Below, piece after piece: positions 1-64,000 of a stretch of DNA of 64,000 bases. A program made the position numbers and the translations under genes. The DNA is from Trueperaceae bacterium (GTDB lineage Bacteria; Deinococcota; Deinococci; Deinococcales; Trueperaceae). Under the pieces are notes generated by a model, which was not told the DNA's origin, did not search any database, and worked only from the letters and a program-made list of their open reading frames with translations. Position 1 is the stretch's first letter, and the number at the start of each line of letters is the position of its first letter. The stretch covers positions 1,120,001-1,184,000 of the forward strand of contig OZ243913.1 of the NCBI GenBank assembly GCA_965213705.1, written 5' to 3'.

Positions 1-1288
1 CGTAACCGTTCTTAAAGAGGGCGTCGACGTCGGCACCAAGCAGGACATCGACAGCAAGGTGCGCGAGACGGTCGAAGCGACCCTCAAACGTATCGAAGCG
101 GGCGGCGACGCGGCGGTGCGCGAGCTGTCTGAAAAGTTCGACCGCTACTCGCCCGAGAGTTTTCGGCTCTCCGAAGACGAGATAGCGGCCTGCGTCGAGC
201 AGGTGCCCAAGGACGAACTGGCGGCGATTCGGTTTTCGCTCGAGCAGGTCCGCACCTTTGCAAAAGCGCAGCGCGCGAGCGTCCGCGACGTCGAGGTCGA
301 AACGCTGCCGGGCGTGACGCTGGGCCACAAAAACATACCCGTCAACGCGGTCGGCTGTTACGCGCCGGGGGGCCGCTACCCGATGATTGCCAGCGTCATC
401 ATGAGCGTCGCCACGGCGAAAGTGGCGGGCGTGAAGCGCGTCGTCGCCTGCGCGCCGCCCAAAGACGGCAAACCCTACCCCGCCACGGTCGCCACCATGC
501 AACTCGCCGGGGCGGACGAGATTTACGTCCTCGGGGGTATCCAGGCCGTCGGCGCGATGGCGCTGGGCACCGAAACGCTGTCACCCGTCGACATGCTGGT
601 CGGCCCCGGCAACGCTTTTGTCGCCGAGGCGAAGCGGCAACTGTTCGGGCGCGTCGGCATCGACCTGTTCGCCGGGCCGACCGAAGTCCTCGTCATCGCC
701 GACGACACGGCCGACCTGGAAATGGTCGCGACCGACCTGTTGGGTCAGGCCGAGCACGGCCCGAACTCGCCGGCAGTCCTGCTCACGACGAGCGAGCGCT
801 TGGCGCAGGGGCTGCAAGCCGAAATCGACCGGCAGTTGCAAACCCTGGCAACCGCCGACGTCGCCGGGCAAGCCTGGCGGGAGTACGGCCAAATCATCCT
901 CGTCGACACGGACGAGGAACTGGTGCGTGAGGCCGACCGACTCGCCAGCGAGCACGTCGAGGTGTTGACCGCAAACCCGGACTACTTTCTGGAACACATG
1001 ACGAACTACGGCTCCCTCTTCTTAGGCCCCGAAACGAACGTCGCCTACGGCGACAAGGCCATCGGCACCAACCACATCCTGCCGACGAACAAGGCGGCGC
1101 GCTACACGGGCGGCTTGTGGGTCGGCAAGTTCCTAAAGACGGTGACCTACCAACGCTGCACCCCCGAGGCGAGCGTCGTCGTCGGCAAAAACTGCGAAAA
1201 AATCTGCGACATCGAAGGCTTTGCGGGCCACAAGCGCCAGGCGACGTTGCGGGTGGAGCGGTACGGGGAGGAGGTCGTTCGTTCTTAA
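1..1288 (+). CDS. Histidinol dehydrogenase-family paralog (HisD/HpsN-like); 5' end lies just upstream of the window
   Basis: Frame is open from base 2 (VTVLKEG...). Motifs [48 protein letters not shown]. Confidence 0.85.
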
Positions 1289-1336
1289 TCGTTCTGGACT
1301 TGTAAAAACGAATGACGAAAAACGAACAACGCTTCT

Positions 1337-2086
1337 ATGCCCCTCCCCCTCGAGCACAAAACCGCCCTCGTCACCGGCGCGGCGGGCGGCATCGGTTCCG
1401 AGCTTTGCCGTCACCTGGCTGAGGCGGGCGCGCGGGTCGTCGTGACCTACCGCAGCAGCGAACGTGAAGCGCGGCGCTTGGCCGAAAGCTTGAGCGGTGA
1501 GGGTCATATGGTCGCTCGAGCCGTCGTGGACGACAGCGCCACCCTGAACGCGCTTGCCGAACAGGTCGAAGCGGATTACGGCAAGCTCGACATCCTGGTC
1601 AACAACGCGGGCGTCACCCGGCCCGTGCCGCACGACGACTTGGTGGCGCTGGACGACGAGCTTATCGACAGCATCTTCCGCGTGAACGTGCGGGGGGCGC
1701 TGGCGGCGGTGCGGGCCTTCAAACCCTTGTTACAACGCTCCGGCGACGGGCTCGTCGTCAATATCTCGTCGGTTGCCGGGCGCACCGGGGTGGGCAGCAA
1801 CGTGGCTTACTGCGCCTCGAAGGCCGCGCTCGACTCGGTGACCCGCTCGCTGGCTCGGGCGCTCGCCCCCACCGTCCGCGTGGTGTCGGTGTCGCCGGGC
1901 TGGGTGCTGGGCGAGTACGCCAAACGAATGCCGCCTGAAACCATCGACGAGCAGGTCCGCAGAACCCCGCTCGAGCGCGTCGCCACGGCCGACGACGTGG
2001 CGCGGGCGGTGTTGGCGGTGGCGAGCAGTTTGACCTTTTCTACAGGATGTGTGATTCCGGTGGACGGGGGTCGGCCGCTGTTGTGA
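1337..2086 (+). CDS. Short-chain dehydrogenase/reductase (SDR)
   Basis: TGAAGGIG, NNAG and YCASK motifs. Confidence 0.9.
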   Translation: MPLPLEHKTALVTGAAGGIGSELCRHLAEAGARVVVTYRSSEREARRLAESLSGEGHMVARAVVDDSATLNALAEQVEADYGKLDILVNNAGVTRPVPHDDLVALDDELIDSIFRVNVRGALAAVRAFKPLLQRSGDGLVVNISSVAGRTGVGSNVAYCASKAALDSVTRSLARALAPTVRVVSVSPGWVLGEYAKRMPPETIDEQVRRTPLERVATADDVARAVLAVASSLTFSTGCVIPVDGGRPLL

Positions 2087-2128
2087 ACGCTGTTACGAAT
2101 CCAGTCTGCAACAGTCTGTAAAACGATT

Positions 2129-3232
2129 TCAGAAAACGGTTTCACCCGTGACGCGTGCCCGCAACCGCGAAGAGCCGTAGAGCAAGTCCGTAAAAAAGCG
2201 CCCGTCCGGCGCGGTGAGCCACCGAAAAGGCTCGGGCGCTTGTTCGTAAACCGCGCGCAACAAAGCGTGTGCGGTCTCGAGCGGGTCGAACGCCTCACCC
2301 CGCCCCCCGTCCTGCACAGCCAGCTTCACCCCGTGAACCTCCACCCCGGCGTGTTTCGAAAAGGTCGGCACGAAGCTGACGGGCTCGAAGCGCACACCGG
2401 GCACCGCACGGGCGGCAAGCGTGTCCGCCAGGTTGCCGGCGTCCAGCCAGGGCGCGCCGACCTGCTCGAAGGGCCGGTCGCTGCCGCGCCCTTCGCTGAG
2501 GTTCGTGCCTTCAAAAAACACCGTCGCGGCGTAACAGCGGACGCTGTCAAAGGTCGGCAGGTTGGGCGAAGGGGGCAGCCAGGGCAAGCCGGTCTCGCTC
2601 CAGGGTTCGCCGTGCCAGCCACTCACGGGGACGACGAGCGGCGGCTCGAGCCCTAAGTCTTCAGCCATTTGCAACGCCAGTTCGCCCAGGGTGCGCCCGT
2701 GAATGAACGGAACGTCGTGCGCGCTCACGAACGACTCGAAGCCTGTCGCGACGCCCTCACCCTGAACCCTGCGCCCGAGCGGGTTGGGGCGCTCGAGCAC
2801 CACCAGGCGCGTGCTCGCCCCGGCGCAAGCCTGCAAGCAAGCCTTGAGCGTGGACAAGTAGGTGTAACAGCGCACCCCGACGTCTTGCAAGTCGACTAAT
2901 AGCGCGTCCAAGTCGCTCAAGTGCTCCGCCGCGGGCACACGCCGCGCGCCGTAAAGGCTGACGACAGCTATACCGGTGCGCGGGTCGACACCGTCCCCGA
3001 CGGTTTCCCCCGCTTGCGCGTCGCCGTAAATCCCGTGTTCGGGGCCGAACAGCCGCTCGAGCGTGAGGTCGGGGTGCGCGCGAACCAGGTCGACCGCGTG
3101 CCGGGGTTCGCCGCCGACGCGGGCGACCGAAGCCCGGTGGGCGAGCAGGCCGACGCGCGCCCCCTTCAGGGTGTCCGGCAGGTCGGCGACGAGCCGCTGC
3201 AAACCTACCTGCAACACGGGTTGACGCTCCAC
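2129..3232 (-). CDS. Exo-beta-N-acetylmuramidase NamZ family (DUF1343)
   Basis: FGPEHG, DLQDVGVRCYTY, PPSPNLP, EGTNLSEGRG motifs. TAAGGT -10 box 6 nt before the GTG. Confidence 0.88.
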   Translation of the reverse strand: MERQPVLQVGLQRLVADLPDTLKGARVGLLAHRASVARVGGEPRHAVDLVRAHPDLTLERLFGPEHGIYGDAQAGETVGDGVDPRTGIAVVSLYGARRVPAAEHLSDLDALLVDLQDVGVRCYTYLSTLKACLQACAGASTRLVVLERPNPLGRRVQGEGVATGFESFVSAHDVPFIHGRTLGELALQMAEDLGLEPPLVVPVSGWHGEPWSETGLPWLPPSPNLPTFDSVRCYAATVFFEGTNLSEGRGSDRPFEQVGAPWLDAGNLADTLAARAVPGVRFEPVSFVPTFSKHAGVEVHGVKLAVQDGGRGEAFDPLETAHALLRAVYEQAPEPFRWLTAPDGRFFTDLLYGSSRLRARVTGETVF

Positions 3233-3280
3233 AAACCCACCTTAGCCCACTGGGCGGGCCGGACTCGGTTACCATGACCC

Positions 3281-6200
3281 ATGTCTATCGTCGCGGACTA
3301 CCTGCGCAACCTGCGCGAAATCCACCGCTCGGGCCAGGCCGTGCCGGAAACCTCTTACTACGGCACCCTGGAAACGCTGCTCAATGAACTCGGCAAAAGC
3401 CTAAAGCCGCGCGTGCGCGCCATCATCAACCTGCGCAACCGGGGCGCGGGCATCCCCGACGGCGGCCTGTTCGCCGAGGACCAACTGCCCAACGCCGACG
3501 CCGACCCCCTGACGACGGGCCAGAACCCGGCGCGGGGCGTGCTCGAGGTCAAGTCCACCGCCGAAGAGGTCGAGGCCGTGGCGAAAAGTGACCAAGTCAA
3601 AAAGTACCTGGACCGCTACGGCCTGGTCCTCGTCACCAACTACCGCGCCTTTTTGCTGGTCAAAAAGGGGGCGAGCGGCCAGCCCGAACTCCTGGAGCAC
3701 TATGCGCTCGCGCCCGACGAGGCGTCGTTTTGGGCCGCGAGCCTGAACGACCTGCTGGCGCACGAGGAACGCCTCAAAGACTACCTGCGCCGCGCCCTGC
3801 TGCACCGCGCGCCGCTCACCAACCCCAAGGACCTGGCCTGGTTTTTGGCGTCTTACGCGAGGGAAGCCAAGGCCCGCGTCGAAACGTCCGAGTTGCCGAC
3901 CCTCCAGGACGTGCGCGCAGCCCTGGAAGAGGCCCTGGGCATCAACTTTCAAGGCGACAAGGGCGACCACTTTTTCCGCTCGACCCTCATCCAAACGCTT
4001 TTTTACGGGGTTTTCTCGGCCTGGGTTCTGTGGAGTAAAGAGACGCCGCCCGCCTCCGAGGCGCGCTTCAACTGGAAAGAGGCCGCCTGGACGCTGCAAG
4101 TGCCGGTGATTCGCGCCCTGTTCGAGCGCGTGGCGACGCCGAGCCGCCTGAACAACCTCAAACTGGTTGAAGTCCTCGAGTGGACCGGCGACGCCCTGAA
4201 CCGCGTGGACCGCGCCGCCTTTTTCGAGCGCTTCGACGAGGGCCAGGCGGTGCAGTATTTTTACGAGCCGTTCTTGGAAGCCTTCGACCCCGAACTTCGC
4301 CGCGACCTGGGCGTGTGGTACACGCCGCCCGAGGTTGTCACCTACATGGTTGAGCGCGTAGACCGCGTGCTCCGCGACGAACTCGGCGTTGCCGACGGGC
4401 TGGCCGACGAGCAGGTCTACGTCCTCGACCCCTGTTGCGGCACCGGCACCTACCTGGTCGAAGTGTTGGGGCGAATAGGCAAGACGCTGCGGGACAAGGG
4501 CGGCGACGCGCTGCTCGGCAGCGACCTGAAACAGGCCGCCACACGCCGCGTCTTCGGCTTCGAGATTTTGCCCGCGCCCTTCGTGGTGGCCCACTTGCAA
4601 CTGGGGTTGCTGCTGCAAAACTTGGGCGCGCCGCTGAAAGAAGCGACGAACGAGCGCGCCGCGGTGTACCTCACCAACGCGCTGACCGGCTGGGCTGACG
4701 AGGCCCAGCCGGTGCTGAACTTTCCCGAGTTGGCCCAAGAGCGCGACGCCGCCGGGGAGGTTAAAAAGCACACGAACATTTTAGTCGTAATCGGCAACCC
4801 TCCCTACAACGGCTTTGCGGGCATGGCGGTGACCGAGGAGCGCCAACTGAGTAACGCCTACCGCACCACCAAACGCGCGCCCGCGCCGCGGGGCCAAGGT
4901 TTGAACGACCTCTACATCCGCTTTTACCGCATGGCCGAGCGCCAAATCGTCGAGCAGACCGGGCGCGGCGTGGTCTGCTACATCTCCAACTATTCGTGGC
5001 TGGACGGCCTCAGCTTTACGGGGATGCGCGAGCGCTACCTGGAGCTGTTCGACCGCGTGTGGATAGACTCCCTGAACGGCGACAAGTACCGCACCGGCAA
5101 GCTCACCCCGGACGGCAAGCCCGACCCGAGCGTGTTCTCCACCGAGTTCAACCGCGAGGGCATCCAGGTCGGCACCGCCGTCGCGCTGCTGGCTAGAACC
5201 GGCGAACACGCGCCCAGCGACCACATTCACTACCGCAACCTGTGGGGCCGTGACAAGCTCGAGCACCTAGCCAACACAGACTTCGACACGCTCGAGGGCG
5301 AATATGAACAAGTCGAACCCGTTTTGGAGATAGGCTTCCCCTTCACACCCTCGAGCGCAGCGATAAATTATTTCGAGTGGCCTCTTCTGGCAGATATTTT
5401 TCCAACGTCGTTTCCTGGCATCCAACCAAGCCGAGACCCTTTGGTCGTAGATATTGACAAAGGTGAACTCGTGCAGCGGATGGAAAAGTATTTTGACCCT
5501 GGTGTGAGTAACGTGGAGATGGAAAGAATTTCGCCCACGGCTATGAATAGCACGTCGCGTTTCGCGGCTGATGAAGTTCGTAAATACTTGGTTGAACGTG
5601 GTTTCTTGCCTGACAACGTTGTTCGTTATTGCTATCGCCCCTTTGATATGAGGTGGCTTTACTGGGAACCTGAGACAAAACTGCTGGACGAAAAAAGAGC
5701 TGAATATGTTGCTCAAGTTTCTGATAAGAATGTTTGGCTTGCTGCTGTTCAACAAAATAGAAAAGCGTTTGACCCACCTTTGGCATCTTCTATTCACTGC
5801 TCCCGACACATTGTTGAGAGAGGCGCAAACCTTTTTCCCCTCTATCTCAAGTTGGATGAAGGCACACTGTTTCAAGAAATCCGACCGAACCTGAGTGAAA
5901 AGGCTTTGAGTTATTTGGCTGAGCTTCCCGCCGACGCCGAAAACCTCTTCTATCACGCTTTGGCGGTTCAGCACGCAATCGCTTACCAAACCGAAAACGC
6001 CGGAGCCCTCCGTCAAGATTGGCCCCGCATCCCTCTTCCCGCCTCCGCAGAGCGGCTTGGGGCCTCGGCTGACTTGGGGCGCATGGTGGCGGGGTTGCTC
6101 GAGACCGAGACGCCCGTACCCGGCGTAACTACCGGCAAAGTGCGCGACGAGTTGAAACTTATCGGGGGCATAAGCGCGGTTTCAGGTCAGAGCTTGAACC

Positions 6201-6646
6201 CGGAGACGGACCTGTCTCTTACCCAGGGCTGGGGCCACTTCGGCACGCGCAACGCGGTCATGCCGGGCAAGGGCAAAACGGTGGAGCGCGATTACACGCC
6301 GGACGAACTGGCAAGTTTGGAAGCGGGCGCTGCGGCCTTGGGCATGAGCTTGGACGAGGTTCTGGACCTGCTCGGCACCTCGACGTTCGACGTGTACTTG
6401 AACGAGCGCGCCTACTGGAAAAACGTGCCGAGCCGCGTCTGGGACTACACCGTCGGCGGCTATCAAGTGATTAAAAAGTGGCTTTCCTACCGCGAACGGG
6501 GCGTGTTGGGCCGGGCGCTCGGGGTCGACGAGGCGCGGCACGTGACCGAGACGACGCGGCGGGTGGCGGGGTTGCTGCTGCTCGAGCCCGCGCTGAACGA
6601 AAATTATCAGGCCGTGAAGGCGGAGGCCTACAAAGGATTCGGCTGA
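3281..6646 (+). CDS. Single-chain restriction-modification enzyme (type IIG / type ISP-like, no helicase domain): PD-(D/E)xK nuclease, m6A methyltransferase, target-recognition domain
   Basis: IPDGG...LEVK nuclease motif; GVWYTP, LDPCCGTGTY, GNPPY; C-terminal YRPFD..W and VGGYQVIKKWLSYR typical of the type ISP C-terminus. Confidence 0.88.
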   Translation: MSIVADYLRNLREIHRSGQAVPETSYYGTLETLLNELGKSLKPRVRAIINLRNRGAGIPDGGLFAEDQLPNADADPLTTGQNPARGVLEVKSTAEEVEAVAKSDQVKKYLDRYGLVLVTNYRAFLLVKKGASGQPELLEHYALAPDEASFWAASLNDLLAHEERLKDYLRRALLHRAPLTNPKDLAWFLASYAREAKARVETSELPTLQDVRAALEEALGINFQGDKGDHFFRSTLIQTLFYGVFSAWVLWSKETPPASEARFNWKEAAWTLQVPVIRALFERVATPSRLNNLKLVEVLEWTGDALNRVDRAAFFERFDEGQAVQYFYEPFLEAFDPELRRDLGVWYTPPEVVTYMVERVDRVLRDELGVADGLADEQVYVLDPCCGTGTYLVEVLGRIGKTLRDKGGDALLGSDLKQAATRRVFGFEILPAPFVVAHLQLGLLLQNLGAPLKEATNERAAVYLTNALTGWADEAQPVLNFPELAQERDAAGEVKKHTNILVVIGNPPYNGFAGMAVTEERQLSNAYRTTKRAPAPRGQGLNDLYIRFYRMAERQIVEQTGRGVVCYISNYSWLDGLSFTGMRERYLELFDRVWIDSLNGDKYRTGKLTPDGKPDPSVFSTEFNREGIQVGTAVALLARTGEHAPSDHIHYRNLWGRDKLEHLANTDFDTLEGEYEQVEPVLEIGFPFTPSSAAINYFEWPLLADIFPTSFPGIQPSRDPLVVDIDKGELVQRMEKYFDPGVSNVEMERISPTAMNSTSRFAADEVRKYLVERGFLPDNVVRYCYRPFDMRWLYWEPETKLLDEKRAEYVAQVSDKNVWLAAVQQNRKAFDPPLASSIHCSRHIVERGANLFPLYLKLDEGTLFQEIRPNLSEKALSYLAELPADAENLFYHALAVQHAIAYQTENAGALRQDWPRIPLPASAERLGASADLGRMVAGLLETETPVPGVTTGKVRDELKLIGGISAVSGQSLNPETDLSLTQGWGHFGTRNAVMPGKGKTVERDYTPDELASLEAGAAALGMSLDEVLDLLGTSTFDVYLNERAYWKNVPSRVWDYTVGGYQVIKKWLSYRERGVLGRALGVDEARHVTETTRRVAGLLLLEPALNENYQAVKAEAYKGFG

Positions 6647-6661
6647 ACAACTGTTTTGAGG

Positions 6662-6698
6662 TTTGACCAAAACGTTTAGACCAACCCTGTGCTAATCT
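6662..6698 (+). promoter_or_regulatory. TA promoter: extended -10 (TGcTAATCT) 6 nt before the ATG, with two upstream GACCAA direct repeats (possible operator)
   Basis: Sequence ttgaccaaaacgtttagaccaaccctgtgctaatctgaaggtATG. Confidence 0.5.
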
Positions 6699-6704
6699 GA
6701 AGGT

Positions 6705-6935
6705 ATGAAAAGCGTCCAACTCCACGAGGCCAAGGCGCGACTCTCGGAACTTATCGAGGCCGTTCAGCAGGGTGAGGAAATCGTGATTTCGAAGTACGGC
6801 AAGCCTGTCGCCAAACTTTCGGCCGTCGTCACACCGGGCGAGCGCAAACTAGGCTTTTACCCTATCGAGTTCGAGAGCGATTTGCTCGAGCCGACCTCTC
6901 AGGACGTGATAGACGGCTTCTACGGCGACGACTGA
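6705..6935 (+). CDS. Phd/YefM-family antitoxin
   Basis: HEAKARLSELIEAVQQGEEIVISKYGKPVAKL; abuts a PIN toxin gene. Confidence 0.9.
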   Translation: MKSVQLHEAKARLSELIEAVQQGEEIVISKYGKPVAKLSAVVTPGERKLGFYPIEFESDLLEPTSQDVIDGFYGDD

Positions 6936-7328
6936 GTGCGCTGTTTGTTGGACACGCACGCCCTGGCTTGGGCCGTGGGCGACGCCGCTTTGCTGAGCGA
7001 GGCCGCGACGCGCGTTTTACAGAACCGTCAAAACCAGCTTTTCGTCAGCCCGGCGAGCGTTTGGGAAATGAGTATCAAGCACGCTTCGGGCAAGTGGCCG
7101 GAAGTCGCGCCGTTTGTGGACGAGCAGCTTTACGCTCACCTGGTGCGGCAGTTGGGCACCTCCGAACTGCTCATCAGTCATAAGCACACCCGCTTAGCAG
7201 GTCGGTTGACGGCAACGCACAAAGACCCCTTCGACTGTATGTTGGTCGCCCAAGCTTTGCTGGAAGGCCTGACGCTCGTCAGCAAAGATGTCGCTCTGGA
7301 CGCCCTCGCGGTCGAAAGAGTGTGGTAG
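6936..7328 (+). CDS. VapC/PIN-domain toxin
   Basis: LLDTH, SPASVWE, HKDPFD and VSKD motifs. Confidence 0.9.
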   Translation: MRCLLDTHALAWAVGDAALLSEAATRVLQNRQNQLFVSPASVWEMSIKHASGKWPEVAPFVDEQLYAHLVRQLGTSELLISHKHTRLAGRLTATHKDPFDCMLVAQALLEGLTLVSKDVALDALAVERVW

Positions 7329-7394
7329 CTCGAGCCGCGGTTTAATGAGAGTTGCCGGGTGGTGAAGGCGGAGGCGTATGCCTGGCCCGGTTGA
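7329..7394 (+). repeat. Diverged direct duplicate of the last 22 codons of the RM gene (6581-6646)
   Basis: LEPRFNESCRVVKAEAYAWPG* versus LEPALNENYQAVKAEAYKGFG*; both are 66 nt and both start with CTCGAG. Confidence 0.85.
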
Positions 7395-7418
7395 ACCTGC
7401 GGCTCAGCACTCGTTAGC

Positions 7419-7664
7419 TCAGTTTTCACCCTCGGGCAAAGCGACGGTGATTTCGTCCGTGACTTTACGCAGGTCGGAGGCGTCCAGCTCGAGTTGCAAG
7501 GCGCGTGCGTAAAGTTCGCCTTCGGCGTCCCCGTAAGCCTCACTGTCAGGGGGTAGTTGCTCGAGCTTTTCTATGAGCGTGATGACCTGTCGACTGCTGT
7601 CTTTCAACTCGCTCAAAAGACGCGTCCGGTACTGCTTTAGGCTAGTTAGTTTACTGGCAATCAC
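7419..7664 (-). CDS. Small acidic helical hypothetical protein (putative TA partner)
   Basis: 81 aa; start overlaps the upstream stop (GTGA) and follows a GGAGG RBS. Confidence 0.65.
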   Translation of the reverse strand: MIASKLTSLKQYRTRLLSELKDSSRQVITLIEKLEQLPPDSEAYGDAEGELYARALQLELDASDLRKVTDEITVALPEGEN

Positions 7665-7858
7665 GCTCTACCTCCGGGTAACGCTGCTCGCAGCTCAGCA
7701 AGAATGCGCAAGTGGATGTCGATGTCCCTTTCCCATTTTGCGACAAGGTATTTGTCGGGGTAAGGCTTGCCGAATTCCGCCTGAATTTTCTGATGGTGCT
7801 CGGCAATAACCCTAAGTTCGCCGTCGATTCTTTTGCGGAGGGTTTTGTTTTTACCCAT
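7661..7858 (-). CDS. Small basic hypothetical protein (MGKNK...EHxxKI...P...W)
   Basis: 65-aa ORF translationally coupled to the next gene. Confidence 0.65.
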   Translation of the reverse strand: MGKNKTLRKRIDGELRVIAEHHQKIQAEFGKPYPDKYLVAKWERDIDIHLRILAELRAALPGGRA

Positions 7859-7897
7859 TACCGACTCATGAGTAGTTTTTGCTGATTCATTGGTAGC

Positions 7898-7945
7898 TCA
7901 ATCGCCCTCTCGCTCGATGATGGCTGTAAGGTGTCTTTTCATCAT
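7898..7945 (-). pseudogene. 5' stub of a HicB-family antitoxin
   Basis: MMKRHLTAIIEREGD* after a purine-rich RBS; resembles the typical HicB N-terminus. Confidence 0.6.
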
Positions 7946-8032
7946 TACCTTACCCCCTTTGTGGCTCGACAAAATGCTCAGACCAACCCCGCGCTCCTGA
8001 AGCGCGTTTCCGGTGCGTGAGGCGGTGCCGCG

Positions 8033-9301
8033 TCACAGGCGTTCGACCAGGGTCGCCTCGCCCTGGCCCACGCCGACGCACAAGGTGGCGAGGCCGTAGC
8101 GCATGGCCTCGCCCGCCGCCGCGCGGCGCTGCATTTCATAAAGAAGCGTCGTCAGGATGCGCGCGCCCGAGCAGCCCAAGGGGTGCCCGAGTGCAATCGC
8201 CCCGCCGTTGACGTTGGTAATACTTTCACTCAAATCCAGCTCGCGCAGCACCGCCAGGGCCTGCGCGGCGAAGGCCTCGTTCAGTTCGGCCAGGTCCAGG
8301 TCGGCAACGCTCAGGTTGTGGCGTTTCAGCAGTTTGCGCGTCGCGTAGACGGGTCCCAAACCCATCACGCGCGGGTCGACGCCCGCCGCCGCCGAGCCGA
8401 GCCAGCGCGCCAAGGGTTTGATACCGAGGTCATCAGCTTTGGCCGCCGACATCAGCACCAGCGCGCAAGCGCCGTCGTTGAGGCCGCTCGAGTTCCCCGC
8501 CGTCACGCTGCCGCCCTCCCGAAAGGCGGGGCGCAGCTCGCCCAGCTTCTCCAAACTGGTCGCGACCCGGTAGCCGTCGGCCGTTTTTTCGTAAAAAGGA
8601 TGTTCGTCGGTGGTGAACCTTTTGGGTTCACCCCGGCGCTGCGGGATTTCGACCGGCACGGTTTCGCGCTCGAAGTATCCCCGGTTGATAGCGTGAACGG
8701 CCCGCGTTTGGCTTTGCAGCGCGAAGCGGTCCTGGTCTTCTCGAGTGATTTCGCCGCCCTCAATGTCGCCCGCGCAACTCATCGCCACGACGTTCTCGGC
8801 GGTTTCGCCCATCGCCTCTAAGGGGAACAGGGCCGCCATTTTGGGGTTCGGGTAGCGCCAGCCGAGCGTGGTGTCCCAGCCGGTCACGTTGCCCGACGGG
8901 CCGAACGCGACCGGGTTTTTGGGCAGCGAATAGGGCGCGCGGGTCATGGACTCGACGCCGCCCGCGACGTAGACCTCGCCCTCGCCGCAGCGAATCGCCC
9001 GGGCCGCCTGGTTGACCGCGTTTAAGCCGCTCGCGCACAGCCGGTTGAAGGTCACCGCGGCGACGCTCTCGGGCAGGCCCGCCAGCAGCGCGCCCATCCG
9101 CGCCACGTTGCGGTTGTCCTCGCCCGCCTGGTTGGCGCAGCCCAGGTAAACCTCTTCGACGGTACCGGGCTCCACGCCGGCGCGCTCGACGGCCTCCCGA
9201 ATGACCAAACCCGCAAGGTCGTCCGGGCGCACGTTCGACAGCGCCCCCCGAATCTTGCCGATGGGTGTACGCACTGCGCTGACTATGACCACGTCTTGCA
9301 C
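8033..9301 (-). CDS. Thiolase (acetyl-CoA C-acyltransferase)
   Basis: [20 protein letters not shown] and LCVGVGQG motifs. Confidence 0.95.
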
Positions 9302-9518
9302 GGTTCAGCTCCTAGCCCCGAAGGAAGTCTCAAACTGCGTTCGACCATCTGCGTTCGACCATTGTAACCCCGCTTGTAACCCCGCCGCCGGTAGAGTCCT
9401 GCCCGGACACGGTCCCGCTGTTCAGACACCGTCCCGTCGCCGCTCCGAGCCGCCAACGGGCCAGCGGAGTTACGAACCCTCGACAGCCTTATAATCTAAA
9501 CCCGAGGAGGGAACTCGC

Positions 9519-9974
9519 TTGCAGATTCGCGAAGACGACCTGACGGGGACCAGGATTACCGACTTTTTGCGCGAACACCTCGAGAACATGTTCGAGATTA
9601 CGCCGCCCGAAAGCGTCCACGCGCTCGGTCTGGAAGCCCTGCGCGCGCCCAGCATCACCTTCTGGTCGGTGTGGGAAGAGGACGATCTGCTCGGTTGCGG
9701 CGCGCTGAAGGAACTCGACCCTGAAAACGGCGAAGTCAAGTCCATGCGAACGGTGGTAGCCCACCGCGGCAAGGGCGTGGCCTCACGCGTGCTCGAGCAC
9801 GTCCTCCAAGAAGCGCGGCGGCGGGGGTACGAGTCGCTGTATTTAGAAACCGGCGCGATGCCGGAATTCGCTCCGGCTCGCAACTTGTACCTGCGCTACG
9901 GGTTCGAGGTTTGCGGTCCCTTCGCCGACTACGGCGACGACCCGAACAGCGTGTTCATGACGAGGAGGGTTTAG
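9519..9974 (+). CDS. GNAT-family N-acetyltransferase (YedL-like)
   Basis: PPESVHAL, GEVKSMRT, RGKGVA, LYLETG, DPNSVFM; GAGGAGG RBS before the TTG. Confidence 0.9.
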   Translation: MQIREDDLTGTRITDFLREHLENMFEITPPESVHALGLEALRAPSITFWSVWEEDDLLGCGALKELDPENGEVKSMRTVVAHRGKGVASRVLEHVLQEARRRGYESLYLETGAMPEFAPARNLYLRYGFEVCGPFADYGDDPNSVFMTRRV

Positions 9975-10037
9975 GGGCTCGAGGGTGTGTCTGGAAAAGC
10001 CCTTACCCCCGCCTGACGACTAGCAGCTCCAAAAGTG

Positions 10038-10118
10038 AGTGAGACGGACGTCTCACCACGCAAGTCCAGAGGCGGACCCCACCGGCCCAAAGGGCCACCT
10101 CCCCTAAAATGGGAGGTG
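10038..10118. repeat. Cluster of intergenic hairpins (REP-like)
   Basis: gtgagacg-ga-cgtctcac; ggccc-aaa-gggcc; cacctccc-ctaaaat-gggaggtg. Confidence 0.55.
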
Positions 10119-10209
10119 AAGTCAAGACCCGTTTGTCTCAATGCTATACCCTTGTTGTTTTGCCAATGCGTCCCGTAATTCGTTGGAGTGGCCGAGTGTC
10201 ACGAAGCCG

Positions 10210-10563
10210 TTATTCTGCTCGCACCTCGTCCGGCTCCGGGTCAGTTTCAAACTGAACCGCGCCGATGTTTTTCAGGCCGAGCAACCACGCTTTTCCCAGC
10301 CGGTGCCCACCGTCCATCAAATAACCTTCAGCCGACAAGATAATCGGGTGGGATAAGTCAGCCTCATAAATTCGTTTAGCGTGAGCCGCAACGGCTCTAC
10401 AAGTCGGTACGTCGTTTGCGTCGAACCAACAATTCTGGTCGAACTCGGCAATGCTCTCGACGGGAACGGACTTGACGGGCAAGTGTTCGACAAGCTGCCA
10501 AAGCCGTTCCGTGAACCAAACATAGCGTCCGTTCGGCGTCAGCCGTGAGTGTTTTTGCGCCAC
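10210..10563 (-). CDS. Small ParB/Srx-fold-like hypothetical protein
   Basis: ADLSHPIIL...LMDGGHRLGKA motif; TAAAAT -10 box 7 nt before the GTG. Confidence 0.7.
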   Translation of the reverse strand: MAQKHSRLTPNGRYVWFTERLWQLVEHLPVKSVPVESIAEFDQNCWFDANDVPTCRAVAAHAKRIYEADLSHPIILSAEGYLMDGGHRLGKAWLLGLKNIGAVQFETDPEPDEVRAE

Positions 10564-10645
10564 GTCCCCGATTTTAGCGCACCGACTTGTGCGACGCGAA
10601 ATCGCCTCCCCGTGACTTGTTCGGCCCAACGGTGGTTTCCAAGCG

Positions 10646-10977
10646 TCACGGCAAACCCAACCAGGTTCGCAAAGAGTTCTCGAGTTCGTCGGCGTCCGTG
10701 TCGTTCAACCGTCCGACGCGCTTCCTGACGAGCGTCCCTTTTATCGTGTAAATCCCGCGTTTGACAGCCGTTTCTACGTTCAGGCCCGCTGCTCTCCACT
10801 CGGTTAAAACGAACTCGCCCGCCAGCAGACTGCTCGTTTTGCTCGTCAAGGCGACGACAAACAAATCTTGTGAGCTGTGGGGGCGTTGCTGACGACTGCC
10901 GGTCTGACTTTGGCGCTCGTTAAGTCCGAAAAAGGGTAACGGACAAGTACGACTTCATGTCTCGAGTAGCTCGGCAT
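10646..10977 (-). pseudogene. MazF/PemK toxin, frameshifted
   Basis: N-half (VVLVRYPFSDLTSAKVRPAVV) and C-half (FVVALTS...WRAAGLN...VGRL) lie in different frames; break near 10875-10890. Confidence 0.8.
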
Positions 10978-11158
10978 AAATGTCATCCCCTGCGTTGTCC
11001 CAAACCTCGTCCAACGACGCGGAGCTTGCCGCTTGCCAGAAGTCGGCCTCATCCTCAACCAGCAGCGTCACCAGAGCCCGAGTCCCTTCCGGCGCGTCGA
11101 CTTTGTCGAGCGTTTCGATGCGTCCGCCCTGAACGACGGCCCAAACCGTACTCGGCAT
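10955..11158 (-). CDS. Antitoxin partner of the MazF-like gene
   Basis: 67 aa with an acidic C-terminus (LDEVWDNAGDDIY); overlaps the toxin start. Confidence 0.75.
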   Translation of the reverse strand: MPSTVWAVVQGGRIETLDKVDAPEGTRALVTLLVEDEADFWQAASSASLDEVWDNAGDDIYAELLET

Positions 11159-11327
11159 AGTTATCACCTCACGAAAAACAGTTTACAGCAGGCCGGGGAG
11201 AATGATGAGAAAAAGCCGGACAGCTCAGCTCGAGGTTGAAAGGTATCTCGCACAAACCTCTCCTCACCGGGTAGACTGAATTCTTTTGCCGACGATCGAG
11301 AAAGTCTCGGCTTCGGGTGGCACGCTG

Positions 11328-12221
11328 TCATCCCACTAGGCTCGAATCCAGACCCTCGAGCAACTCCCCAAGCTCTTTCGCAACCTCGTCGCTCACGTCC
11401 AGCAGCGGCGCTCTGGGATTGCCCGCCGTTTTCCCTTGCGACCGCAGCGCCGCCTTGAGCCCCGGCACGCCGTACTTGCTCGTCACCGCAACGGCCAGCG
11501 GGTTGAGGGCGAGCTGAAGTCGCCGCGCTTCTGTCAGGTTGCCGTCTTGAAAACAGGCCAGGATTTTTTTGTAACCCCGCGCCGCAACGTTGGCGACCGC
11601 CAGAATGCCGCCCCGCGCGCCGAGCGACAGGGCGGGGAGCAGCGTCGGCGCGCTGCCGGTCAACACGGTAAAACCGTCCGGCACCTGCCGCATCGTTTCG
11701 GTCAAGGCCGTGACGTTGCCTGAGGAGTCCTTCATCCCCACGATGTTCTCGTGCCGCGCGAGCTTGGTTATGAGGGCGGGGGAGAGGGCGAAGCCGGTAA
11801 CTTGCGGGATGTTGTAGAGCAGCAGGGGCAGCGGGCTCTCGTCGGCGACGCGGGTGTAGTGCGTCTCGAGCACCGCGTCGGTCATCGAGCCTCGGAAGTA
11901 AAAGGGGGCGACGACGAGGGCGAAGTCCGCGCCCGAGTCGGCGGCCTCGGCGTTGCGTTCAATCACAAGCCGGGTCGTCTCGCCGCCGGTGCTGACGAGC
12001 ATGGGTTTGTCATTGGGAATAGCCTTCCGCGCCACCCTCACCACCTCACGGCGTTCGGCCTCGCTCAAAAAGGCCGCCTCGCCGTTGCTGCCTAAAATCA
12101 GAAAACCGTCGACTTCGGGCTCGAGCGCGTGCAGCAAGGTCTCGAGGGCTCCCTCGTCAACCTCTCCAATGGCGGTGAACGGCGTCGGGGCGGGCGGGAT
12201 GATGCCGGTGAGCTGGGTCAT
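11328..12221 (-). CDS. Dihydrodipicolinate synthase-family aldolase
   Basis: GSNGE, LYNIP and GMKDSSG motifs. Confidence 0.9.
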   Translation of the reverse strand: MTQLTGIIPPAPTPFTAIGEVDEGALETLLHALEPEVDGFLILGSNGEAAFLSEAERREVVRVARKAIPNDKPMLVSTGGETTRLVIERNAEAADSGADFALVVAPFYFRGSMTDAVLETHYTRVADESPLPLLLYNIPQVTGFALSPALITKLARHENIVGMKDSSGNVTALTETMRQVPDGFTVLTGSAPTLLPALSLGARGGILAVANVAARGYKKILACFQDGNLTEARRLQLALNPLAVAVTSKYGVPGLKAALRSQGKTAGNPRAPLLDVSDEVAKELGELLEGLDSSLVG

Positions 12222-12316
12222 GAGCGTTATTTTAGCAGCCCGGCCGGAAAGCGGGAAAAGGCAAAAGCGGCAAATGCGACAGGCCTACCCACGCGGTCAC
12301 GTTACGCTGAGCCCTT

Positions 12317-13183
12317 ATGGAACCCGACAGCAACACCGCTCGCCTGCTCATCTCCTGCCCGGACAAACCCGGCATCGTGGCCGCCGTGTCGCAGTTTTTG
12401 TACACCCACGGCGCGAACGTGCTCGGCGCGGCGCAGCACTCGACCGACCCGACCGGCGGCACCTTTTTTATGCGCATGGTGTTTTACTTAGAAGACCTGG
12501 ACGTGAGTCGGGCGCAGTTGGAACGCGCTTTTGGGGAGGTCGTCGCCAAGCCCTTCGACATGACCTGGCGCGTCGCTTACGCCGACACGCGCAAACGGAT
12601 GGCGGTGCTGGTCTCTAAGTACGACCACGCCCTCGTCGAGCTGCTGTGGCGGCAGCGCAGCGGCGAGTTAGCGCTCGAGATTCCCTTCGTCGTTTCGAAC
12701 CATGAGGACTTGCGCCCGCTGGTCGAGTCGTTCGGCATTTCTTACCACCACCTGCCGGTCAGCAAAGACACCAAGGCCGAGCAGGAGGCGCAAGTTCTGG
12801 AGATGTTCAAAAACCGGGTCGACCTCGTCGTGCTGGCGCGCTACATGCAAATTTTGTCCCCGGACTTCGTCGCGCCGTACCGGGGGCGGCTCATCAACAT
12901 CCACCACTCGTTTCTGCCCGCTTTCGTCGGCGCAAACCCCTACAAGCACGCTTACGAACGCGGCGTCAAACTCATCGGGGCGACCGCGCACTACGTCACC
13001 GAAGACCTGGACCAAGGCCCCATCATCGAGCAGGACGTGCGCCGCGTGTCGCACCGAGACAACGTGGCTGACCTCGTCAAAATCGGCCGCGAGATAGAGC
13101 GCACCGTGCTGGCGCGGGCCGTCGCCGCACACGTCGAGGACAGGATTTTGGTGCACGGGAACAAGACGGTGGTGTTCGAGTGA
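12317..13183 (+). CDS. purU: Formyltetrahydrofolate deformylase
   Basis: N-terminal ACT domain (CPDKPGIVA); [33 protein letters not shown]. Confidence 0.96.
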
Positions 13184-13194
13184 AGGCGGAAGGC

Positions 13195-13236
13195 GAAAAG
13201 TACCGAGGACCGAGTGAAAAGTACCGAGTGGAAAGT
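13195..13236 (+). repeat. Intergenic short tandem repeat built from AAAGTACCGAGT/GTACCGA units (copy 1)
   Basis: gaaaagtaccgaggaccgagtgaaaagtaccgagtggaaagt. Confidence 0.75.
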
Positions 13237-13344
13237 CAAGGGCCTCCGCTCGAGGGTTTCCTACAAGCTACAGGCCTCGAGCCATAAGCCTCTACTCGTG
13301 AAGTGGGGTAGACTCGAGCCATACTCACTTGGAAGAGGTCTGCC

Positions 13345-13887
13345 ATGAAAACCCACACGGTTCAGGTCGGTGCCGAGCGCCGCGAGTTGCCGGTCGTCAA
13401 CGTCGGCGCGGTGTCGGTCGCGCTCCTCAACTTGCTTGGCGATACTAAGCTCACCGAGGCGGCGGCCGACGAACTCGCCGCCAAGCTGCCCGAGGGCGTC
13501 GACATCCTCGTCACGCCCGAGGTCAAGGCGATTCCGCTGGCCCACGCCATCAGCGTGCGCACCGGCATCCCTTACGTGGTCGCGCGCAAAACCGAAAAAC
13601 CCTACATGGTGAACGCGGTGAGCAAAACGGTGCTGTCGATTACCACCGGCAAGCCGCAACTGCTCGTCATCGACGGGTCGAATTTGGACCAGCTTAAAAA
13701 CAAGCGCGTCGCCATCATCGACGACGTGGTGAGTACCGGCGGCACGCTGACCGGGTTGAGCGAACTCCTGCAAGAAATCGGGGCCGAGGTCGTGGCGACG
13801 CTCGTCGTCTTTACCGAGGGCGACGACCGCGACGACGTGATTGCGCTCGGGCACTTGCCGCTCTATCCGAAAGAGGCCGGAGTCTGA
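13345..13887 (+). CDS. Adenine/purine phosphoribosyltransferase-family protein
   Basis: [17 protein letters not shown]-binding loop and ARK motif. Confidence 0.88.
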
Positions 13888-14082
13888 ACCCTTGACACGA
13901 TGGCAGCGGGCTTTAGCACTCATGCCCCCTGAAAACTACGTCACCGACGCGCGTTGACTCGAGCTTTTCCAGCCATTTTAAGTCTCCCGATATGCTAAGC
14001 TAACCAGTTACCACAGGCTCCCCTGAGGTCGCGCTGTCGTTTCAAAGCGGCGTGCGCGCCGTTTCCGCGTCCAGGAGCAGAC

Positions 14083-15924
14083 ATGTCGCTCGATGCCAAA
14101 GAGCAAATCAGGCAGCGCCTCGACATCGCCGAGGTCGTCGGTGACGTTGTCGCGCTGAAACCTGCCGGACGCGGGCAGCTCAAAGGCTTGTGTCCCTTTC
14201 ACAACGAAAAAACGCCGTCGTTCCACGTCCACCAGGACCGCGGTTTTTATTACTGCTTCGGCTGTCAGGCCAAGGGCGACCTGTTCGACTTCGTGATGCA
14301 AACGCAAGGGGTGGACTTTTTCGAGGCGCTGCAAAGCTTAGGCGTGCGCGCCGGGATAGAGGTCACGCCGCAGACGCCCAGGGACAGCCGTCGCCGCGAC
14401 TTGTTTGAAGTCAACGCGCTGGCGCTGGCTTTTTTCAGGACGCAGCTCGAGGCCCACGCCCCTCTCGCCAAAAGCTATCTTCTCAACCGGAGGCTTAGCG
14501 AGGCGAGTTTGGACACCTTCGAACTCGGCTACGCCCCCGACAGTTGGGACGCGCTCCTCAAACACGCCCTCACCAAAGGGGTGAGTGACGCCGACCTGTT
14601 GGACGCCGGACTCGTGCGCGAGAGCGACGCGGGCCGCCGCTACGACTATTTTCGCAACCGCATCATGTTTCCCATCAAGGACTACCTCGGCCGCGTGGTC
14701 GGCTTTTCGGGGCGGGTGCTGGACGATTCAATGCCCAAGTACCTCAACACGAGCGAGACGGACATCTTCAAAAAAGGTGAACTGCTCTACGGCCTCGACC
14801 TCGCCAAAACCGCGATTCGCGCCTCGGGTGAGGCGCTCGTGGTCGAAGGCTACATGGACGTTATCGCGCTGCACCAAACGGGGTTCGACACGGCGGTCGC
14901 TGCTTTGGGCGCGACGCTCACCGCCGACCAAGCCGCGCAACTGAGCCGCCTGGACGTGCAAAAGCTCTACCTCGCCTTCGACGCGGACGAGGCGGGGCAG
15001 CGGGCGATTTTGTCGGGCCTCGAGCAGTCCGTAGGACGGCAGTTCTTAGTGCGCGCGGTGCGCGTGCCGCACGGCAAAGACCCGGCGGACGCGGTGCTCG
15101 GCGGACACGTCGCAGAGTTCCGTGCCGCCTTGAGCGAAGGTTTGTCGGAGGTCGAATTTCGCTTTACCAGCACCCTCGGCAAGTACGACCGCAGCACGCT
15201 GGACGGCAAAAAGGCCATCCTCAACGACCTGCTGCCGGTGCTGCGCCCGCGCGACGTGTTCGACCCGGTCGCCGCCGAGATGCGCCGACTCGTCATCGAC
15301 AAGCTCAGAATCGAACCCGCGCGACTCGACGACTGGATCAACAGCAAGCGCCAGCGCCGACTGGACGACACGCAAATCAAGGGGATGGAGCGCAAACGCT
15401 TCAACCCCACGCAGGTCGCGGTCATCGAACTCGAAGTCATCGCGCTGCTGCTGCTCGAGCCCGGCCTGTTGAGAAAGCGCCTCGAGTACGTCCAGTCGTC
15501 GCTGCCGCCCTCGATGGAAGACTCGGTCTTAAAAGAGTTTCAGGAGATTTGCGAGACCTGCCGCTATGACGACCAGCAGATTCTCTCCAGGTACCGCGAG
15601 CGCGACGAGGGGCGCATCCTGTTCGAACGCTTGTTCACCCAGGCCGAGGACGAGGACATGCGCATCGACGTGGAAATGCAAATCGACAAGTCCCTGTCCC
15701 GGCTGCGCGAGATGTACTTGGACGGCGCGAAGGAGAACCAGCGGGCGCACTTGCTCGAGCGCATGGAAGAGGTCAGCCGCTTTCTCACCGACCCGAATCT
15801 GCCCACCGACAAGCTAAAGCACTACTACGCCGAACTGAAAGAGATTCACTCGATGCTGGCGGCGCGCGACGCCGAACGCAGAATTCAGCGGGTGCCGGCG
15901 AATTTTAGAAACAAGAAACGCTAG
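14083..15924 (+). CDS. dnaG: DNA primase
   Basis: Zinc finger CPFH...CFGC; RIMFPI, KYLNTSET; TOPRIM motifs VEGYMD and FDADEAG. Confidence 0.97.
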   Translation: MSLDAKEQIRQRLDIAEVVGDVVALKPAGRGQLKGLCPFHNEKTPSFHVHQDRGFYYCFGCQAKGDLFDFVMQTQGVDFFEALQSLGVRAGIEVTPQTPRDSRRRDLFEVNALALAFFRTQLEAHAPLAKSYLLNRRLSEASLDTFELGYAPDSWDALLKHALTKGVSDADLLDAGLVRESDAGRRYDYFRNRIMFPIKDYLGRVVGFSGRVLDDSMPKYLNTSETDIFKKGELLYGLDLAKTAIRASGEALVVEGYMDVIALHQTGFDTAVAALGATLTADQAAQLSRLDVQKLYLAFDADEAGQRAILSGLEQSVGRQFLVRAVRVPHGKDPADAVLGGHVAEFRAALSEGLSEVEFRFTSTLGKYDRSTLDGKKAILNDLLPVLRPRDVFDPVAAEMRRLVIDKLRIEPARLDDWINSKRQRRLDDTQIKGMERKRFNPTQVAVIELEVIALLLLEPGLLRKRLEYVQSSLPPSMEDSVLKEFQEICETCRYDDQQILSRYRERDEGRILFERLFTQAEDEDMRIDVEMQIDKSLSRLREMYLDGAKENQRAHLLERMEEVSRFLTDPNLPTDKLKHYYAELKEIHSMLAARDAERRIQRVPANFRNKKR

Positions 15925-15935
15925 ACACTTTTTCT

Positions 15936-17615
15936 TCAAACGAAAACTTGCGCGCTCGAGCGCTTTCCTTTGTAATATCTTCGGTCTCTAAGAAGTTGCG
16001 CCGCTTCCCTCAAAATTCGAGTATCTTTCGAAGGTAGGCCGAAGAGCTTCTCGAGAATGAGGGTGTTAACCAACTCTCTCGCCGTTTGTTCGCAACCTTG
16101 GCGCAGTAAGCTGTCTACTTCAAGAAAGGCTTTATCAAACGCTTCAGTTCTTTCAGGGCTGGCGATGAGGACGTTTTTGGCTTCGCTGGGCTCGAGCTTC
16201 AACATGCCGCCGCCGAGCGCGTGGCCCTCGAGTTCTACACTTAAAGAGGTCAGTGACGTTTGCCACAGCAAGGCTAAGTCGTGGGCCGAAAACGGGACTC
16301 CGTCACGGAGCCGAACGGCGTGAAGGCTATTGGGGGTGACGGCCTCGGCGTCGTTAGCGACGAGCTGCGGCCTGAGTCCACTCATGTAGGTCAAAAAAGC
16401 GTCCGGCCGGTAAACGTGCGGCACGGCGTACCAGGGTGAGCGGACGCGGCACTTATACGCCTTGTGGACACCTCGAGCTTCACCCTTTTCGATGTAGGTT
16501 TTTACCGGCTTGGACAACCTCTTTTTGCCAGATAAGTCTAAGAGGTAGCCCGCTTCACCCCCTTTTTCCGCCTCGCCCCAGTCTCGTTTTGAAAAGTGTA
16601 AGCCGTCGAGCGTACGGCTTCGGTACACGGCTGGGGTGAGATAGGCGGGGGTTATGTTCTGCTTTTTCGCCTCCGCTTTGTTCAGATGAAAGAAGCCGTT
16701 ACCGCCTGTCACGTAGCCTATGCCCACCTCCGCAAAGTCTCCAAGCCGTTTTGTGAGTCCGCTTTTGGAGAGTTTTTCGTAGAGACTTCGCGCCTCTTCC
16801 GAAAGCCAGTAGGAGGCGAGCGTCGTGCGCCCACTTACGATGGCCTCTACGTTGACTTCGGCAGCGTGTGTGAGGTTTGCAGTTGTGTTTGTGCGCGTGA
16901 GGTCGGCGACGCTTTCCAGGTCGGCGAGAAACAGGTTGCCGGATTTACCTTTATCTTCGGCCAGCAAAAGCAAGGTGTCTTGGCTAAGGTCGGGAAACAA
17001 GCGCTCTTTGAACGTCAGCAGCGTTGTACGACCAAAGTTCTCTGCGACGTACTTCAGCACGGGCCTGGCATAGGCGGCGTGGCCGATTTCGACCGGAATG
17101 ACCATTGCGAGGCGGCCTCCTTGCTTCAAAATGAAGCAACTATGAACCAAAAAAGGAGCCCAGGAACTCACGAGCTTGTTGAGCGCTACGCCTTGACGTT
17201 CAGCTCGGCGTAGCGCCAGTTGCCGGTCTTCGCCGTTAAAACTTTGATAGCGAATAAAGGGCGGATTGCCGACGACGGCGTCTACCGGTTTCAGCGTTTT
17301 TGGCGTGACCTGAAAAAAATCTGCACGTAGAAGGTTTTTGGTTTTAACCCTGTAAAGAAGCGAAAGCTCGTAGGCTATCTGCCTGTGAACCTGCTCGTCT
17401 ATCTCGACACCGTAGACTTGGTTTGAATAGTTCCCTCCAAGGTGCTCGAGGCGTTTTAGAGCGGCCTCGAGGAACACGCCGCCCCCAAAACTGGGGTCCA
17501 GCACCGTTTCCGACGGGGCGCGAACGGCCCAGCCGACGAGAAAGTCCGCTATTCGTTGGTCGGTGTAGTAAGCGCCGAGCCGTTTGGCTCGTAAACCGCG
17601 AGGAGGGTCGGCCAC
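15936..17615 (-). CDS. Orphan gamma-class N6-adenine DNA methyltransferase (TaqI/PaeR7I/Eco57I-like architecture)
   Basis: GAYYT, LDPSFGGGVF, VGNPPF, GIGYVTG; extended -10 TGtTAAACT 6 nt before the GTG. Confidence 0.88.
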   Translation of the reverse strand: MADPPRGLRAKRLGAYYTDQRIADFLVGWAVRAPSETVLDPSFGGGVFLEAALKRLEHLGGNYSNQVYGVEIDEQVHRQIAYELSLLYRVKTKNLLRADFFQVTPKTLKPVDAVVGNPPFIRYQSFNGEDRQLALRRAERQGVALNKLVSSWAPFLVHSCFILKQGGRLAMVIPVEIGHAAYARPVLKYVAENFGRTTLLTFKERLFPDLSQDTLLLLAEDKGKSGNLFLADLESVADLTRTNTTANLTHAAEVNVEAIVSGRTTLASYWLSEEARSLYEKLSKSGLTKRLGDFAEVGIGYVTGGNGFFHLNKAEAKKQNITPAYLTPAVYRSRTLDGLHFSKRDWGEAEKGGEAGYLLDLSGKKRLSKPVKTYIEKGEARGVHKAYKCRVRSPWYAVPHVYRPDAFLTYMSGLRPQLVANDAEAVTPNSLHAVRLRDGVPFSAHDLALLWQTSLTSLSVELEGHALGGGMLKLEPSEAKNVLIASPERTEAFDKAFLEVDSLLRQGCEQTARELVNTLILEKLFGLPSKDTRILREAAQLLRDRRYYKGKRSSAQVFV

Positions 17616-18090
17616 AGCCGAAGTTTAACACTCGTCTTTCGCTTTCCCTCGGCTGTGGACTCAGATGTGGACTCAGGCTGTGCTGTCGGGGACAAGCATT
17701 TCAACGGGTACTTGTTCGACAAGCTTGTTGCGCCGTGGCCGTAACGCGCGACGTAGCTTGTCAACTGCAAGGGCTTTTTGCCCCTGACGTGCAGTCGTGG
17801 TACGCGGTTGCAAAGGCTCGAGGATGGCAAGGCTCGGGTATAGGAAGAGAGACGGAAGGTAAAAAGCCGTTGCAAGACCTCGTCAACCAAAAGCGGGCGC
17901 GCGTCGCCAAGGTTGAAAGTTCGGTCGCCCGGTCGACCGTCTCCGACCGAACCTGCCTCGATGTTGACAAAGTCGTGACTTTTTTGACTGCTGTGAAAAA
18001 GGGCGTCGTTTCCGGCAGGCGTGCGGCTCGCGCCGTGCTGACGGGGCAAAGCAAAGGGCGCGGGCCCCTTGTTTCAGGGCAAACGCGAGA

Positions 18091-18117
18091 TGAGGCGGGT
18101 GAACCGCACCCGCCTCA
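18091..18117. terminator. Perfect 11-bp hairpin downstream of tsaB
   Basis: tgaggcgggtg-aaccg-cacccgcctca; the U-tract is weak. Confidence 0.5.
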
Positions 18118-18158
18118 CTGGTTTGCAGGTTCGGGAGGTGCCGCGCTCGGCGAGACCC

Positions 18159-18725
18159 CTAAAGGTAAACCGGCTCTACCGCTCGAGCCGCGCCGGTGAA
18201 AACCAGTTTTGCCAAGTAACCAGCGTCGGGCGCCGCGTCTTCGAAGTAGGGAAGGTCGGGTTGGCTCGCTCTCAGGGCCGCGCGTTCCCACTTGCCCGCG
18301 CTGACAAGGGTGGTTACGTCCTCGCCCTGGCGGCGGAACACGCCCCCGTAGACGTTGCCGCGCCGGGCGTCCAGGGCGCAGACGCCCGTCTCACCCGCCG
18401 CCAGCGTTTTGGCGGCGACGGCTTGGAGCGTGCCGCCGCCGCCCAGCGGCACGCCGAGCCCACGGGCGAGACCCCGCGCCGCGGCGACGCCCACGCGCAG
18501 CCCGGTGTACGAGCCGGGTCCCAGCCCGACGCCGACGCCTGCAAGCTGTCGTTTGCTCACCCCGGCCTTCCCCAACAAGTTCTCGAGTTCACCCAAAAGG
18601 CGTTCGGCGTGGTCACGGCCGAGCCGTTCCTCAAAACCAGCCAAAACGCCCTGGCTCGGTGACCACAAGGCCAAGGCCAAAAACGGCGTCGCGGTGTCTA
18701 TACCCAAGTAGATACGTTCCGGCAC
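18159..18725 (-). CDS. tsaB: tRNA t6A37 biosynthesis protein TsaB
   Basis: LGIDTAT, HAERL, GPGSYTGLRVG and DARRG motifs. Confidence 0.95.
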   Translation of the reverse strand: MPERIYLGIDTATPFLALALWSPSQGVLAGFEERLGRDHAERLLGELENLLGKAGVSKRQLAGVGVGLGPGSYTGLRVGVAAARGLARGLGVPLGGGGTLQAVAAKTLAAGETGVCALDARRGNVYGGVFRRQGEDVTTLVSAGKWERAALRASQPDLPYFEDAAPDAGYLAKLVFTGAARAVEPVYL

Positions 18726-18920
18726 AAAAGACTATAGCCTAGCCCGGGTCGGTGTTGGCCGTTTGAAAAACACTCACAAGTTCGCGGCGGTCCCGAGGAC
18801 GAGCCCAAAAGCGTCACGGCCAAAGTCGCTTTCCTTGAAAGTACCCGTGCAGCGCCGCACAGGGGAGCGTCGCACAGGGCAGGGCCGACTCAGTGCAGGG
18901 CCGCATGGGTCAAAGCCGAA

Positions 18921-19331
18921 TCAGTGCAGCGTCGCGCGCCTCGTTTCACCGTCGAGGGTGAGTTCGACGTGGAGCGCGTCGGGAAAAACCTCGAGCAGGG
19001 CGTCACCCCATTCGACGACGACGAGTCGGGCGCGCTCCAGGTAGTCCTCCAAACCGAGGTCGAGGAGGGCGGCCGCACTGTTCAGCCGGTACGCGTCTAT
19101 GTGGACGAGGGTGCCTGTCGGTGTCGGGTACTCGTGGACGAGCGTGTAGGTGGGACTGCTGACGTGAGCGGCGCTGCCCAGGGCCGCTCCCAGAGCTTGG
19201 GTGAGCGCCGTCTTGCCCGCGCCCAAAGGCCCGCTCAGGACCAGCAAACTACCGCGGGGCGCGACCGCGACGAGCCGCTGCGCCAGTCGCCGCGTGTCTT
19301 CCAAACTCTCAAGGTCGAACGAGGAGGGCAT
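18921..19331 (-). CDS. tsaE: tRNA t6A37 biosynthesis ATPase TsaE
   Basis: GPLGAGKT, VSSPTYTL, HIDAYRL and VEW motifs. Confidence 0.95.
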   Translation of the reverse strand: MPSSFDLESLEDTRRLAQRLVAVAPRGSLLVLSGPLGAGKTALTQALGAALGSAAHVSSPTYTLVHEYPTPTGTLVHIDAYRLNSAAALLDLGLEDYLERARLVVVEWGDALLEVFPDALHVELTLDGETRRATLH

Positions 19332-21582
19332 CGAGTTCGGCGAGGTGAGCGTGAAAACCCAGCAGCGTGTCGTCCAAGCGGTCGGGTTCGACGCAGAGGG
19401 CGAGTCGGTAACCGGTTTCTAGAGTCGCGCTGAGAAGCGCGGTGTGAGCGAGTTCTACAAGGGCCAGCCGGGTTTTGCCCACGGCCAACTCTTGGCCGAG
19501 TTCGCCTGCGTTGCGGTTCAGTTTGGTGAGCACAGGGTAGAGGTCGTCCGGCCGCTCGAGCCCCGCCCCAAAGGAGTCCAGCCCGCGCGCACCCAACACG
19601 CGGCCCTGCGGGTCCCACAGGAGGACGGCTTGCACACCGGAGTCGCCAAAAGCTTCGGCAACCCAGCGCTCGGGCCGACCTGGCCCTGCGGGCTGAACGG
19701 GTGGCGCGGAGGGGGCGTCGAAAAATCCGAACAAACCCTCCAGCGCGCCGCTGCTAACAAGCTGGTCGGCGACGGCGCGGGTTGCGCCGTACTGGGCTTG
19801 CAGTTCGCTCAGCAGCGTCTCGGTTTCGCTCAGGGCGGCGGCCAGCTCGTCCCTGACAGGGGCCGAAACGTGTTCAAACGCGTCTCTCTGACCGTTCAGG
19901 TACTGCAACAGAGCGCCGACCTTGAAGGTTTCTTCGCTGTTGAGTTTGGCGACCTCCTCAAACGTTTCCAGGGCCGCGTCCAAGCGTCCGCCGAAGTCGG
20001 TGCTGCGCCGCTCCAGCAGGGTTTGCACCGTTGTAAGGAGCGCCCAGAGGTTTGCGAGCGTCTCTAAAGCCACGTCTTGTTCCAGCAGCGTCCTGGCCGC
20101 TCGCACACGCTTTTTCAAGTCCAGAAACTCCGGTAGGGTTACGCCTTCGTAGCGGCTGACTTGCTCCTCCAACGCGTGCAGGTCGCTGAGTTGCGCGGCG
20201 AGGCGAGACTCCTCAGCACGTGAACGAGCGGGCGCGTCCTCGGGCGGGGCGTCACCCGAGCTTTCAACCGTCTCGGGTGACGCTCCGTAGCTCGAGGCCA
20301 AGTGGTACAAGCTGCGCAGGTGCTGGACGTCGCGCAGGGGCGGCAGCGAGGTGTCCAGTACGCTCAGCGTGACCTGCAGGTATTGCACCAACTCGGTCGT
20401 GTCGAAGCGGCTGGCGCCTGCTGCGGCGAGCGCCCAACTGCTGAGGGCCTCGCGGATTTCTTTGAGTTCGTCGCTCAGCGCCTCACGTTCCGCCGCCGCC
20501 GCTGCGGCGAAAGAGCGGCGCAGCTGGCCCAGTTCGGTTGTCGGCGGCGCGCCCGCGCTGAGTTGTGCGGCGTAGCGGGTCAGGTCTTCCGCGAGCGCCG
20601 GACGGTAGCTCAACAGGTCGGCATAGTCGCTCGCCAACTTGTCGAGGCTACGACGTTCGTCGACCAGGTCGAGTTGCAGCAACCTGGCGCCCACGTCTGC
20701 GTCGGGCGAGCCGACCGCCTGAGCCGTACCGGCTTGGTCGCTACCGGGACGAGCGCTACCAGGACGAGTGCTATCGGGGCGAGCGCTGCCCGAGCTGAGC
20801 GGGCCGTCGGCTTCGCCCCCGGCTGCCGGCAGCCCCGCCTCGTTCGGGGTAGGTGCGGCCTCCAAGGCCACGCTCGACTCCATGAGTTTGCGCAGGTCGG
20901 CCGTGAGTTTGTAAGCCCGCTCGACCTCGGCGGGCGCGAGGGACTGCGCTTGCTGCGCCGTTTGCACCTGACCTATGAGGTTTTCCAGCCGGCGCACCTT
21001 GGGACCGCCTAAAAACTTGACGACTTCGAAAGACGTGTTCAGTTCGGCGAGCGCTTTGGCCTGGTAGACGAGTTGGTCGGTCAGCTTTTCCTCGACCAGA
21101 ACGAGGTTTTGGCGGGCCTCTTCCAAGAGTCGGCCCGTTTCGCGACCGGCTAGGTACTCGGCGTCTAAAAGTTGAAGTTGGGCGCGCAACTTTTGGACTT
21201 CGGGCCACTCGAAGTAAAGATTGAAAGGCTTCAAACGAGCGCGCAATTCGCCCAGCGCTGCTTCCTGGGAAGGCTTGCTGGGTGTGGCTGGGCCAGCGGC
21301 CGAACTGTTGACGCCCGACTCCGTTTTAGCGTCCAGTTTCTTGAGGCTTTCCATAATGTGTTGCAGCTTGGTTTTTGCCTCGGTGACCGGCATGACGACC
21401 TGAAGTTGGCGGTACACGTGAACTTTCAAGATTTTGTCGACGTCGGCGTACTGCAGCGTCGCCGGCGTCTTGGTGAGGGCTTGCAACCCCTCTTGCAGTG
21501 TGCGGGACACGACGCGGGGCGGCAGCAAGGTCTCGAGGGCCGTGACGGTAGCTTGGTAGACGGTGTTGGCTGTATCACTCAT
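19309..21582 (-). CDS. Large helical/coiled-coil protein with a C-terminal Roadblock/LC7 (MglB-like) domain
   Basis: C-terminal GVQAVLLWDPQGRVL...GELGQELAVG pattern; N-terminal domain resembles that of 23606-24592; stop overlaps tsaE. Confidence 0.7.
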   Translation of the reverse strand: MSDTANTVYQATVTALETLLPPRVVSRTLQEGLQALTKTPATLQYADVDKILKVHVYRQLQVVMPVTEAKTKLQHIMESLKKLDAKTESGVNSSAAGPATPSKPSQEAALGELRARLKPFNLYFEWPEVQKLRAQLQLLDAEYLAGRETGRLLEEARQNLVLVEEKLTDQLVYQAKALAELNTSFEVVKFLGGPKVRRLENLIGQVQTAQQAQSLAPAEVERAYKLTADLRKLMESSVALEAAPTPNEAGLPAAGGEADGPLSSGSARPDSTRPGSARPGSDQAGTAQAVGSPDADVGARLLQLDLVDERRSLDKLASDYADLLSYRPALAEDLTRYAAQLSAGAPPTTELGQLRRSFAAAAAAEREALSDELKEIREALSSWALAAAGASRFDTTELVQYLQVTLSVLDTSLPPLRDVQHLRSLYHLASSYGASPETVESSGDAPPEDAPARSRAEESRLAAQLSDLHALEEQVSRYEGVTLPEFLDLKKRVRAARTLLEQDVALETLANLWALLTTVQTLLERRSTDFGGRLDAALETFEEVAKLNSEETFKVGALLQYLNGQRDAFEHVSAPVRDELAAALSETETLLSELQAQYGATRAVADQLVSSGALEGLFGFFDAPSAPPVQPAGPGRPERWVAEAFGDSGVQAVLLWDPQGRVLGARGLDSFGAGLERPDDLYPVLTKLNRNAGELGQELAVGKTRLALVELAHTALLSATLETGYRLALCVEPDRLDDTLLGFHAHLAELDALLVRP

Positions 21583-21707
21583 AGAAGACGTCAATCATAG
21601 CTGGAGCCAGGGCTGGGGTCGAAAGCCGGAACCGGGAAGAGGCCATTACAGCGCGTCCGGTAGCGAACAGGGCCGGGCTCGGCGGCACGCCGAGCCCGGT
21701 CGCCGAC

Positions 21708-23609
21708 CTAGAACTCCTCGTCCCAGTCGACGGCTGTGCCGGTGCTGGCGCGCCCCAAAGGGGCGTCGCCGGGGCTGATGACGGTGTCACCGGCGCTGCG
21801 CTTGCCCAGCAGTCCGAACTGTACGCAGATGCCGTAGAGCCCGGCCACCGCGAGGCCGATGGCGAGGGCGCTCAGCAGCGCCCAAACGACCTGGCTCACC
21901 GTGTTTTGAAAAATGGAAAAGGCCGACAAGCCGCCCAAGACGGCGACGCCGCTCAAGGCGGCAAGCAGCTCGAGCAGTGAAGTCAACCCCTCGTACATGA
22001 TGGGCAGCAGCAGCAAAAACAAGGCCGCTCCGACCAATCGCCAGTTGCGGTTGGCACCCCCGAACGCGAGGTTGAGCAAGTACAGGGGCACGACGGCCAG
22101 CAGTCCCAACACCATCATCACCAGCAGCCGCAGCCAGCCGGACCACACCAAACTCGTGCTCAGCACCAAACCGGGGCCGGGCGCGGCGGTGCCGCTGAGT
22201 GCCGCGGCCACGCGGTCGGTTTGACCGACCAGCACGGCTCCGTCTTGCAAGCGCAGGCCGGGAGCGGTGGCGAAGTGGTTGACCAAGCGGCGCGTGTCGG
22301 CGCTTAGTGGTGCGTTAGCGCCCAACAGGGGCGCTAAAAAACGTTCGAAGGTGTCTCGGTAAGCCTCGAGCCGAGCCTGGACGCTGCTCGCGTTGCCGCT
22401 CTCTATGGCCGACAGGGTCCGGCTGCTGTCGGCGTAAAGCGCTTCGACGGCGTCGGTGACGCTCTCGAGGTCACGCGCTGCGTAGTCGTTCAGCAGGTCG
22501 GCGCGGCTGTCCCCAGCCAGGCCGAAAGTGGACAACTCCGCGGCCAAGTCGGCCTGGTTCGTGTTGAGCAGGGGCAGCGCCGGGACCGGGGTCGGGGTGC
22601 CGGGTGCGGCCGCCGTGGGCGTTTGACCCTCCTGGCCGCCGGTCTCGAGTTCACTAGTCTCGAGTTCACCAGTCTCGAGCGCGCCGTTTTCAGCCGGTGC
22701 GCTCAAGGGCGACGCCGCGTTCGGGCCGAATCCGGCCGCCGGCGCAGCGGGGACGGCGGCGGCCGGATTCGGACTTGGAGCCGTACCGACGTCTTGTTGC
22801 AGAACTCCTTGTGCAGCGGCCTCGGCCGCGCCCTGAAAGTCGCTCAGGCTCTGGCCCAGCGTTGCGAGCCTGCCCTGCAAAGTTTCCGAGTCGTCAGTTA
22901 CCAGCGCCTGAAAAGCTTGGCTGAAAGCGACCGTGGTCGCGGCGCTCACGCGCGGCGAGTCTTGCACCGGCAAAAAGTGGGCGTAAGCCTCGGCCAGGGC
23001 TGAATAGGTCGCGTCTTTGTCGCCCGGCACCGCACTTGCCTCGTTCAGGTGGGTTTGTACCGTGACGGCCGCACCGGTGTCAAAAGCGGTGATGAGCGCG
23101 GGGTAGGTATCGGCCCCGTTCAGGGCGTCCAAGTTGGGGTCGCTGAAAGTCATGTCGGCGGCGATGCGGGCCAAGCGCTCGCGGCTCAGGCTCACGTCGC
23201 CTTCGTTTGCCGCGCGCAGCGCCGACTCGTAAACGAGTCGCCAAAAGCCGCCCCGCAACACCGCTACTTGCACGCCCAAGTCGGTCGCGCTCCTGTTTTG
23301 AACCGCCGTTTCCGCGCGCGTAAAGGTGCGTTCCAGGGCCGTCACCAAGTTCGGGCTGCTGGTGTCGCGCGACAGGGCGCGCAGGGTTTGGGCGGCTTGG
23401 TCGAGGGCATCTAAGCTCAAGGAACCGTCTTCGGACAGCGCGCCGAGCGCCCCGTTCAAGCGCTCAACGGCCAGGTCGTAACTTTGCAAAACGGCGTCGT
23501 TGTCTTGCGGGACGTCGGCGAAACCGTCTTGAGCGAAACCGTCCTGAGCAAGGCCCAGCGCAACGACCAGCAGCCCGCATCCAAAGACGTGACCTAAAGC
23601 GCGCTTCAT
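21708..23609 (-). CDS. Exported helical protein with a signal peptide, low-complexity linker and C-terminal multi-pass membrane domain
   Basis: N-terminal MKRALG...LVVALGLA; 3-4 hydrophobic helices near the C-terminus; acidic tail VDWDEEF. Confidence 0.75.
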   Translation of the reverse strand: MKRALGHVFGCGLLVVALGLAQDGFAQDGFADVPQDNDAVLQSYDLAVERLNGALGALSEDGSLSLDALDQAAQTLRALSRDTSSPNLVTALERTFTRAETAVQNRSATDLGVQVAVLRGGFWRLVYESALRAANEGDVSLSRERLARIAADMTFSDPNLDALNGADTYPALITAFDTGAAVTVQTHLNEASAVPGDKDATYSALAEAYAHFLPVQDSPRVSAATTVAFSQAFQALVTDDSETLQGRLATLGQSLSDFQGAAEAAAQGVLQQDVGTAPSPNPAAAVPAAPAAGFGPNAASPLSAPAENGALETGELETSELETGGQEGQTPTAAAPGTPTPVPALPLLNTNQADLAAELSTFGLAGDSRADLLNDYAARDLESVTDAVEALYADSSRTLSAIESGNASSVQARLEAYRDTFERFLAPLLGANAPLSADTRRLVNHFATAPGLRLQDGAVLVGQTDRVAAALSGTAAPGPGLVLSTSLVWSGWLRLLVMMVLGLLAVVPLYLLNLAFGGANRNWRLVGAALFLLLLPIMYEGLTSLLELLAALSGVAVLGGLSAFSIFQNTVSQVVWALLSALAIGLAVAGLYGICVQFGLLGKRSAGDTVISPGDAPLGRASTGTAVDWDEEF

Positions 23610-24592
23610 AGTTCCTCCTTGAATTTGTGCAGGGTCGCAAACACGAGCCCGAGGTTGAGTTCACTGCTGCCTATCAGCATAAGCGCAACCTCCCCGAACG
23701 GAAAGAGAAAAAGCTGACCCCGGCTGTGCGCGACGTAAAAGGTCCGCAACTCGCCGCTGCGGCCCAACAGCTTGAGGCCCAAACTCCCCAAGCGCGACAG
23801 GGCCTCGACCTCAAAACCGTCGCCCCGGACCGAAGTCACGCAGCCGCCTTCGAAAACCGCGACCATCTCGACGTGTTCCAGTTGGGCAAACGCGAGTACG
23901 AGGTCGTCGCGCGTCGCCGGGTCCATAACGGGCGCCCATGAGCTTTGAGCAGGCGGCTTGAGCACCTGGGTAGTCGGCTCGAGCACCTGGGCAGGGCTCG
24001 CCGCCGGCCCGAGACCGGTCGCCGCTACGTTCACCCCGGCTGACTTTTCACCGGTCAAAGGCCCGACAGCCGGGTACCGGTCAGCTGGGTAACCGGTAGC
24101 TGCTTGTTCGGTAGTTGCTTGTTCGGTAGTTGCTTGTTCAGCAGTTGCGTGTTCGGTAACCCGAGGCTCGACCGCTGGCTGCCCGAGAAGGGGCGGTGCG
24201 GCGTCCGGCGCTGCCCCCGCAACAGCTCTTCCGGGAGCGGCTTCGACGAGGGACGCGGACGCCGCACCGCCGTCACCGGTTGGGGAACGGCCGGCCGGGG
24301 CGTGACGGCTGGGCGCGCCAGCTGCGGCGTTCTCGGGTGTCTCGTCCGCGTCCAGCGTTTTGAGCGTTTTGGCAAGCTTTTTGAGGCTCAGCTCGAGCCC
24401 GGCGCGCGGCAAAATGGCGGCGAGGTCTCGCAGCACCGAACTTTTCAAAACCGTTTTCATTTCCAAAGCGCTGACGGTCTCGGCTGAACAGCGGGCGTCG
24501 CGCAGACCGTTGTCCAGCACTTGCGAGGCGACCCGTGCGGACACGAGCTGGGTCAGGCCGTCATGCGTCGTCGCATAAACTTTGTTCACCAT
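23606..24592 (-). CDS. Protein with a conserved N-terminal helical domain, Ala/Pro linker and C-terminal Roadblock-like domain
   Basis: Starts MVNKVY; C-terminal beta/alpha pattern ending SSELNLGLVFATL; ATGA overlap with the next gene. Confidence 0.7.
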   Translation of the reverse strand: MVNKVYATTHDGLTQLVSARVASQVLDNGLRDARCSAETVSALEMKTVLKSSVLRDLAAILPRAGLELSLKKLAKTLKTLDADETPENAAAGAPSRHAPAGRSPTGDGGAASASLVEAAPGRAVAGAAPDAAPPLLGQPAVEPRVTEHATAEQATTEQATTEQAATGYPADRYPAVGPLTGEKSAGVNVAATGLGPAASPAQVLEPTTQVLKPPAQSSWAPVMDPATRDDLVLAFAQLEHVEMVAVFEGGCVTSVRGDGFEVEALSRLGSLGLKLLGRSGELRTFYVAHSRGQLFLFPFGEVALMLIGSSELNLGLVFATLHKFKEEL

Positions 24593-24945
24593 CGGTTTTC
24601 TGACACAGCGCCCGGTACCGCCTGGGTAAGCGCTCGCAGCCTCCCTCGACCTGAACACCCCGGACTTGCCGTCGAAACGCAAACCGGGGCTGACCTCAGC
24701 ATAGGCGTTGTGGACCCGCCGTCATGTGAAAAATTCGCAAAACAGTCGTGTTCGATTTTGTACCGCGCGAGGGAACTCGGCGGCCCGCTCTTACGTTTGT
24801 CGACACGCTTCCAGCGGCTTGCGGACGCTGAGGGGTGGGGCAGAGAACGACGGGGCACTGGCGACCGGCAGCGCAGACCGCGACAAAAGACAGCTCTATG
24901 TCCGTCTGCGTTTTTGTGCGCGGCGCCGAGTCAGCGTTCGGGGTC

Positions 24946-25392
24946 TTAGAGCGGTGTACCCGCCGCGACCGAGCCCGCGACCCAGCTCGACTTCTCACCG
25001 GTCACCTCGCGCTTCCAGACCGGCAGCAGTTCCTTGGCGCGGTCGATGCCGAGCTGACACGCGCCCAGCGCGTCCTTGCGGTGCGGTGAAGACACGACGA
25101 CGGCGATGCTGGCCTCGCCGGGTCTGAGCCGGCCCAAGCGGTGCGCCACGACGAGCCCGCCCAAGTCAAAAGCCGCGCGCAACTCTGCTGCTAACACCTG
25201 TAACTGGGTATGCAGCATGGTTTCGTAGCCTTCGTAGTCGATATAGCTGACCTGTTCGCCCGCGTTGGGCGAGCGCACTGTGCCCAAAAAACTCGCGACC
25301 GCCCCGAACCGGGGCGCGCTGACAAGCTCCAAGTAGCGCTCCGGCTCGAGCGGGTCCCGGGTGACGAACAAGTGGTTTTGCGTTTCGCCCAC
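24946..25392 (-). CDS. moaE: Molybdopterin synthase catalytic subunit
   Basis: GAVASFLGTVR, HRLG.L..GE, SSPHR and PVWKRE motifs. Confidence 0.93.
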   Translation of the reverse strand: MGETQNHLFVTRDPLEPERYLELVSAPRFGAVASFLGTVRSPNAGEQVSYIDYEGYETMLHTQLQVLAAELRAAFDLGGLVVAHRLGRLRPGEASIAVVVSSPHRKDALGACQLGIDRAKELLPVWKREVTGEKSSWVAGSVAAGTPL

Positions 25393-25394
25393 GG

Positions 25395-25631
25395 CTAGCC
25401 CCCCGAAACCGGCGGGAAAAAAGCGACCGTGTCGCCGTCCGCAACCTGTTGTTCGGGCGCGGCGTAGTGCTCGTTGAGCGCGCAAAGGCTGCCGCTGAGG
25501 GCCAAGTTGTGGCTGCGCTCGAGCTGTTCGGCAAGTTCCCGAACCGTGGTGGGGGTGTCCAAACTGAGGTTTAACTCTCTGGCCCCGGCCGCTTCCCGCA
25601 GGCTCGCAAAAAACAACACCGTAACGTTCAT
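25395..25631 (-). CDS. moaD: Molybdopterin synthase sulfur carrier
   Basis: FASLRE and C-terminal PPVSGG. Confidence 0.95.
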   Translation of the reverse strand: MNVTVLFFASLREAAGARELNLSLDTPTTVRELAEQLERSHNLALSGSLCALNEHYAAPEQQVADGDTVAFFPPVSGG

Positions 25632-25709
25632 AGAAGCAGTTTATAGCAAACCCGGTGGGGGAGGTATCAGGCTCGGGACCGGCACCTGTGTACGGCCCGC
25701 CGGCCTCGC

Positions 25710-26660
25710 TCAGTTCAGCGGCGCTTGGGCAAGCTGCGTAGCGGCAAGCTGGGTCACGCCGTAGGCGACGGTGAGACTTTCACGATAGCGCATCCGCACG
25801 GGTCCCAGAATAGTGAGGCTGCCAAAACCGTTGCCGAAAGGCAGCCGTGCGGTCACGCTGGCGAGGGTCTCGTCGAACACGATGACGAGGTCGTCGGCGG
25901 CGGCGGTTTCCGGGTTTTCGACGCGCTCGACCACGGTGCGCACAAACGTGGGGTCGACGGACTCGGGCTCGCTCAGGAGGTGCCGGAGTCCTTGGGAAAA
26001 CAGCCGCGGCGGGCCGACGTAACTCAGGGCGTCGGCCAAGGCTTTGAGCGTGTCGGCGAGCGAAGCCTCGGTCCGCCGCGCGATGTCGGCCAGGCCCTCG
26101 CTCAGCTCACCGACCGGCAGCGCGAGTTGCCGCAGGTTGCGCTCCGCGTCACGCAACACCTCGTCCGTGGGGGCCGGGTCGACCTCGACCGCGACCTGGC
26201 GAATGAGGCCGTTCTCGAGCACGATGACTGCCAAGAGCCGCGTGCTCGAGACGATAGACAAGTGAATTTCCAGGGCTTGCAGCGTGTCGTCGGCGGGTAA
26301 GCTCACCACGACCGCGTAGTTCGACAGTTCGGCGCCGGCGTCGGCGACGCGCTGAAACAGCGTTTCGCCGTGACTGCCGCGCAACCGCTGCGCGACGAGC
26401 CGGCGCTGCTGCTCGGCCAAGTGGCCGGGCGGAATAAACTTGTTGGCGTAGCGCCGGTAGGCAAGCGACGTCGGCACGCGGCCCGCCGAGGTGTGCGGCT
26501 GCTGCAGGTAACCTTGTTCTTCCAGGGCGCAAAAATCGTTGCGGACGGTCGCGCTGCTCATGCCGAGTTGCAGCGCAACCTGGGCCGACGCTACCGGCCG
26601 GGCCGACCCTATGTAGCCTTCGGTGACGAGGTCGAGAATGTAGGCGCGGCGCTCGTTCAT
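25710..26660 (-). CDS. hrcA: Heat-inducible transcription repressor
   Basis: SSATVRND, QPHTSAGRVPT, GPVRMRY; extended -10 TGcTATAGT 7 nt before the ATG. Confidence 0.93.
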   Translation of the reverse strand: MNERRAYILDLVTEGYIGSARPVASAQVALQLGMSSATVRNDFCALEEQGYLQQPHTSAGRVPTSLAYRRYANKFIPPGHLAEQQRRLVAQRLRGSHGETLFQRVADAGAELSNYAVVVSLPADDTLQALEIHLSIVSSTRLLAVIVLENGLIRQVAVEVDPAPTDEVLRDAERNLRQLALPVGELSEGLADIARRTEASLADTLKALADALSYVGPPRLFSQGLRHLLSEPESVDPTFVRTVVERVENPETAAADDLVIVFDETLASVTARLPFGNGFGSLTILGPVRMRYRESLTVAYGVTQLAATQLAQAPLN

Positions 26661-26834
26661 GCTTTGCACTATAGCACGTTGTCCCCGGATTTTAAGTAAA
26701 AATGCCGACGGGAACGTGGTTCAGGCGCATTGCGCCCTGCTGAAACGACCTCAGCTCCCGCACGTGTTTTGCAGAGGGGCTGAAAGTTTTTCGTTTTTAC
26801 AAACAACCGACAACGAAGGACGAACAACCTCCTT

Positions 26835-26871
26835 GTACTCGGTACTTTCGACTCGGTACTCGGTACTTTTT
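26835..26871 (-). repeat. Intergenic GTACCGA-type repeat (copy 2, reverse orientation)
   Basis: Reverse complement aaaagtaccgagtaccgagtcgaaagtaccgagtac shares ~27 identical nt with copy 3. Confidence 0.8.
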
Positions 26872-26876
26872 TGTCC

Positions 26877-28061
26877 TCAGTTACTCACGTCCAAGTAGTC
26901 AAGCGCCCCCTTGGTGAGCAGTTCCACGGCCAGCGGCAACACCTCTTCGTCGATGTCGAATTTGGGGTGATGGTGCGGGTAGTGCGTTCCCTTGGCCTCG
27001 TCGCCCGCGCCGACGAAAAAGTAGCAGCCCGGCGCTCGCTGCAGCCACAGCGACATGTCGTCGCCGCCCATGATTTGTGGGGCCTCGAGCACCCGGCCCT
27101 CACCCACAACCTCCCGCGCCACCGCGCGAAAGCGCTCGGTTGCCGCCGCGTCGTTCACCACGGCCGGGGAGCCGTCGCGCCACTCCACGTCCACTTCGCC
27201 CCGGAACATCTCGACTACGCTTTTCGCAACCGTTTTGACGCGCTCGGTCAGGTAGCTGCGCGTGTGCGGGCTGAAGGTGCGCAGCGTGCCTTTGAGTTCG
27301 ACCTCTTCGGGGATGATGTTGTACGCCGAGCCGCCCTGGACGGACGTCATGGTGATGACCGCCTGGTCTACGGGGTCGACCTCGCGCGCGACGAGGCTTT
27401 GCAGACTCGTGACCAGGTTGGCCGCAATCATGACCGGGTCGACGCTGTCCTGGGGCCGCGCGGCGTGGCCGCCCTTGCCCTTGACCAGTATTTGGAACGA
27501 GTCCGTCGCCGCCATCGCCGGGCCGGTGCGCACCGCCACCACACCCGCCGGATGCGCGCTGCTGAGGTGAAGGCCGATGCTGTGGTCGGGCTCGAGGCCG
27601 TCCAAGGCCCCGTCGTCCAGCATCGCCTGCGCGCCGCGCACGATTTCCTCGGCGGGTTGAAACACGAAGACGAGCTTGCCCTTCAAGCTGTCGCGCCGCT
27701 CGCTCAAGATTTTGGCCGCGGAGAGCAGGACGGAGGCGTGCCCGTCGTGGCCGCAGGCGTGCATTTTGCCGTCCAAGGTGGAGCGGTACTCGGTCTCGCA
27801 CTCTTCACGCACCGGCAGCGCGTCGATGTCGGCGCGCATCAGCACGGTTTTACCCTCTTTGCCCGTGTCGAGCACCGCCACCACGCCCGTCTTGCCGACG
27901 CCGGTTCTCACGTCCAGGTCTAAGTCTTTGAGCTTGTCCGCGATGATTCCGGCGGTGCGGGTCTCTTCAAAGGCGATTTCGGGGTGGCGGTGAAAGTCGC
28001 GCCGGGTGGCGACGGTTTCTTCGGCGAGAGCTTGGGCGGCTGTGTGAACGGCGTCGGACAT
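26877..28061 (-). CDS. M20 family amidohydrolase
   Basis: HRHPEI, RADIDALP, MHACGHDGH, FQPAEE and HHHPKF motifs. Confidence 0.93.
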   Translation of the reverse strand: MSDAVHTAAQALAEETVATRRDFHRHPEIAFEETRTAGIIADKLKDLDLDVRTGVGKTGVVAVLDTGKEGKTVLMRADIDALPVREECETEYRSTLDGKMHACGHDGHASVLLSAAKILSERRDSLKGKLVFVFQPAEEIVRGAQAMLDDGALDGLEPDHSIGLHLSSAHPAGVVAVRTGPAMAATDSFQILVKGKGGHAARPQDSVDPVMIAANLVTSLQSLVAREVDPVDQAVITMTSVQGGSAYNIIPEEVELKGTLRTFSPHTRSYLTERVKTVAKSVVEMFRGEVDVEWRDGSPAVVNDAAATERFRAVAREVVGEGRVLEAPQIMGGDDMSLWLQRAPGCYFFVGAGDEAKGTHYPHHHPKFDIDEEVLPLAVELLTKGALDYLDVSN

Positions 28062-28136
28062 GTTAGGTCTCCTTATCTTTTGGCTCGAGCATACCTTGGC
28101 AGACAATGGAAAACTGCTCCTGCCGAGGGGTTAAGT

Positions 28137-28601
28137 TCAAGTCTCAGCCAGCTCGAGCGCCACAGCGAACTCTGCGGCCGTCACCGGCATCACGCTGAGG
28201 CGGTTGCCGCGCTGGACGAGCCGCATGTCCACTAAACGCCCATCTTTTTTCAGTTCTGAGAGCGTGACCGGGTGTGGCAACTTTTCAACAGCTTTGACGT
28301 CGATGCTGAACCAGCGCGGCGCGTCGTCGGTGGCCTTGGCGTCGTAATAGTCGCTTGCAGGGTCGAACTGCGTGGGGTCGGGATAAGGTGCGGAGGCGAC
28401 CTCGGCCACGCCGACCACGCCCGGCGGCGTGGTGCTCGAGTGGTAGAAGAGAATTCTGTCCCCCAGTTTCATGTCGTCACGCATAAAGTTCCGCGCCTGG
28501 TAGTTCCGCACGCCCTCCCAGGCCGTGGTGCGGCCAGGCGCGGCGAGCAGGTCGTCGAAGCTGAAGGTGTCGGGTTCGCTCTTGAAAAGCCAGTGGGTCA
28601 T
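28137..28601 (-). CDS. EVE domain protein
   Basis: WLFKSEP, WEGVRNYQARN, FYHS and RLSVMPV motifs. Confidence 0.93.
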   Translation of the reverse strand: MTHWLFKSEPDTFSFDDLLAAPGRTTAWEGVRNYQARNFMRDDMKLGDRILFYHSSTTPPGVVGVAEVASAPYPDPTQFDPASDYYDAKATDDAPRWFSIDVKAVEKLPHPVTLSELKKDGRLVDMRLVQRGNRLSVMPVTAAEFAVALELAET

Positions 28602-28650
28602 GGGGGCGAGTCTAACAAGCGTGTGCGCGCGAAATTTGGACGTGTCGGAA

Positions 28651-28726
28651 GAAAGTACCGAGTACCGAGTCGAAAGTAGTGAGCAAAAAACTTTCGACCT
28701 TTTACTTTTCACTCGGTACTTTTCAC
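28651..28726. repeat. Intergenic GTACCGA-type repeat (copy 3) forming an imperfect inverted repeat
   Basis: gaaagtaccgagtaccgagtcgaaag...ctttcgac...actcggtacttttc. Confidence 0.8.
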
Positions 28727-28790
28727 ACCGAGTTGTTAGACTCTGCTTTGGCAGCCTCGAGTCTGCGAGGGTTGAGCAAGGAGAAAAGCT

Positions 28791-30182
28791 ATGGTCGAAG
28801 CGCCCAGTGTGCTCGAGCTGGAAAACGAAGTCACAGGTTTGATAGAGGCGCGCAAGTTTATCGCCCTGCGGAGGCTTTTGGAAACCCTGGAGCCGCCGGA
28901 CTTGGCCGACCTCATCACCGAACTGGGCCGCGAAAACGAGGCGGTGGTGTTCCGACTCTTGCCCAAACGCCTCACCATCCCGACGTTTGAATACTTGCCG
29001 GTGGACACCCAAGAAGAACTGTTGAAGAGTCTGGGCGACAAGGACGTGGCCGCGATTTTGGACGACATGTCGCCCGACGACCGGACGGGTTTGTTAGAAG
29101 AACTCCCCGGCAAGGTCACCAAGCGACTCGTCAACCTGCTGTCCCCGACCGAGCGGCGCGTGGCGACGCAACTGCTCGGCTATCCCGAGGACAGCGTGGG
29201 CCGACTGGTCACGCCCGACTACGTGGCGGTCAAGCCGCCCTGGACCGTGCAAGAGGTCTTGGAGCACATCCGCGTGTTCGGGCGCGACAGCGAAACCCTC
29301 AACGTCGTGTACGTGGTCGGCACGGGCGGCGTGCTCATCGACGACATCGGGCTGCGCGAGGTTTTGCTGGCCTCGCCGGAAACGCTTGTGAGTGACCTTA
29401 TGGACAACCAGTTCGCCTCGCTCAGCGTTTTGGACGACCAGGAGACGGCCGTCACCGTGTTCCGCCGACTGGACCGGACCGCGCTGCCGGTGGTGGACTC
29501 CGGCGGCGTCTTGGTTGGAATCCTCACCGTAGACGACGTGCTCGACGTGGCCGAGGAAGAGGCGACCGAGGACATCCACAAGCTCGGCGGCAGCGAGGCG
29601 CTGGACGAGCCCTACCTCACCATCGGGCTGTTCAGCCTCATCCGCAAGCGTTCGGTGTGGCTCGTGCTGCTTTTTTTCGGTCAGATGCTCACCGCGACCG
29701 CGATGGGTTTTTTCGAGGACGAGCTGGCTCGAGCCCTGGTCCTGGCAATTTTCGTGCCGCTCATCATCTCTTCGGGCGGTAACACGGGTTCGCAGGCGGC
29801 GACGCTCATCATCCGCGCCATGACGCTGGGCGAGGTGCGCCTGCGCGACTGGTGGCGGGTGATGCGCCGCGAAATCCTGTCCGGTCTCATCATCGGCGGC
29901 ATGTTGGGCGTGTTGGGTTTCCTGCGCATCGGGGCGGCCGAGTGGTTGACGGGCGCGTACGGCGGGGATTGGCTCACCCTCGGGCTCACCATCGGTTTGT
30001 CGCTCGTCGGTGTGGTGCTGTGGGGGACGTTGTCGGGCTCGTTGCTGCCTTTCGCCTTAAAGCGGTTGGGGGTGGACCCGGCGACCTCGAGCGCGCCCCT
30101 CGTCTCGACCCTGGTGGACGTGACTGGGCTGGTCATCTACTTCAGCGTGGCCTCGGTGGTGCTGAAAGGAACGCTGCTGTAA
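28791..30182 (+). CDS. mgtE: Magnesium transporter
   Basis: MgtE N-domain, CBS pair, SSGGNTGSQ, DPATSSAP..TLVDVTG. Confidence 0.96.
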   Translation: MVEAPSVLELENEVTGLIEARKFIALRRLLETLEPPDLADLITELGRENEAVVFRLLPKRLTIPTFEYLPVDTQEELLKSLGDKDVAAILDDMSPDDRTGLLEELPGKVTKRLVNLLSPTERRVATQLLGYPEDSVGRLVTPDYVAVKPPWTVQEVLEHIRVFGRDSETLNVVYVVGTGGVLIDDIGLREVLLASPETLVSDLMDNQFASLSVLDDQETAVTVFRRLDRTALPVVDSGGVLVGILTVDDVLDVAEEEATEDIHKLGGSEALDEPYLTIGLFSLIRKRSVWLVLLFFGQMLTATAMGFFEDELARALVLAIFVPLIISSGGNTGSQAATLIIRAMTLGEVRLRDWWRVMRREILSGLIIGGMLGVLGFLRIGAAEWLTGAYGGDWLTLGLTIGLSLVGVVLWGTLSGSLLPFALKRLGVDPATSSAPLVSTLVDVTGLVIYFSVASVVLKGTLL

Positions 30183-30201
30183 TGTTGATTTCCCGAATAA
30201 T

Positions 30202-30462
30202 TCAGAGAATTTTCCGGTGCGCCTCGGCATAAATTCGTAGAGCGGCGTTTAGCCGTTTCGAGGTGTTGCCTTGGGCCTCAAACCAGGCCAGGACGTCGGG
30301 GTCTATCTCGGTGGCGGACACGGGTTCGGGCAACCGCACCGCAGCTCGCTCGAAGTCGTCGTCAAGCTCCGGGCTTTCCGAAGCGTCAACTGTTTCGTCC
30401 GGCATTTCATCCAGCTTGGCCCAGTCTGTTTTTGAGGACTTGTTCGTACCTGACACGTTCAC
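30202..30462 (-). CDS. BrnA-family antitoxin (possibly degenerate)
   Basis: TDW..LD, IDPDVLAWF..QG and LNAALR motifs. Confidence 0.75.
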   Translation of the reverse strand: MNVSGTNKSSKTDWAKLDEMPDETVDASESPELDDDFERAAVRLPEPVSATEIDPDVLAWFEAQGNTSKRLNAALRIYAEAHRKIL

Positions 30463-30703
30463 GTTTCACCGCCTTTCGCAAAAGAATGATTCGGACTGTG
30501 TTCTCATGGGGCTCGGTAAAGACGACCACCACAACTCGTCCTCTGATGGAGCCGATAGCAACATGGCGTTCTTCTCCGTAATCATAGCGGTTATCGGGCG
30601 CAGTGAGCATGGGTGATTGAAAAACCTCAAGAGCATCTTCGAAATCCAGTTCATGCTTTTCTATATTGAGCTTGTTCTTGGCGTCGTCCCACTCGAACGT
30701 CAC
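30407..30703 (-). CDS. BrnT-family toxin
   Basis: FEWDDAKN..NIEKH..DF, DYGEER and RII..RKA motifs. Confidence 0.9.
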   Translation of the reverse strand: MTFEWDDAKNKLNIEKHELDFEDALEVFQSPMLTAPDNRYDYGEERHVAIGSIRGRVVVVVFTEPHENTVRIILLRKAVKRERVRYEQVLKNRLGQAG

Positions 30704-30946
30704 CTGCTGAGTTTAGCAGGCAGGGTGTGGCCGTCATAAACGTCCATCTCCGGCTCGTTAATCTTCAAAAGTGGACAGGGCCGCACGAAGGTCTGCCGCT
30801 CGAGCCTGGTCAATACCCTGCACCCTCAAATCAACGTCGCCGGTCATAAAGGTGACGATAACCGGCGTTTCATCCTGAACGCCTGCGGGAGGTTCTTTGA
30901 GTTCAATCCGACCGTTGCGGTAAGTTCCTTCGACACTCGTCAGCAT
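30700..30946 (-). pseudogene. Frameshifted antitoxin (MLTSVEG...WNxPEMDVYD type); cognate toxin absent
   Basis: ORF stops at STFED* (30758), while NEPEMDVYD continues in the adjacent frame. Confidence 0.6.
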
Positions 30947-31016
30947 GGCAACCTCCGACGCTCAGTTCAACAAAACGCCAGTGCTGGAAAGGACGCTGCT
31001 GTGATGAGCTATCACG

Positions 31017-31180
31017 TCAGGTGGCCCGCTCGAGCCGTTCGGCAATCCACTGGTTCAAGCTTTTACCCTCGTGTTTGGAAACGGTGTAAACCTTGCGGTG
31101 GAGTTCGGGCGGCAAGCGGAGCGTGAGTTGGCCCAAAAAAGCTTGTCGGCTGCCTTGCTCGGCAGCGCAGCGTCCAAGGA
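31017..31180 (-). pseudogene. C-terminal remnant of a HicB antitoxin (ribbon-helix-helix part)
   Basis: GQLTLRLPPELHRK...GKSLNQWI; N-terminal domain missing. Confidence 0.75.
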
Positions 31181-31339
31181 TGGCCGCGGCTCCTGTAACA
31201 TTGTTCACTTCTCACCTCACGGTAACCAAGCTTTGCAGAAAACTTAACGACCCTTTACCCCTGCTGGTGAAAAGCTAAACCCTGACACCCGGAAGAACGT
31301 GTGACGACCACCCCGACGTGCTTTCCTGAAGGAGCTGCC

Positions 31340-33547
31340 ATGACCCACCATCCGCCCCAAAACAAAGCCAAGCGTTTCGTGCTGGCAAGCCTGAGCAAAG
31401 CGGCTCTCGCCCTTCTCATCGTCTTGCTGACCGCCGGCAGCTGTACCGAAGCGCCCGAAACGATGGGCGAGGTCGTCGCTATCTCGGCGGGAACCCACAG
31501 CCTCGCCCTGAAAAGGGACGGCACGGTCGTGTCGTGGACTAATTACGGAGAGACTGGCGTCCCCGAAGGTCTCAGCAACGTGGCAAAAATATCGGCGGGT
31601 GATGAGGTCAATCTGTTCATCTTTAGAGGAAGTGGCGCGGTCGTTGAGTTTTCTCATCACGCGGAGACCTACTCAAACATGCCAAAAAACCTCGAGGGCG
31701 TTACAGACGTTTCGACCGGTGGGCATGCCAGGCTCGCACTGAGGGTTGACGGTAAAATCGTCGCGTGGGGGCATGATAATGGGCTTAATGACGTGCCTGG
31801 CGATCTTGGTATTGTCAGTGCCATTTCGGCGGATGGGTATTACAACCTCGCCCTTCAAACGGACGGCAAAGTTCGCACTTGGAGTCATTCCTATAATCTC
31901 GTTTCAGTAATACCTAAAGACCTTGGCGAGGTAACAGCCATTTCAGCAGGCGGCGCTCATAGCCTCGCTCTGCAAAAGGACAGCACGGTTCGTGCTTGGC
32001 TTGTTCCCGGGCATGGTAGTAACCAAGGTCAAGAGAAAGTACCCTCAGGTCTTAAAGACGTTACAGCTGTTTCAGCAGGTGAAGCACACAGTTTGGCGCT
32101 CAAAAAGGACGGCACGGTGGTCGCGTGGGGTAGCAATTATGCCTGCCAATCAGCCGTACCTGCGGACCTCAAAGACGTGGTGGCAATATCCGCAGGTGTG
32201 TATCACAGTATGGCCCTGCAAAGAGACGGGACGGTCGTTGTCTGGGGCAGCTATGCGGGGACGCCCCCCGAAGGCATCAAGGTCAGAACGGTAGATTGCT
32301 CTACTGCGGGTCCGGTCCCGGCACCTACGAGCTTTAATTTGGAGAGTACAAGCTTTCCTGAAGACGTTTCGAGCGGCACGGTCGTGGGTACCTTCGTCAG
32401 CCCAGGCACCCCGAACGTGAGCTACAGCCTGGTCGCGGGCGAGGGCGGCGCGGACAACGCCAGCTTTACGATTGACAGCAACACCCTCAAAACCGCGGCC
32501 AGCTTCGACTTTGAAATCAAGAGCAGCTACAGCATTCGCGTTGAAGCGCGCAACAGCGCGGGCGCGGTTGAGGAAAGTTTTGTCCTTGAAGTGACGGACG
32601 TAAACGAAACACCTGTCGACACCACCAAGCCGACCCTGACCTTCACCGACCCCGGCCCGCTCCTCGTCAACCGGCCGGTCACCTTGACGGGCAGCGCCGC
32701 GGACGACACGGGCGTGAGCAAGCTCGAACTTTATGAGGGTGACACCCTGCTCGGCGCGGCCACCCTGACGAACACCACCTGGAGCTACAGCTACACCCCC
32801 AGCGCCGCGGGCAGCGTGACCTTCAAGGCGGTCGCCACCGACGCGGCGCGCAACACCGCCGAGGCGAGCCGTAGCACTATTGTGTACTCCAACGTCGTGA
32901 CCAACCTGAACGACGCCGGGGAAGGCTCCTTGCGCCAGCTGCTGCTCGACACCCCGGCAGGTGAAACCATCGGCTTTTTCCCGACCCTGCTGGGCGAAAC
33001 CCTCACCCTGACGAGCGGCCCCCTGGCCGTTGACAAAAACGTCACCATTACGGGCGACGTGACTCTGAGCGGGAACAACGCGTCTAAAGTTTTGGTCGTT
33101 GCTGCAGACGTGACGGCCGACCTCAAAGACCTCACCATCACAGAGGGCCAAGACCCGCGGGGGGGTGGCATTGAAAACGGCGGCACCCTCACCCTGTCCG
33201 GCAAGACCCGCGTGACGGGCAACACGGCTGTTGACTTCGGTTATGGTGGCGGCGTGCTCAACGACGGGACCCTCGTTCTCAAAGACGATGCCAGCATTAC
33301 GAACAACACCTCATTCACCATCGGGGGCGGCGTGTGGGGTGGCTACAGCTCCGTAACTACGCTTCAGGACAGGGCCGTTATCAGCAACAACTCGGCCGAA
33401 AGCGAGGGCGGCGGAATCTTCACGAACGGTACAATTATCGGCGCGAACTACAGCGACGGCAACCCTGATGACGATGATCCGAGTGACGACAACGTCTTTA
33501 ACAACAGCCCTGACCAGGTTGTCCTCTACGGGCCGGGCGCAGGCTAA
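31340..33547 (+). CDS. Secreted/surface multidomain protein: RCC1/BLIP-II-like repeats, cadherin-like domain, Ig-like domain, beta-helix repeats
   Basis: Signal peptide ending near TAGSC; ~7 ISAGxxHSLALxxDGTVxxWG repeats; FDFE..SSYSIRV and VTDVNE; GGG(I/V)xN repeats. Confidence 0.8.
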   Translation: MTHHPPQNKAKRFVLASLSKAALALLIVLLTAGSCTEAPETMGEVVAISAGTHSLALKRDGTVVSWTNYGETGVPEGLSNVAKISAGDEVNLFIFRGSGAVVEFSHHAETYSNMPKNLEGVTDVSTGGHARLALRVDGKIVAWGHDNGLNDVPGDLGIVSAISADGYYNLALQTDGKVRTWSHSYNLVSVIPKDLGEVTAISAGGAHSLALQKDSTVRAWLVPGHGSNQGQEKVPSGLKDVTAVSAGEAHSLALKKDGTVVAWGSNYACQSAVPADLKDVVAISAGVYHSMALQRDGTVVVWGSYAGTPPEGIKVRTVDCSTAGPVPAPTSFNLESTSFPEDVSSGTVVGTFVSPGTPNVSYSLVAGEGGADNASFTIDSNTLKTAASFDFEIKSSYSIRVEARNSAGAVEESFVLEVTDVNETPVDTTKPTLTFTDPGPLLVNRPVTLTGSAADDTGVSKLELYEGDTLLGAATLTNTTWSYSYTPSAAGSVTFKAVATDAARNTAEASRSTIVYSNVVTNLNDAGEGSLRQLLLDTPAGETIGFFPTLLGETLTLTSGPLAVDKNVTITGDVTLSGNNASKVLVVAADVTADLKDLTITEGQDPRGGGIENGGTLTLSGKTRVTGNTAVDFGYGGGVLNDGTLVLKDDASITNNTSFTIGGGVWGGYSSVTTLQDRAVISNNSAESEGGGIFTNGTIIGANYSDGNPDDDDPSDDNVFNNSPDQVVLYGPGAG

Positions 33548-33563
33548 ACAGCAGAGTAGACGC

Positions 33564-33603
33564 AAGGAGGGACAGGCTCGAGCCTGTCCCTTCCTTTTGT
33601 TTT
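33564..33603 (+). terminator. Rho-independent terminator: perfect 22-bp palindrome centred on CTCGAG, followed by a T-tract
   Basis: gggacaggctcgagcctgtccc (33569-33590) then ttccttttgtttt; lies between convergent genes. Confidence 0.75.
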
Positions 33604-33684
33604 AGCCTGTACGGTGTGCTGTTTGTGTTTGGGCAACGGCCAAGAAATCTTTCGGTGTATCCATATCGCTTCAGACTCTCAGGT

Positions 33685-34995
33685 CTACAAACCCCAGGGA
33701 TAGGTGTCGGGCGTTTTCCCACCTTCAGGCTCGAGGTGGAGCGGGTGCAACCCTTCTGTTTGGCCGAGGTACAAAAAGGCGTCGTAGCGCCGCGGCAGCA
33801 CGGTCGGGACGTAGTTGCCACGTTCGCGGTTCGGGTGATAAACCACACCGATAGCGCGGTGGCCGCGTCGCTCTAAAAAGGCCGGGTCGCCCAAGTCGGC
33901 GCTGAGAAGCAGGCGGTCACCCCCGGTTTCGTGCGACATGGTTTCGTGCAGCAGGGCTTCCCAACTCCCCGGTACGGCGGGCGGCACGGGCATCTTTTCC
34001 ATCTCCGCGCCCCAGTAGTCGCCGGCAATCACCGAGCCCTGGTACGACCCAAAGCCGACGAGCACGACACCTTCTTCACCATGCCGCTCGCGCGTGAGCT
34101 GCCCGACGTTGACCATACCCACCGTCGCCATGTCGGTAGCCCTTGCGTCGCCGACGTGCGTGTTGTGTTCCCAAACAATCGCCTTGGCTCCCGCCCCGCG
34201 GCGCACCATGAGTCGGTCGAGCGTGTCCGTCATGTGGGTGTCGCGCAGGTTCCAGGACCGTGAGCCCCCGCGAATCATGGCGCGGTAGTAGCGCTCGGCG
34301 TTGACGGCGACAAAGGCGTTTTGCTCGGCGTTCAGACGCGTTTCGGCGTCGGCGGGGTAGGTCTCGGCTTTTTGGCGGAGTTCGCTCAGGAGTTTTATTA
34401 CTTCCGCCTCGCAAGAAGTCGGCACCATCATGGTCGCCTCGGCGTAGGCGTGGACGTCTTCGCGGTAGGGCTCGAAGCAGCGGTAGGCGCGTCTGGCAGC
34501 CTCGAGCGCCTCGGGGTCGGTGTCTTTTAAAAAACCTGTGACGGCCTCCAAAGACTCCCACAAGCTGTACACGTCGAGCCCGTAAAAGCCGACGCGCTTT
34601 TCAACCGGCAGTGCCTCATTGTGGGTGCGCAGCCACTCGGCAAAGGCCACGACCTCCCAGTTGGCCCACATCCAGGTCGGCCAGCGGCGGAAGGCGTGCA
34701 GCACGTCAAAGGCATTCTTACCCGCGTCCTCATAACCTTTGACAAAGCGGTTCACCTGGTAACAGTCGGGCCAGTCGCCCTCGACGGCGACGAAGGAAAA
34801 GTCTTTTTCTTTGATGAGGCGCTTGGAGAGCCGCGCCCGCCAACTGTAAAACTCCGAAGTTCCGTGTGAAGCCTCGCCGATGAGGACGTAGCGTGCGTCG
34901 CCGATGGTTTCAAGTAGGGGCTCGAGGTCACCCTCGTCCTCGAGCCTGTGACTTACCTTCAAAAGTTTGTCGCTCAGTTCTCCGTCCGTAACCAT
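33685..34995 (-). CDS. Erythromycin esterase-family protein
   Basis: GEASHGTSEFY, VEGDWPD, WPTWMWAN, WEHNTHVGDARAT and RAIGVVY motifs. Confidence 0.92.
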   Translation of the reverse strand: MVTDGELSDKLLKVSHRLEDEGDLEPLLETIGDARYVLIGEASHGTSEFYSWRARLSKRLIKEKDFSFVAVEGDWPDCYQVNRFVKGYEDAGKNAFDVLHAFRRWPTWMWANWEVVAFAEWLRTHNEALPVEKRVGFYGLDVYSLWESLEAVTGFLKDTDPEALEAARRAYRCFEPYREDVHAYAEATMMVPTSCEAEVIKLLSELRQKAETYPADAETRLNAEQNAFVAVNAERYYRAMIRGGSRSWNLRDTHMTDTLDRLMVRRGAGAKAIVWEHNTHVGDARATDMATVGMVNVGQLTRERHGEEGVVLVGFGSYQGSVIAGDYWGAEMEKMPVPPAVPGSWEALLHETMSHETGGDRLLLSADLGDPAFLERRGHRAIGVVYHPNRERGNYVPTVLPRRYDAFLYLGQTEGLHPLHLEPEGGKTPDTYPWGL

Positions 34996-35023
34996 GCTTT
35001 CCCCCTTAACCCGACGACCGCGC

Positions 35024-35668
35024 TCAGGTCCAAGCGGCGGCCTCTTCCAGCAGTGCCTGCACCTCGGCGTCGCTCGTCTGCGGAAACGACGTGTACCAGC
35101 GCCCCACGCCGTAAAAGGGCGCGGGCGTTGTAGCGCAGATGATGTGGTCGACCTCGAGCGCCAGCGCCGCGCAGGTGTTGGGCGCAGCGACCGGCACCGC
35201 CACGACGAGCTTGGCTGGACGCTGCTGTTTTAGCGCCTCCACCGCCGCGCGCATACTCGCGCCAGTGGCGAGACCGTCGTCTATCAAGATGACCGTGCGC
35301 CCCTCGGGTTGGGGCGGCAGCCGACTGCCGCGGTAGAGCCGTTCGCGTCGCGCCAGTTCCGCGCGTTCCCGCTCGAGCACGTCCGCAATGCGTTCTTCCG
35401 AAATCCCCAGCCGCGCCACGAGGTCGTCGTTCATCACCTGCGCGCCGCCCGAGGCAATCGCGCCCAGCGCCAACTCCTCCTGCCCCGGCGTGCCGAGCTT
35501 GCGGACGACGAACACGTCGAGCGGTGCGTGAAGTGTTTTGGCAACCTCGAACGCGACCGGCACGCCGCCGCGCGGCAACGCCAGGACGAGGGCGCTGCCC
35601 TCGTAGCCCTCAACCTGCAGGCGTTTGGCAAGCTCGAGGCCCGCCGCCGAACGGTCTTTGAACATCAC
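35024..35668 (-). CDS. Phosphoribosyltransferase-family protein (Rv0571c/Rv2030c-N type)
   Basis: LALPRGGVPV, RKLG.PG.EE and IDDGLATG motifs. Confidence 0.92.
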   Translation of the reverse strand: MMFKDRSAAGLELAKRLQVEGYEGSALVLALPRGGVPVAFEVAKTLHAPLDVFVVRKLGTPGQEELALGAIASGGAQVMNDDLVARLGISEERIADVLERERAELARRERLYRGSRLPPQPEGRTVILIDDGLATGASMRAAVEALKQQRPAKLVVAVPVAAPNTCAALALEVDHIICATTPAPFYGVGRWYTSFPQTSDAEVQALLEEAAAWT

Positions 35669-35800
35669 GGCGCTGAAATCCTAAGTTGCTCCACACCGAG
35701 CCTCAAACGAAAGGGGTCAGCCGTCGTTGCGGTAGGTCGACCCGCGCCCGGTCTTGAACGCCGCCAGGTTGGTCGTGCTGCACGCTGCCCCCGTCTTGAA

Positions 35801-36007
35801 TCAGGCGTCGCCCACCTCGAACGAAATTTTGGCGTTGATGCGGTACTGGGTGATTTTGCCGTTTTCGACAATTGCTTGCATGTCTTTGACGTAGACGGAT
35901 TGAATGTTGCGCACGCTCTTGGCCGCTTCTTGAAGTGCGACCTGCGCCGCGTCGTCCCAACTCTTCTCGGACTGTGCCAACACTTCAATGACTTTGATAA
36001 TGCTCAT
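35801..36007 (-). CDS. Dodecin-family protein
   Basis: KVIEV...S.KSWDDA and Y...KISF motifs. Confidence 0.88.
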   Translation of the reverse strand: MSIIKVIEVLAQSEKSWDDAAQVALQEAAKSVRNIQSVYVKDMQAIVENGKITQYRINAKISFEVGDA

Positions 36008-36045
36008 GGTGTCCCTTCCTGTTTCCTGAGTTTTACTTTCTGGTT

Positions 36046-36285
36046 TTACTCCCTGATACGGTCTTTGGCGGCTTCGACGCCCTCGGCTTCGGCGCAGTGG
36101 GCGCAGCAATAATAGGTGCCGGTCGCCTCGACGCCGTGCCCGATGATTCTTACCCCGCACTTGGCGCAGGTCGGCGCGAGCATGTGAACCGCACACTCGA
36201 AGCTGTCGAAGGTGTGGCTGTGCCCATCCATCACCACTTCGAACGTCTTGTCGTACTCGTTGCCGCACGTTTCACACTTAGCCAC
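36046..36285 (-). CDS. Small Cys/His-rich metal-binding protein (prokaryotic metallothionein/TRASH-like)
   Basis: CETC, FDSFECA, CAKC and YCCAHCA. Confidence 0.8.
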   Translation of the reverse strand: MAKCETCGNEYDKTFEVVMDGHSHTFDSFECAVHMLAPTCAKCGVRIIGHGVEATGTYYCCAHCAEAEGVEAAKDRIRE

Positions 36286-36546
36286 GCTGCTGCCCCTAAC
36301 TTTGTACAACGAGGGGTGGTTTTGGTGCCCCCCTGTTTCCGGCCCCGACACAGAACTCGCTAAAAAAGGCGCGACCCGGCCGCCGGTCAACCCACCTTAG
36401 AGACTCTCGAGCCCGCCTACTTTGGTGTGAGGTACAGTTCGGGTGGGCTTATCTCGAGGGCAGGGGAGATGGGAGCGGAGGAGATAGGGAGCAGAGAAGA
36501 AAAAGCTCTTGGCTTTACTTTCTCCTTTCCACTTGGCACTTTCTCC

Positions 36547-39500
36547 CTAGTGCGCCCCCCGCTTCTCGAGCACCGCCGCGGGGGTTTGGGTCAAGAGCAC
36601 CACGTCCCACCATATAGACCAGTTGCGCACGTAGTGGCTTTCCATCTCGAGGCGCTCCTGAAACGTCACCGTGCTGCGGCCCGAAACCTGCCAGTAGCCG
36701 GTGATACCCGGTTTGGCCTCGAAAATCGTCTCGCCATACGCGCCGACGTCACCCAGTTCCCGCGTCAGGTAAGGGCGCGGCCCGACGAGGCTCATGGTGC
36801 CGTTCAGCACGTTGAACACTTGCGGCAGTTCGTCGAGGCTGTACTTGCGCAGGACGCGCCCGGCGCGGGTCACGCGCGGGTCGTGCTCGAGCTTGTGGTA
36901 GCGCCTGTATTCCTCTGCTAGGGTTGCGTCGGTTGCCAGTAACTCTTGCAGTCGCTCTTCAGCGTCGCTGTACATCGTCCTAAACTTAAAACACCTGAAA
37001 ACTTCGCCGTGTTGTCCGACGCGTTCGCCCGCGTGAAAAGCCGGTCCCGGACTGTCGAGCTTAACCCACAGTGCCAGGGCGAGCGCGACCGGCGTGGCGA
37101 GCAAAGCCGCCACGCCGCCACCGACGAGGTCGAGGCCCCGCTTGAACAAGCGGTTGCTCCGCGAGTAGAGGCCGTTACGGAATTCCAGCGCCAAAAAACC
37201 CGCCAGTGGGCTCGCCGACACGTCTTGCGCGGGCAAACCCGACAGCTCGGGCACGAACTGGAGGTGTTTGAAAACGCGGCTGCGGTGGTGGATAAAGTCC
37301 GACAGCAGCGCGGGCGACATGGTCGAAATAGTGACGACGGCGTGGTTGACGCCCCACCTCGCAGCGTAGGCGTCGGCACTCGCCAGGGCGCCCAAAACCG
37401 GCAAGCCCGCCACGTTGCGCCCCTGCTTGAGCGGGTCGTCGTCGAAAAAAGCGACCGGCCGCAAGCCCTCTAAAGGGCTGCGCTCGAGGACAGCGGCGAG
37501 TTTGCCGCCCACCCGGCCCGCCCCGAGAATAAACACAGGCCGCCCCCACAGCTGAGCGCGCAGCAGTAAACGCTTGAACACCGCACGGCCCAGCGCCAAA
37601 AACCCGAGGCTCAGCCCGAACGTCACAACCAGGACCGACCTCGGTACGGGTAAGTCTTGACCGAACAGCACGGTTCCGGCGGCCAGGAGAAGGGCGGCGT
37701 AGGTCGCAGCCACCACTTGCTTACGAAGTTCTTGCGGTGCGGTCAAGCCGTAACCTGGATACAGCCCTTCGCGCCAGACCATCACCGGCCACAGCAGCAG
37801 CGCGTAAGTCGTAACTGAAAGGGGAGCGACAAGGCGCACTAAGTCTTGAGGGTAAAGCAGAACTACGGCTGTTAAAAAGGCCAGATACGTCATGGCAAAG
37901 TCCGTGACGGCAAGGCCCAAACTGACGCCCAACTGCGGCGTGTCGAGCTGACTCATCGACTCTTTCGGTAGCGCCGCCGCGCGCCAGCCCGCCACCGCCA
38001 CGAGCGGGTACAAAACGCCGCCGTAAAACAGGGTCACGTCGAAAACGTTGACGAACAAAACGGCCAGGACGACCGCCAAAAAAGCGCCGTCGAGGCTTTT
38101 GACCGCGCCCCACAGCAGGGCGAGAATCAGCAGCGTCACGCCCAAAAACCCCACCACGCCCCGCTCGAACAAAACGTGCAAGAAAAAGTTGTGAGCGTGC
38201 GACGGGATGGCGCGAAGTTTTTGGTTGTTCGGCCAGGTCGTTTGGTAGTACTCCGGAAAGCTGTCCGGCCCCCAACCGAGCCAGGGTTTGGCCCGAACGC
38301 CCTGCCAGGCCGCTTGCCAGTAAGGAACGCGGGCCACGCCCAAACTTAGGCCCTTAGTGGCCGCCCCCGGCGTGTAGTCGCTCAAAAGGGCGCCCGGCTC
38401 GAGCTGAAAGCCGGCAAAACGCGCCGAGCTGTCCGCGACCGTCCGCGCGTCGGGCGCCAAGCCGACGTACCAGTAGAGAAGGGGTTGGTCGCCCTCGTAA
38501 ACAAAAGTCGCGAACACGCGCCGCCACTCGCCTTGGACGGCGGCGACGCCCCTGTTCAGCACCCGCCCCGGCCCGGTTGCGCTCGCCTGCCAGTGACCGT
38601 CCACCAGGGCGGCGGCCAGCGTGAAGGTCTGGGCGCTCTCAAGCAGCTGTCCCCAGCCCTGGATGCCGGGTTGAGACCCCTGTTCCGGGCGCAGCCAGGC
38701 GCTGACCGTGTAGGGTTCGCCCGCCTTGACGGGCACGACCTGTTGCAACCTCAGCCAGCCGTCCGCACCCTTTTTGGTTACCTCGTAAGTGGTGAGCGAG
38801 ACGTCGTTCAACTCGGCGCTGCCCGCCTCGACCCCGACCCAGGTGGTGTCCCACCAGTCGCCGTTGGGAATTTCCGACCCCTGAACCAGGTTGCGGTCAC
38901 CCGCCGACGGTACGATGTCGAGCAAAAAGCCGAACCGGCCCCAGCCGAACAGCGGTCCCAGACCCGCCGCCACCGCCAGCATCACGCTCAACAAAGTGAT
39001 TTCGGCGACGAGGCTGCGCCTCGAGCGTGTCTTCCGGACCCAGAACAAAACGACCGTGACGAACACCCAGGCGACGGCCGCCTCGCGGCTCCCGGCAACC
39101 AGGATGCCGAGCGCCGAAAGACTCAAACCCATAAACCGAAAGCGGGCGTTCGCGGCCAAAACGGCGATGAGTGCCCCCAACACAAACACGGTGTGTCCGT
39201 AAAAAGCCGGTGACGTGGACCAAATGACGGCTTGGGTAAAGGTTTTATAAGCGAAGTTGAGCCGCCCCATCTGCAACCAACCCGCCCCGACGACGACGGC
39301 CAAACCTGCCACCAACCCCCCCGTGACCGCGGCGGCGTGGGTGGGTACGAAGGGAAAACGGCGCAGGTGAAAAAAAGCCCGGTAGACGAGCCACGGCCCC
39401 ATAATCTGCAACACGCCGAAGGCGAAGCCTGCCGCGCCTGTATGCACCCCCAAAGACAGCGCCGAAAACAGCGCCGCCGCGCCCCACAGCAGGTCCGAGC

Positions 39501-39621
39501 GGTTGAACGTCCAGCGGCTCGCCAGAAAAAACAGCACCGCCAGAAAGGGGCCGAACGAGGGCAAAAAGGCGAAGCTGAAGCCCAGTAAAAAAGCGGCACT
39601 TTTGTTCAAAGAACGAGTCAT
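36547..39621 (-). CDS. Fusion of an O-antigen ligase/O-oligosaccharyltransferase-like domain (with a CBM-like insert) and a WbaP-type undecaprenyl-phosphate sugar phosphotransferase
   Basis: N-half: GSR, R...W, PWLGWG, HAHN..L..LFERG..G. C-half: [41 protein letters not shown]. One uninterrupted 1024-aa ORF. Confidence 0.85.
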
Positions 39622-39674
39622 AAGCTTGACTGAGTTACCCCCCTGTGTACCTTAGCCCGTTTGTGGGGGTGCGT

Positions 39675-41576
39675 CTAGGGTTTGGCTTGCGTTCCCGAAC
39701 CACCTTGGCGCAGGGCGTTCATGCCCAGAAGGAGCGGAAAAAGCACGCCCGAGTAAAAAAAGGTGTAGTCGAAGACGTTCATCATAAAAACGGGCACGAC
39801 CAGGGCCAAACCGCGCCAGCGGCCCCACCGCCAGGCGAGGTAGAGCAAGCCGCCGGTCAGCCACAGCGCGGCGACAAGGCCGGGTAGGCCGTAGAGGGCG
39901 GCGAACTGGAGCCAAAAATTGTGGGCGTGGGAAACGATTTCTTGGCTGTCGCCCCGGTAGGTTGCTCGCCAGTAACCGGGGAAGTCCGCACCGATGCCCG
40001 TCCAGGGGTGCTCGAGGAGCGCGTGTCCGGCAACCTGCCAGATCTCGAGCCTGCTCGTCCCTTCTCGCGCAAGCAAAGCGTTTCTAAATTGATCTGTGGA
40101 GATCAGGCCTATCCCAATTATCAACGTGGCTGCGGCAAAAGCGAACAAAAACGCCCGTTTTTCACGAAAGAGAAACCAATGAAACCACACCACACCCAGA
40201 CCAAAGGCCAGTAACGCGGCGCGCGATCCCACACTGAGCAGGGTGTACCCTGCCAACAGAGAAACGAGTAAAAAGCCATTCGCAAGGCGAACTGTACTAA
40301 GCGCGGCCAGACTCACGGAAAGTACAGTATGAGCAGCCAAGTTCGCGTGCGTGAACCAGAGTTGAACGCGTTCATAAGTCGGCTGAGAGGTAAGGTTCCG
40401 TCCGTCCGACGTCGTCAAACGCGTGTCTTTCACTTCCAGCACCGTGTTCTCGCTCTGGCCGCTGCCGACCGTAAGGAGAACGTTGACTAGGTCGGTTTTA
40501 CCGGGTACCTTCAGCTTGAAGTCAAACCGACGCCACGTTCTGTCGGGGACGAAACCGTAACTGGCGCGGTAGGCTGTATCGGCCCCTTGTGAAGCGACGG
40601 TCACAGCCGCCCCCTCTTGTAAAAGCGGCTCGAGGCGCACCCAACCATCTTCTCGAAGTTCAAAAAGCTTGACCCCTTTTACGTCGTAGGTCAGGCCGTC
40701 AAGGTTGTTTAGAACCACGCGGATAACATGTGAGGTGGACGCGGGCGGAGCCGTCCAGATGCGGGAGAATCCCCGCCACCGGGGGGTCAGCGCCACGTCT
40801 TCACACGCCGTGTCACTGCCGGGATCCCACGTTTGCAGCCAGACACCCCGACACCTCTGAGCTTCTACAGGTGTCGGGGCACGCATCTCGAACCCGACCT
40901 TGAACGTTCTGCCGCCCGCGGGACTTTTCAGGTCGAACGTGCGCATCAAATAGGGGTCTCTTCCCAGCGGCGTTTTGACGCGGGTAAACGTCCGGCTCTC
41001 CTCCAGAGGGGTTAGCTCAAAGCCACCCTCGGAGCGGAACCAGTCCCAGCCTGTTTGGCCTTCGACGACGCGGGCCTCGAAGGAAAGCTCGAGGTCGCTC
41101 ACGCCCGGCGGCACGCGCCAGCTACGCGTCGCCGTCTTGCTGACGAGGTTTTGCTTCAGACCTGCCGAGATGGACGTGAGGCCGCGCGTATAGGGGTTCT
41201 GCCACACCTGTTTAGAAAGCAGGGGCTCAACGAGAGCCGAGGCCGCGAAAAACACAAGAACCGCCATGAGCGCTGTTTTCAACGTTTTTTCGAACGTAAA
41301 AAGGCTAACGAAAAACGCCAAAAAAAACTGCCCCGCCCAAACAACCCCCTCACGCCCCTGGCCCGTAACAATGCCGAGCACGAGAAAAACGAGCGTGGGA
41401 ACACCCCAAACGTACAGCCACGCGCGTCGGGAGCGAGACAGAAAAGAACCCACGGGTCTAGCGATCAAGCGTCTCCGGGAGTGGTTTGGCGGTTTTTCTC
41501 TCAAACGCCTCCCAGCGTGACGTGACTGCGTGACCGAACTCTTGTCTGAAACGGTCAACATTGAAGGCCTGAGCAT
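39675..41576 (-). CDS. O-antigen ligase-family membrane protein with periplasmic CBM-like domains (true start uncertain, probably near 41470-41500)
   Basis: HANLA, GSR, RLEIW, PWTGIG and SHAHNFWL motifs. Confidence 0.75.
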   Translation of the reverse strand: MLRPSMLTVSDKSSVTQSRHAGRRLREKPPNHSRRRLIARPVGSFLSRSRRAWLYVWGVPTLVFLVLGIVTGQGREGVVWAGQFFLAFFVSLFTFEKTLKTALMAVLVFFAASALVEPLLSKQVWQNPYTRGLTSISAGLKQNLVSKTATRSWRVPPGVSDLELSFEARVVEGQTGWDWFRSEGGFELTPLEESRTFTRVKTPLGRDPYLMRTFDLKSPAGGRTFKVGFEMRAPTPVEAQRCRGVWLQTWDPGSDTACEDVALTPRWRGFSRIWTAPPASTSHVIRVVLNNLDGLTYDVKGVKLFELREDGWVRLEPLLQEGAAVTVASQGADTAYRASYGFVPDRTWRRFDFKLKVPGKTDLVNVLLTVGSGQSENTVLEVKDTRLTTSDGRNLTSQPTYERVQLWFTHANLAAHTVLSVSLAALSTVRLANGFLLVSLLAGYTLLSVGSRAALLAFGLGVVWFHWFLFREKRAFLFAFAAATLIIGIGLISTDQFRNALLAREGTSRLEIWQVAGHALLEHPWTGIGADFPGYWRATYRGDSQEIVSHAHNFWLQFAALYGLPGLVAALWLTGGLLYLAWRWGRWRGLALVVPVFMMNVFDYTFFYSGVLFPLLLGMNALRQGGSGTQAKP

Positions 41577-42618
41577 GTCGGCTAATCACGGCGGGAACGA
41601 ACCGCGCCCTAGAGGCTTCGAACAAACCGACCGCCTGCTGAAGCGCCGAAAGTGTCTGTTCCTCAAAAAACACGCCGCTTGGCCTTTCGGCACCGAGACC
41701 CCGAACGGTCTCGAGCGCCCCCCCCTTGCCGTAGGCAATGACTGGGGTACCGCAGGCCTGCGCCTCGACGGGCACGATGCCGAAGTCTTCCTCGGCGGCG
41801 AAGACGAAGGCTTTGGCGCGTTGAAGATAGCGCTTCAAAACGCTAAAAGGTTGATGGCCCAAGAGTTCAACGTTGGGGGCGGCTTTGGCCTTGACTTTCC
41901 TAAATTCGGGGCCGTCCCCTATAACAACGAGACGTTTGTCTGGCATCTGGCTAAAAGCTTCAGCTATGAGCGCCACCTTTTTGTAGGGAACCATACGCGA
42001 CGCCGTAACATAAAAGTCTTCTTTCGGCTCATAGAGGGTAAAAGCGGAAACGTCGACGGGCGGATAAACCACCTCGGCGGAACGGCGATAAACTTTCTCG
42101 ACGCGGCGCGCCACGAAGTTGGAGTTGGCGATAAAGTGATCGACGCCGTTGGCGCTCCCTACGTCCCAAGTGCGTAGACGGTGAAGGACGGCTCGCGCCA
42201 ACCAACTTTTAGGACCACGTTGCAGACCCGACTCCTCTAGATACTGATGCTGCAAATCCCACGCGTAGCGCATCGGGGAGTGGATATAAGAGATATGAAG
42301 CTGGTCGGGCCCCGTAAGGACGCCCTTCGCAATAGAGTAGGCGTTCGAGATAACGAGGTCGTAGGCGGACAAGTCGAACTGTTCGATAGCCAAAGGCAGA
42401 AGCGGGAGATAGAGTCTGTGCCTCGTTCTGGCTAGGGGCAGATGCTGGACGAAAGACGTGTGAACGTCTTTTCCCTGTACGAGCGCACGTTGGTCAGCCG
42501 GTAGAAAGTCGATAAGGCTGTAGAGGTCGGCTTGAGGAAAAACGGCCAGTATTTGTTCTAGAACACGTTCGGCCCCCGCGCTAACGTAGAGCCATTCGTG
42601 AACGACCGCGACTTTCAC
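41458..42618 (-). CDS. GT4 glycosyltransferase (WbaZ-like)
   Basis: HEWL...GAERV, HSPMRYAWD and EEDFGIVPVEAQACG motifs. Confidence 0.92.
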   Translation of the reverse strand: MKVAVVHEWLYVSAGAERVLEQILAVFPQADLYSLIDFLPADQRALVQGKDVHTSFVQHLPLARTRHRLYLPLLPLAIEQFDLSAYDLVISNAYSIAKGVLTGPDQLHISYIHSPMRYAWDLQHQYLEESGLQRGPKSWLARAVLHRLRTWDVGSANGVDHFIANSNFVARRVEKVYRRSAEVVYPPVDVSAFTLYEPKEDFYVTASRMVPYKKVALIAEAFSQMPDKRLVVIGDGPEFRKVKAKAAPNVELLGHQPFSVLKRYLQRAKAFVFAAEEDFGIVPVEAQACGTPVIAYGKGGALETVRGLGAERPSGVFFEEQTLSALQQAVGLFEASRARFVPAVISRHAQAFNVDRFRQEFGHAVTSRWEAFERKTAKPLPETLDR

Positions 42619-43706
42619 GAGGCCAGCACCTGTTCTATAACGCTCAAGGTTTGCCGGGCGCAGTTTTCCCAGGAAAACTGCGCCGCGCGCGCCCGTCCTC
42701 GTTGCCGGAGTTCCGCGCGCAACGCCCCGTCGGACGCGAGCTTGTTGAGCTTACTGGCGATGTCACGAGGGTCGTACGGGTCGCAGTAAAGCGCCGCGTC
42801 ACCGCACACCTCGGGGAGTGAGGCCCGACGGGAGACGATCACCGGGGTGCCGCTCGCCATGGCCTCCAAGGGCGGGAGCCCGAAGCCTTCGTAGAAAGAG
42901 GGGAAGACGAACGCATCTGCATGGTGCATGTACTGTTTGAGCACCTCCGGACTCACATAGCCCGCAAAGGTAACGCGGTCGCCCAATCTCTCGACAAGGG
43001 GAGAAAGCTGCACCTCGGGCGTGATAAAACCTTCTTTTTTGCCGACGATAACGAGGTCGTGGGGCAGGATGTCTTTGACATAGCCGAACGCCTCGAGCAA
43101 ACCCCTCACGTTTTTGTGGGGCTTGACGTTGCCGACAAACAACATGTAGGGCTTGGGCCGAGGGCTAGGGCCGTTGTGGTGCAAAAACCAATGTTCGCTA
43201 ACGCCCAAAGGGGTAACGGTGACGGCCTGGTTGTTGGGCCGGGTCAACCTCAGTAGCTCGCGCTTGCTAAACTCCGACACGGTCAAGATGGCGCTCGCTT
43301 TGTAACGGAGTGTCTTGAACATGGTCCGCGCGTACAAGCGCTTGAACGGGCCCTTAACGTAGTTCGGCATCGCTAGGTGAAAAACGTCGTGAACCGTGAC
43401 CACGAGTTTGCCTCGGTAGGCTACAGGTAGAGGATAATGAGGCGTCCACAGGAGGTCGGTGTTGTTTGGGATGCGTCGGGGCAACTCGACTTGTTCCTGA
43501 ACCGAATATAGAGGGCTCGTCGCGGAAACAAAGTCAACGTCTGCCGAGCGGGACACGCCAAGGGCGGTAACGTCGTGTTGATGTCCCAGCAAAACGAACC
43601 TTAGGTGCGGGGCTAACGCGATAACTCTAGGCAACACGTTGGTAAGGTACGTCCCGATGCCGGAGAGTCGCGCCGTGCGTATATCGACGGACACGACCTT
43701 AGTCAT
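42615..43706 (-). CDS. GT4 glycosyltransferase
   Basis: SGIGTY, TVHD, KPHKN and [14 protein letters not shown] motifs. Confidence 0.92.
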
Positions 43707-44922
43707 AAGAACCTTTATAAAATCGCGCCCCGGTAAACCTGGCGGAGCAAACGACGCCGACGACCATCCAATACGTGTACTGGGTCGGAACCAAGGTAAA
43801 TGCACCGTCACTCAGCATGAGAAAAAAATAGGTGGCGAGTCCGACTTTAGCCAGGCGCGCCGCGCGCGTTCTGACGGGCAACAGCAGGGGGAACCCCCAA
43901 GTCACGACGAAAAAGAGTAAACCCACGACTCCAAGATTGCTGACGATAGACGCAAAAACAATTTCGCGCACGCCGTCGAACGGTTGAGGCAACAGGCTGA
44001 CGGTTTGCTCGAGCTGGGCGCGCCGTCCACCCAAGCCGGGGTCGAAAATAAACTCGAGGGGACTGGCAAACCACAGCGTCGCAACATAGACAACCAGACC
44101 CGCGGCCAACGGTGCTAAGAAAAACACGAGGATCAAGCTTCTGAGCCTGCGAACTCCAAAGGTTCGCGTCAGAACCTCGGAAAAGATCCAGCCCGCCCAT
44201 ACGGTTCTCGACAAAGAGAGCAAGAAGAGCGCCCGAGAGGGAACGGCAAAGCGTTTGGCGAGCTTACGCCCGCCCTCGAGAACAAGGGGAAACCAGAGCA
44301 AAAGGTTGATGCCCAGGATGTTGCCGTTGTTGTAGGTCGACACCATTTTGAGTACGCTGCCCCGGTTGACGGCTCTAGTGGTAGCTATATCCAACTGCGA
44401 GCCCGTGGTTGTAAGGTAGGGAACACCTACAAACGTATCAAACGCGTTCATAGCCACGAAGTGGATGATACCCCAAGCCACAACGAGGATGAACGCGCTT
44501 CTTAGGAGAGCGAGAAAAGGCGTCAACCCTCCCTTTTTTAAGAGGTAACACGTTGATAAAAGAGCAAAAACAGGCACGATGCTGATGCTTACGTAGTAGG
44601 AGAGCAACAACCCGAAAGAGAGCGCCGGGTCGTGACCGAGAACCGCGAGTGTGACCAAACTGTAAACGCTAAAACCAGTCAGCAGGGCCACCATGATGAT
44701 AATCGGAAAGTTGACTTTGAAACGCCTTAGCAGCACAGCGATGCCTGTTAACGTACCCGTTAAACCTAAAAGAACATAGCCCCACGTTACGGGAACCGAA
44801 TGGATATAGAAACCACCTTTGGGTAACGCAACATTGACAAAAAGCGTGACATAAGCGAGGTGGCGTAGGGACAGAAAATGACTGACGCGAAGCGACGGCT
44901 TAGAAAGGTGAAGGTTGATCAT
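43699..44922 (-). CDS. Polytopic membrane protein, putative Wzy-like polymerase
   Basis: About 10 hydrophobic segments; STYNNGN and SRT motifs; position within the glycan locus. Confidence 0.6.
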   Translation of the reverse strand: MINLHLSKPSLRVSHFLSLRHLAYVTLFVNVALPKGGFYIHSVPVTWGYVLLGLTGTLTGIAVLLRRFKVNFPIIIMVALLTGFSVYSLVTLAVLGHDPALSFGLLLSYYVSISIVPVFALLSTCYLLKKGGLTPFLALLRSAFILVVAWGIIHFVAMNAFDTFVGVPYLTTTGSQLDIATTRAVNRGSVLKMVSTYNNGNILGINLLLWFPLVLEGGRKLAKRFAVPSRALFLLSLSRTVWAGWIFSEVLTRTFGVRRLRSLILVFFLAPLAAGLVVYVATLWFASPLEFIFDPGLGGRRAQLEQTVSLLPQPFDGVREIVFASIVSNLGVVGLLFFVVTWGFPLLLPVRTRAARLAKVGLATYFFLMLSDGAFTLVPTQYTYWMVVGVVCSARFTGARFYKGSYD

Positions 44923-45234
44923 CTCTGTTCGTAATGTCGAAGATACGTAGAAGTGGAAAGAGAATGCACACGTACAAGAACAGGCGGGGTCACAATGTTT
45001 GGGTTAGTTTCCATAGGCCCGGCTTCAGAAATTGTAGGACGAGAGCCGTGTATGATTGTTCTCACGGCTACCGAGAATTTTGTCTAGCGCGGAGACGCGT
45101 TCGGTCGCGTAGCGTTGAACGCCGGTCATGGTCAAGAAAACGGCCCAGGATCAAACCCGAAATCCCGGTGTTGACGGGCGGGACCGCCGCCCAAATATAA
45201 AAATAGAGGTCAAGTTTGGTGACTCGGCGGTACC

Positions 45235-46680
45235 TCATCTATTTTTGACGACGTTCAGTTCGCGTTTTGCTTCAAGCACCTCGAGAAACCGTCGGAAGCC
45301 TTCTGTTACCTTTCGAGCATTTTCGAGCAGCTCCTCTTCCGTTCCGGGACCGCCTACCTCTCCGGGAAAGGACTGCGCATGTATCCAAGCCAAAAAGTTT
45401 ATGGAAGCCTCTCTTTTTTCTGCGTCATCTGTTTCCAAAAAGGTCTGCCGTCGCTGCAGCAGCTGCCTGAAACCGGCGGCGGAGAGGGTGTAAGGGTTCA
45501 AACCGTTTTGAAAAAGAAGAGGGCCGAAAAACATCTCGGCGAAGGTTATGGCCGGAATACCTAGAAGGGCGGCTTCGTAGGCCACAGTTCCGGAAACGGT
45601 CATGACCAAGCTTGTATAGGGTAGGAGAGTAAAGCTGTCCAAGAAGGGGTCGATAAGCTTTAGTCCGGGGATGCTCTTTAAAGCCTGATAAAACAAAAGA
45701 GAGCGGTCGCCTAAAGCGTTTTGATGTTCTTTGACGTATAAGTCGTGCGTGGTCGGCAGAGAGCGGGCTACCGTTTTGGCGAGCTCGAGCTGGTTTGATA
45801 AATAGTCGCCCAAGACGTCGATGGTAGCCTCCGGTTGTTTGTGTAGGGTCAACAGCACAAACGGACGCTTAGGGGGAAGTTCGGGAACGGTGAAGGGTTT
45901 AAGCAAAGCCGTCGAACGAGCATTCCACACCTCGCGGGAACGGTTTATGACGAGGTCTCTTAGGGAGGGCCGACTTTCGTCGAAGAAGTCGGTGTTCATC
46001 AGGCGGGCATGATAAAAAGTTTTGCTTATCCAGCTTAGCGTGGGTTTGGGTACTGTACTGTTTTTGTGAAAATAGTTCGGCTTTGGTTTCTCGGCGACAA
46101 ACTTGTCAAAGAAGGCTTCGGCAAAAACCAGGTCTTGGCCGGTTACTTCACGTATGGGTTCTACTTCGCTCTGTTGTGAACCCCTGAGAAAAGCGAAGCG
46201 GCCGTCGGGAATCCTTACGGTGTGCGGGGCGTGTAGGGCTACAGCCAACTCCTGACAGACCTGAGCCGTTATCAACTCAAAAGCGTGAGTCTGTTCGGAA
46301 AAGACGGCTTCTATACCGCGGGACACCAAAAAGTCACGAACGTAGTGTTGAACGACGTACAAGTAGGACAGCGCGTATGGGTAGGGCTTGTGCCGCAACT
46401 TCCTATCGATCAAAATAATGTTCTTGATCGTTCTGTCGCCCGCCTTTTCCAAGTTGTCAAGTTCCTCCATCTTTGCAGCCGACAGTGGCGTTGAACGCGA
46501 CCATTCGTGGCTGTAGCGGGTCAAATCTAAAACCTGATTTTCCGCTACACCTTTTTCGAGCAGCCACCGAGTCCAGGTGGCGTTGGGGGAAATCCAGAAA
46601 GTGTTGTGTTCCGAGAGGTTCTGGGCTACCGCGAAGAAAATCAAGGTGCGTCTTTCACTGACCAAAAAGGCAAAATTCAT
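45235..46680 (-). CDS. Capsule_synth/KpsS-like glycosyltransferase (candidate pseudaminyltransferase)
   Basis: LH.QPE, YVKEH and SGTVAYEAALLG.P motifs. Confidence 0.7.
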   Translation of the reverse strand: MNFAFLVSERRTLIFFAVAQNLSEHNTFWISPNATWTRWLLEKGVAENQVLDLTRYSHEWSRSTPLSAAKMEELDNLEKAGDRTIKNIILIDRKLRHKPYPYALSYLYVVQHYVRDFLVSRGIEAVFSEQTHAFELITAQVCQELAVALHAPHTVRIPDGRFAFLRGSQQSEVEPIREVTGQDLVFAEAFFDKFVAEKPKPNYFHKNSTVPKPTLSWISKTFYHARLMNTDFFDESRPSLRDLVINRSREVWNARSTALLKPFTVPELPPKRPFVLLTLHKQPEATIDVLGDYLSNQLELAKTVARSLPTTHDLYVKEHQNALGDRSLLFYQALKSIPGLKLIDPFLDSFTLLPYTSLVMTVSGTVAYEAALLGIPAITFAEMFFGPLLFQNGLNPYTLSAAGFRQLLQRRQTFLETDDAEKREASINFLAWIHAQSFPGEVGGPGTEEELLENARKVTEGFRRFLEVLEAKRELNVVKNR

Positions 46681-46793
46681 GAGGTCCTCGTCTACCGGCT
46701 GGGGTAGGTCAGAAAGCTCGGAGTCGGATAGGATTTGTTCAAGAGGGGCTTGCCCTTTCGAGGCAGTAGCAGCATAAAAAAGAACTATAGCAC

Positions 46794-48092
46794 TTATTTG
46801 CGCTTTTCAGGATGAACATCAACCGACAGGGTAAGCGGCGTTTTACGAGCGACTTCTCTATTTGTGAGCAGTAAAAAGCCCGCCTTGGAAAGTCCCAGCG
46901 TTGCCATCCCAATAAAGGTGCTCAGGGCCGTCCCCACAATTCCCAGCGTGGGGACGAGCAGCAGGTTGGCCGCAACGGCTGCGCCTAACGCGCCGACACT
47001 GCTGATGATAATAGCCTTGTCCGACTGCCTTACGTAGAGGGCGTAGTGCGGCACCATGCTGAAAACAAGTGCGTTCACCGAAGCGAGGAGTATCCAGAAG
47101 GCCCATAAATGGCTTTGATAAGCTTCGTTGCCAATGAAAGACAGTAAGGGTTTTATGCCGACGGCGACTACGCAGGAAAGCAGAATACTGCTTAAAAAAA
47201 TGCTTACCGTCATCGAACGCATAAGGCGCTTGTACTCTTCACTTTGGCCCCGCTGAAAAGCCCCCACAATTTTTGGGTAGGCAATCATCACCACGCCGGT
47301 AAACACAAAAATTTGCACGGCATTGGCAACGCTGGCATAAAACGTATAGACGCCTACCAGCGCTTCACCCCGAAAAAATGCGAGAAGGTAGCGGTCTATG
47401 GTTTCTATTCCTCTCAGCGCCAGGGTCGCTGCGAGAAACGGTAGGGATACGCGCAACCCTCTGCCAAGCCAGCCCCAGTCCACCGCGGCAGCGAAAACAC
47501 CCTGCCAGTGAAGGTGGCGCAGGTGATAGCCTGCAACCAGCAGCCCTGCGAAAGCGCCGACACTCCAGCCTAGCCAAACCGTGTTCAGGGTCTGATATTT
47601 GGGAGAGGCGAGCATGAGAGTGACAACGGCGTAAACCCACGACCCGCCTCGGAAAAACAAAACAGTGTTAGCAACAAGAGGCTTCGACAAGGCTATAAAA
47701 ATCCGCTGCGCTTCTTGCGTCAGGTGTTCCAAAATCAACACTAGGTAAAACCAACCCACATACGCTTTTGGCAAAATGCCCGCTAGAAAAGGGAGCGCCA
47801 AGCCGGGTAAAACGATGAGGTAAACCAAGCCGTGAAAGGCGGCCTGGTCTCGAATCAGTTTCGCTTGTTCAGTCGGCTCGCGAGCTATAATTTCTCGCGT
47901 GTTGAAGTTGTAGAAGTCTAGCCCGAGAAGGTACAGAGACACGGCGACGGTGACGTTGATCAGGCCGTAAACCCCAAGCTCGTTTGTCTCGAGCAAACGC
48001 GCGAGGAAAAACACGAGAATAAACTTACTGCCGAGCGTGACCGCCCTCAAGCCGGAATTCAAAATGCCTTGTCGCCATGACGCCCACGACAT
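46794..48092 (-). CDS. Wzx-like oligosaccharide flippase
   Basis: About 12 TM segments; DRYL...VGVY and N.LLVP..G..G.A motifs. Confidence 0.82.
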   Translation of the reverse strand: MSWASWRQGILNSGLRAVTLGSKFILVFFLARLLETNELGVYGLINVTVAVSLYLLGLDFYNFNTREIIAREPTEQAKLIRDQAAFHGLVYLIVLPGLALPFLAGILPKAYVGWFYLVLILEHLTQEAQRIFIALSKPLVANTVLFFRGGSWVYAVVTLMLASPKYQTLNTVWLGWSVGAFAGLLVAGYHLRHLHWQGVFAAAVDWGWLGRGLRVSLPFLAATLALRGIETIDRYLLAFFRGEALVGVYTFYASVANAVQIFVFTGVVMIAYPKIVGAFQRGQSEEYKRLMRSMTVSIFLSSILLSCVVAVGIKPLLSFIGNEAYQSHLWAFWILLASVNALVFSMVPHYALYVRQSDKAIIISSVGALGAAVAANLLLVPTLGIVGTALSTFIGMATLGLSKAGFLLLTNREVARKTPLTLSVDVHPEKRK

Positions 48093-48105
48093 AGTCTTCA
48101 ACCGC

Positions 48106-49167
48106 TTACGCAAACAAGTCCCAAGTAACGGCGCTACCTTTGGCAACATCTCGGCTCACCCGTTTGCCCAAAAGAACGCTGAGATACTTGGGCGCTAACC
48201 CACTTCCGGGCCTGATCGCGCGCAACGTTTGATGGGTCAAGATGTCTCCCGCTTTCACGTCTTCGGCTATATAAAGTGACCGCCTGAAAACCAAAGACAA
48301 CTTTTCTTTTTCCGTCGGGCCGTACTGAATAGACCCCAAACTCTGCCGGGCGCGCTCCGTCTCTACGACGAGCGCCTTCATCTCTTCGGGCTCGAGCGAG
48401 AACGCCGCGTCCACCCCGCCGTCTGCGCGGCGCAAGGTGAAGTGTTTTTCGATGACGGTCGCCCCGAGTGCTACCGCCGCGACCGACGCACCGACCCCCA
48501 TCGTGTGATCCGACAAGCCGACTTGCACACCGAACAGGTCGCGCATGTGGGGAATGGTTACGACGTTGGTATTCTCGGGCGAAGCCGGATAAGTGCTGGT
48601 ACACTTCAACAGGATAATGTCTTCGCACCCCGCGCCCCGCGCCGTCCGCACCGTTTCGTCCAGTTCGGCGACCGTCGCCATGCCGGTCGAAATGATCATG
48701 GGTTTGCCGGTGGCGGCGGTTTTGCGGACCAGCGGCAGGTCGGTATTCTCGAAAGAAGCTATCTTGTAAGCCGGGGCGTCCAAGGTCTCGAGAAAGTCCA
48801 CGGCGGTCGCGTCGAACGGGGTGCTCAGGCAAACGATGCCCAACTCTCGGCAGCGCTCAAAAATCGGCCCGTGCCAGTCCCAGGGCGTATGCGCTTCCTG
48901 ATAGAGGTCGTAAAGGGTTCGGCCGTACCACAGGCTGTTCGGGTCGTCGATCAAAAATTCGCCTCCGCTGATAGGAAGCGTCATGGTGTCGGCGGTGTAG
49001 GTTTGCAGCTTGAGCGCGTGCGCGCCGGTTGCTGCGGCGGCTTTGACGATGTCCAGCGCACGGTCTAACGATTGATTGTGGTTACCGGACATCTCGGCAA
49101 TAACGAAAGGGGGGTGGTCTCGACCCACCTCACGGTGACCTATAAAGATAGCTTTGGGCTCGGTCAT
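48106..49167 (-). CDS. pseI: Pseudaminic acid synthase
   Basis: AEMSGNHN, KLQTYTADT, KIASFE, GLSDHT, GGVDAAFSLEP and RRSLY motifs. Confidence 0.93.
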   Translation of the reverse strand: MTEPKAIFIGHREVGRDHPPFVIAEMSGNHNQSLDRALDIVKAAAATGAHALKLQTYTADTMTLPISGGEFLIDDPNSLWYGRTLYDLYQEAHTPWDWHGPIFERCRELGIVCLSTPFDATAVDFLETLDAPAYKIASFENTDLPLVRKTAATGKPMIISTGMATVAELDETVRTARGAGCEDIILLKCTSTYPASPENTNVVTIPHMRDLFGVQVGLSDHTMGVGASVAAVALGATVIEKHFTLRRADGGVDAAFSLEPEEMKALVVETERARQSLGSIQYGPTEKEKLSLVFRRSLYIAEDVKAGDILTHQTLRAIRPGSGLAPKYLSVLLGKRVSRDVAKGSAVTWDLFA

Positions 49168-49236
49168 AAACGCCCAGCCAACAGGTCATTTCGACTTCTT
49201 GTGACGAGCGATTGAGTGAACATAAACGTGTACATT

Positions 49237-49968
49237 TTAGGTGTATTGCCCCCCATTTACTCTCAAAGTTTCGCCTGTGACGTACGAAGACATTCGCGGT
49301 GACAGCAGGTAAGCTATGGCCCAGGCGACCTCTTCAGGGCGGCCGAACCTATTGAAGGGAATCTGTTTGAGGATTTTTTCTTTGACTGTTTCAGGCAGGT
49401 GCTCCACCATGTCGGTGGCGATAAAGCCTGGCGCGACCACGTTCGCTCTTACGTTGTACCTCGAGGCTTCAAGCGCCAAAGCTTTGGTCATGCCGATGAC
49501 GCCGGCTTTGGCCGCGGCGTAGTTGACCTGTCCCAAATTGCCCCGCTCACCGACGATTGAACTGACCGTGACGACGGCTCCTGCTTTTCGCTCGTAAAGC
49601 CTCCGTACAGTGGCTTGTAGGGTGTTGAAAACCCCTGTCAAGTTTGTGTCCAAAACTTCGTCCCACTGTTTTTTGTCCAGTTTGGTGAAGAAGTTGTCCT
49701 GGTTGATGCCGGCGTTCGCCACGACCCCGTAAATGGGTCCCAGCTCGGTTTCGACGCCGCTGACGGCTTTTTCCAACTCAGCCGAATCGGTAACGTCTGC
49801 GGCTACATAGTGTCCGTAAGCGCTCGAAGGCGGCGTCCTGCTGAGATGGGCAACTTTTGCGCCCAGCGTCTCGAGCAATCTTACCGTCGCTTCGCCAATC
49901 CCTCTACTACCGCCGGTCACCAAAATGACTTTACCCTCGAGGTCTAACAAAACCTGATACCCCCTCAT
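49237..49968 (-). CDS. FabG/PhaB-like SDR (beta-ketoacyl or acetoacetyl reductase)
   Basis: TGGSRGIG, GNLGQVNYAAAKAG and PGFIATDM motifs. Confidence 0.88.
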   Translation of the reverse strand: MRGYQVLLDLEGKVILVTGGSRGIGEATVRLLETLGAKVAHLSRTPPSSAYGHYVAADVTDSAELEKAVSGVETELGPIYGVVANAGINQDNFFTKLDKKQWDEVLDTNLTGVFNTLQATVRRLYERKAGAVVTVSSIVGERGNLGQVNYAAAKAGVIGMTKALALEASRYNVRANVVAPGFIATDMVEHLPETVKEKILKQIPFNRFGRPEEVAWAIAYLLSPRMSSYVTGETLRVNGGQYT

Positions 49969-50123
49969 CGCTGGTTACTGCGGCTTCGACTCTCATGACA
50001 ACGGTGTAACGACGGTGATGTCCCACCATCTCTGCGCTAAAAGGAGACGGGTCGGGACCGACGTTTCTGCCCGCACTGAAAACGAACTGAGTTTGGGTCG
50101 CTCTCGGGTAAGCCATAAGTCTT

Positions 50124-50798
50124 TCAACGTATCACTCTTTTCAAGGTGACAAAAGCCTCGGCCGCTTCCAAACCGACTTGCCGTCCGCGGTGTCGCGCGG
50201 CGATTTTTACAGCCTCGACCGACCGAGTATGCGGCTCTTCGCGCACCTCTTCCGCGTAACACCGGTAGGCTTGCAGCAGCGTGTCGAGCTGGGGAGCGAT
50301 ATTGACGTAAGTGTCCGGCAGGAAGGGTGCGCCCAGCGTCGGGTGAGACCACTCGGTTGAACTGTTCACTTCGAAAGCGTAGACAGCCGCGTACGTTTCC
50401 TGAGGTTGAGGTCGAAAGGCCGTCAGGGTGGCGCGGCAGGTCAGGTGATGGTCGATGTTGAGGTCGCCGCCGTGGTGGGTGTAAACGAGCGACGGGTTGA
50501 CAGCCTGTTTGGCCTGTTCGACGAGTCTTGCGATTCTGAGCAGCGGCACCGTGTCGAAAGCGTTGTCGGGAAGCGTCTCGAAGCCGACGATGTCGGCACC
50601 CAAGACCTTGCACGCGGCTTGGGCGGCGCGTTTGCGGCTCTCCGCAGCCCGAGCGTCCTGACCCCGAGACCCGACGCCGTCGGCCAAAAACAGGACCCCA
50701 ACACTGTTGCCCTGCTCGGTGTGGCGCAGGATGGTTCCACCCATCCCTAGGACTTCGTCGTCCGGGTGAGCGGCGACGACAAGCACGCGCTCAGCCAT
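50124..50798 (-). CDS. PIG-L family deacetylase
   Basis: AHPDDE and GDLNIDH motifs. Confidence 0.9.
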   Translation of the reverse strand: MAERVLVVAAHPDDEVLGMGGTILRHTEQGNSVGVLFLADGVGSRGQDARAAESRKRAAQAACKVLGADIVGFETLPDNAFDTVPLLRIARLVEQAKQAVNPSLVYTHHGGDLNIDHHLTCRATLTAFRPQPQETYAAVYAFEVNSSTEWSHPTLGAPFLPDTYVNIAPQLDTLLQAYRCYAEEVREEPHTRSVEAVKIAARHRGRQVGLEAAEAFVTLKRVIR

Positions 50799-51531
50799 CT
50801 TTGCGTTCCGTGATTTTCACGTCGGCGACGACGCTGCCTTGTTTACGGGAGGCTCGAGAGAACTCGAGCCTGAACACGCCCACCTCTAAAAAGGCCGGTG
50901 GGTAGCCTTCGGCGTCCAACATGCGGATGTAGTCGAACACTTTGTCCAAACTCGCGAGTTTTTTCAAGTCGCCCTCTTCCGGCTTGCGGCGCTTGAAAAC
51001 GGTGGACTCACCCGTTTGTGGCCGGGGCTCGGGCTGTGTCTCGAGGATTTCCAAAATCATCTCTTCGACGATACGCGAAGCTCGCAAGAAAATTTCCTCA
51101 GCAGCGCCGTAGAGCGACAAGTCTTTTTTGAGGTAGACCGGGCCTGCGTCGAGGCCCTGCACGCACTGCAGCGCGCTCAGTTTGGTGTGGTAAATACCGC
51201 GGGCGATGAGGTTTTGGAGCGGGCTGCCGCCGCGCCCGAAGGGAACGTCGGTCATGTGAAAGATGACGCACTCGTAGCGGGTATAAACGTCCTCTGGGAT
51301 AATGTGAGACCAGTGGGGAAAGAAAACGAACCGAGGCTCAAGTTTTTCCAACAGCTCAACGGTGAGGTCTTCTTGCTTCGTGACCAGCGTGACGTTCTGG
51401 CCGGTGCGTTTCCTTAAACGCTCCGCCAGCGCCTCGTGCCAGGGCCGCTGGCTGGCTAGGACGAACGTTTCGAGGTTTCGCTCCGTGCGTGGCAATTGCG
51501 TATGGTTCACAAAGACTTCAGGCTTGCTCAT
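50791..51531 (-). CDS. Formyltransferase (Fmt-like, sugar N-formyltransferase type)
   Basis: FPHWS, FHMTD.P.GRGGSPLQN, LDAG and IRMLDAEGYP motifs. Confidence 0.88.
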   Translation of the reverse strand: MSKPEVFVNHTQLPRTERNLETFVLASQRPWHEALAERLRKRTGQNVTLVTKQEDLTVELLEKLEPRFVFFPHWSHIIPEDVYTRYECVIFHMTDVPFGRGGSPLQNLIARGIYHTKLSALQCVQGLDAGPVYLKKDLSLYGAAEEIFLRASRIVEEMILEILETQPEPRPQTGESTVFKRRKPEEGDLKKLASLDKVFDYIRMLDAEGYPPAFLEVGVFRLEFSRASRKQGSVVADVKITERKDG

Positions 51532-52073
51532 TGGTCTCTTTCGTAGACGCGGCGGTATATTTTTTCTCGCCACTCCCTGTCCCAGTCGCGTTTGAAAAAG
51601 GCGATACGGTAGATGTCGAGATAGCCTTCAGGGGTCAAGTGATGCTCCTTGAATACGCCTTCGACGGCAAAACCGAACTTTTTATGAAACCTGAGCACGG
51701 CTTCGTTGTTTGAAAGCACCTCGGCGTTGAGTTTGTTGAGGTTTAAAGTGTCGAAGGCGTGCGAAAGTGCCAAATACTCCATCTGTGAACCGACGCCGGG
51801 TCTCGAGCCAACGCCAGAATAAAAGCCCCAAAAAGCTAATTTGTTCCGGTAACTGATGTCTATAAAATAAACGACGCCGAGCGGCACGCCTCCTTCGTCC
51901 ACACAGACGAAGTAAGCTTTGCTCGGGTCGGAAGCGACTTTTGCAAAATAGGCGTAGTGTTCTTCACGGGTAATTTCGTGCGTCGTGTACATTTTCTCAC
52001 GAATAGCAGGTCGGTTGCGCCACTCGAGAACGAGGGGCAGGTCGTCGTCTTCGACAGGTCTCAGTGCGAACAT
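51528..52073 (-). CDS. pseH: UDP-4-amino-4,6-dideoxy-AltNAc N-acyltransferase
   Basis: WRN...R..M, I..EEH, WGFY, L.KL..EV...N and KFGF motifs. Confidence 0.85.
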   Translation of the reverse strand: MFALRPVEDDDLPLVLEWRNRPAIREKMYTTHEITREEHYAYFAKVASDPSKAYFVCVDEGGVPLGVVYFIDISYRNKLAFWGFYSGVGSRPGVGSQMEYLALSHAFDTLNLNKLNAEVLSNNEAVLRFHKKFGFAVEGVFKEHHLTPEGYLDIYRIAFFKRDWDREWREKIYRRVYERDQ

Positions 52074-53104
52074 TTCAATCCTTCCAGCGCCGTGACGACA
52101 CGGTGCCTACCCGCACCGTCGACGAGGGTCATGCCCTTTTCCGCCAAAGCCCTCAAGTCGTTTATCGAGACTACGGCCTCATGGATGGCTTGAAGGTAGT
52201 CGATACGTTTGCGGCTCACGTCACCCAGGTAAACGAGGTAGCCCAGCTTCGCGAGCCGTTCGCAAAAAGGAACTTGGTGTTCTGAAATGGCGACGGTCAA
52301 CGTCGGGAGTCCCAAGCAGCAGCGCTCCCACAGCGTAGAGCCGCCGGCACCCAAGCACAAGTCCGCTTGGGCCATTAGAACCGCCATCTGCTGGGTCTGC
52401 GTGTGAAGGCGAACGTCGGGTAAAGCTTCAACTAAGTTTTTGACCTCGTCCAGGGCCGGATGAGACGCGCCCACGACGCAGTCGATGTGAAGCTCAAATT
52501 TTGCGTCAGCCGCCTGCAACTGCCGCAAAACCTCGACGGTTTCGCCGGTCGGGTCGCTGCCCCCGAACGACAGCAGCAGTCGCTCAGGCTTGCCCTGCCG
52601 CTTGGCTAAGCGGGCTCGAGCCGCCGCAAATTCGGATCTTAGAAGCGCATACTCAGGCCCTAACAGCTTGGTGCAGTGGCTGGGTATCAGGGCGTCGTAG
52701 CGCGTAGTGTCGATGGCGAAATTTTGGTCGAGCAGCAAGTCGCACCTGTGCGGGCGGTCAGCCAGGTCGTCGATGACCATGAGGCGTTTCGTGTGGGGAC
52801 GCAACTGCGTTTCCCACGCTTCGTCTAAACCGTAGTGGTCTACGACGAGCCAGTCCACGGAAGCGTTCTGCAGGTAAACGGCACTTTGACGGGCATCCTC
52901 TTCGTGTGAACCAGCCTTGGGCAAAAGGTGTACCGGAAAGCCCTTTTCACTTTCGATGAACTTTGTTAGGTCGCCTTCAGCCTCGCGGCAGATAAATTCG
53001 GCGTGGTGCCCCTGCGTTCGCAACGCCTCGGCCAAGGTGAGACAGCGCATCACGTGGCCCGTACCGATGGCTACAGAAGCGTCCGCGCGGACAACGACCC
53101 TCAC
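52061..53104 (-). CDS. pseG: UDP-2,4-diacetamido-2,4,6-trideoxy-beta-L-altropyranose hydrolase
   Basis: RADAS..IGTGHVMRC, VDHY, IDDL, FGGSD and AGGST.WE motifs. Confidence 0.9.
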   Translation of the reverse strand: MRVVVRADASVAIGTGHVMRCLTLAEALRTQGHHAEFICREAEGDLTKFIESEKGFPVHLLPKAGSHEEDARQSAVYLQNASVDWLVVDHYGLDEAWETQLRPHTKRLMVIDDLADRPHRCDLLLDQNFAIDTTRYDALIPSHCTKLLGPEYALLRSEFAAARARLAKRQGKPERLLLSFGGSDPTGETVEVLRQLQAADAKFELHIDCVVGASHPALDEVKNLVEALPDVRLHTQTQQMAVLMAQADLCLGAGGSTLWERCCLGLPTLTVAISEHQVPFCERLAKLGYLVYLGDVSRKRIDYLQAIHEAVVSINDLRALAEKGMTLVDGAGRHRVVTALEGLKCSH

Positions 53105-53838
53105 GGGCCGACCTTCTTTTGTTCGACGTGGCGGTTTGAGTCCGACCATTCGGGACGTTTCGCTAACAAGCTCAGCACGTCCTGATAGGAAAAAGCTGGG
53201 TTCGTAGGGTACAGCGCGCCGTATATCCTGCTGACGAGTTCGAAGTCTTCGGGCGTGTCCACGGTCCAGCGCAGGTCGCTGTGATTCTCAGGAGCCACCA
53301 CGTCGAGCAGCCGGAAGCGCCGAGGTTGCCGCCAAATGAAGGGCGTGACGTGCTCGCGCTCGGGTGGGGTAGTGGCTTCGTGAAAAGCGGCCTCGAGCGC
53401 CGCCATACTGAACACTTCCGTGTCGAGGCCGCGCGGGTAGCTGCGCCCAAAACCGTTGGAGGCGTAGTCAACCTTGTCAGGAGGCGCGAAAAAACCCATC
53501 ACGCATTTGTCCACGACTTCGGGGGCGATGAGCGGGCAGTCCGAAGTAATCCGCACGACCACGTCGGCGGCGTGTCGCCGCGCCGCGTTGTAGTAGCGCC
53601 CCAACACGTCGTCCTCAGAACCACGAAAAACGTGAACGTTCAGGGCGTTCGTAAGCTCCACAATGGGCTGCTCGCTCCCGTCGTCCGTCGTCGCCACCAC
53701 AATTTCGTCAACCCGTTTGCAGCGTGCCAAGCGCTCGAGCTGCCGCGCCAGCATGGGTTCACCCAGCAGTGGTTTCATGACCTTGCCCGGCAACCGGGTG
53801 GAGCCCATGCGAGCTTGGACGATGGCGACGACTTTCAT
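53101..53838 (-). CDS. pseF: Nonulosonate cytidylyltransferase (SpsF/PseF-type)
   Basis: QARMGSTRLPGK, RITSDCP, REHVT and RWTVDTPED motifs. Confidence 0.8.
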   Translation of the reverse strand: MKVVAIVQARMGSTRLPGKVMKPLLGEPMLARQLERLARCKRVDEIVVATTDDGSEQPIVELTNALNVHVFRGSEDDVLGRYYNAARRHAADVVVRITSDCPLIAPEVVDKCVMGFFAPPDKVDYASNGFGRSYPRGLDTEVFSMAALEAAFHEATTPPEREHVTPFIWRQPRRFRLLDVVAPENHSDLRWTVDTPEDFELVSRIYGALYPTNPAFSYQDVLSLLAKRPEWSDSNRHVEQKKVGP

Positions 53839-53840
53839 AC

Positions 53841-55977
<2,137 letters not shown>

Positions 55978-56083
55978 CTAATAACGTCTGGGTTTTTGTG
56001 TGCTGAAACAGCTTCGTCAAACTTGCACACAGTAGCTTAGCCCAACGGTAGCTTGGACCGACAGGGTATCTTAGCCCACCCGT

Positions 56084-57241
56084 TCAGTGTTTGGATACGG
56101 CAGCTCGGACAGCATCCATAACCCGCCTTTGCGCCTCCAGCTCTATTTCCGGCCACAGCGGCAAGCTCAGGACCTGTTCGCCCAAGCGCCGGCTCACCGG
56201 GTTTGCGGGGAATCGGCCCCTGAAAACGGGCAACTCGTCCTGCGGCAACGGGTAGTAAACGACCGTGCTGACACCCCGCTCGGCAAGCTCAGCCTGCACC
56301 GCGTCCCGGTTCGCACCGGTAAAGCGCAGCGTGTACTGGTGAAACACGTGCCCCGCGGAAACGGTCGGCGTGACGACGCCGCGGAGCCCGTCGAAAAGCG
56401 CGTTGTAGCGTTCGGCCGCCCGAACGCGCTGCCGGTTCCACCTGTCAACGTGCGGCAGCTTGACCCGGAGGAGGGCGGCCTGCAGGCTGTCGAGGCGTGA
56501 GTTGTAGCCCAGCATCTCGTTCGAATAACGCACTTTGCTGCCGTGGTTGCGCAACATCCGCGCCAGCTCCGCCGTTTCATCGTCGTCGGTGACGAACATG
56601 CCGGCGTCGCCGAAGGCGCCCAAGTTCTTCGTAGGGTAAAACGAAAACGCGCCCGCGTCGCCTAAAGTGCCGGTGTGCTTGCCGAGAAGTTCCGGCGCGG
56701 GATTGGCGGTTTCTGTGCCACAGTAGCGCGCGCCGAACGATTGGGCGCAATCCTCGAGCACTTTTAAACCATAAGCCTCGGCCACCTCCATAACCCGCGT
56801 CATGGCGGCGGGGTTGCCGTAGAGGTGAACGGGCAAAATCGCTCTAGTGCGTTTGGTGACGGCGGCCTCGAGCTGGTCCGGGTCCAGGTTGAAGGTGCGC
56901 TCGTCTACGTCGACAAAAACGGGCGTCGCGCCGACGGAGCTGATGGCTTCGGCGGTCGCGAAAAAACTGAACGAGGTGGTGACTACTTCGTCGCCCGGCA
57001 CGATGCCGAGGGCGCGGAGGCCGATAAGCAGGGCGTCGGTGCCGGAGTTCAGCCCGACCGCGTGTTTGACGCCGAGATAGCGCGCCACTTCCTCTTCGAA
57101 GGCCCGAACCTCTTCACCCAAAACGAACTGGTTTGAACGCAGCACGCGCTGCACGGCCGCGTTGAACTCGTCCCACAGCTCGTTCAACTGCGGGCTGAGG
57201 TCCAGCATCGGAACCGGTTTGACTCGGGTGTCGGCGCTCAT
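56084..57241 (-). CDS. DegT/DnrJ/EryC1/StrS aminotransferase
   Basis: NSGTDAL, EDCAQ, SFYPTKNLG..GD.G and GYNSRLD motifs. Confidence 0.92.
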   Translation of the reverse strand: MSADTRVKPVPMLDLSPQLNELWDEFNAAVQRVLRSNQFVLGEEVRAFEEEVARYLGVKHAVGLNSGTDALLIGLRALGIVPGDEVVTTSFSFFATAEAISSVGATPVFVDVDERTFNLDPDQLEAAVTKRTRAILPVHLYGNPAAMTRVMEVAEAYGLKVLEDCAQSFGARYCGTETANPAPELLGKHTGTLGDAGAFSFYPTKNLGAFGDAGMFVTDDDETAELARMLRNHGSKVRYSNEMLGYNSRLDSLQAALLRVKLPHVDRWNRQRVRAAERYNALFDGLRGVVTPTVSAGHVFHQYTLRFTGANRDAVQAELAERGVSTVVYYPLPQDELPVFRGRFPANPVSRRLGEQVLSLPLWPEIELEAQRRVMDAVRAAVSKH

Positions 57242-57380
57242 GGTGCCCTTTCGGAGAGTTTCCCGCCGCGCGGGCGGCTCGCTTCACCATAGCATCGCCG
57301 GCACCGGGTCGACTGCAAAGCGCAGTAGCTTTTCGGCGGACTCTTGCCGCAAGTGCGCTAAACTGTGGCTCGAGGTCTTT

Positions 57381-58373
57381 ATGACAGACACCGTCAGACC
57401 ACCCGAGAGCGAAACTTTTCCGGAAAGCCCGAGAAATCCGGGCGGGCCGCTCGAGCCCGCCCTCTTCGAAGACGCGCGCGTCAACCTGTCGGCCGTCGAG
57501 CGCCGCACCTCTAGCTTAACGGGTCGGCGCAGCGTCAAAAAAGAGTGGCAGGCCGCCTGGCTTCTGAAAGCCGTCACCTGCATCGACCTGACTACTTTGG
57601 CCAGCGACGACACGCCGGGCCGGGTGCGCCGCTTGTGCGCCAAGGCGCGCCGACCCGTGCGGGAGGATATTTTGGAAGCCCTCGGCATGGCGGACGCGGG
57701 CCTCATGGTTGGGGCGGTCTGCGTTTACCCGACGATGGTGCCGCACGCGGTGAAAGCTTTAGAGGGCTCGAGCATCCCCGTCGCCTCGGTCGCCACGGGT
57801 TTTCCGGCGGGACTCACGCCCTTGAAGCAGCGCTTGGAGGAAATCCGTTACGCCGTGGGTGAGGGTGCTCACGAAATCGACATCGTCATCACCCGCGAAC
57901 ACGCGCTGTTGGGCCACTGGCAAGCCCTGTACGACGAGGTCGCTGCCATGCGCGAGGCTTGCGGCGAGGCGCACCTCAAAACGATTCTGGCGACCGGCGA
58001 ACTCGGACACTTGCGCAACGTCTACAAGGCGAGCATGGTCTGCATGATGGCCGGGGCGGACTTTATCAAAACCTCGACCGGCAAGGAGACCGAGAACGCC
58101 ACGCTGCCGGTCACGCTCATCATGCTGCGGGCGATTCGGGATTACTTAGAACACACCGGTTTTCAGGTCGGCTTCAAACCCGCGGGCGGCATCCGCACGG
58201 CCAAAGATGCCCTCGCCTGGCTCACCCTCATAAAGGAGGAGTTGGGGCGGGACTGGTTGGAACCCGAGCTGTTCCGCATCGGGGCGAGCAGCTTGTTGGG
58301 GGACATCGAGCGGCAGTTGGAACACTTTGTGACCGGGCGCTATTCGGCGGGTTTTCGGCAGCCGCTGGCGTGA
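57381..58373 (+). CDS. deoC: Deoxyribose-phosphate aldolase (long, DERA-type)
   Basis: IDLTTL, AVCVYP, GFPAG, EIDIV, DFIKTSTGK, KPAGGI and RIGASSLL motifs. Confidence 0.95.
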   Translation: MTDTVRPPESETFPESPRNPGGPLEPALFEDARVNLSAVERRTSSLTGRRSVKKEWQAAWLLKAVTCIDLTTLASDDTPGRVRRLCAKARRPVREDILEALGMADAGLMVGAVCVYPTMVPHAVKALEGSSIPVASVATGFPAGLTPLKQRLEEIRYAVGEGAHEIDIVITREHALLGHWQALYDEVAAMREACGEAHLKTILATGELGHLRNVYKASMVCMMAGADFIKTSTGKETENATLPVTLIMLRAIRDYLEHTGFQVGFKPAGGIRTAKDALAWLTLIKEELGRDWLEPELFRIGASSLLGDIERQLEHFVTGRYSAGFRQPLA

Positions 58374-58382
58374 GGAGGACAC

Positions 58383-58661
58383 ATGACCATCAAAGAATCG
58401 ACTCTCAAAGAGCGCGTGCTCAAGCGCATCGAAAAGATGGATGAAGAGACCCTGGAAAAACTCGAGCTGCGCCTCGACGAGTTGACGAAACCCTCGCCCG
58501 AAGAGATAGAACGTCGCTTAGAGGCTTGGCGTGGCATCTTCGGCTTACTCTCCGATCCCGAAGACTATGCGGAGTTCGAAGAACATGCGCGTCGTCGCTC
58601 ACTGTTTGGAGGGCGCACGCTCGACTTGGAGCCGGATGCCGAGGACTCGAGCTCATCTTGA
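58383..58661 (+). CDS. Putative antitoxin
   Basis: 92-aa charged ORF with a GAGGAGG RBS; its stop overlaps the PIN gene start. Confidence 0.7.
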   Translation: MTIKESTLKERVLKRIEKMDEETLEKLELRLDELTKPSPEEIERRLEAWRGIFGLLSDPEDYAEFEEHARRRSLFGGRTLDLEPDAEDSSSS

Positions 58662-59059
58662 CACTTTATACGCTCGATACCAACGTCGTTGCTGCTCTCC
58701 TAAAGGGGGATAAACAAGTGATGGCCCAGCTGGAAATACGTGTCGCTGCGGGTCATGACGTAATGCTCAACGCGCTAAGTTACTACGAAACACAACGTGG
58801 GCTGACACCACAGCACACTAGAAAAAGCGTACGTTTCGAGGTGTTGACCCTCGAGGCCGGGATGCTCAATCTTGACCGAGCAGCGCTCGACTTCGCCGCT
58901 GATACCTACCAAGACCTTCGCCGCAAAGGCACGCCCCTCGAGGACGCCGACATCCTCATCGCGGGCATCGCTCTTGCCCACGACGCCACCCTAGTCACGC
59001 GCAACACCAAACACTTTGCACGGGTTGAAGGGCTCAGGCTCGAGGATTGGGAGAATTGA
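58658..59059 (+). CDS. VapC/PIN-domain toxin
   Basis: LDTN, YE..RG, D.LIA..AL and LVTRNTKHF motifs; TTG start. Confidence 0.9.
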   Translation: MTLYTLDTNVVAALLKGDKQVMAQLEIRVAAGHDVMLNALSYYETQRGLTPQHTRKSVRFEVLTLEAGMLNLDRAALDFAADTYQDLRRKGTPLEDADILIAGIALAHDATLVTRNTKHFARVEGLRLEDWEN

Positions 59060-59075
59060 CTGTGGAGGTGATTGC

Positions 59076-61484
59076 ATGACCGTGAAAGAGGTTTTCGAAA
59101 CGATGGACTACGGCCCCGCCCCCGAAAGCGCTGACCTGGCGATAGCTTGGCTCGAGCGCCACAAGCGCACTTTCGAGCTTTTCATTGGCGGCAAGTTCGT
59201 CAAACCCGCGGCGGGCGAGTATTTTGAGACGATTAACCCCGCCGACGAAACTGTTCTGGCGAAAGTCGCGCAGGGCGACGCATCAGACATCGACAAGGCC
59301 GTCAAGGCGGCGCGGGCAGCGCAGGGCGAGTGGACGGGGTTGTCGGGACACGCACGGGCTCGCTACCTCTACGCGCTGGCGCGGCACGTGCAAAAGCACT
59401 CGAGGCTCTTGGCCGTTTTAGAAACCCTCGACAACGGCAAACCGATTCGCGAGACGCGCGACTTGGATATTCCGCTGGTGGCGCGGCACTTTTACCACCA
59501 CGCGGGTTGGGCGCAGCTTTTGGGCAGCGAGTTTGAAGGCTACGAGCCGGTCGGCGTGTGCGGACAGATTATCCCCTGGAACTTTCCGCTGCTGATGCTC
59601 GCCTGGAAAATCGCGCCCGCCCTCGCCGCGGGGAATACAGTTGTTCTCAAACCCGCCGAGTTCACGCCGCTCACGGCGCTCGCTTTCGCCGAAATTTGCC
59701 AGGAGGTCGGGCTGCCGCCGGGCGTGGTCAACATCGTTACGGGCGACGGGACGACGGGCGCGGCCCTGGTCGAGCACAGCGGCGTCGATAAGCTCGCCTT
59801 CACCGGCTCGACCGAGGTCGGGCGGCTTATCCGCGAGAAGAGTGCGGGCAGCGGTAAGAAGCTGTCACTCGAGCTGGGCGGCAAGTCGCCCTTCATCATT
59901 TTCGAAGATGCCGATATAGACAGCGCCGTCGAGGGCGTGGTGGACGCGATTTGGTTCAACCAGGGCGAGGTCTGCTGCGCGGGCTCACGACTGCTCGTGC
60001 AAGAAGGGATTGCCGAGAAAGTCCACCGCAAACTTCTCGCGCGTATGGAAAAGCTTCGCGTCGGCAACCCGCTCGATAAGGCGGTCGACATGGGCGCGGT
60101 CGTCGCGGCGGTGCAGTTGCAAAAAATTCGCCGACTCGTCGAAGAAGGTAAAGCAGAGGGCTTGGCCTGTTACCAACCTTCGTGGTCGGTGCCGGAAACG
60201 GGCTACTACTACCCGCCGACCCTGTTCACCGACGTCGACCCGGCCTCCACGGTCGCGCAGGTCGAAATCTTCGGCCCGGTGATGGCCTCGACGACCTTCC
60301 GCACCCCGGACGAGGCTGTTCTGCTTGCCAACAACACGCGCTACGGCCTGGCGGCTTCGGTGTGGACCGAGAACGTCAACTTGGCCCTCGACGTTGCGCC
60401 GCAACTCAAGGCGGGCGTGGTGTGGATAAACTCGACCAACCTGTTCGACGCGGCGGCGGGCTTCGGCGGTTACCGCGAATCCGGCTACGGGCGCGAGGGC
60501 GGCCGTGAGGGCATGTATGAATACCTGGTGCCGTCGTGGGAGAAGGGGCTAAAACCGGTAAGCAGCCAGAAGTCGGCAGAGCGTCCCTTAGCCCCCTTTG
60601 AGGAGGGCCGCTCGAGCGAAGCGCAGATCGGGGGGGTTGGGGTCGACCGCACCCCGAAACTCTACATCGGCGGCAAACAAGCGCGGCCCGACTCGGGTTA
60701 CAGCTACGCCGTTTCAGGTTCCAAAGGCGAGCACTTGGGCGAAGTCGGCCTCGGCAACCGCAAAGACATTCGCAACGCGGTCGAGGCGGCGCGGAAAGCC
60801 GAAGCTTGGTCGCAGGCGACGGCGCACAACCGGGCGCAGGTGCTTTACTACCTGGCCGAGAATTTGGCGGCTCGGGCCCCCGAATTCGAGGCGCGACTCG
60901 TTCAAACGACGGGTGTCACGCGCAAAAAAGCGGCGGCGGAGGTTGAAGCGTCCATTGAGCGCATCTTTTACTACGCCGCCTACGCCGACAAGTACGACGG
61001 GCAGGTTCACGCCACGCCGATTCGCAACGTCACCCTCGCCATGCCCGAGCCTTGGGATGTGATGGGCCTGAGTTGCCCGGATGAAGCGCCGCTGCTGGCT
61101 TTCATTTCGCTGGTCATGCCCGCCGTTGCGATGGGCAACCGGGTCGTGGTGACGCCCTCGACGCGCCATCCGCTCGTCGTCACCGACCTCTACCAGGTCT
61201 TGGACACCTCGGACGTGCCGGGCGGCGTCGTCAACATTGTCACGGGCGACCAGGACGAACTCGCGGAGGTGCTTGCGAAACATGACGAGGTGGCGGCCCT
61301 GTGGTACATCGGCTCGGCGGAAGGTAGCGCCGCGGTCGAGCGCGCGTCAACCGGCAACCTCAAGGCGACCTGGGTGAACTATGGCAAAGCGCGCGACTGG
61401 TTTGATAAGACGCAGGGGCAGGGGCGAGCGTATTTGCGCCGGGCGACGCAGGTGAAAAATATTTGGGTCCCGTACGGCGAATGA
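59076..61484 (+). CDS. Aldehyde dehydrogenase with a duplicated C-terminal ALDH-like domain (ALDH16-type)
   Basis: IIPWNFP, FTGSTEVG, ELGGKSP, catalytic VCCAG, EIFGP; second partial ALDH domain; GGAGG RBS. Confidence 0.92.
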   Translation: MTVKEVFETMDYGPAPESADLAIAWLERHKRTFELFIGGKFVKPAAGEYFETINPADETVLAKVAQGDASDIDKAVKAARAAQGEWTGLSGHARARYLYALARHVQKHSRLLAVLETLDNGKPIRETRDLDIPLVARHFYHHAGWAQLLGSEFEGYEPVGVCGQIIPWNFPLLMLAWKIAPALAAGNTVVLKPAEFTPLTALAFAEICQEVGLPPGVVNIVTGDGTTGAALVEHSGVDKLAFTGSTEVGRLIREKSAGSGKKLSLELGGKSPFIIFEDADIDSAVEGVVDAIWFNQGEVCCAGSRLLVQEGIAEKVHRKLLARMEKLRVGNPLDKAVDMGAVVAAVQLQKIRRLVEEGKAEGLACYQPSWSVPETGYYYPPTLFTDVDPASTVAQVEIFGPVMASTTFRTPDEAVLLANNTRYGLAASVWTENVNLALDVAPQLKAGVVWINSTNLFDAAAGFGGYRESGYGREGGREGMYEYLVPSWEKGLKPVSSQKSAERPLAPFEEGRSSEAQIGGVGVDRTPKLYIGGKQARPDSGYSYAVSGSKGEHLGEVGLGNRKDIRNAVEAARKAEAWSQATAHNRAQVLYYLAENLAARAPEFEARLVQTTGVTRKKAAAEVEASIERIFYYAAYADKYDGQVHATPIRNVTLAMPEPWDVMGLSCPDEAPLLAFISLVMPAVAMGNRVVVTPSTRHPLVVTDLYQVLDTSDVPGGVVNIVTGDQDELAEVLAKHDEVAALWYIGSAEGSAAVERASTGNLKATWVNYGKARDWFDKTQGQGRAYLRRATQVKNIWVPYGE

Positions 61485-61508
61485 GCGCACTGTGCGGTAG
61501 GATGGCGT

Positions 61509-62117
61509 ATGGTTATCCAAGTTCGTGAAGACGTTGTTTTCGACGTGCTCGAGAAGCCGTTCGCCATCCGCTTGCCCTTTGCGCTGTCGGATGACGAGCT
61601 TTTGGAGCTTGCGTCCCTCAATCCCGAGGTGGGCCTGGAAGTCAGTGCGCAAGGAGACCTTATCGTCATGCCACCCGCCGGAGGGGAAAGCAGTCGTCGC
61701 AACGCTGACGTCGTCAGTCAGTTGTTCACTTGGTCGAAGCGTGATGGAACTGGGGTCGTTTACGACTCTTCGGGTGGATTTCGCCTACCCAACGGCGCGT
61801 TGCGCTCGCCGGACGCGTCCTGGGTGAGCCGAGAACAGCTCGAGCCCCTCAGCCCCGAGCAGCGCGAAAAGTTTTTGCCCCTGTGCCCGGCGTTCGTGGT
61901 CGAGTTGCTTTCCCCTTCGGACAGCTTGAAAGTAGCTCAGGAAAAGATGCAGGAATACCTCGAGAACGGTGCCGAACTCGGCTGGCTCATCGACGCAAAA
62001 ACGAAGCGGGTCCACGTTTACACGCCCGAAGGTGTGGTTGACCTCGAGGAGCCCGACACGCTGAGCGCCGAACCCGTATTGGTGGGGTTTAGGCTCGAGC
62101 TGAGTGAAATCTGGTAA
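61509..62117 (+). CDS. Uma2-family endonuclease-fold protein
   Basis: G.LIVMPP, DSSGGF.LPNG..RSPD.SW, CP.FVVEL.S and LGWLID motifs. Confidence 0.92.
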   Translation: MVIQVREDVVFDVLEKPFAIRLPFALSDDELLELASLNPEVGLEVSAQGDLIVMPPAGGESSRRNADVVSQLFTWSKRDGTGVVYDSSGGFRLPNGALRSPDASWVSREQLEPLSPEQREKFLPLCPAFVVELLSPSDSLKVAQEKMQEYLENGAELGWLIDAKTKRVHVYTPEGVVDLEEPDTLSAEPVLVGFRLELSEIW

Positions 62118-62410
62118 AGCTAAAACCTTGATGCGTTTGGCACACCTGGAGCTTCGAAAACCGTTGGGTGATGCAAACCCTCAATGCGACTGTTGCGCGC
62201 GTTAACTGCGTTAATTTCAACCAATGCTCAGCTCGTTTTGGAATAAATGGCATGAAAATAATCCCTTGAAAAACCAAGCCAAAGTTGTGGAAGAAGTCAA
62301 ACGTGGCGGGGTACGGGGGCTGAACGAGGGTGGGTGCTTAAAGCTCGAGGGGCCTGACAGTGCCACGCAGGTTTGCCACTCGCTCATGTTGCGCTGCTCT
62401 CAAGGCGGGG

Positions 62411-62989
62411 TCAGTAGACGGCGAGACCCGCCTCGCTCGGCACCAAAAAGCGGACCCAGCTCTCCTCGGGCAGTTTGTCTAGAGTAAGCTCGGCCGCGTA
62501 GAACATGCCGCTCACCTCGAAGCCGATAAGGCCCAAGCGGTAGGGCACCGCCGCGTAAATGTGTTTCCCTAGACCGGTAAGCCAGCGCTCGAGGGGCTTC
62601 TGCCACAGGTGCGCTTGTGCCTCGTGGCCGAAAGGAAAGCCGCCGACCGTGTCGTAAGTTTGCGCCAGCGCTCCCATCGGAAAGTAGAAGTCGAGCCAGT
62701 CAGGTCCGTCGTCTTCGCGCACGCTCACCGTGCCGCAGGGCACGCGTTCACCGTCCGTCAAGGTAGCGACGCCTTGCAGATGCGGGTGTTCCGACAACCT
62801 AAGAGGAGGTACGGCGACCTGTTCTGCAGGCTCGAGCCCGCGTGCCAAGTAGCAGCCCTCGAGTCCTTCATACGCCCAACACGCCTCGAGGGCCTGCGCC
62901 AGCCGCGCGTCGGAGCGCTCCCCCAGCTCGAGGGCGAGTTCGAGAAAGCCGCCACTCCAGGTATCTTTGTTGGTATAGCGCGCTTTCAC
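62411..62989 (-). CDS. Hypothetical protein (immunity-like)
   Basis: 192-aa ORF with host-like codon use; aromatic- and acidic-rich; family not recognised. Confidence 0.65.
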   Translation of the reverse strand: MKARYTNKDTWSGGFLELALELGERSDARLAQALEACWAYEGLEGCYLARGLEPAEQVAVPPLRLSEHPHLQGVATLTDGERVPCGTVSVREDDGPDWLDFYFPMGALAQTYDTVGGFPFGHEAQAHLWQKPLERWLTGLGKHIYAAVPYRLGLIGFEVSGMFYAAELTLDKLPEESWVRFLVPSEAGLAVY

Positions 62990-63109
62990 AGCTTAGTTGT
63001 CCCTTACTTCGAGCCGAGTTTGAAGTTCTGTCGTGTAGTGCCTTTATAAACGTCCCAGGGCGCTAGGAGTAAGCGTACGGCACAAGTCACTTCCGCTACG
63101 CCTACCTCT

Positions 63110-63616
63110 TCAGCCCTTGCTCGCTTCAGCCTCGAGCCGTTGCCTGAGCAAGACCCGATGTTCCCCGACGTAGGCGGTCAAACGTGTCCAAAACTCTTCC
63201 TCGTCGAAGTCGGCCTCGAGCCTGCCTATGTCTTTTTCTGCCGCCGCCCACTTATCACCGTGCGTCGCTTTCCAACTCGTAACGGGGTAAGGAACCTTCG
63301 CCCTGTCTTTTTGAACAGTTTCAAAAGTGATGTTTGCGGTCTCAGCCACGTCAAGGATGCGCCGCAACGTGCCCGCGCACGTGTACGCGCTCACACGCCC
63401 CAGCGCGGTCACCGTTTCCCTGGCGTACTTGCCTGAACTGTTCCCGAGGAAGTCGAGCATCCCGTTCATGGCGCGCTCTGTCTCAAAGTCGACGAGGAGC
63501 ATGACGACGGCGAGGGGGTCGTCGGTATCGCCCACTAAGCCTCGGTCCCTAAACTCGGTCAGGGGCGGCTGGTAGAGTTTGACCGCAAGCTCGTCCAAAA
63601 GCTGCTCGGGAGTCAC
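63110..63616 (-). CDS. DMP19/DUF4375-like protein
   Basis: E..MNG...FLGNSSGKY..ETV.AL motif and C-terminal L.AYV. Confidence 0.7.
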   Translation of the reverse strand: MTPEQLLDELAVKLYQPPLTEFRDRGLVGDTDDPLAVVMLLVDFETERAMNGMLDFLGNSSGKYARETVTALGRVSAYTCAGTLRRILDVAETANITFETVQKDRAKVPYPVTSWKATHGDKWAAAEKDIGRLEADFDEEEFWTRLTAYVGEHRVLLRQRLEAEASKG

Positions 63617-63736
63617 CGCGCGGCTCGGCAGCCGTTTAGAGGTCGAGTTCGACAAGGGTAAACGGAACCTTTGCAAGCGTGTCGAAGTCGGTAGGGTCGA
63701 ACCCTGTTACGCGCCGCGCCAGGTTGAAAACGTTCC

Positions 63737-64000
63737 TCAAGATACTTCAAATCCCTTCGACGTCAGGCAAAAGTCTGCAAATGTCTGTAGCCATTCGTAG
63801 GTGACCCCGTAATTTTTATGCATCGTTTCGGGCGCGCGGTAGAACGTGGCGTCGTCCGTGCCGGTCGTGCCGAAGTCGGTATTCAAACGTTCAAGCTCGA
63901 GCCGGGGTAGCACATCACGCTCGAGCCGCCGACCGACGCCTTTCGCTTCTTCCTGGGTGACGGTCGTGGAGCCGTTGAAACTCATCCCCTCGAGCCGCTC
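63737..64000 (-). CDS. Hypothetical protein, 3' part (frame open to the window edge)
   Basis: Ends W...F.DFC..SKGFEVS*. Confidence 0.55.
   Translation of the reverse strand, partial: ERLEGMSFNGSTTVTQEEAKGVGRRLERDVLPRLELERLNTDFGTTGTDDATFYRAPETMHKNYGVTYEWLQTFADFCLTSKGFEVS

What the first reader, a model, noticed from the sequence alone, without database searches (positions are those of the whole stretch)
1..64000. CTCGAG behaves as a highly iterated palindrome (HIP1-like) across the window
Seen: I counted about 45 CTCGAG sites in the first 16.5 kb by eye, versus roughly 5-6 expected from base composition at ~62% GC. The high density continues across the window. Sites occur in several reading frames and between genes (9978, 11229, three within 13249-13318, two in 36406-36458, 62343), so Leu-Glu coding alone does not explain them. 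Established: cyanobacterial HIP1 (GCGATCGC) is a comparable over-represented, methylated palindrome linked to recombination. Inference: this lineage has a methylation/repair- or recombination-driven process that creates or uses CTCGAG.
Basis: partly seen in the sequence, partly recalled or inferred. Interest (0 to 1): 0.75.

Follow-up and report, generated by a model that had tools for sequence, protein, structure and literature searches.

The report
Deinococcota palindrome with candidate marking methylase
This Deinococcus-Thermus relative carries the palindrome CTCGAG about every 480 bases, in genes and between them, far beyond what codon use explains, and a lone DNA methylase in this window is predicted to mark it, which would make it a testable counterpart of the unexplained HIP1 word of cyanobacteria.

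Summary
Confirmed. CTCGAG occurs 154 times in the window (21 expected) and 8,868 times genome-wide. It survives codon shuffling in all frames (2.6x, 18x, 3.8x), is the top intergenic hexamer, prefers GCTCGAGC, avoids its own neighbours and is conserved in the sister genome.

It is phylum-wide: it is seen in Thermus (as CCTCGAGG), Allomeiothermus and many relatives, but not in Deinococcus. The scan found this before on other DNA (an uncultured family; Thermus).

New here: a solitary adenine methylase at window 15936-17615. Relatives lacking it often carry a PaeR7I-like CTCGAG methylase instead (one genus: 17 + 5 of 22, no overlap). In one genome an element carrying the PaeR7I-like gene interrupts it. 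Its specificity is inferred, not measured.

Sites differ from the sister genome mostly by 2-3 bases, more than stepwise models predict, which suggests biased repair or recombination. Against a methylation cause: the densest family and several other rich genomes showed no such methylase with my queries. AddAB was found in nearly all rich genomes searched but also in poor ones. Nine literature searches found no report.

The parts
1..64000 (.). 154 dispersed CTCGAG palindromes (49 as GCTCGAGC), sample of 8,868 genome-wide
15936..17615 (-). Solitary gamma-type adenine DNA methyltransferase (559 aa from a GTG start; motif I DPSFGGG, motif IV NPPF); candidate CTCGAG methylase, specificity inferred
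   Evidence: Pfam N6_Mtase/Eco57I/M_Eco57I_C; NPPF invariant in 42 homologues; model pLDDT 86.7, fold like CamA and M.BseCI; distribution
14083..15924 (+). dnaG primase, convergent neighbour of the methylase; same neighbour in 6 of 28 other genomes' loci examined
18159..19331 (-). tsaB and tsaE, housekeeping genes on the other side; no restriction nuclease gene seen beside the methylase
13249..13318 (.). three intergenic CTCGAG sites between purU-like and apt-like genes
36406..36458 (.). two intergenic CTCGAG sites
9978..9983 (.). intergenic CTCGAG
11229..11234 (.). intergenic CTCGAG
62344..62349 (.). intergenic CTCGAG

Best explanation
CTCGAG (here best as GCTCGAGC) is a highly iterated palindrome of the Deinococcota that is likely kept and created by a sequence-specific bias in DNA repair or recombination, and the lone adenine methylase in this window is predicted to mark it. 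Shown: over-representation in every frame and between genes, flank preference, self-avoiding spacing, conservation, and multi-base differences from the sister genome. Inferred: in a mismatched or donor/recipient heteroduplex, the strand carrying the (methylated) site would be kept over a short patch. Single-base losses are then undone and new sites are fixed, mostly where no site is near, which limits the density. The factor that reads the site and sets the lineage-specific flanks (G..C in this family, C..G in Thermus, none in the densest family) is not identified.
For: (1) Occupancy of synonymous opportunities rises with distance to the nearest other site: O/E 0.48 under 15 bp, 1.0 at 100-200 bp, 1.36 at 600-800 bp, 1.78 at 1.2-2 kb (n=42). 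None of 8 control hexamers shows this rise. Spacing CV is 0.938, against 1.014 or more for all 80 control hexamers tested. Elhai's ratchet predicts such saturation (PMC4390886, section 18). (2) The force depends on position: odds ratios 1.1-11 in the Leu-Glu frame, 3.5-9.5 in the Ser frame, and 7-99 where the T and A are the free bases; in the Leu-Glu and T/A frames each G/C flank adds about 2.5-5x. (3) In 259 orthologue pairs with G290, GAG after CTC is kept in 542 of 547 cases vs 71-86% after six other codons. Discordant sites are 21 single vs 53 multi-base (Leu-Glu) and 7 vs 21 (T/A frame). Stepwise models expect 30 and 4.3 multi-base even with every state's frequency fitted (P 1e-4, 1e-8); two control dipeptides fit the simpler stepwise model. 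Extra divergence is confined to 3 codons either side. (4) The methylase family is in 66 of 301 genomes and a PaeR7I-like methylase in 15 of 301. In genus g37, 17 have one and 5 the other, 22 of 22 with no overlap. Genera g14 (3/3), g11 (1/1) and g40 (3/3) have only the PaeR7I-like one. In G206 an integrase element carrying the PaeR7I-like gene splits the orthologue. (5) 21 of 22 site-rich family members in a hand-picked panel of 56 carry one of the two. Among site-poor members GCTCGAGC makes up 205 of 649 sites with the methylase vs 64 of 512 without. (6) Active m6A CTCGAG methylases with no cognate nuclease are listed for M. ruber, M. chliarophilus and Marinithermus (PMC4752239, supplement 3).
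Against: No methylome or enzyme test. None of five methylase queries found a shared enzyme in the densest family f5 (10 genomes), in g39 (4), or in G178, G238 or G223 (family scans covered 6 of these). PMC4752239 lists no CTCGAG methylase for M. silvanus, yet its named plasmid has 63 sites in 50 kb vs 18 expected. 15 of 31 carriers of the window's family in the panel are not hexamer-rich, and G132, G247 and G282 show little GCTCGAGC. Flank preference follows lineage, not methylase type. No m5C methylase or Vsr was found, and I did not search for a MutH-like reader. The five g37 replacements may be one clade; no tree was built and kin are not independent. G086 has both methylases. Gains vs losses could not be polarised.
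Confidence: 0.45

Rival explanations
1. Chi-like signal. The AddAB helicase-nuclease stops degrading at CTCGAG-core sites, so own and kin DNA is spared and recombined. The methylase is secondary.
For: AddA was found in 185 of 301 genomes: f5 10/10, f3 61/62, f4 14/14, f1 93/102, but f2 only 6/112. In f2 these include both site-rich genomes (G178, G238) and not the site-poor congener G179. G000 has AddA and AddB. Strains lacking ppol/addAB transform 100-1000x better in T. thermophilus; the passages read name no Chi sequence (PMC11143384). HIP1 was proposed to act Chi-like (bioRxiv 2024.09.10.611283, abstract).
Against: AddA is also in site-poor genomes (g48 3/3; most poor f1). The AddB N-terminus looks the same in rich and poor lineages (12 sequences). 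No leading-strand skew of asymmetric flanks (0.47-0.50), though the origin is poorly defined. Known Chi sites are polar, not palindromic (recalled). At least one site-rich f1 genome (G246, 550 contigs) had no AddA hit.
Confidence: 0.22
2. Ordinary selection for a binding site of a chromosome-organising or DNA-uptake protein, with diminishing returns at short spacing. Orphan methylases are kept only to shield thousands of sites from incoming XhoI/PaeR7I-type nucleases.
For: Conservation and even spacing fit this equally well. XhoI-family nucleases occur in the phylum (4 of 80) and PaeR7I-like methylases are on 37 plasmid records. It explains rich genomes without a methylase. Xu et al. 2018 argue for selection on HIP1 (passages; summary).
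Against: Selection on the whole site predicts one odds ratio for all frames and stepwise change; both fail. No binding protein was identified.
Confidence: 0.25
3. A by-product of codon, dipeptide or restriction-site avoidance, or copies of a small repeat element.
For: 56% of sites (4981 of 8868) are Leu-Glu codons; Leu-Glu O/E is 1.25. Many other palindromes are strongly avoided.
Against: 18x enrichment in a frame that needs two rare codons; top intergenic hexamer. 0 of 876 intergenic sites share an 18-base context three or more times.
Confidence: 0.02

Closest known systems
HIP1 (GCGATCGC) and alternate HIPs of cyanobacteria (Elhai 2015, PMC4390886; Xu 2018, PMC5861425; Rodriguez-Cruz 2026, PMC13756078)
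   Same: Dispersed palindrome at 0.5-2.5 per kb, in genes and spacers, conserved, with lineage-specific palindromic extensions. Usually accompanied by an orphan methylase, with the densest genomes among the exceptions (Elhai section 2.5.2). The 8-mer here also begins and ends with GC.
   Different: Other phylum and other core (TCGA, not GATC; GCGATCGC has 4 copies here). Adenine rather than cytosine methylases, no m5C enzyme. Lower O/E for the 8-mer (8.4 at order 2; 39 intergenic at order 1) than the 55-228 Elhai tabulates. At least three different methylase families appear to substitute for one another.
Orphan CTCGAG methylases in Blow et al. 2016 (PMC4752239)
   Same: Nuclease-free CTCGAG methylases in Meiothermus and Marinithermus; CTCGAG clusters in Nocardia.
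   Different: In Nocardia the enzymes are listed with Vsr partners (one as m5C) and the sites cluster by dnaA. The passages and rows read do not report genome-wide over-representation in Deinococcota. The window's enzyme is only about 21-26% identical to PaeR7I-like proteins.
Chi sites of RecBCD/AddAB and DNA uptake sequences (recalled)
   Same: Over-represented, conserved short words thought to spread by recombination bias.
   Different: Those are polar, non-palindromic words; no strand skew was seen here and no receptor was tested.

Membership tests
HIP1 sensu stricto | sequence GCGATCGC, CGATCG/GATC methylases | tested here: not met
   GCGATCGC O/E 0.02, GATC O/E 0.10; no PF00145 hit
Highly iterated palindromes (HIP1-like) | density of roughly 300-2700 per Mb, top oligomer of its class | tested here: met
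   2088 per Mb; GCTCGAGC 678 per Mb; both top of their length class at order 2
Highly iterated palindromes (HIP1-like) | independent of reading frame, present between genes | tested here: met
Highly iterated palindromes (HIP1-like) | conserved at orthologous positions beyond controls | tested here: met
   one genome pair, 259 genes
Highly iterated palindromes (HIP1-like) | cognate orphan methylase | tested here: inconclusive
   candidate by distribution only; no methylome
Highly iterated palindromes (HIP1-like) | 10-90 kb periodicity | not tested
   only distances up to 4 kb were examined
Type II restriction-modification (XhoI/PaeR7I) | cognate nuclease beside the methylase; site avoided | tested here: not met
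   no PF04555 in G000; housekeeping neighbours; site enriched
Chi site | AddAB/RecBCD present | tested here: met
Chi site | polarity, leading-strand skew | tested here: inconclusive
   core is palindromic; flanks 0.47-0.50 on the leading strand but GC skew is weak
Chi site | attenuates the nuclease | not testable with these tools
   needs biochemistry
DNA uptake sequence | raises uptake through a receptor | not testable with these tools
   needs transformation assays
REP/MITE repeat | shared flanking sequence | tested here: not met
   0 of 876 intergenic sites in repeated 18-base contexts

The most novel reading that the evidence does not exclude
CTCGAG is an ancestral self/kin mark of the whole Deinococcota, lost in Deinococcus. 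Interchangeable adenine methylases (the window's uncharacterised family, PaeR7I-like, TaqI-like) mark the same adenine, and a recombination or repair machine (possibly AddAB) writes the word into genomes in short multi-base conversion events. That would be a second, independent HIP system that can be dissected in naturally competent Thermus thermophilus and explain HIP1 by analogy.
Probability: 0.2. Interest if true: 0.88.

Novelty: new variant of a known kind. Interest (0 to 1): 0.68.

Why it matters
HIP1 has lacked a mechanism for three decades. A second system in another phylum comes with natural gains, losses and flank changes, a named candidate enzyme, and a genetically tractable host: 55 of 59 TCGA in 50 kb of the T. 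thermophilus HB27 plasmid are CTCGAG. That makes the competing models (methyl-directed ratchet, Chi-like protection, selection) directly testable. Practically, the site or its methylation might change transformation efficiency in Thermus and Meiothermus, as reported for HIP1.

Tried and rejected
Codon/dipeptide artefact: rejected. Repeat element: rejected. m5C methylase plus Vsr pump: no PF00145 or PF03852 hit in G000. A resident XhoI/PaeR7I system: no nuclease, and the best PaeR7I-like hit is a weak match to a large fused enzyme. TaqI-like methylase: 7 of 80 panel genomes (g36 4/4, g44 2/2, G043), not G000. XhoI-linked beta methylase: 8 of 80, not G000 or f5. G243's distant methylase: not shared across f5. 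The search for related loci returned only 10 out-of-phylum relatives (33-43%) and at first suggested a recent import; overturned that. Specificity from neighbours of out-of-phylum homologues: the adjacent ORFs have no Pfam match (11 of 13 blank). Polarising gains vs losses: only 13-15 genes per outgroup overlapped; too few. AddB pocket comparison: no difference, and no PDB sequence match. Lower density in foreign-looking genes: not seen (O/E 1.01-1.11 in the two lowest GC3 deciles). Rfam: no match. No read-level or methylation data were obtained, so methylation in this organism remains open.
Full report
OBSERVATION. The window has 154 CTCGAG sites against 21 expected from base composition; 46 lie in the first 16.5 kb. 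The genome has 8,868 (2.09 per kb), O/E 6.4 to 1.5 over Markov orders 0-4, evenly spread, while most other palindromes are avoided (GATC 0.10; GAGCTC 73 copies). With my own gene calls (3,842 genes), synonymous shuffling in the 3,414 genes of 300 bp or more leaves 2.6x, 18x and 3.8x excess in the three frames. CTCGAG is the top hexamer in every intergenic size class. It is not a repeat element.

ANATOMY. The favoured form is GCTCGAGC (2,879 sites; intergenic O/E 38.8). Sites avoid one another: spacing CV is 0.938, below all 80 control hexamers tested of 89 eligible. Occupancy of synonymous opportunities climbs from 0.48 of expectation within 15 bp of another site to 1.36 at 600-800 bp, and 8 controls do not climb. 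The force is strongest where the T and A are the free bases (odds ratio 7-99 by flank, vs 1.1-11 and 3.5-9.5). These ratios depend on the baselines chosen. From established knowledge, that A is the one modified by PaeR7I- and TaqI-type enzymes.

EVOLUTION. I compared 398 kb of the congener G290 (about 9% of it): 259 orthologue pairs, four-fold identity 0.74. GAG after CTC is kept 542 of 547 times vs 71-86% elsewhere. Where one genome has the site and the other not, they differ mostly by 2-3 bases: 53 of 74 in Leu-Glu pairs and 21 of 28 in the T/A frame. A stepwise model with selection on the site expects 79% and 59% single changes, and it fits two control dipeptides. Fitting every state's frequency still expects only 30 and 4.3 multi-base cases. 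Excess divergence is limited to 3 codons either side. This rests on one genome pair with pooled rates. Polarisation failed for lack of overlap; by eye about five amino-acid-changing cases looked like gains and one like a loss.

DISTRIBUTION. In 301 genomes of the phylum (family and genus names are not given, and my labels are inferences), density is about 0.1 per kb in the large genus g35 (Deinococcus-like), 1.4-3.5 in g37/g39/g40, 4.3-6.5 in family f5, 7.0 in G238 against 0.3 in its congener G179, and mixed in the window's family f1. Against the near word CTCGAC (80 hand-picked genomes; ratios worked by hand), g36 has 9-54 CTCGAC but about 1,850-2,200 CTCGAG. Named records agree. T. thermophilus HB27 pTT27, first 50 kb: 55 of 59 TCGA are CTCGAG, nearly all CCTCGAGG. 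D. radiodurans MP1: 8 in 50 kb. A. silvanus pMESIL01: 63 vs 18 expected. Flanks are lineage-specific: G..C in f1, C..G in g36 and G178, mixed in g37/g39/g40, none in f5. G251 is unpublished; it is one row in the tallies and no claim depends on it.

THE METHYLASE. Window 15936-17615 (-) encodes a 559-aa gamma-type adenine methylase between dnaG and tsaB, with no nuclease beside it; the model resembles CamA and M.BseCI. Orthologues (38-70% identical) occur, nearly always as one copy, in 47 of 102 other f1 genomes and 17 of 62 f3 genomes, all in g37, with one distant hit in 112 f2; two database homologues are named Meiothermus. A PaeR7I-like methylase (52% to a plasmid gene annotated paeR7IM; beside a broken XhoI-family gene in G086) is in 15 of 301. 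The two are complementary: 17 + 5 of 22 in g37; PaeR7I-like only in g14, g11 and g40; in G206 an integrase element with the PaeR7I-like gene lies inside the split orthologue; G086 has both. In the 56 f1 genomes, 21 of 22 rich ones (ratio 2 or more) have one of the enzymes, against 15 of 34 poor ones. In 435 kb from 11 poor carriers GCTCGAGC is 205 of 649 sites (3.3x expected), vs 64 of 512 (1.5x) in 429 kb from 12 non-carriers. Kin are not independent and no tree was built. I put the chance that it methylates CTCGAG or GCTCGAGC at about 0.7. Genera g36 and g44 have a TaqI-like enzyme. Against necessity: f5, g39, G178, G238 and G223 showed no shared enzyme with these queries, and Blow et al. 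list none for M. silvanus.

OTHER FACTORS. AddA tracks the f2 exceptions (G178 and G238 have it; G179 and all g35 genomes had no hit) and is in all 10 f5 genomes, but also in poor genomes. AddB gave no distinguishing residues. G000 has MutS- and MutL-like genes by recalled motifs and a weak NucS-like hit, but no Vsr or m5C methylase.

MECHANISM. I commit to a repair/recombination bias that favours the site-bearing strand, with the window's enzyme as the likely mark in this lineage (0.45). Rivals: selection for a protein-binding site with protective methylases (0.25), a Chi-like AddAB signal (0.22), artefact (0.02). The existence of the iterated palindrome itself is about 0.97.

LITERATURE. Nine searches of the open-access library listed no paper on CTCGAG or CCTCGAGG iteration in Deinococcota; I judged this from titles and abstract starts, and subscription papers are not covered. 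Read: Elhai 2015, passages and part 1 of 2 of section 18; Blow 2016, passages and supplement rows; Rodriguez-Cruz 2026, passages and section 9; Xu 2018, passages; Kamoku and Nielsen, abstract only (preprint supplements not seen); PMC11143384, passages. Supplements of Elhai and Xu were not read and might tabulate non-cyanobacterial words. Earlier scan notes describe the word in an uncultured family and in Thermus; none was returned for this genome or this methylase.

VERDICT. Real and HIP1-like, but not HIP1. A new variant of a known kind, seen before by this scan elsewhere, here with a concrete candidate enzyme and a mutational signature. Interest 0.68.

Noticed in passing
window 13199-13232, 26838-26860, 28655-28720; genome-wide: A second, clustered intergenic repeat built on AGTACCGAG (268 copies, 206 intergenic, often tandem), also matching many places in G290. 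Looks REP-like; unrelated to CTCGAG.
   Followed up: partly
G000 genome-wide: Very strong avoidance of GATC (O/E 0.10) and of CCATGG, TGGCCA, GCATGC and GAGCTC (0.03-0.04 at order 2).
   Followed up: no
window 15936-17615 vs L100: The methylase is only 43% identical to the copy beside dnaG in congener G290 (dnaG 95%) but 70% to one in another genus, suggesting replacement in place.
   Followed up: no
window 15936-17105: Public gene calls (P0002) and my caller start this methylase at an internal ATG (389 aa), losing both catalytic motifs; the open frame from GTG is 559 aa.
   Followed up: partly
window 3281-6646: Type ISP restriction-modification enzyme (1121 aa).
   Followed up: no
window 61509-62117: Uma2-family putative nuclease with 5 CTCGAG in 609 bases.
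   Followed up: no
L161:6408-16152: Integrase-bearing element with a PaeR7I-like methylase and an IS inserted inside the host methylase gene of G206.
   Followed up: partly
L185 (Thermus phage P23-45, first 50 kb): 6 CTCGAG vs 15 expected and no CCTCGAGG: this phage does not share the host word.
   Followed up: partly
G179, G174: Small genomes (2.1-2.3 Mb) with chance-level CTCGAG and no AddA hit, reminiscent of HIP1 loss in symbionts.
   Followed up: no
G000:C1:2252295-2254616 and 3047590-3050364: addB and addA are 0.8 Mb apart here; they are neighbours in 11 of 12 relatives' loci.
   Followed up: no
G210 (L225, L245): 38 of 51 CTCGAG are GCTCGAGC although the hexamer is barely enriched: a nearly pure 8-mer form.
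   Followed up: no
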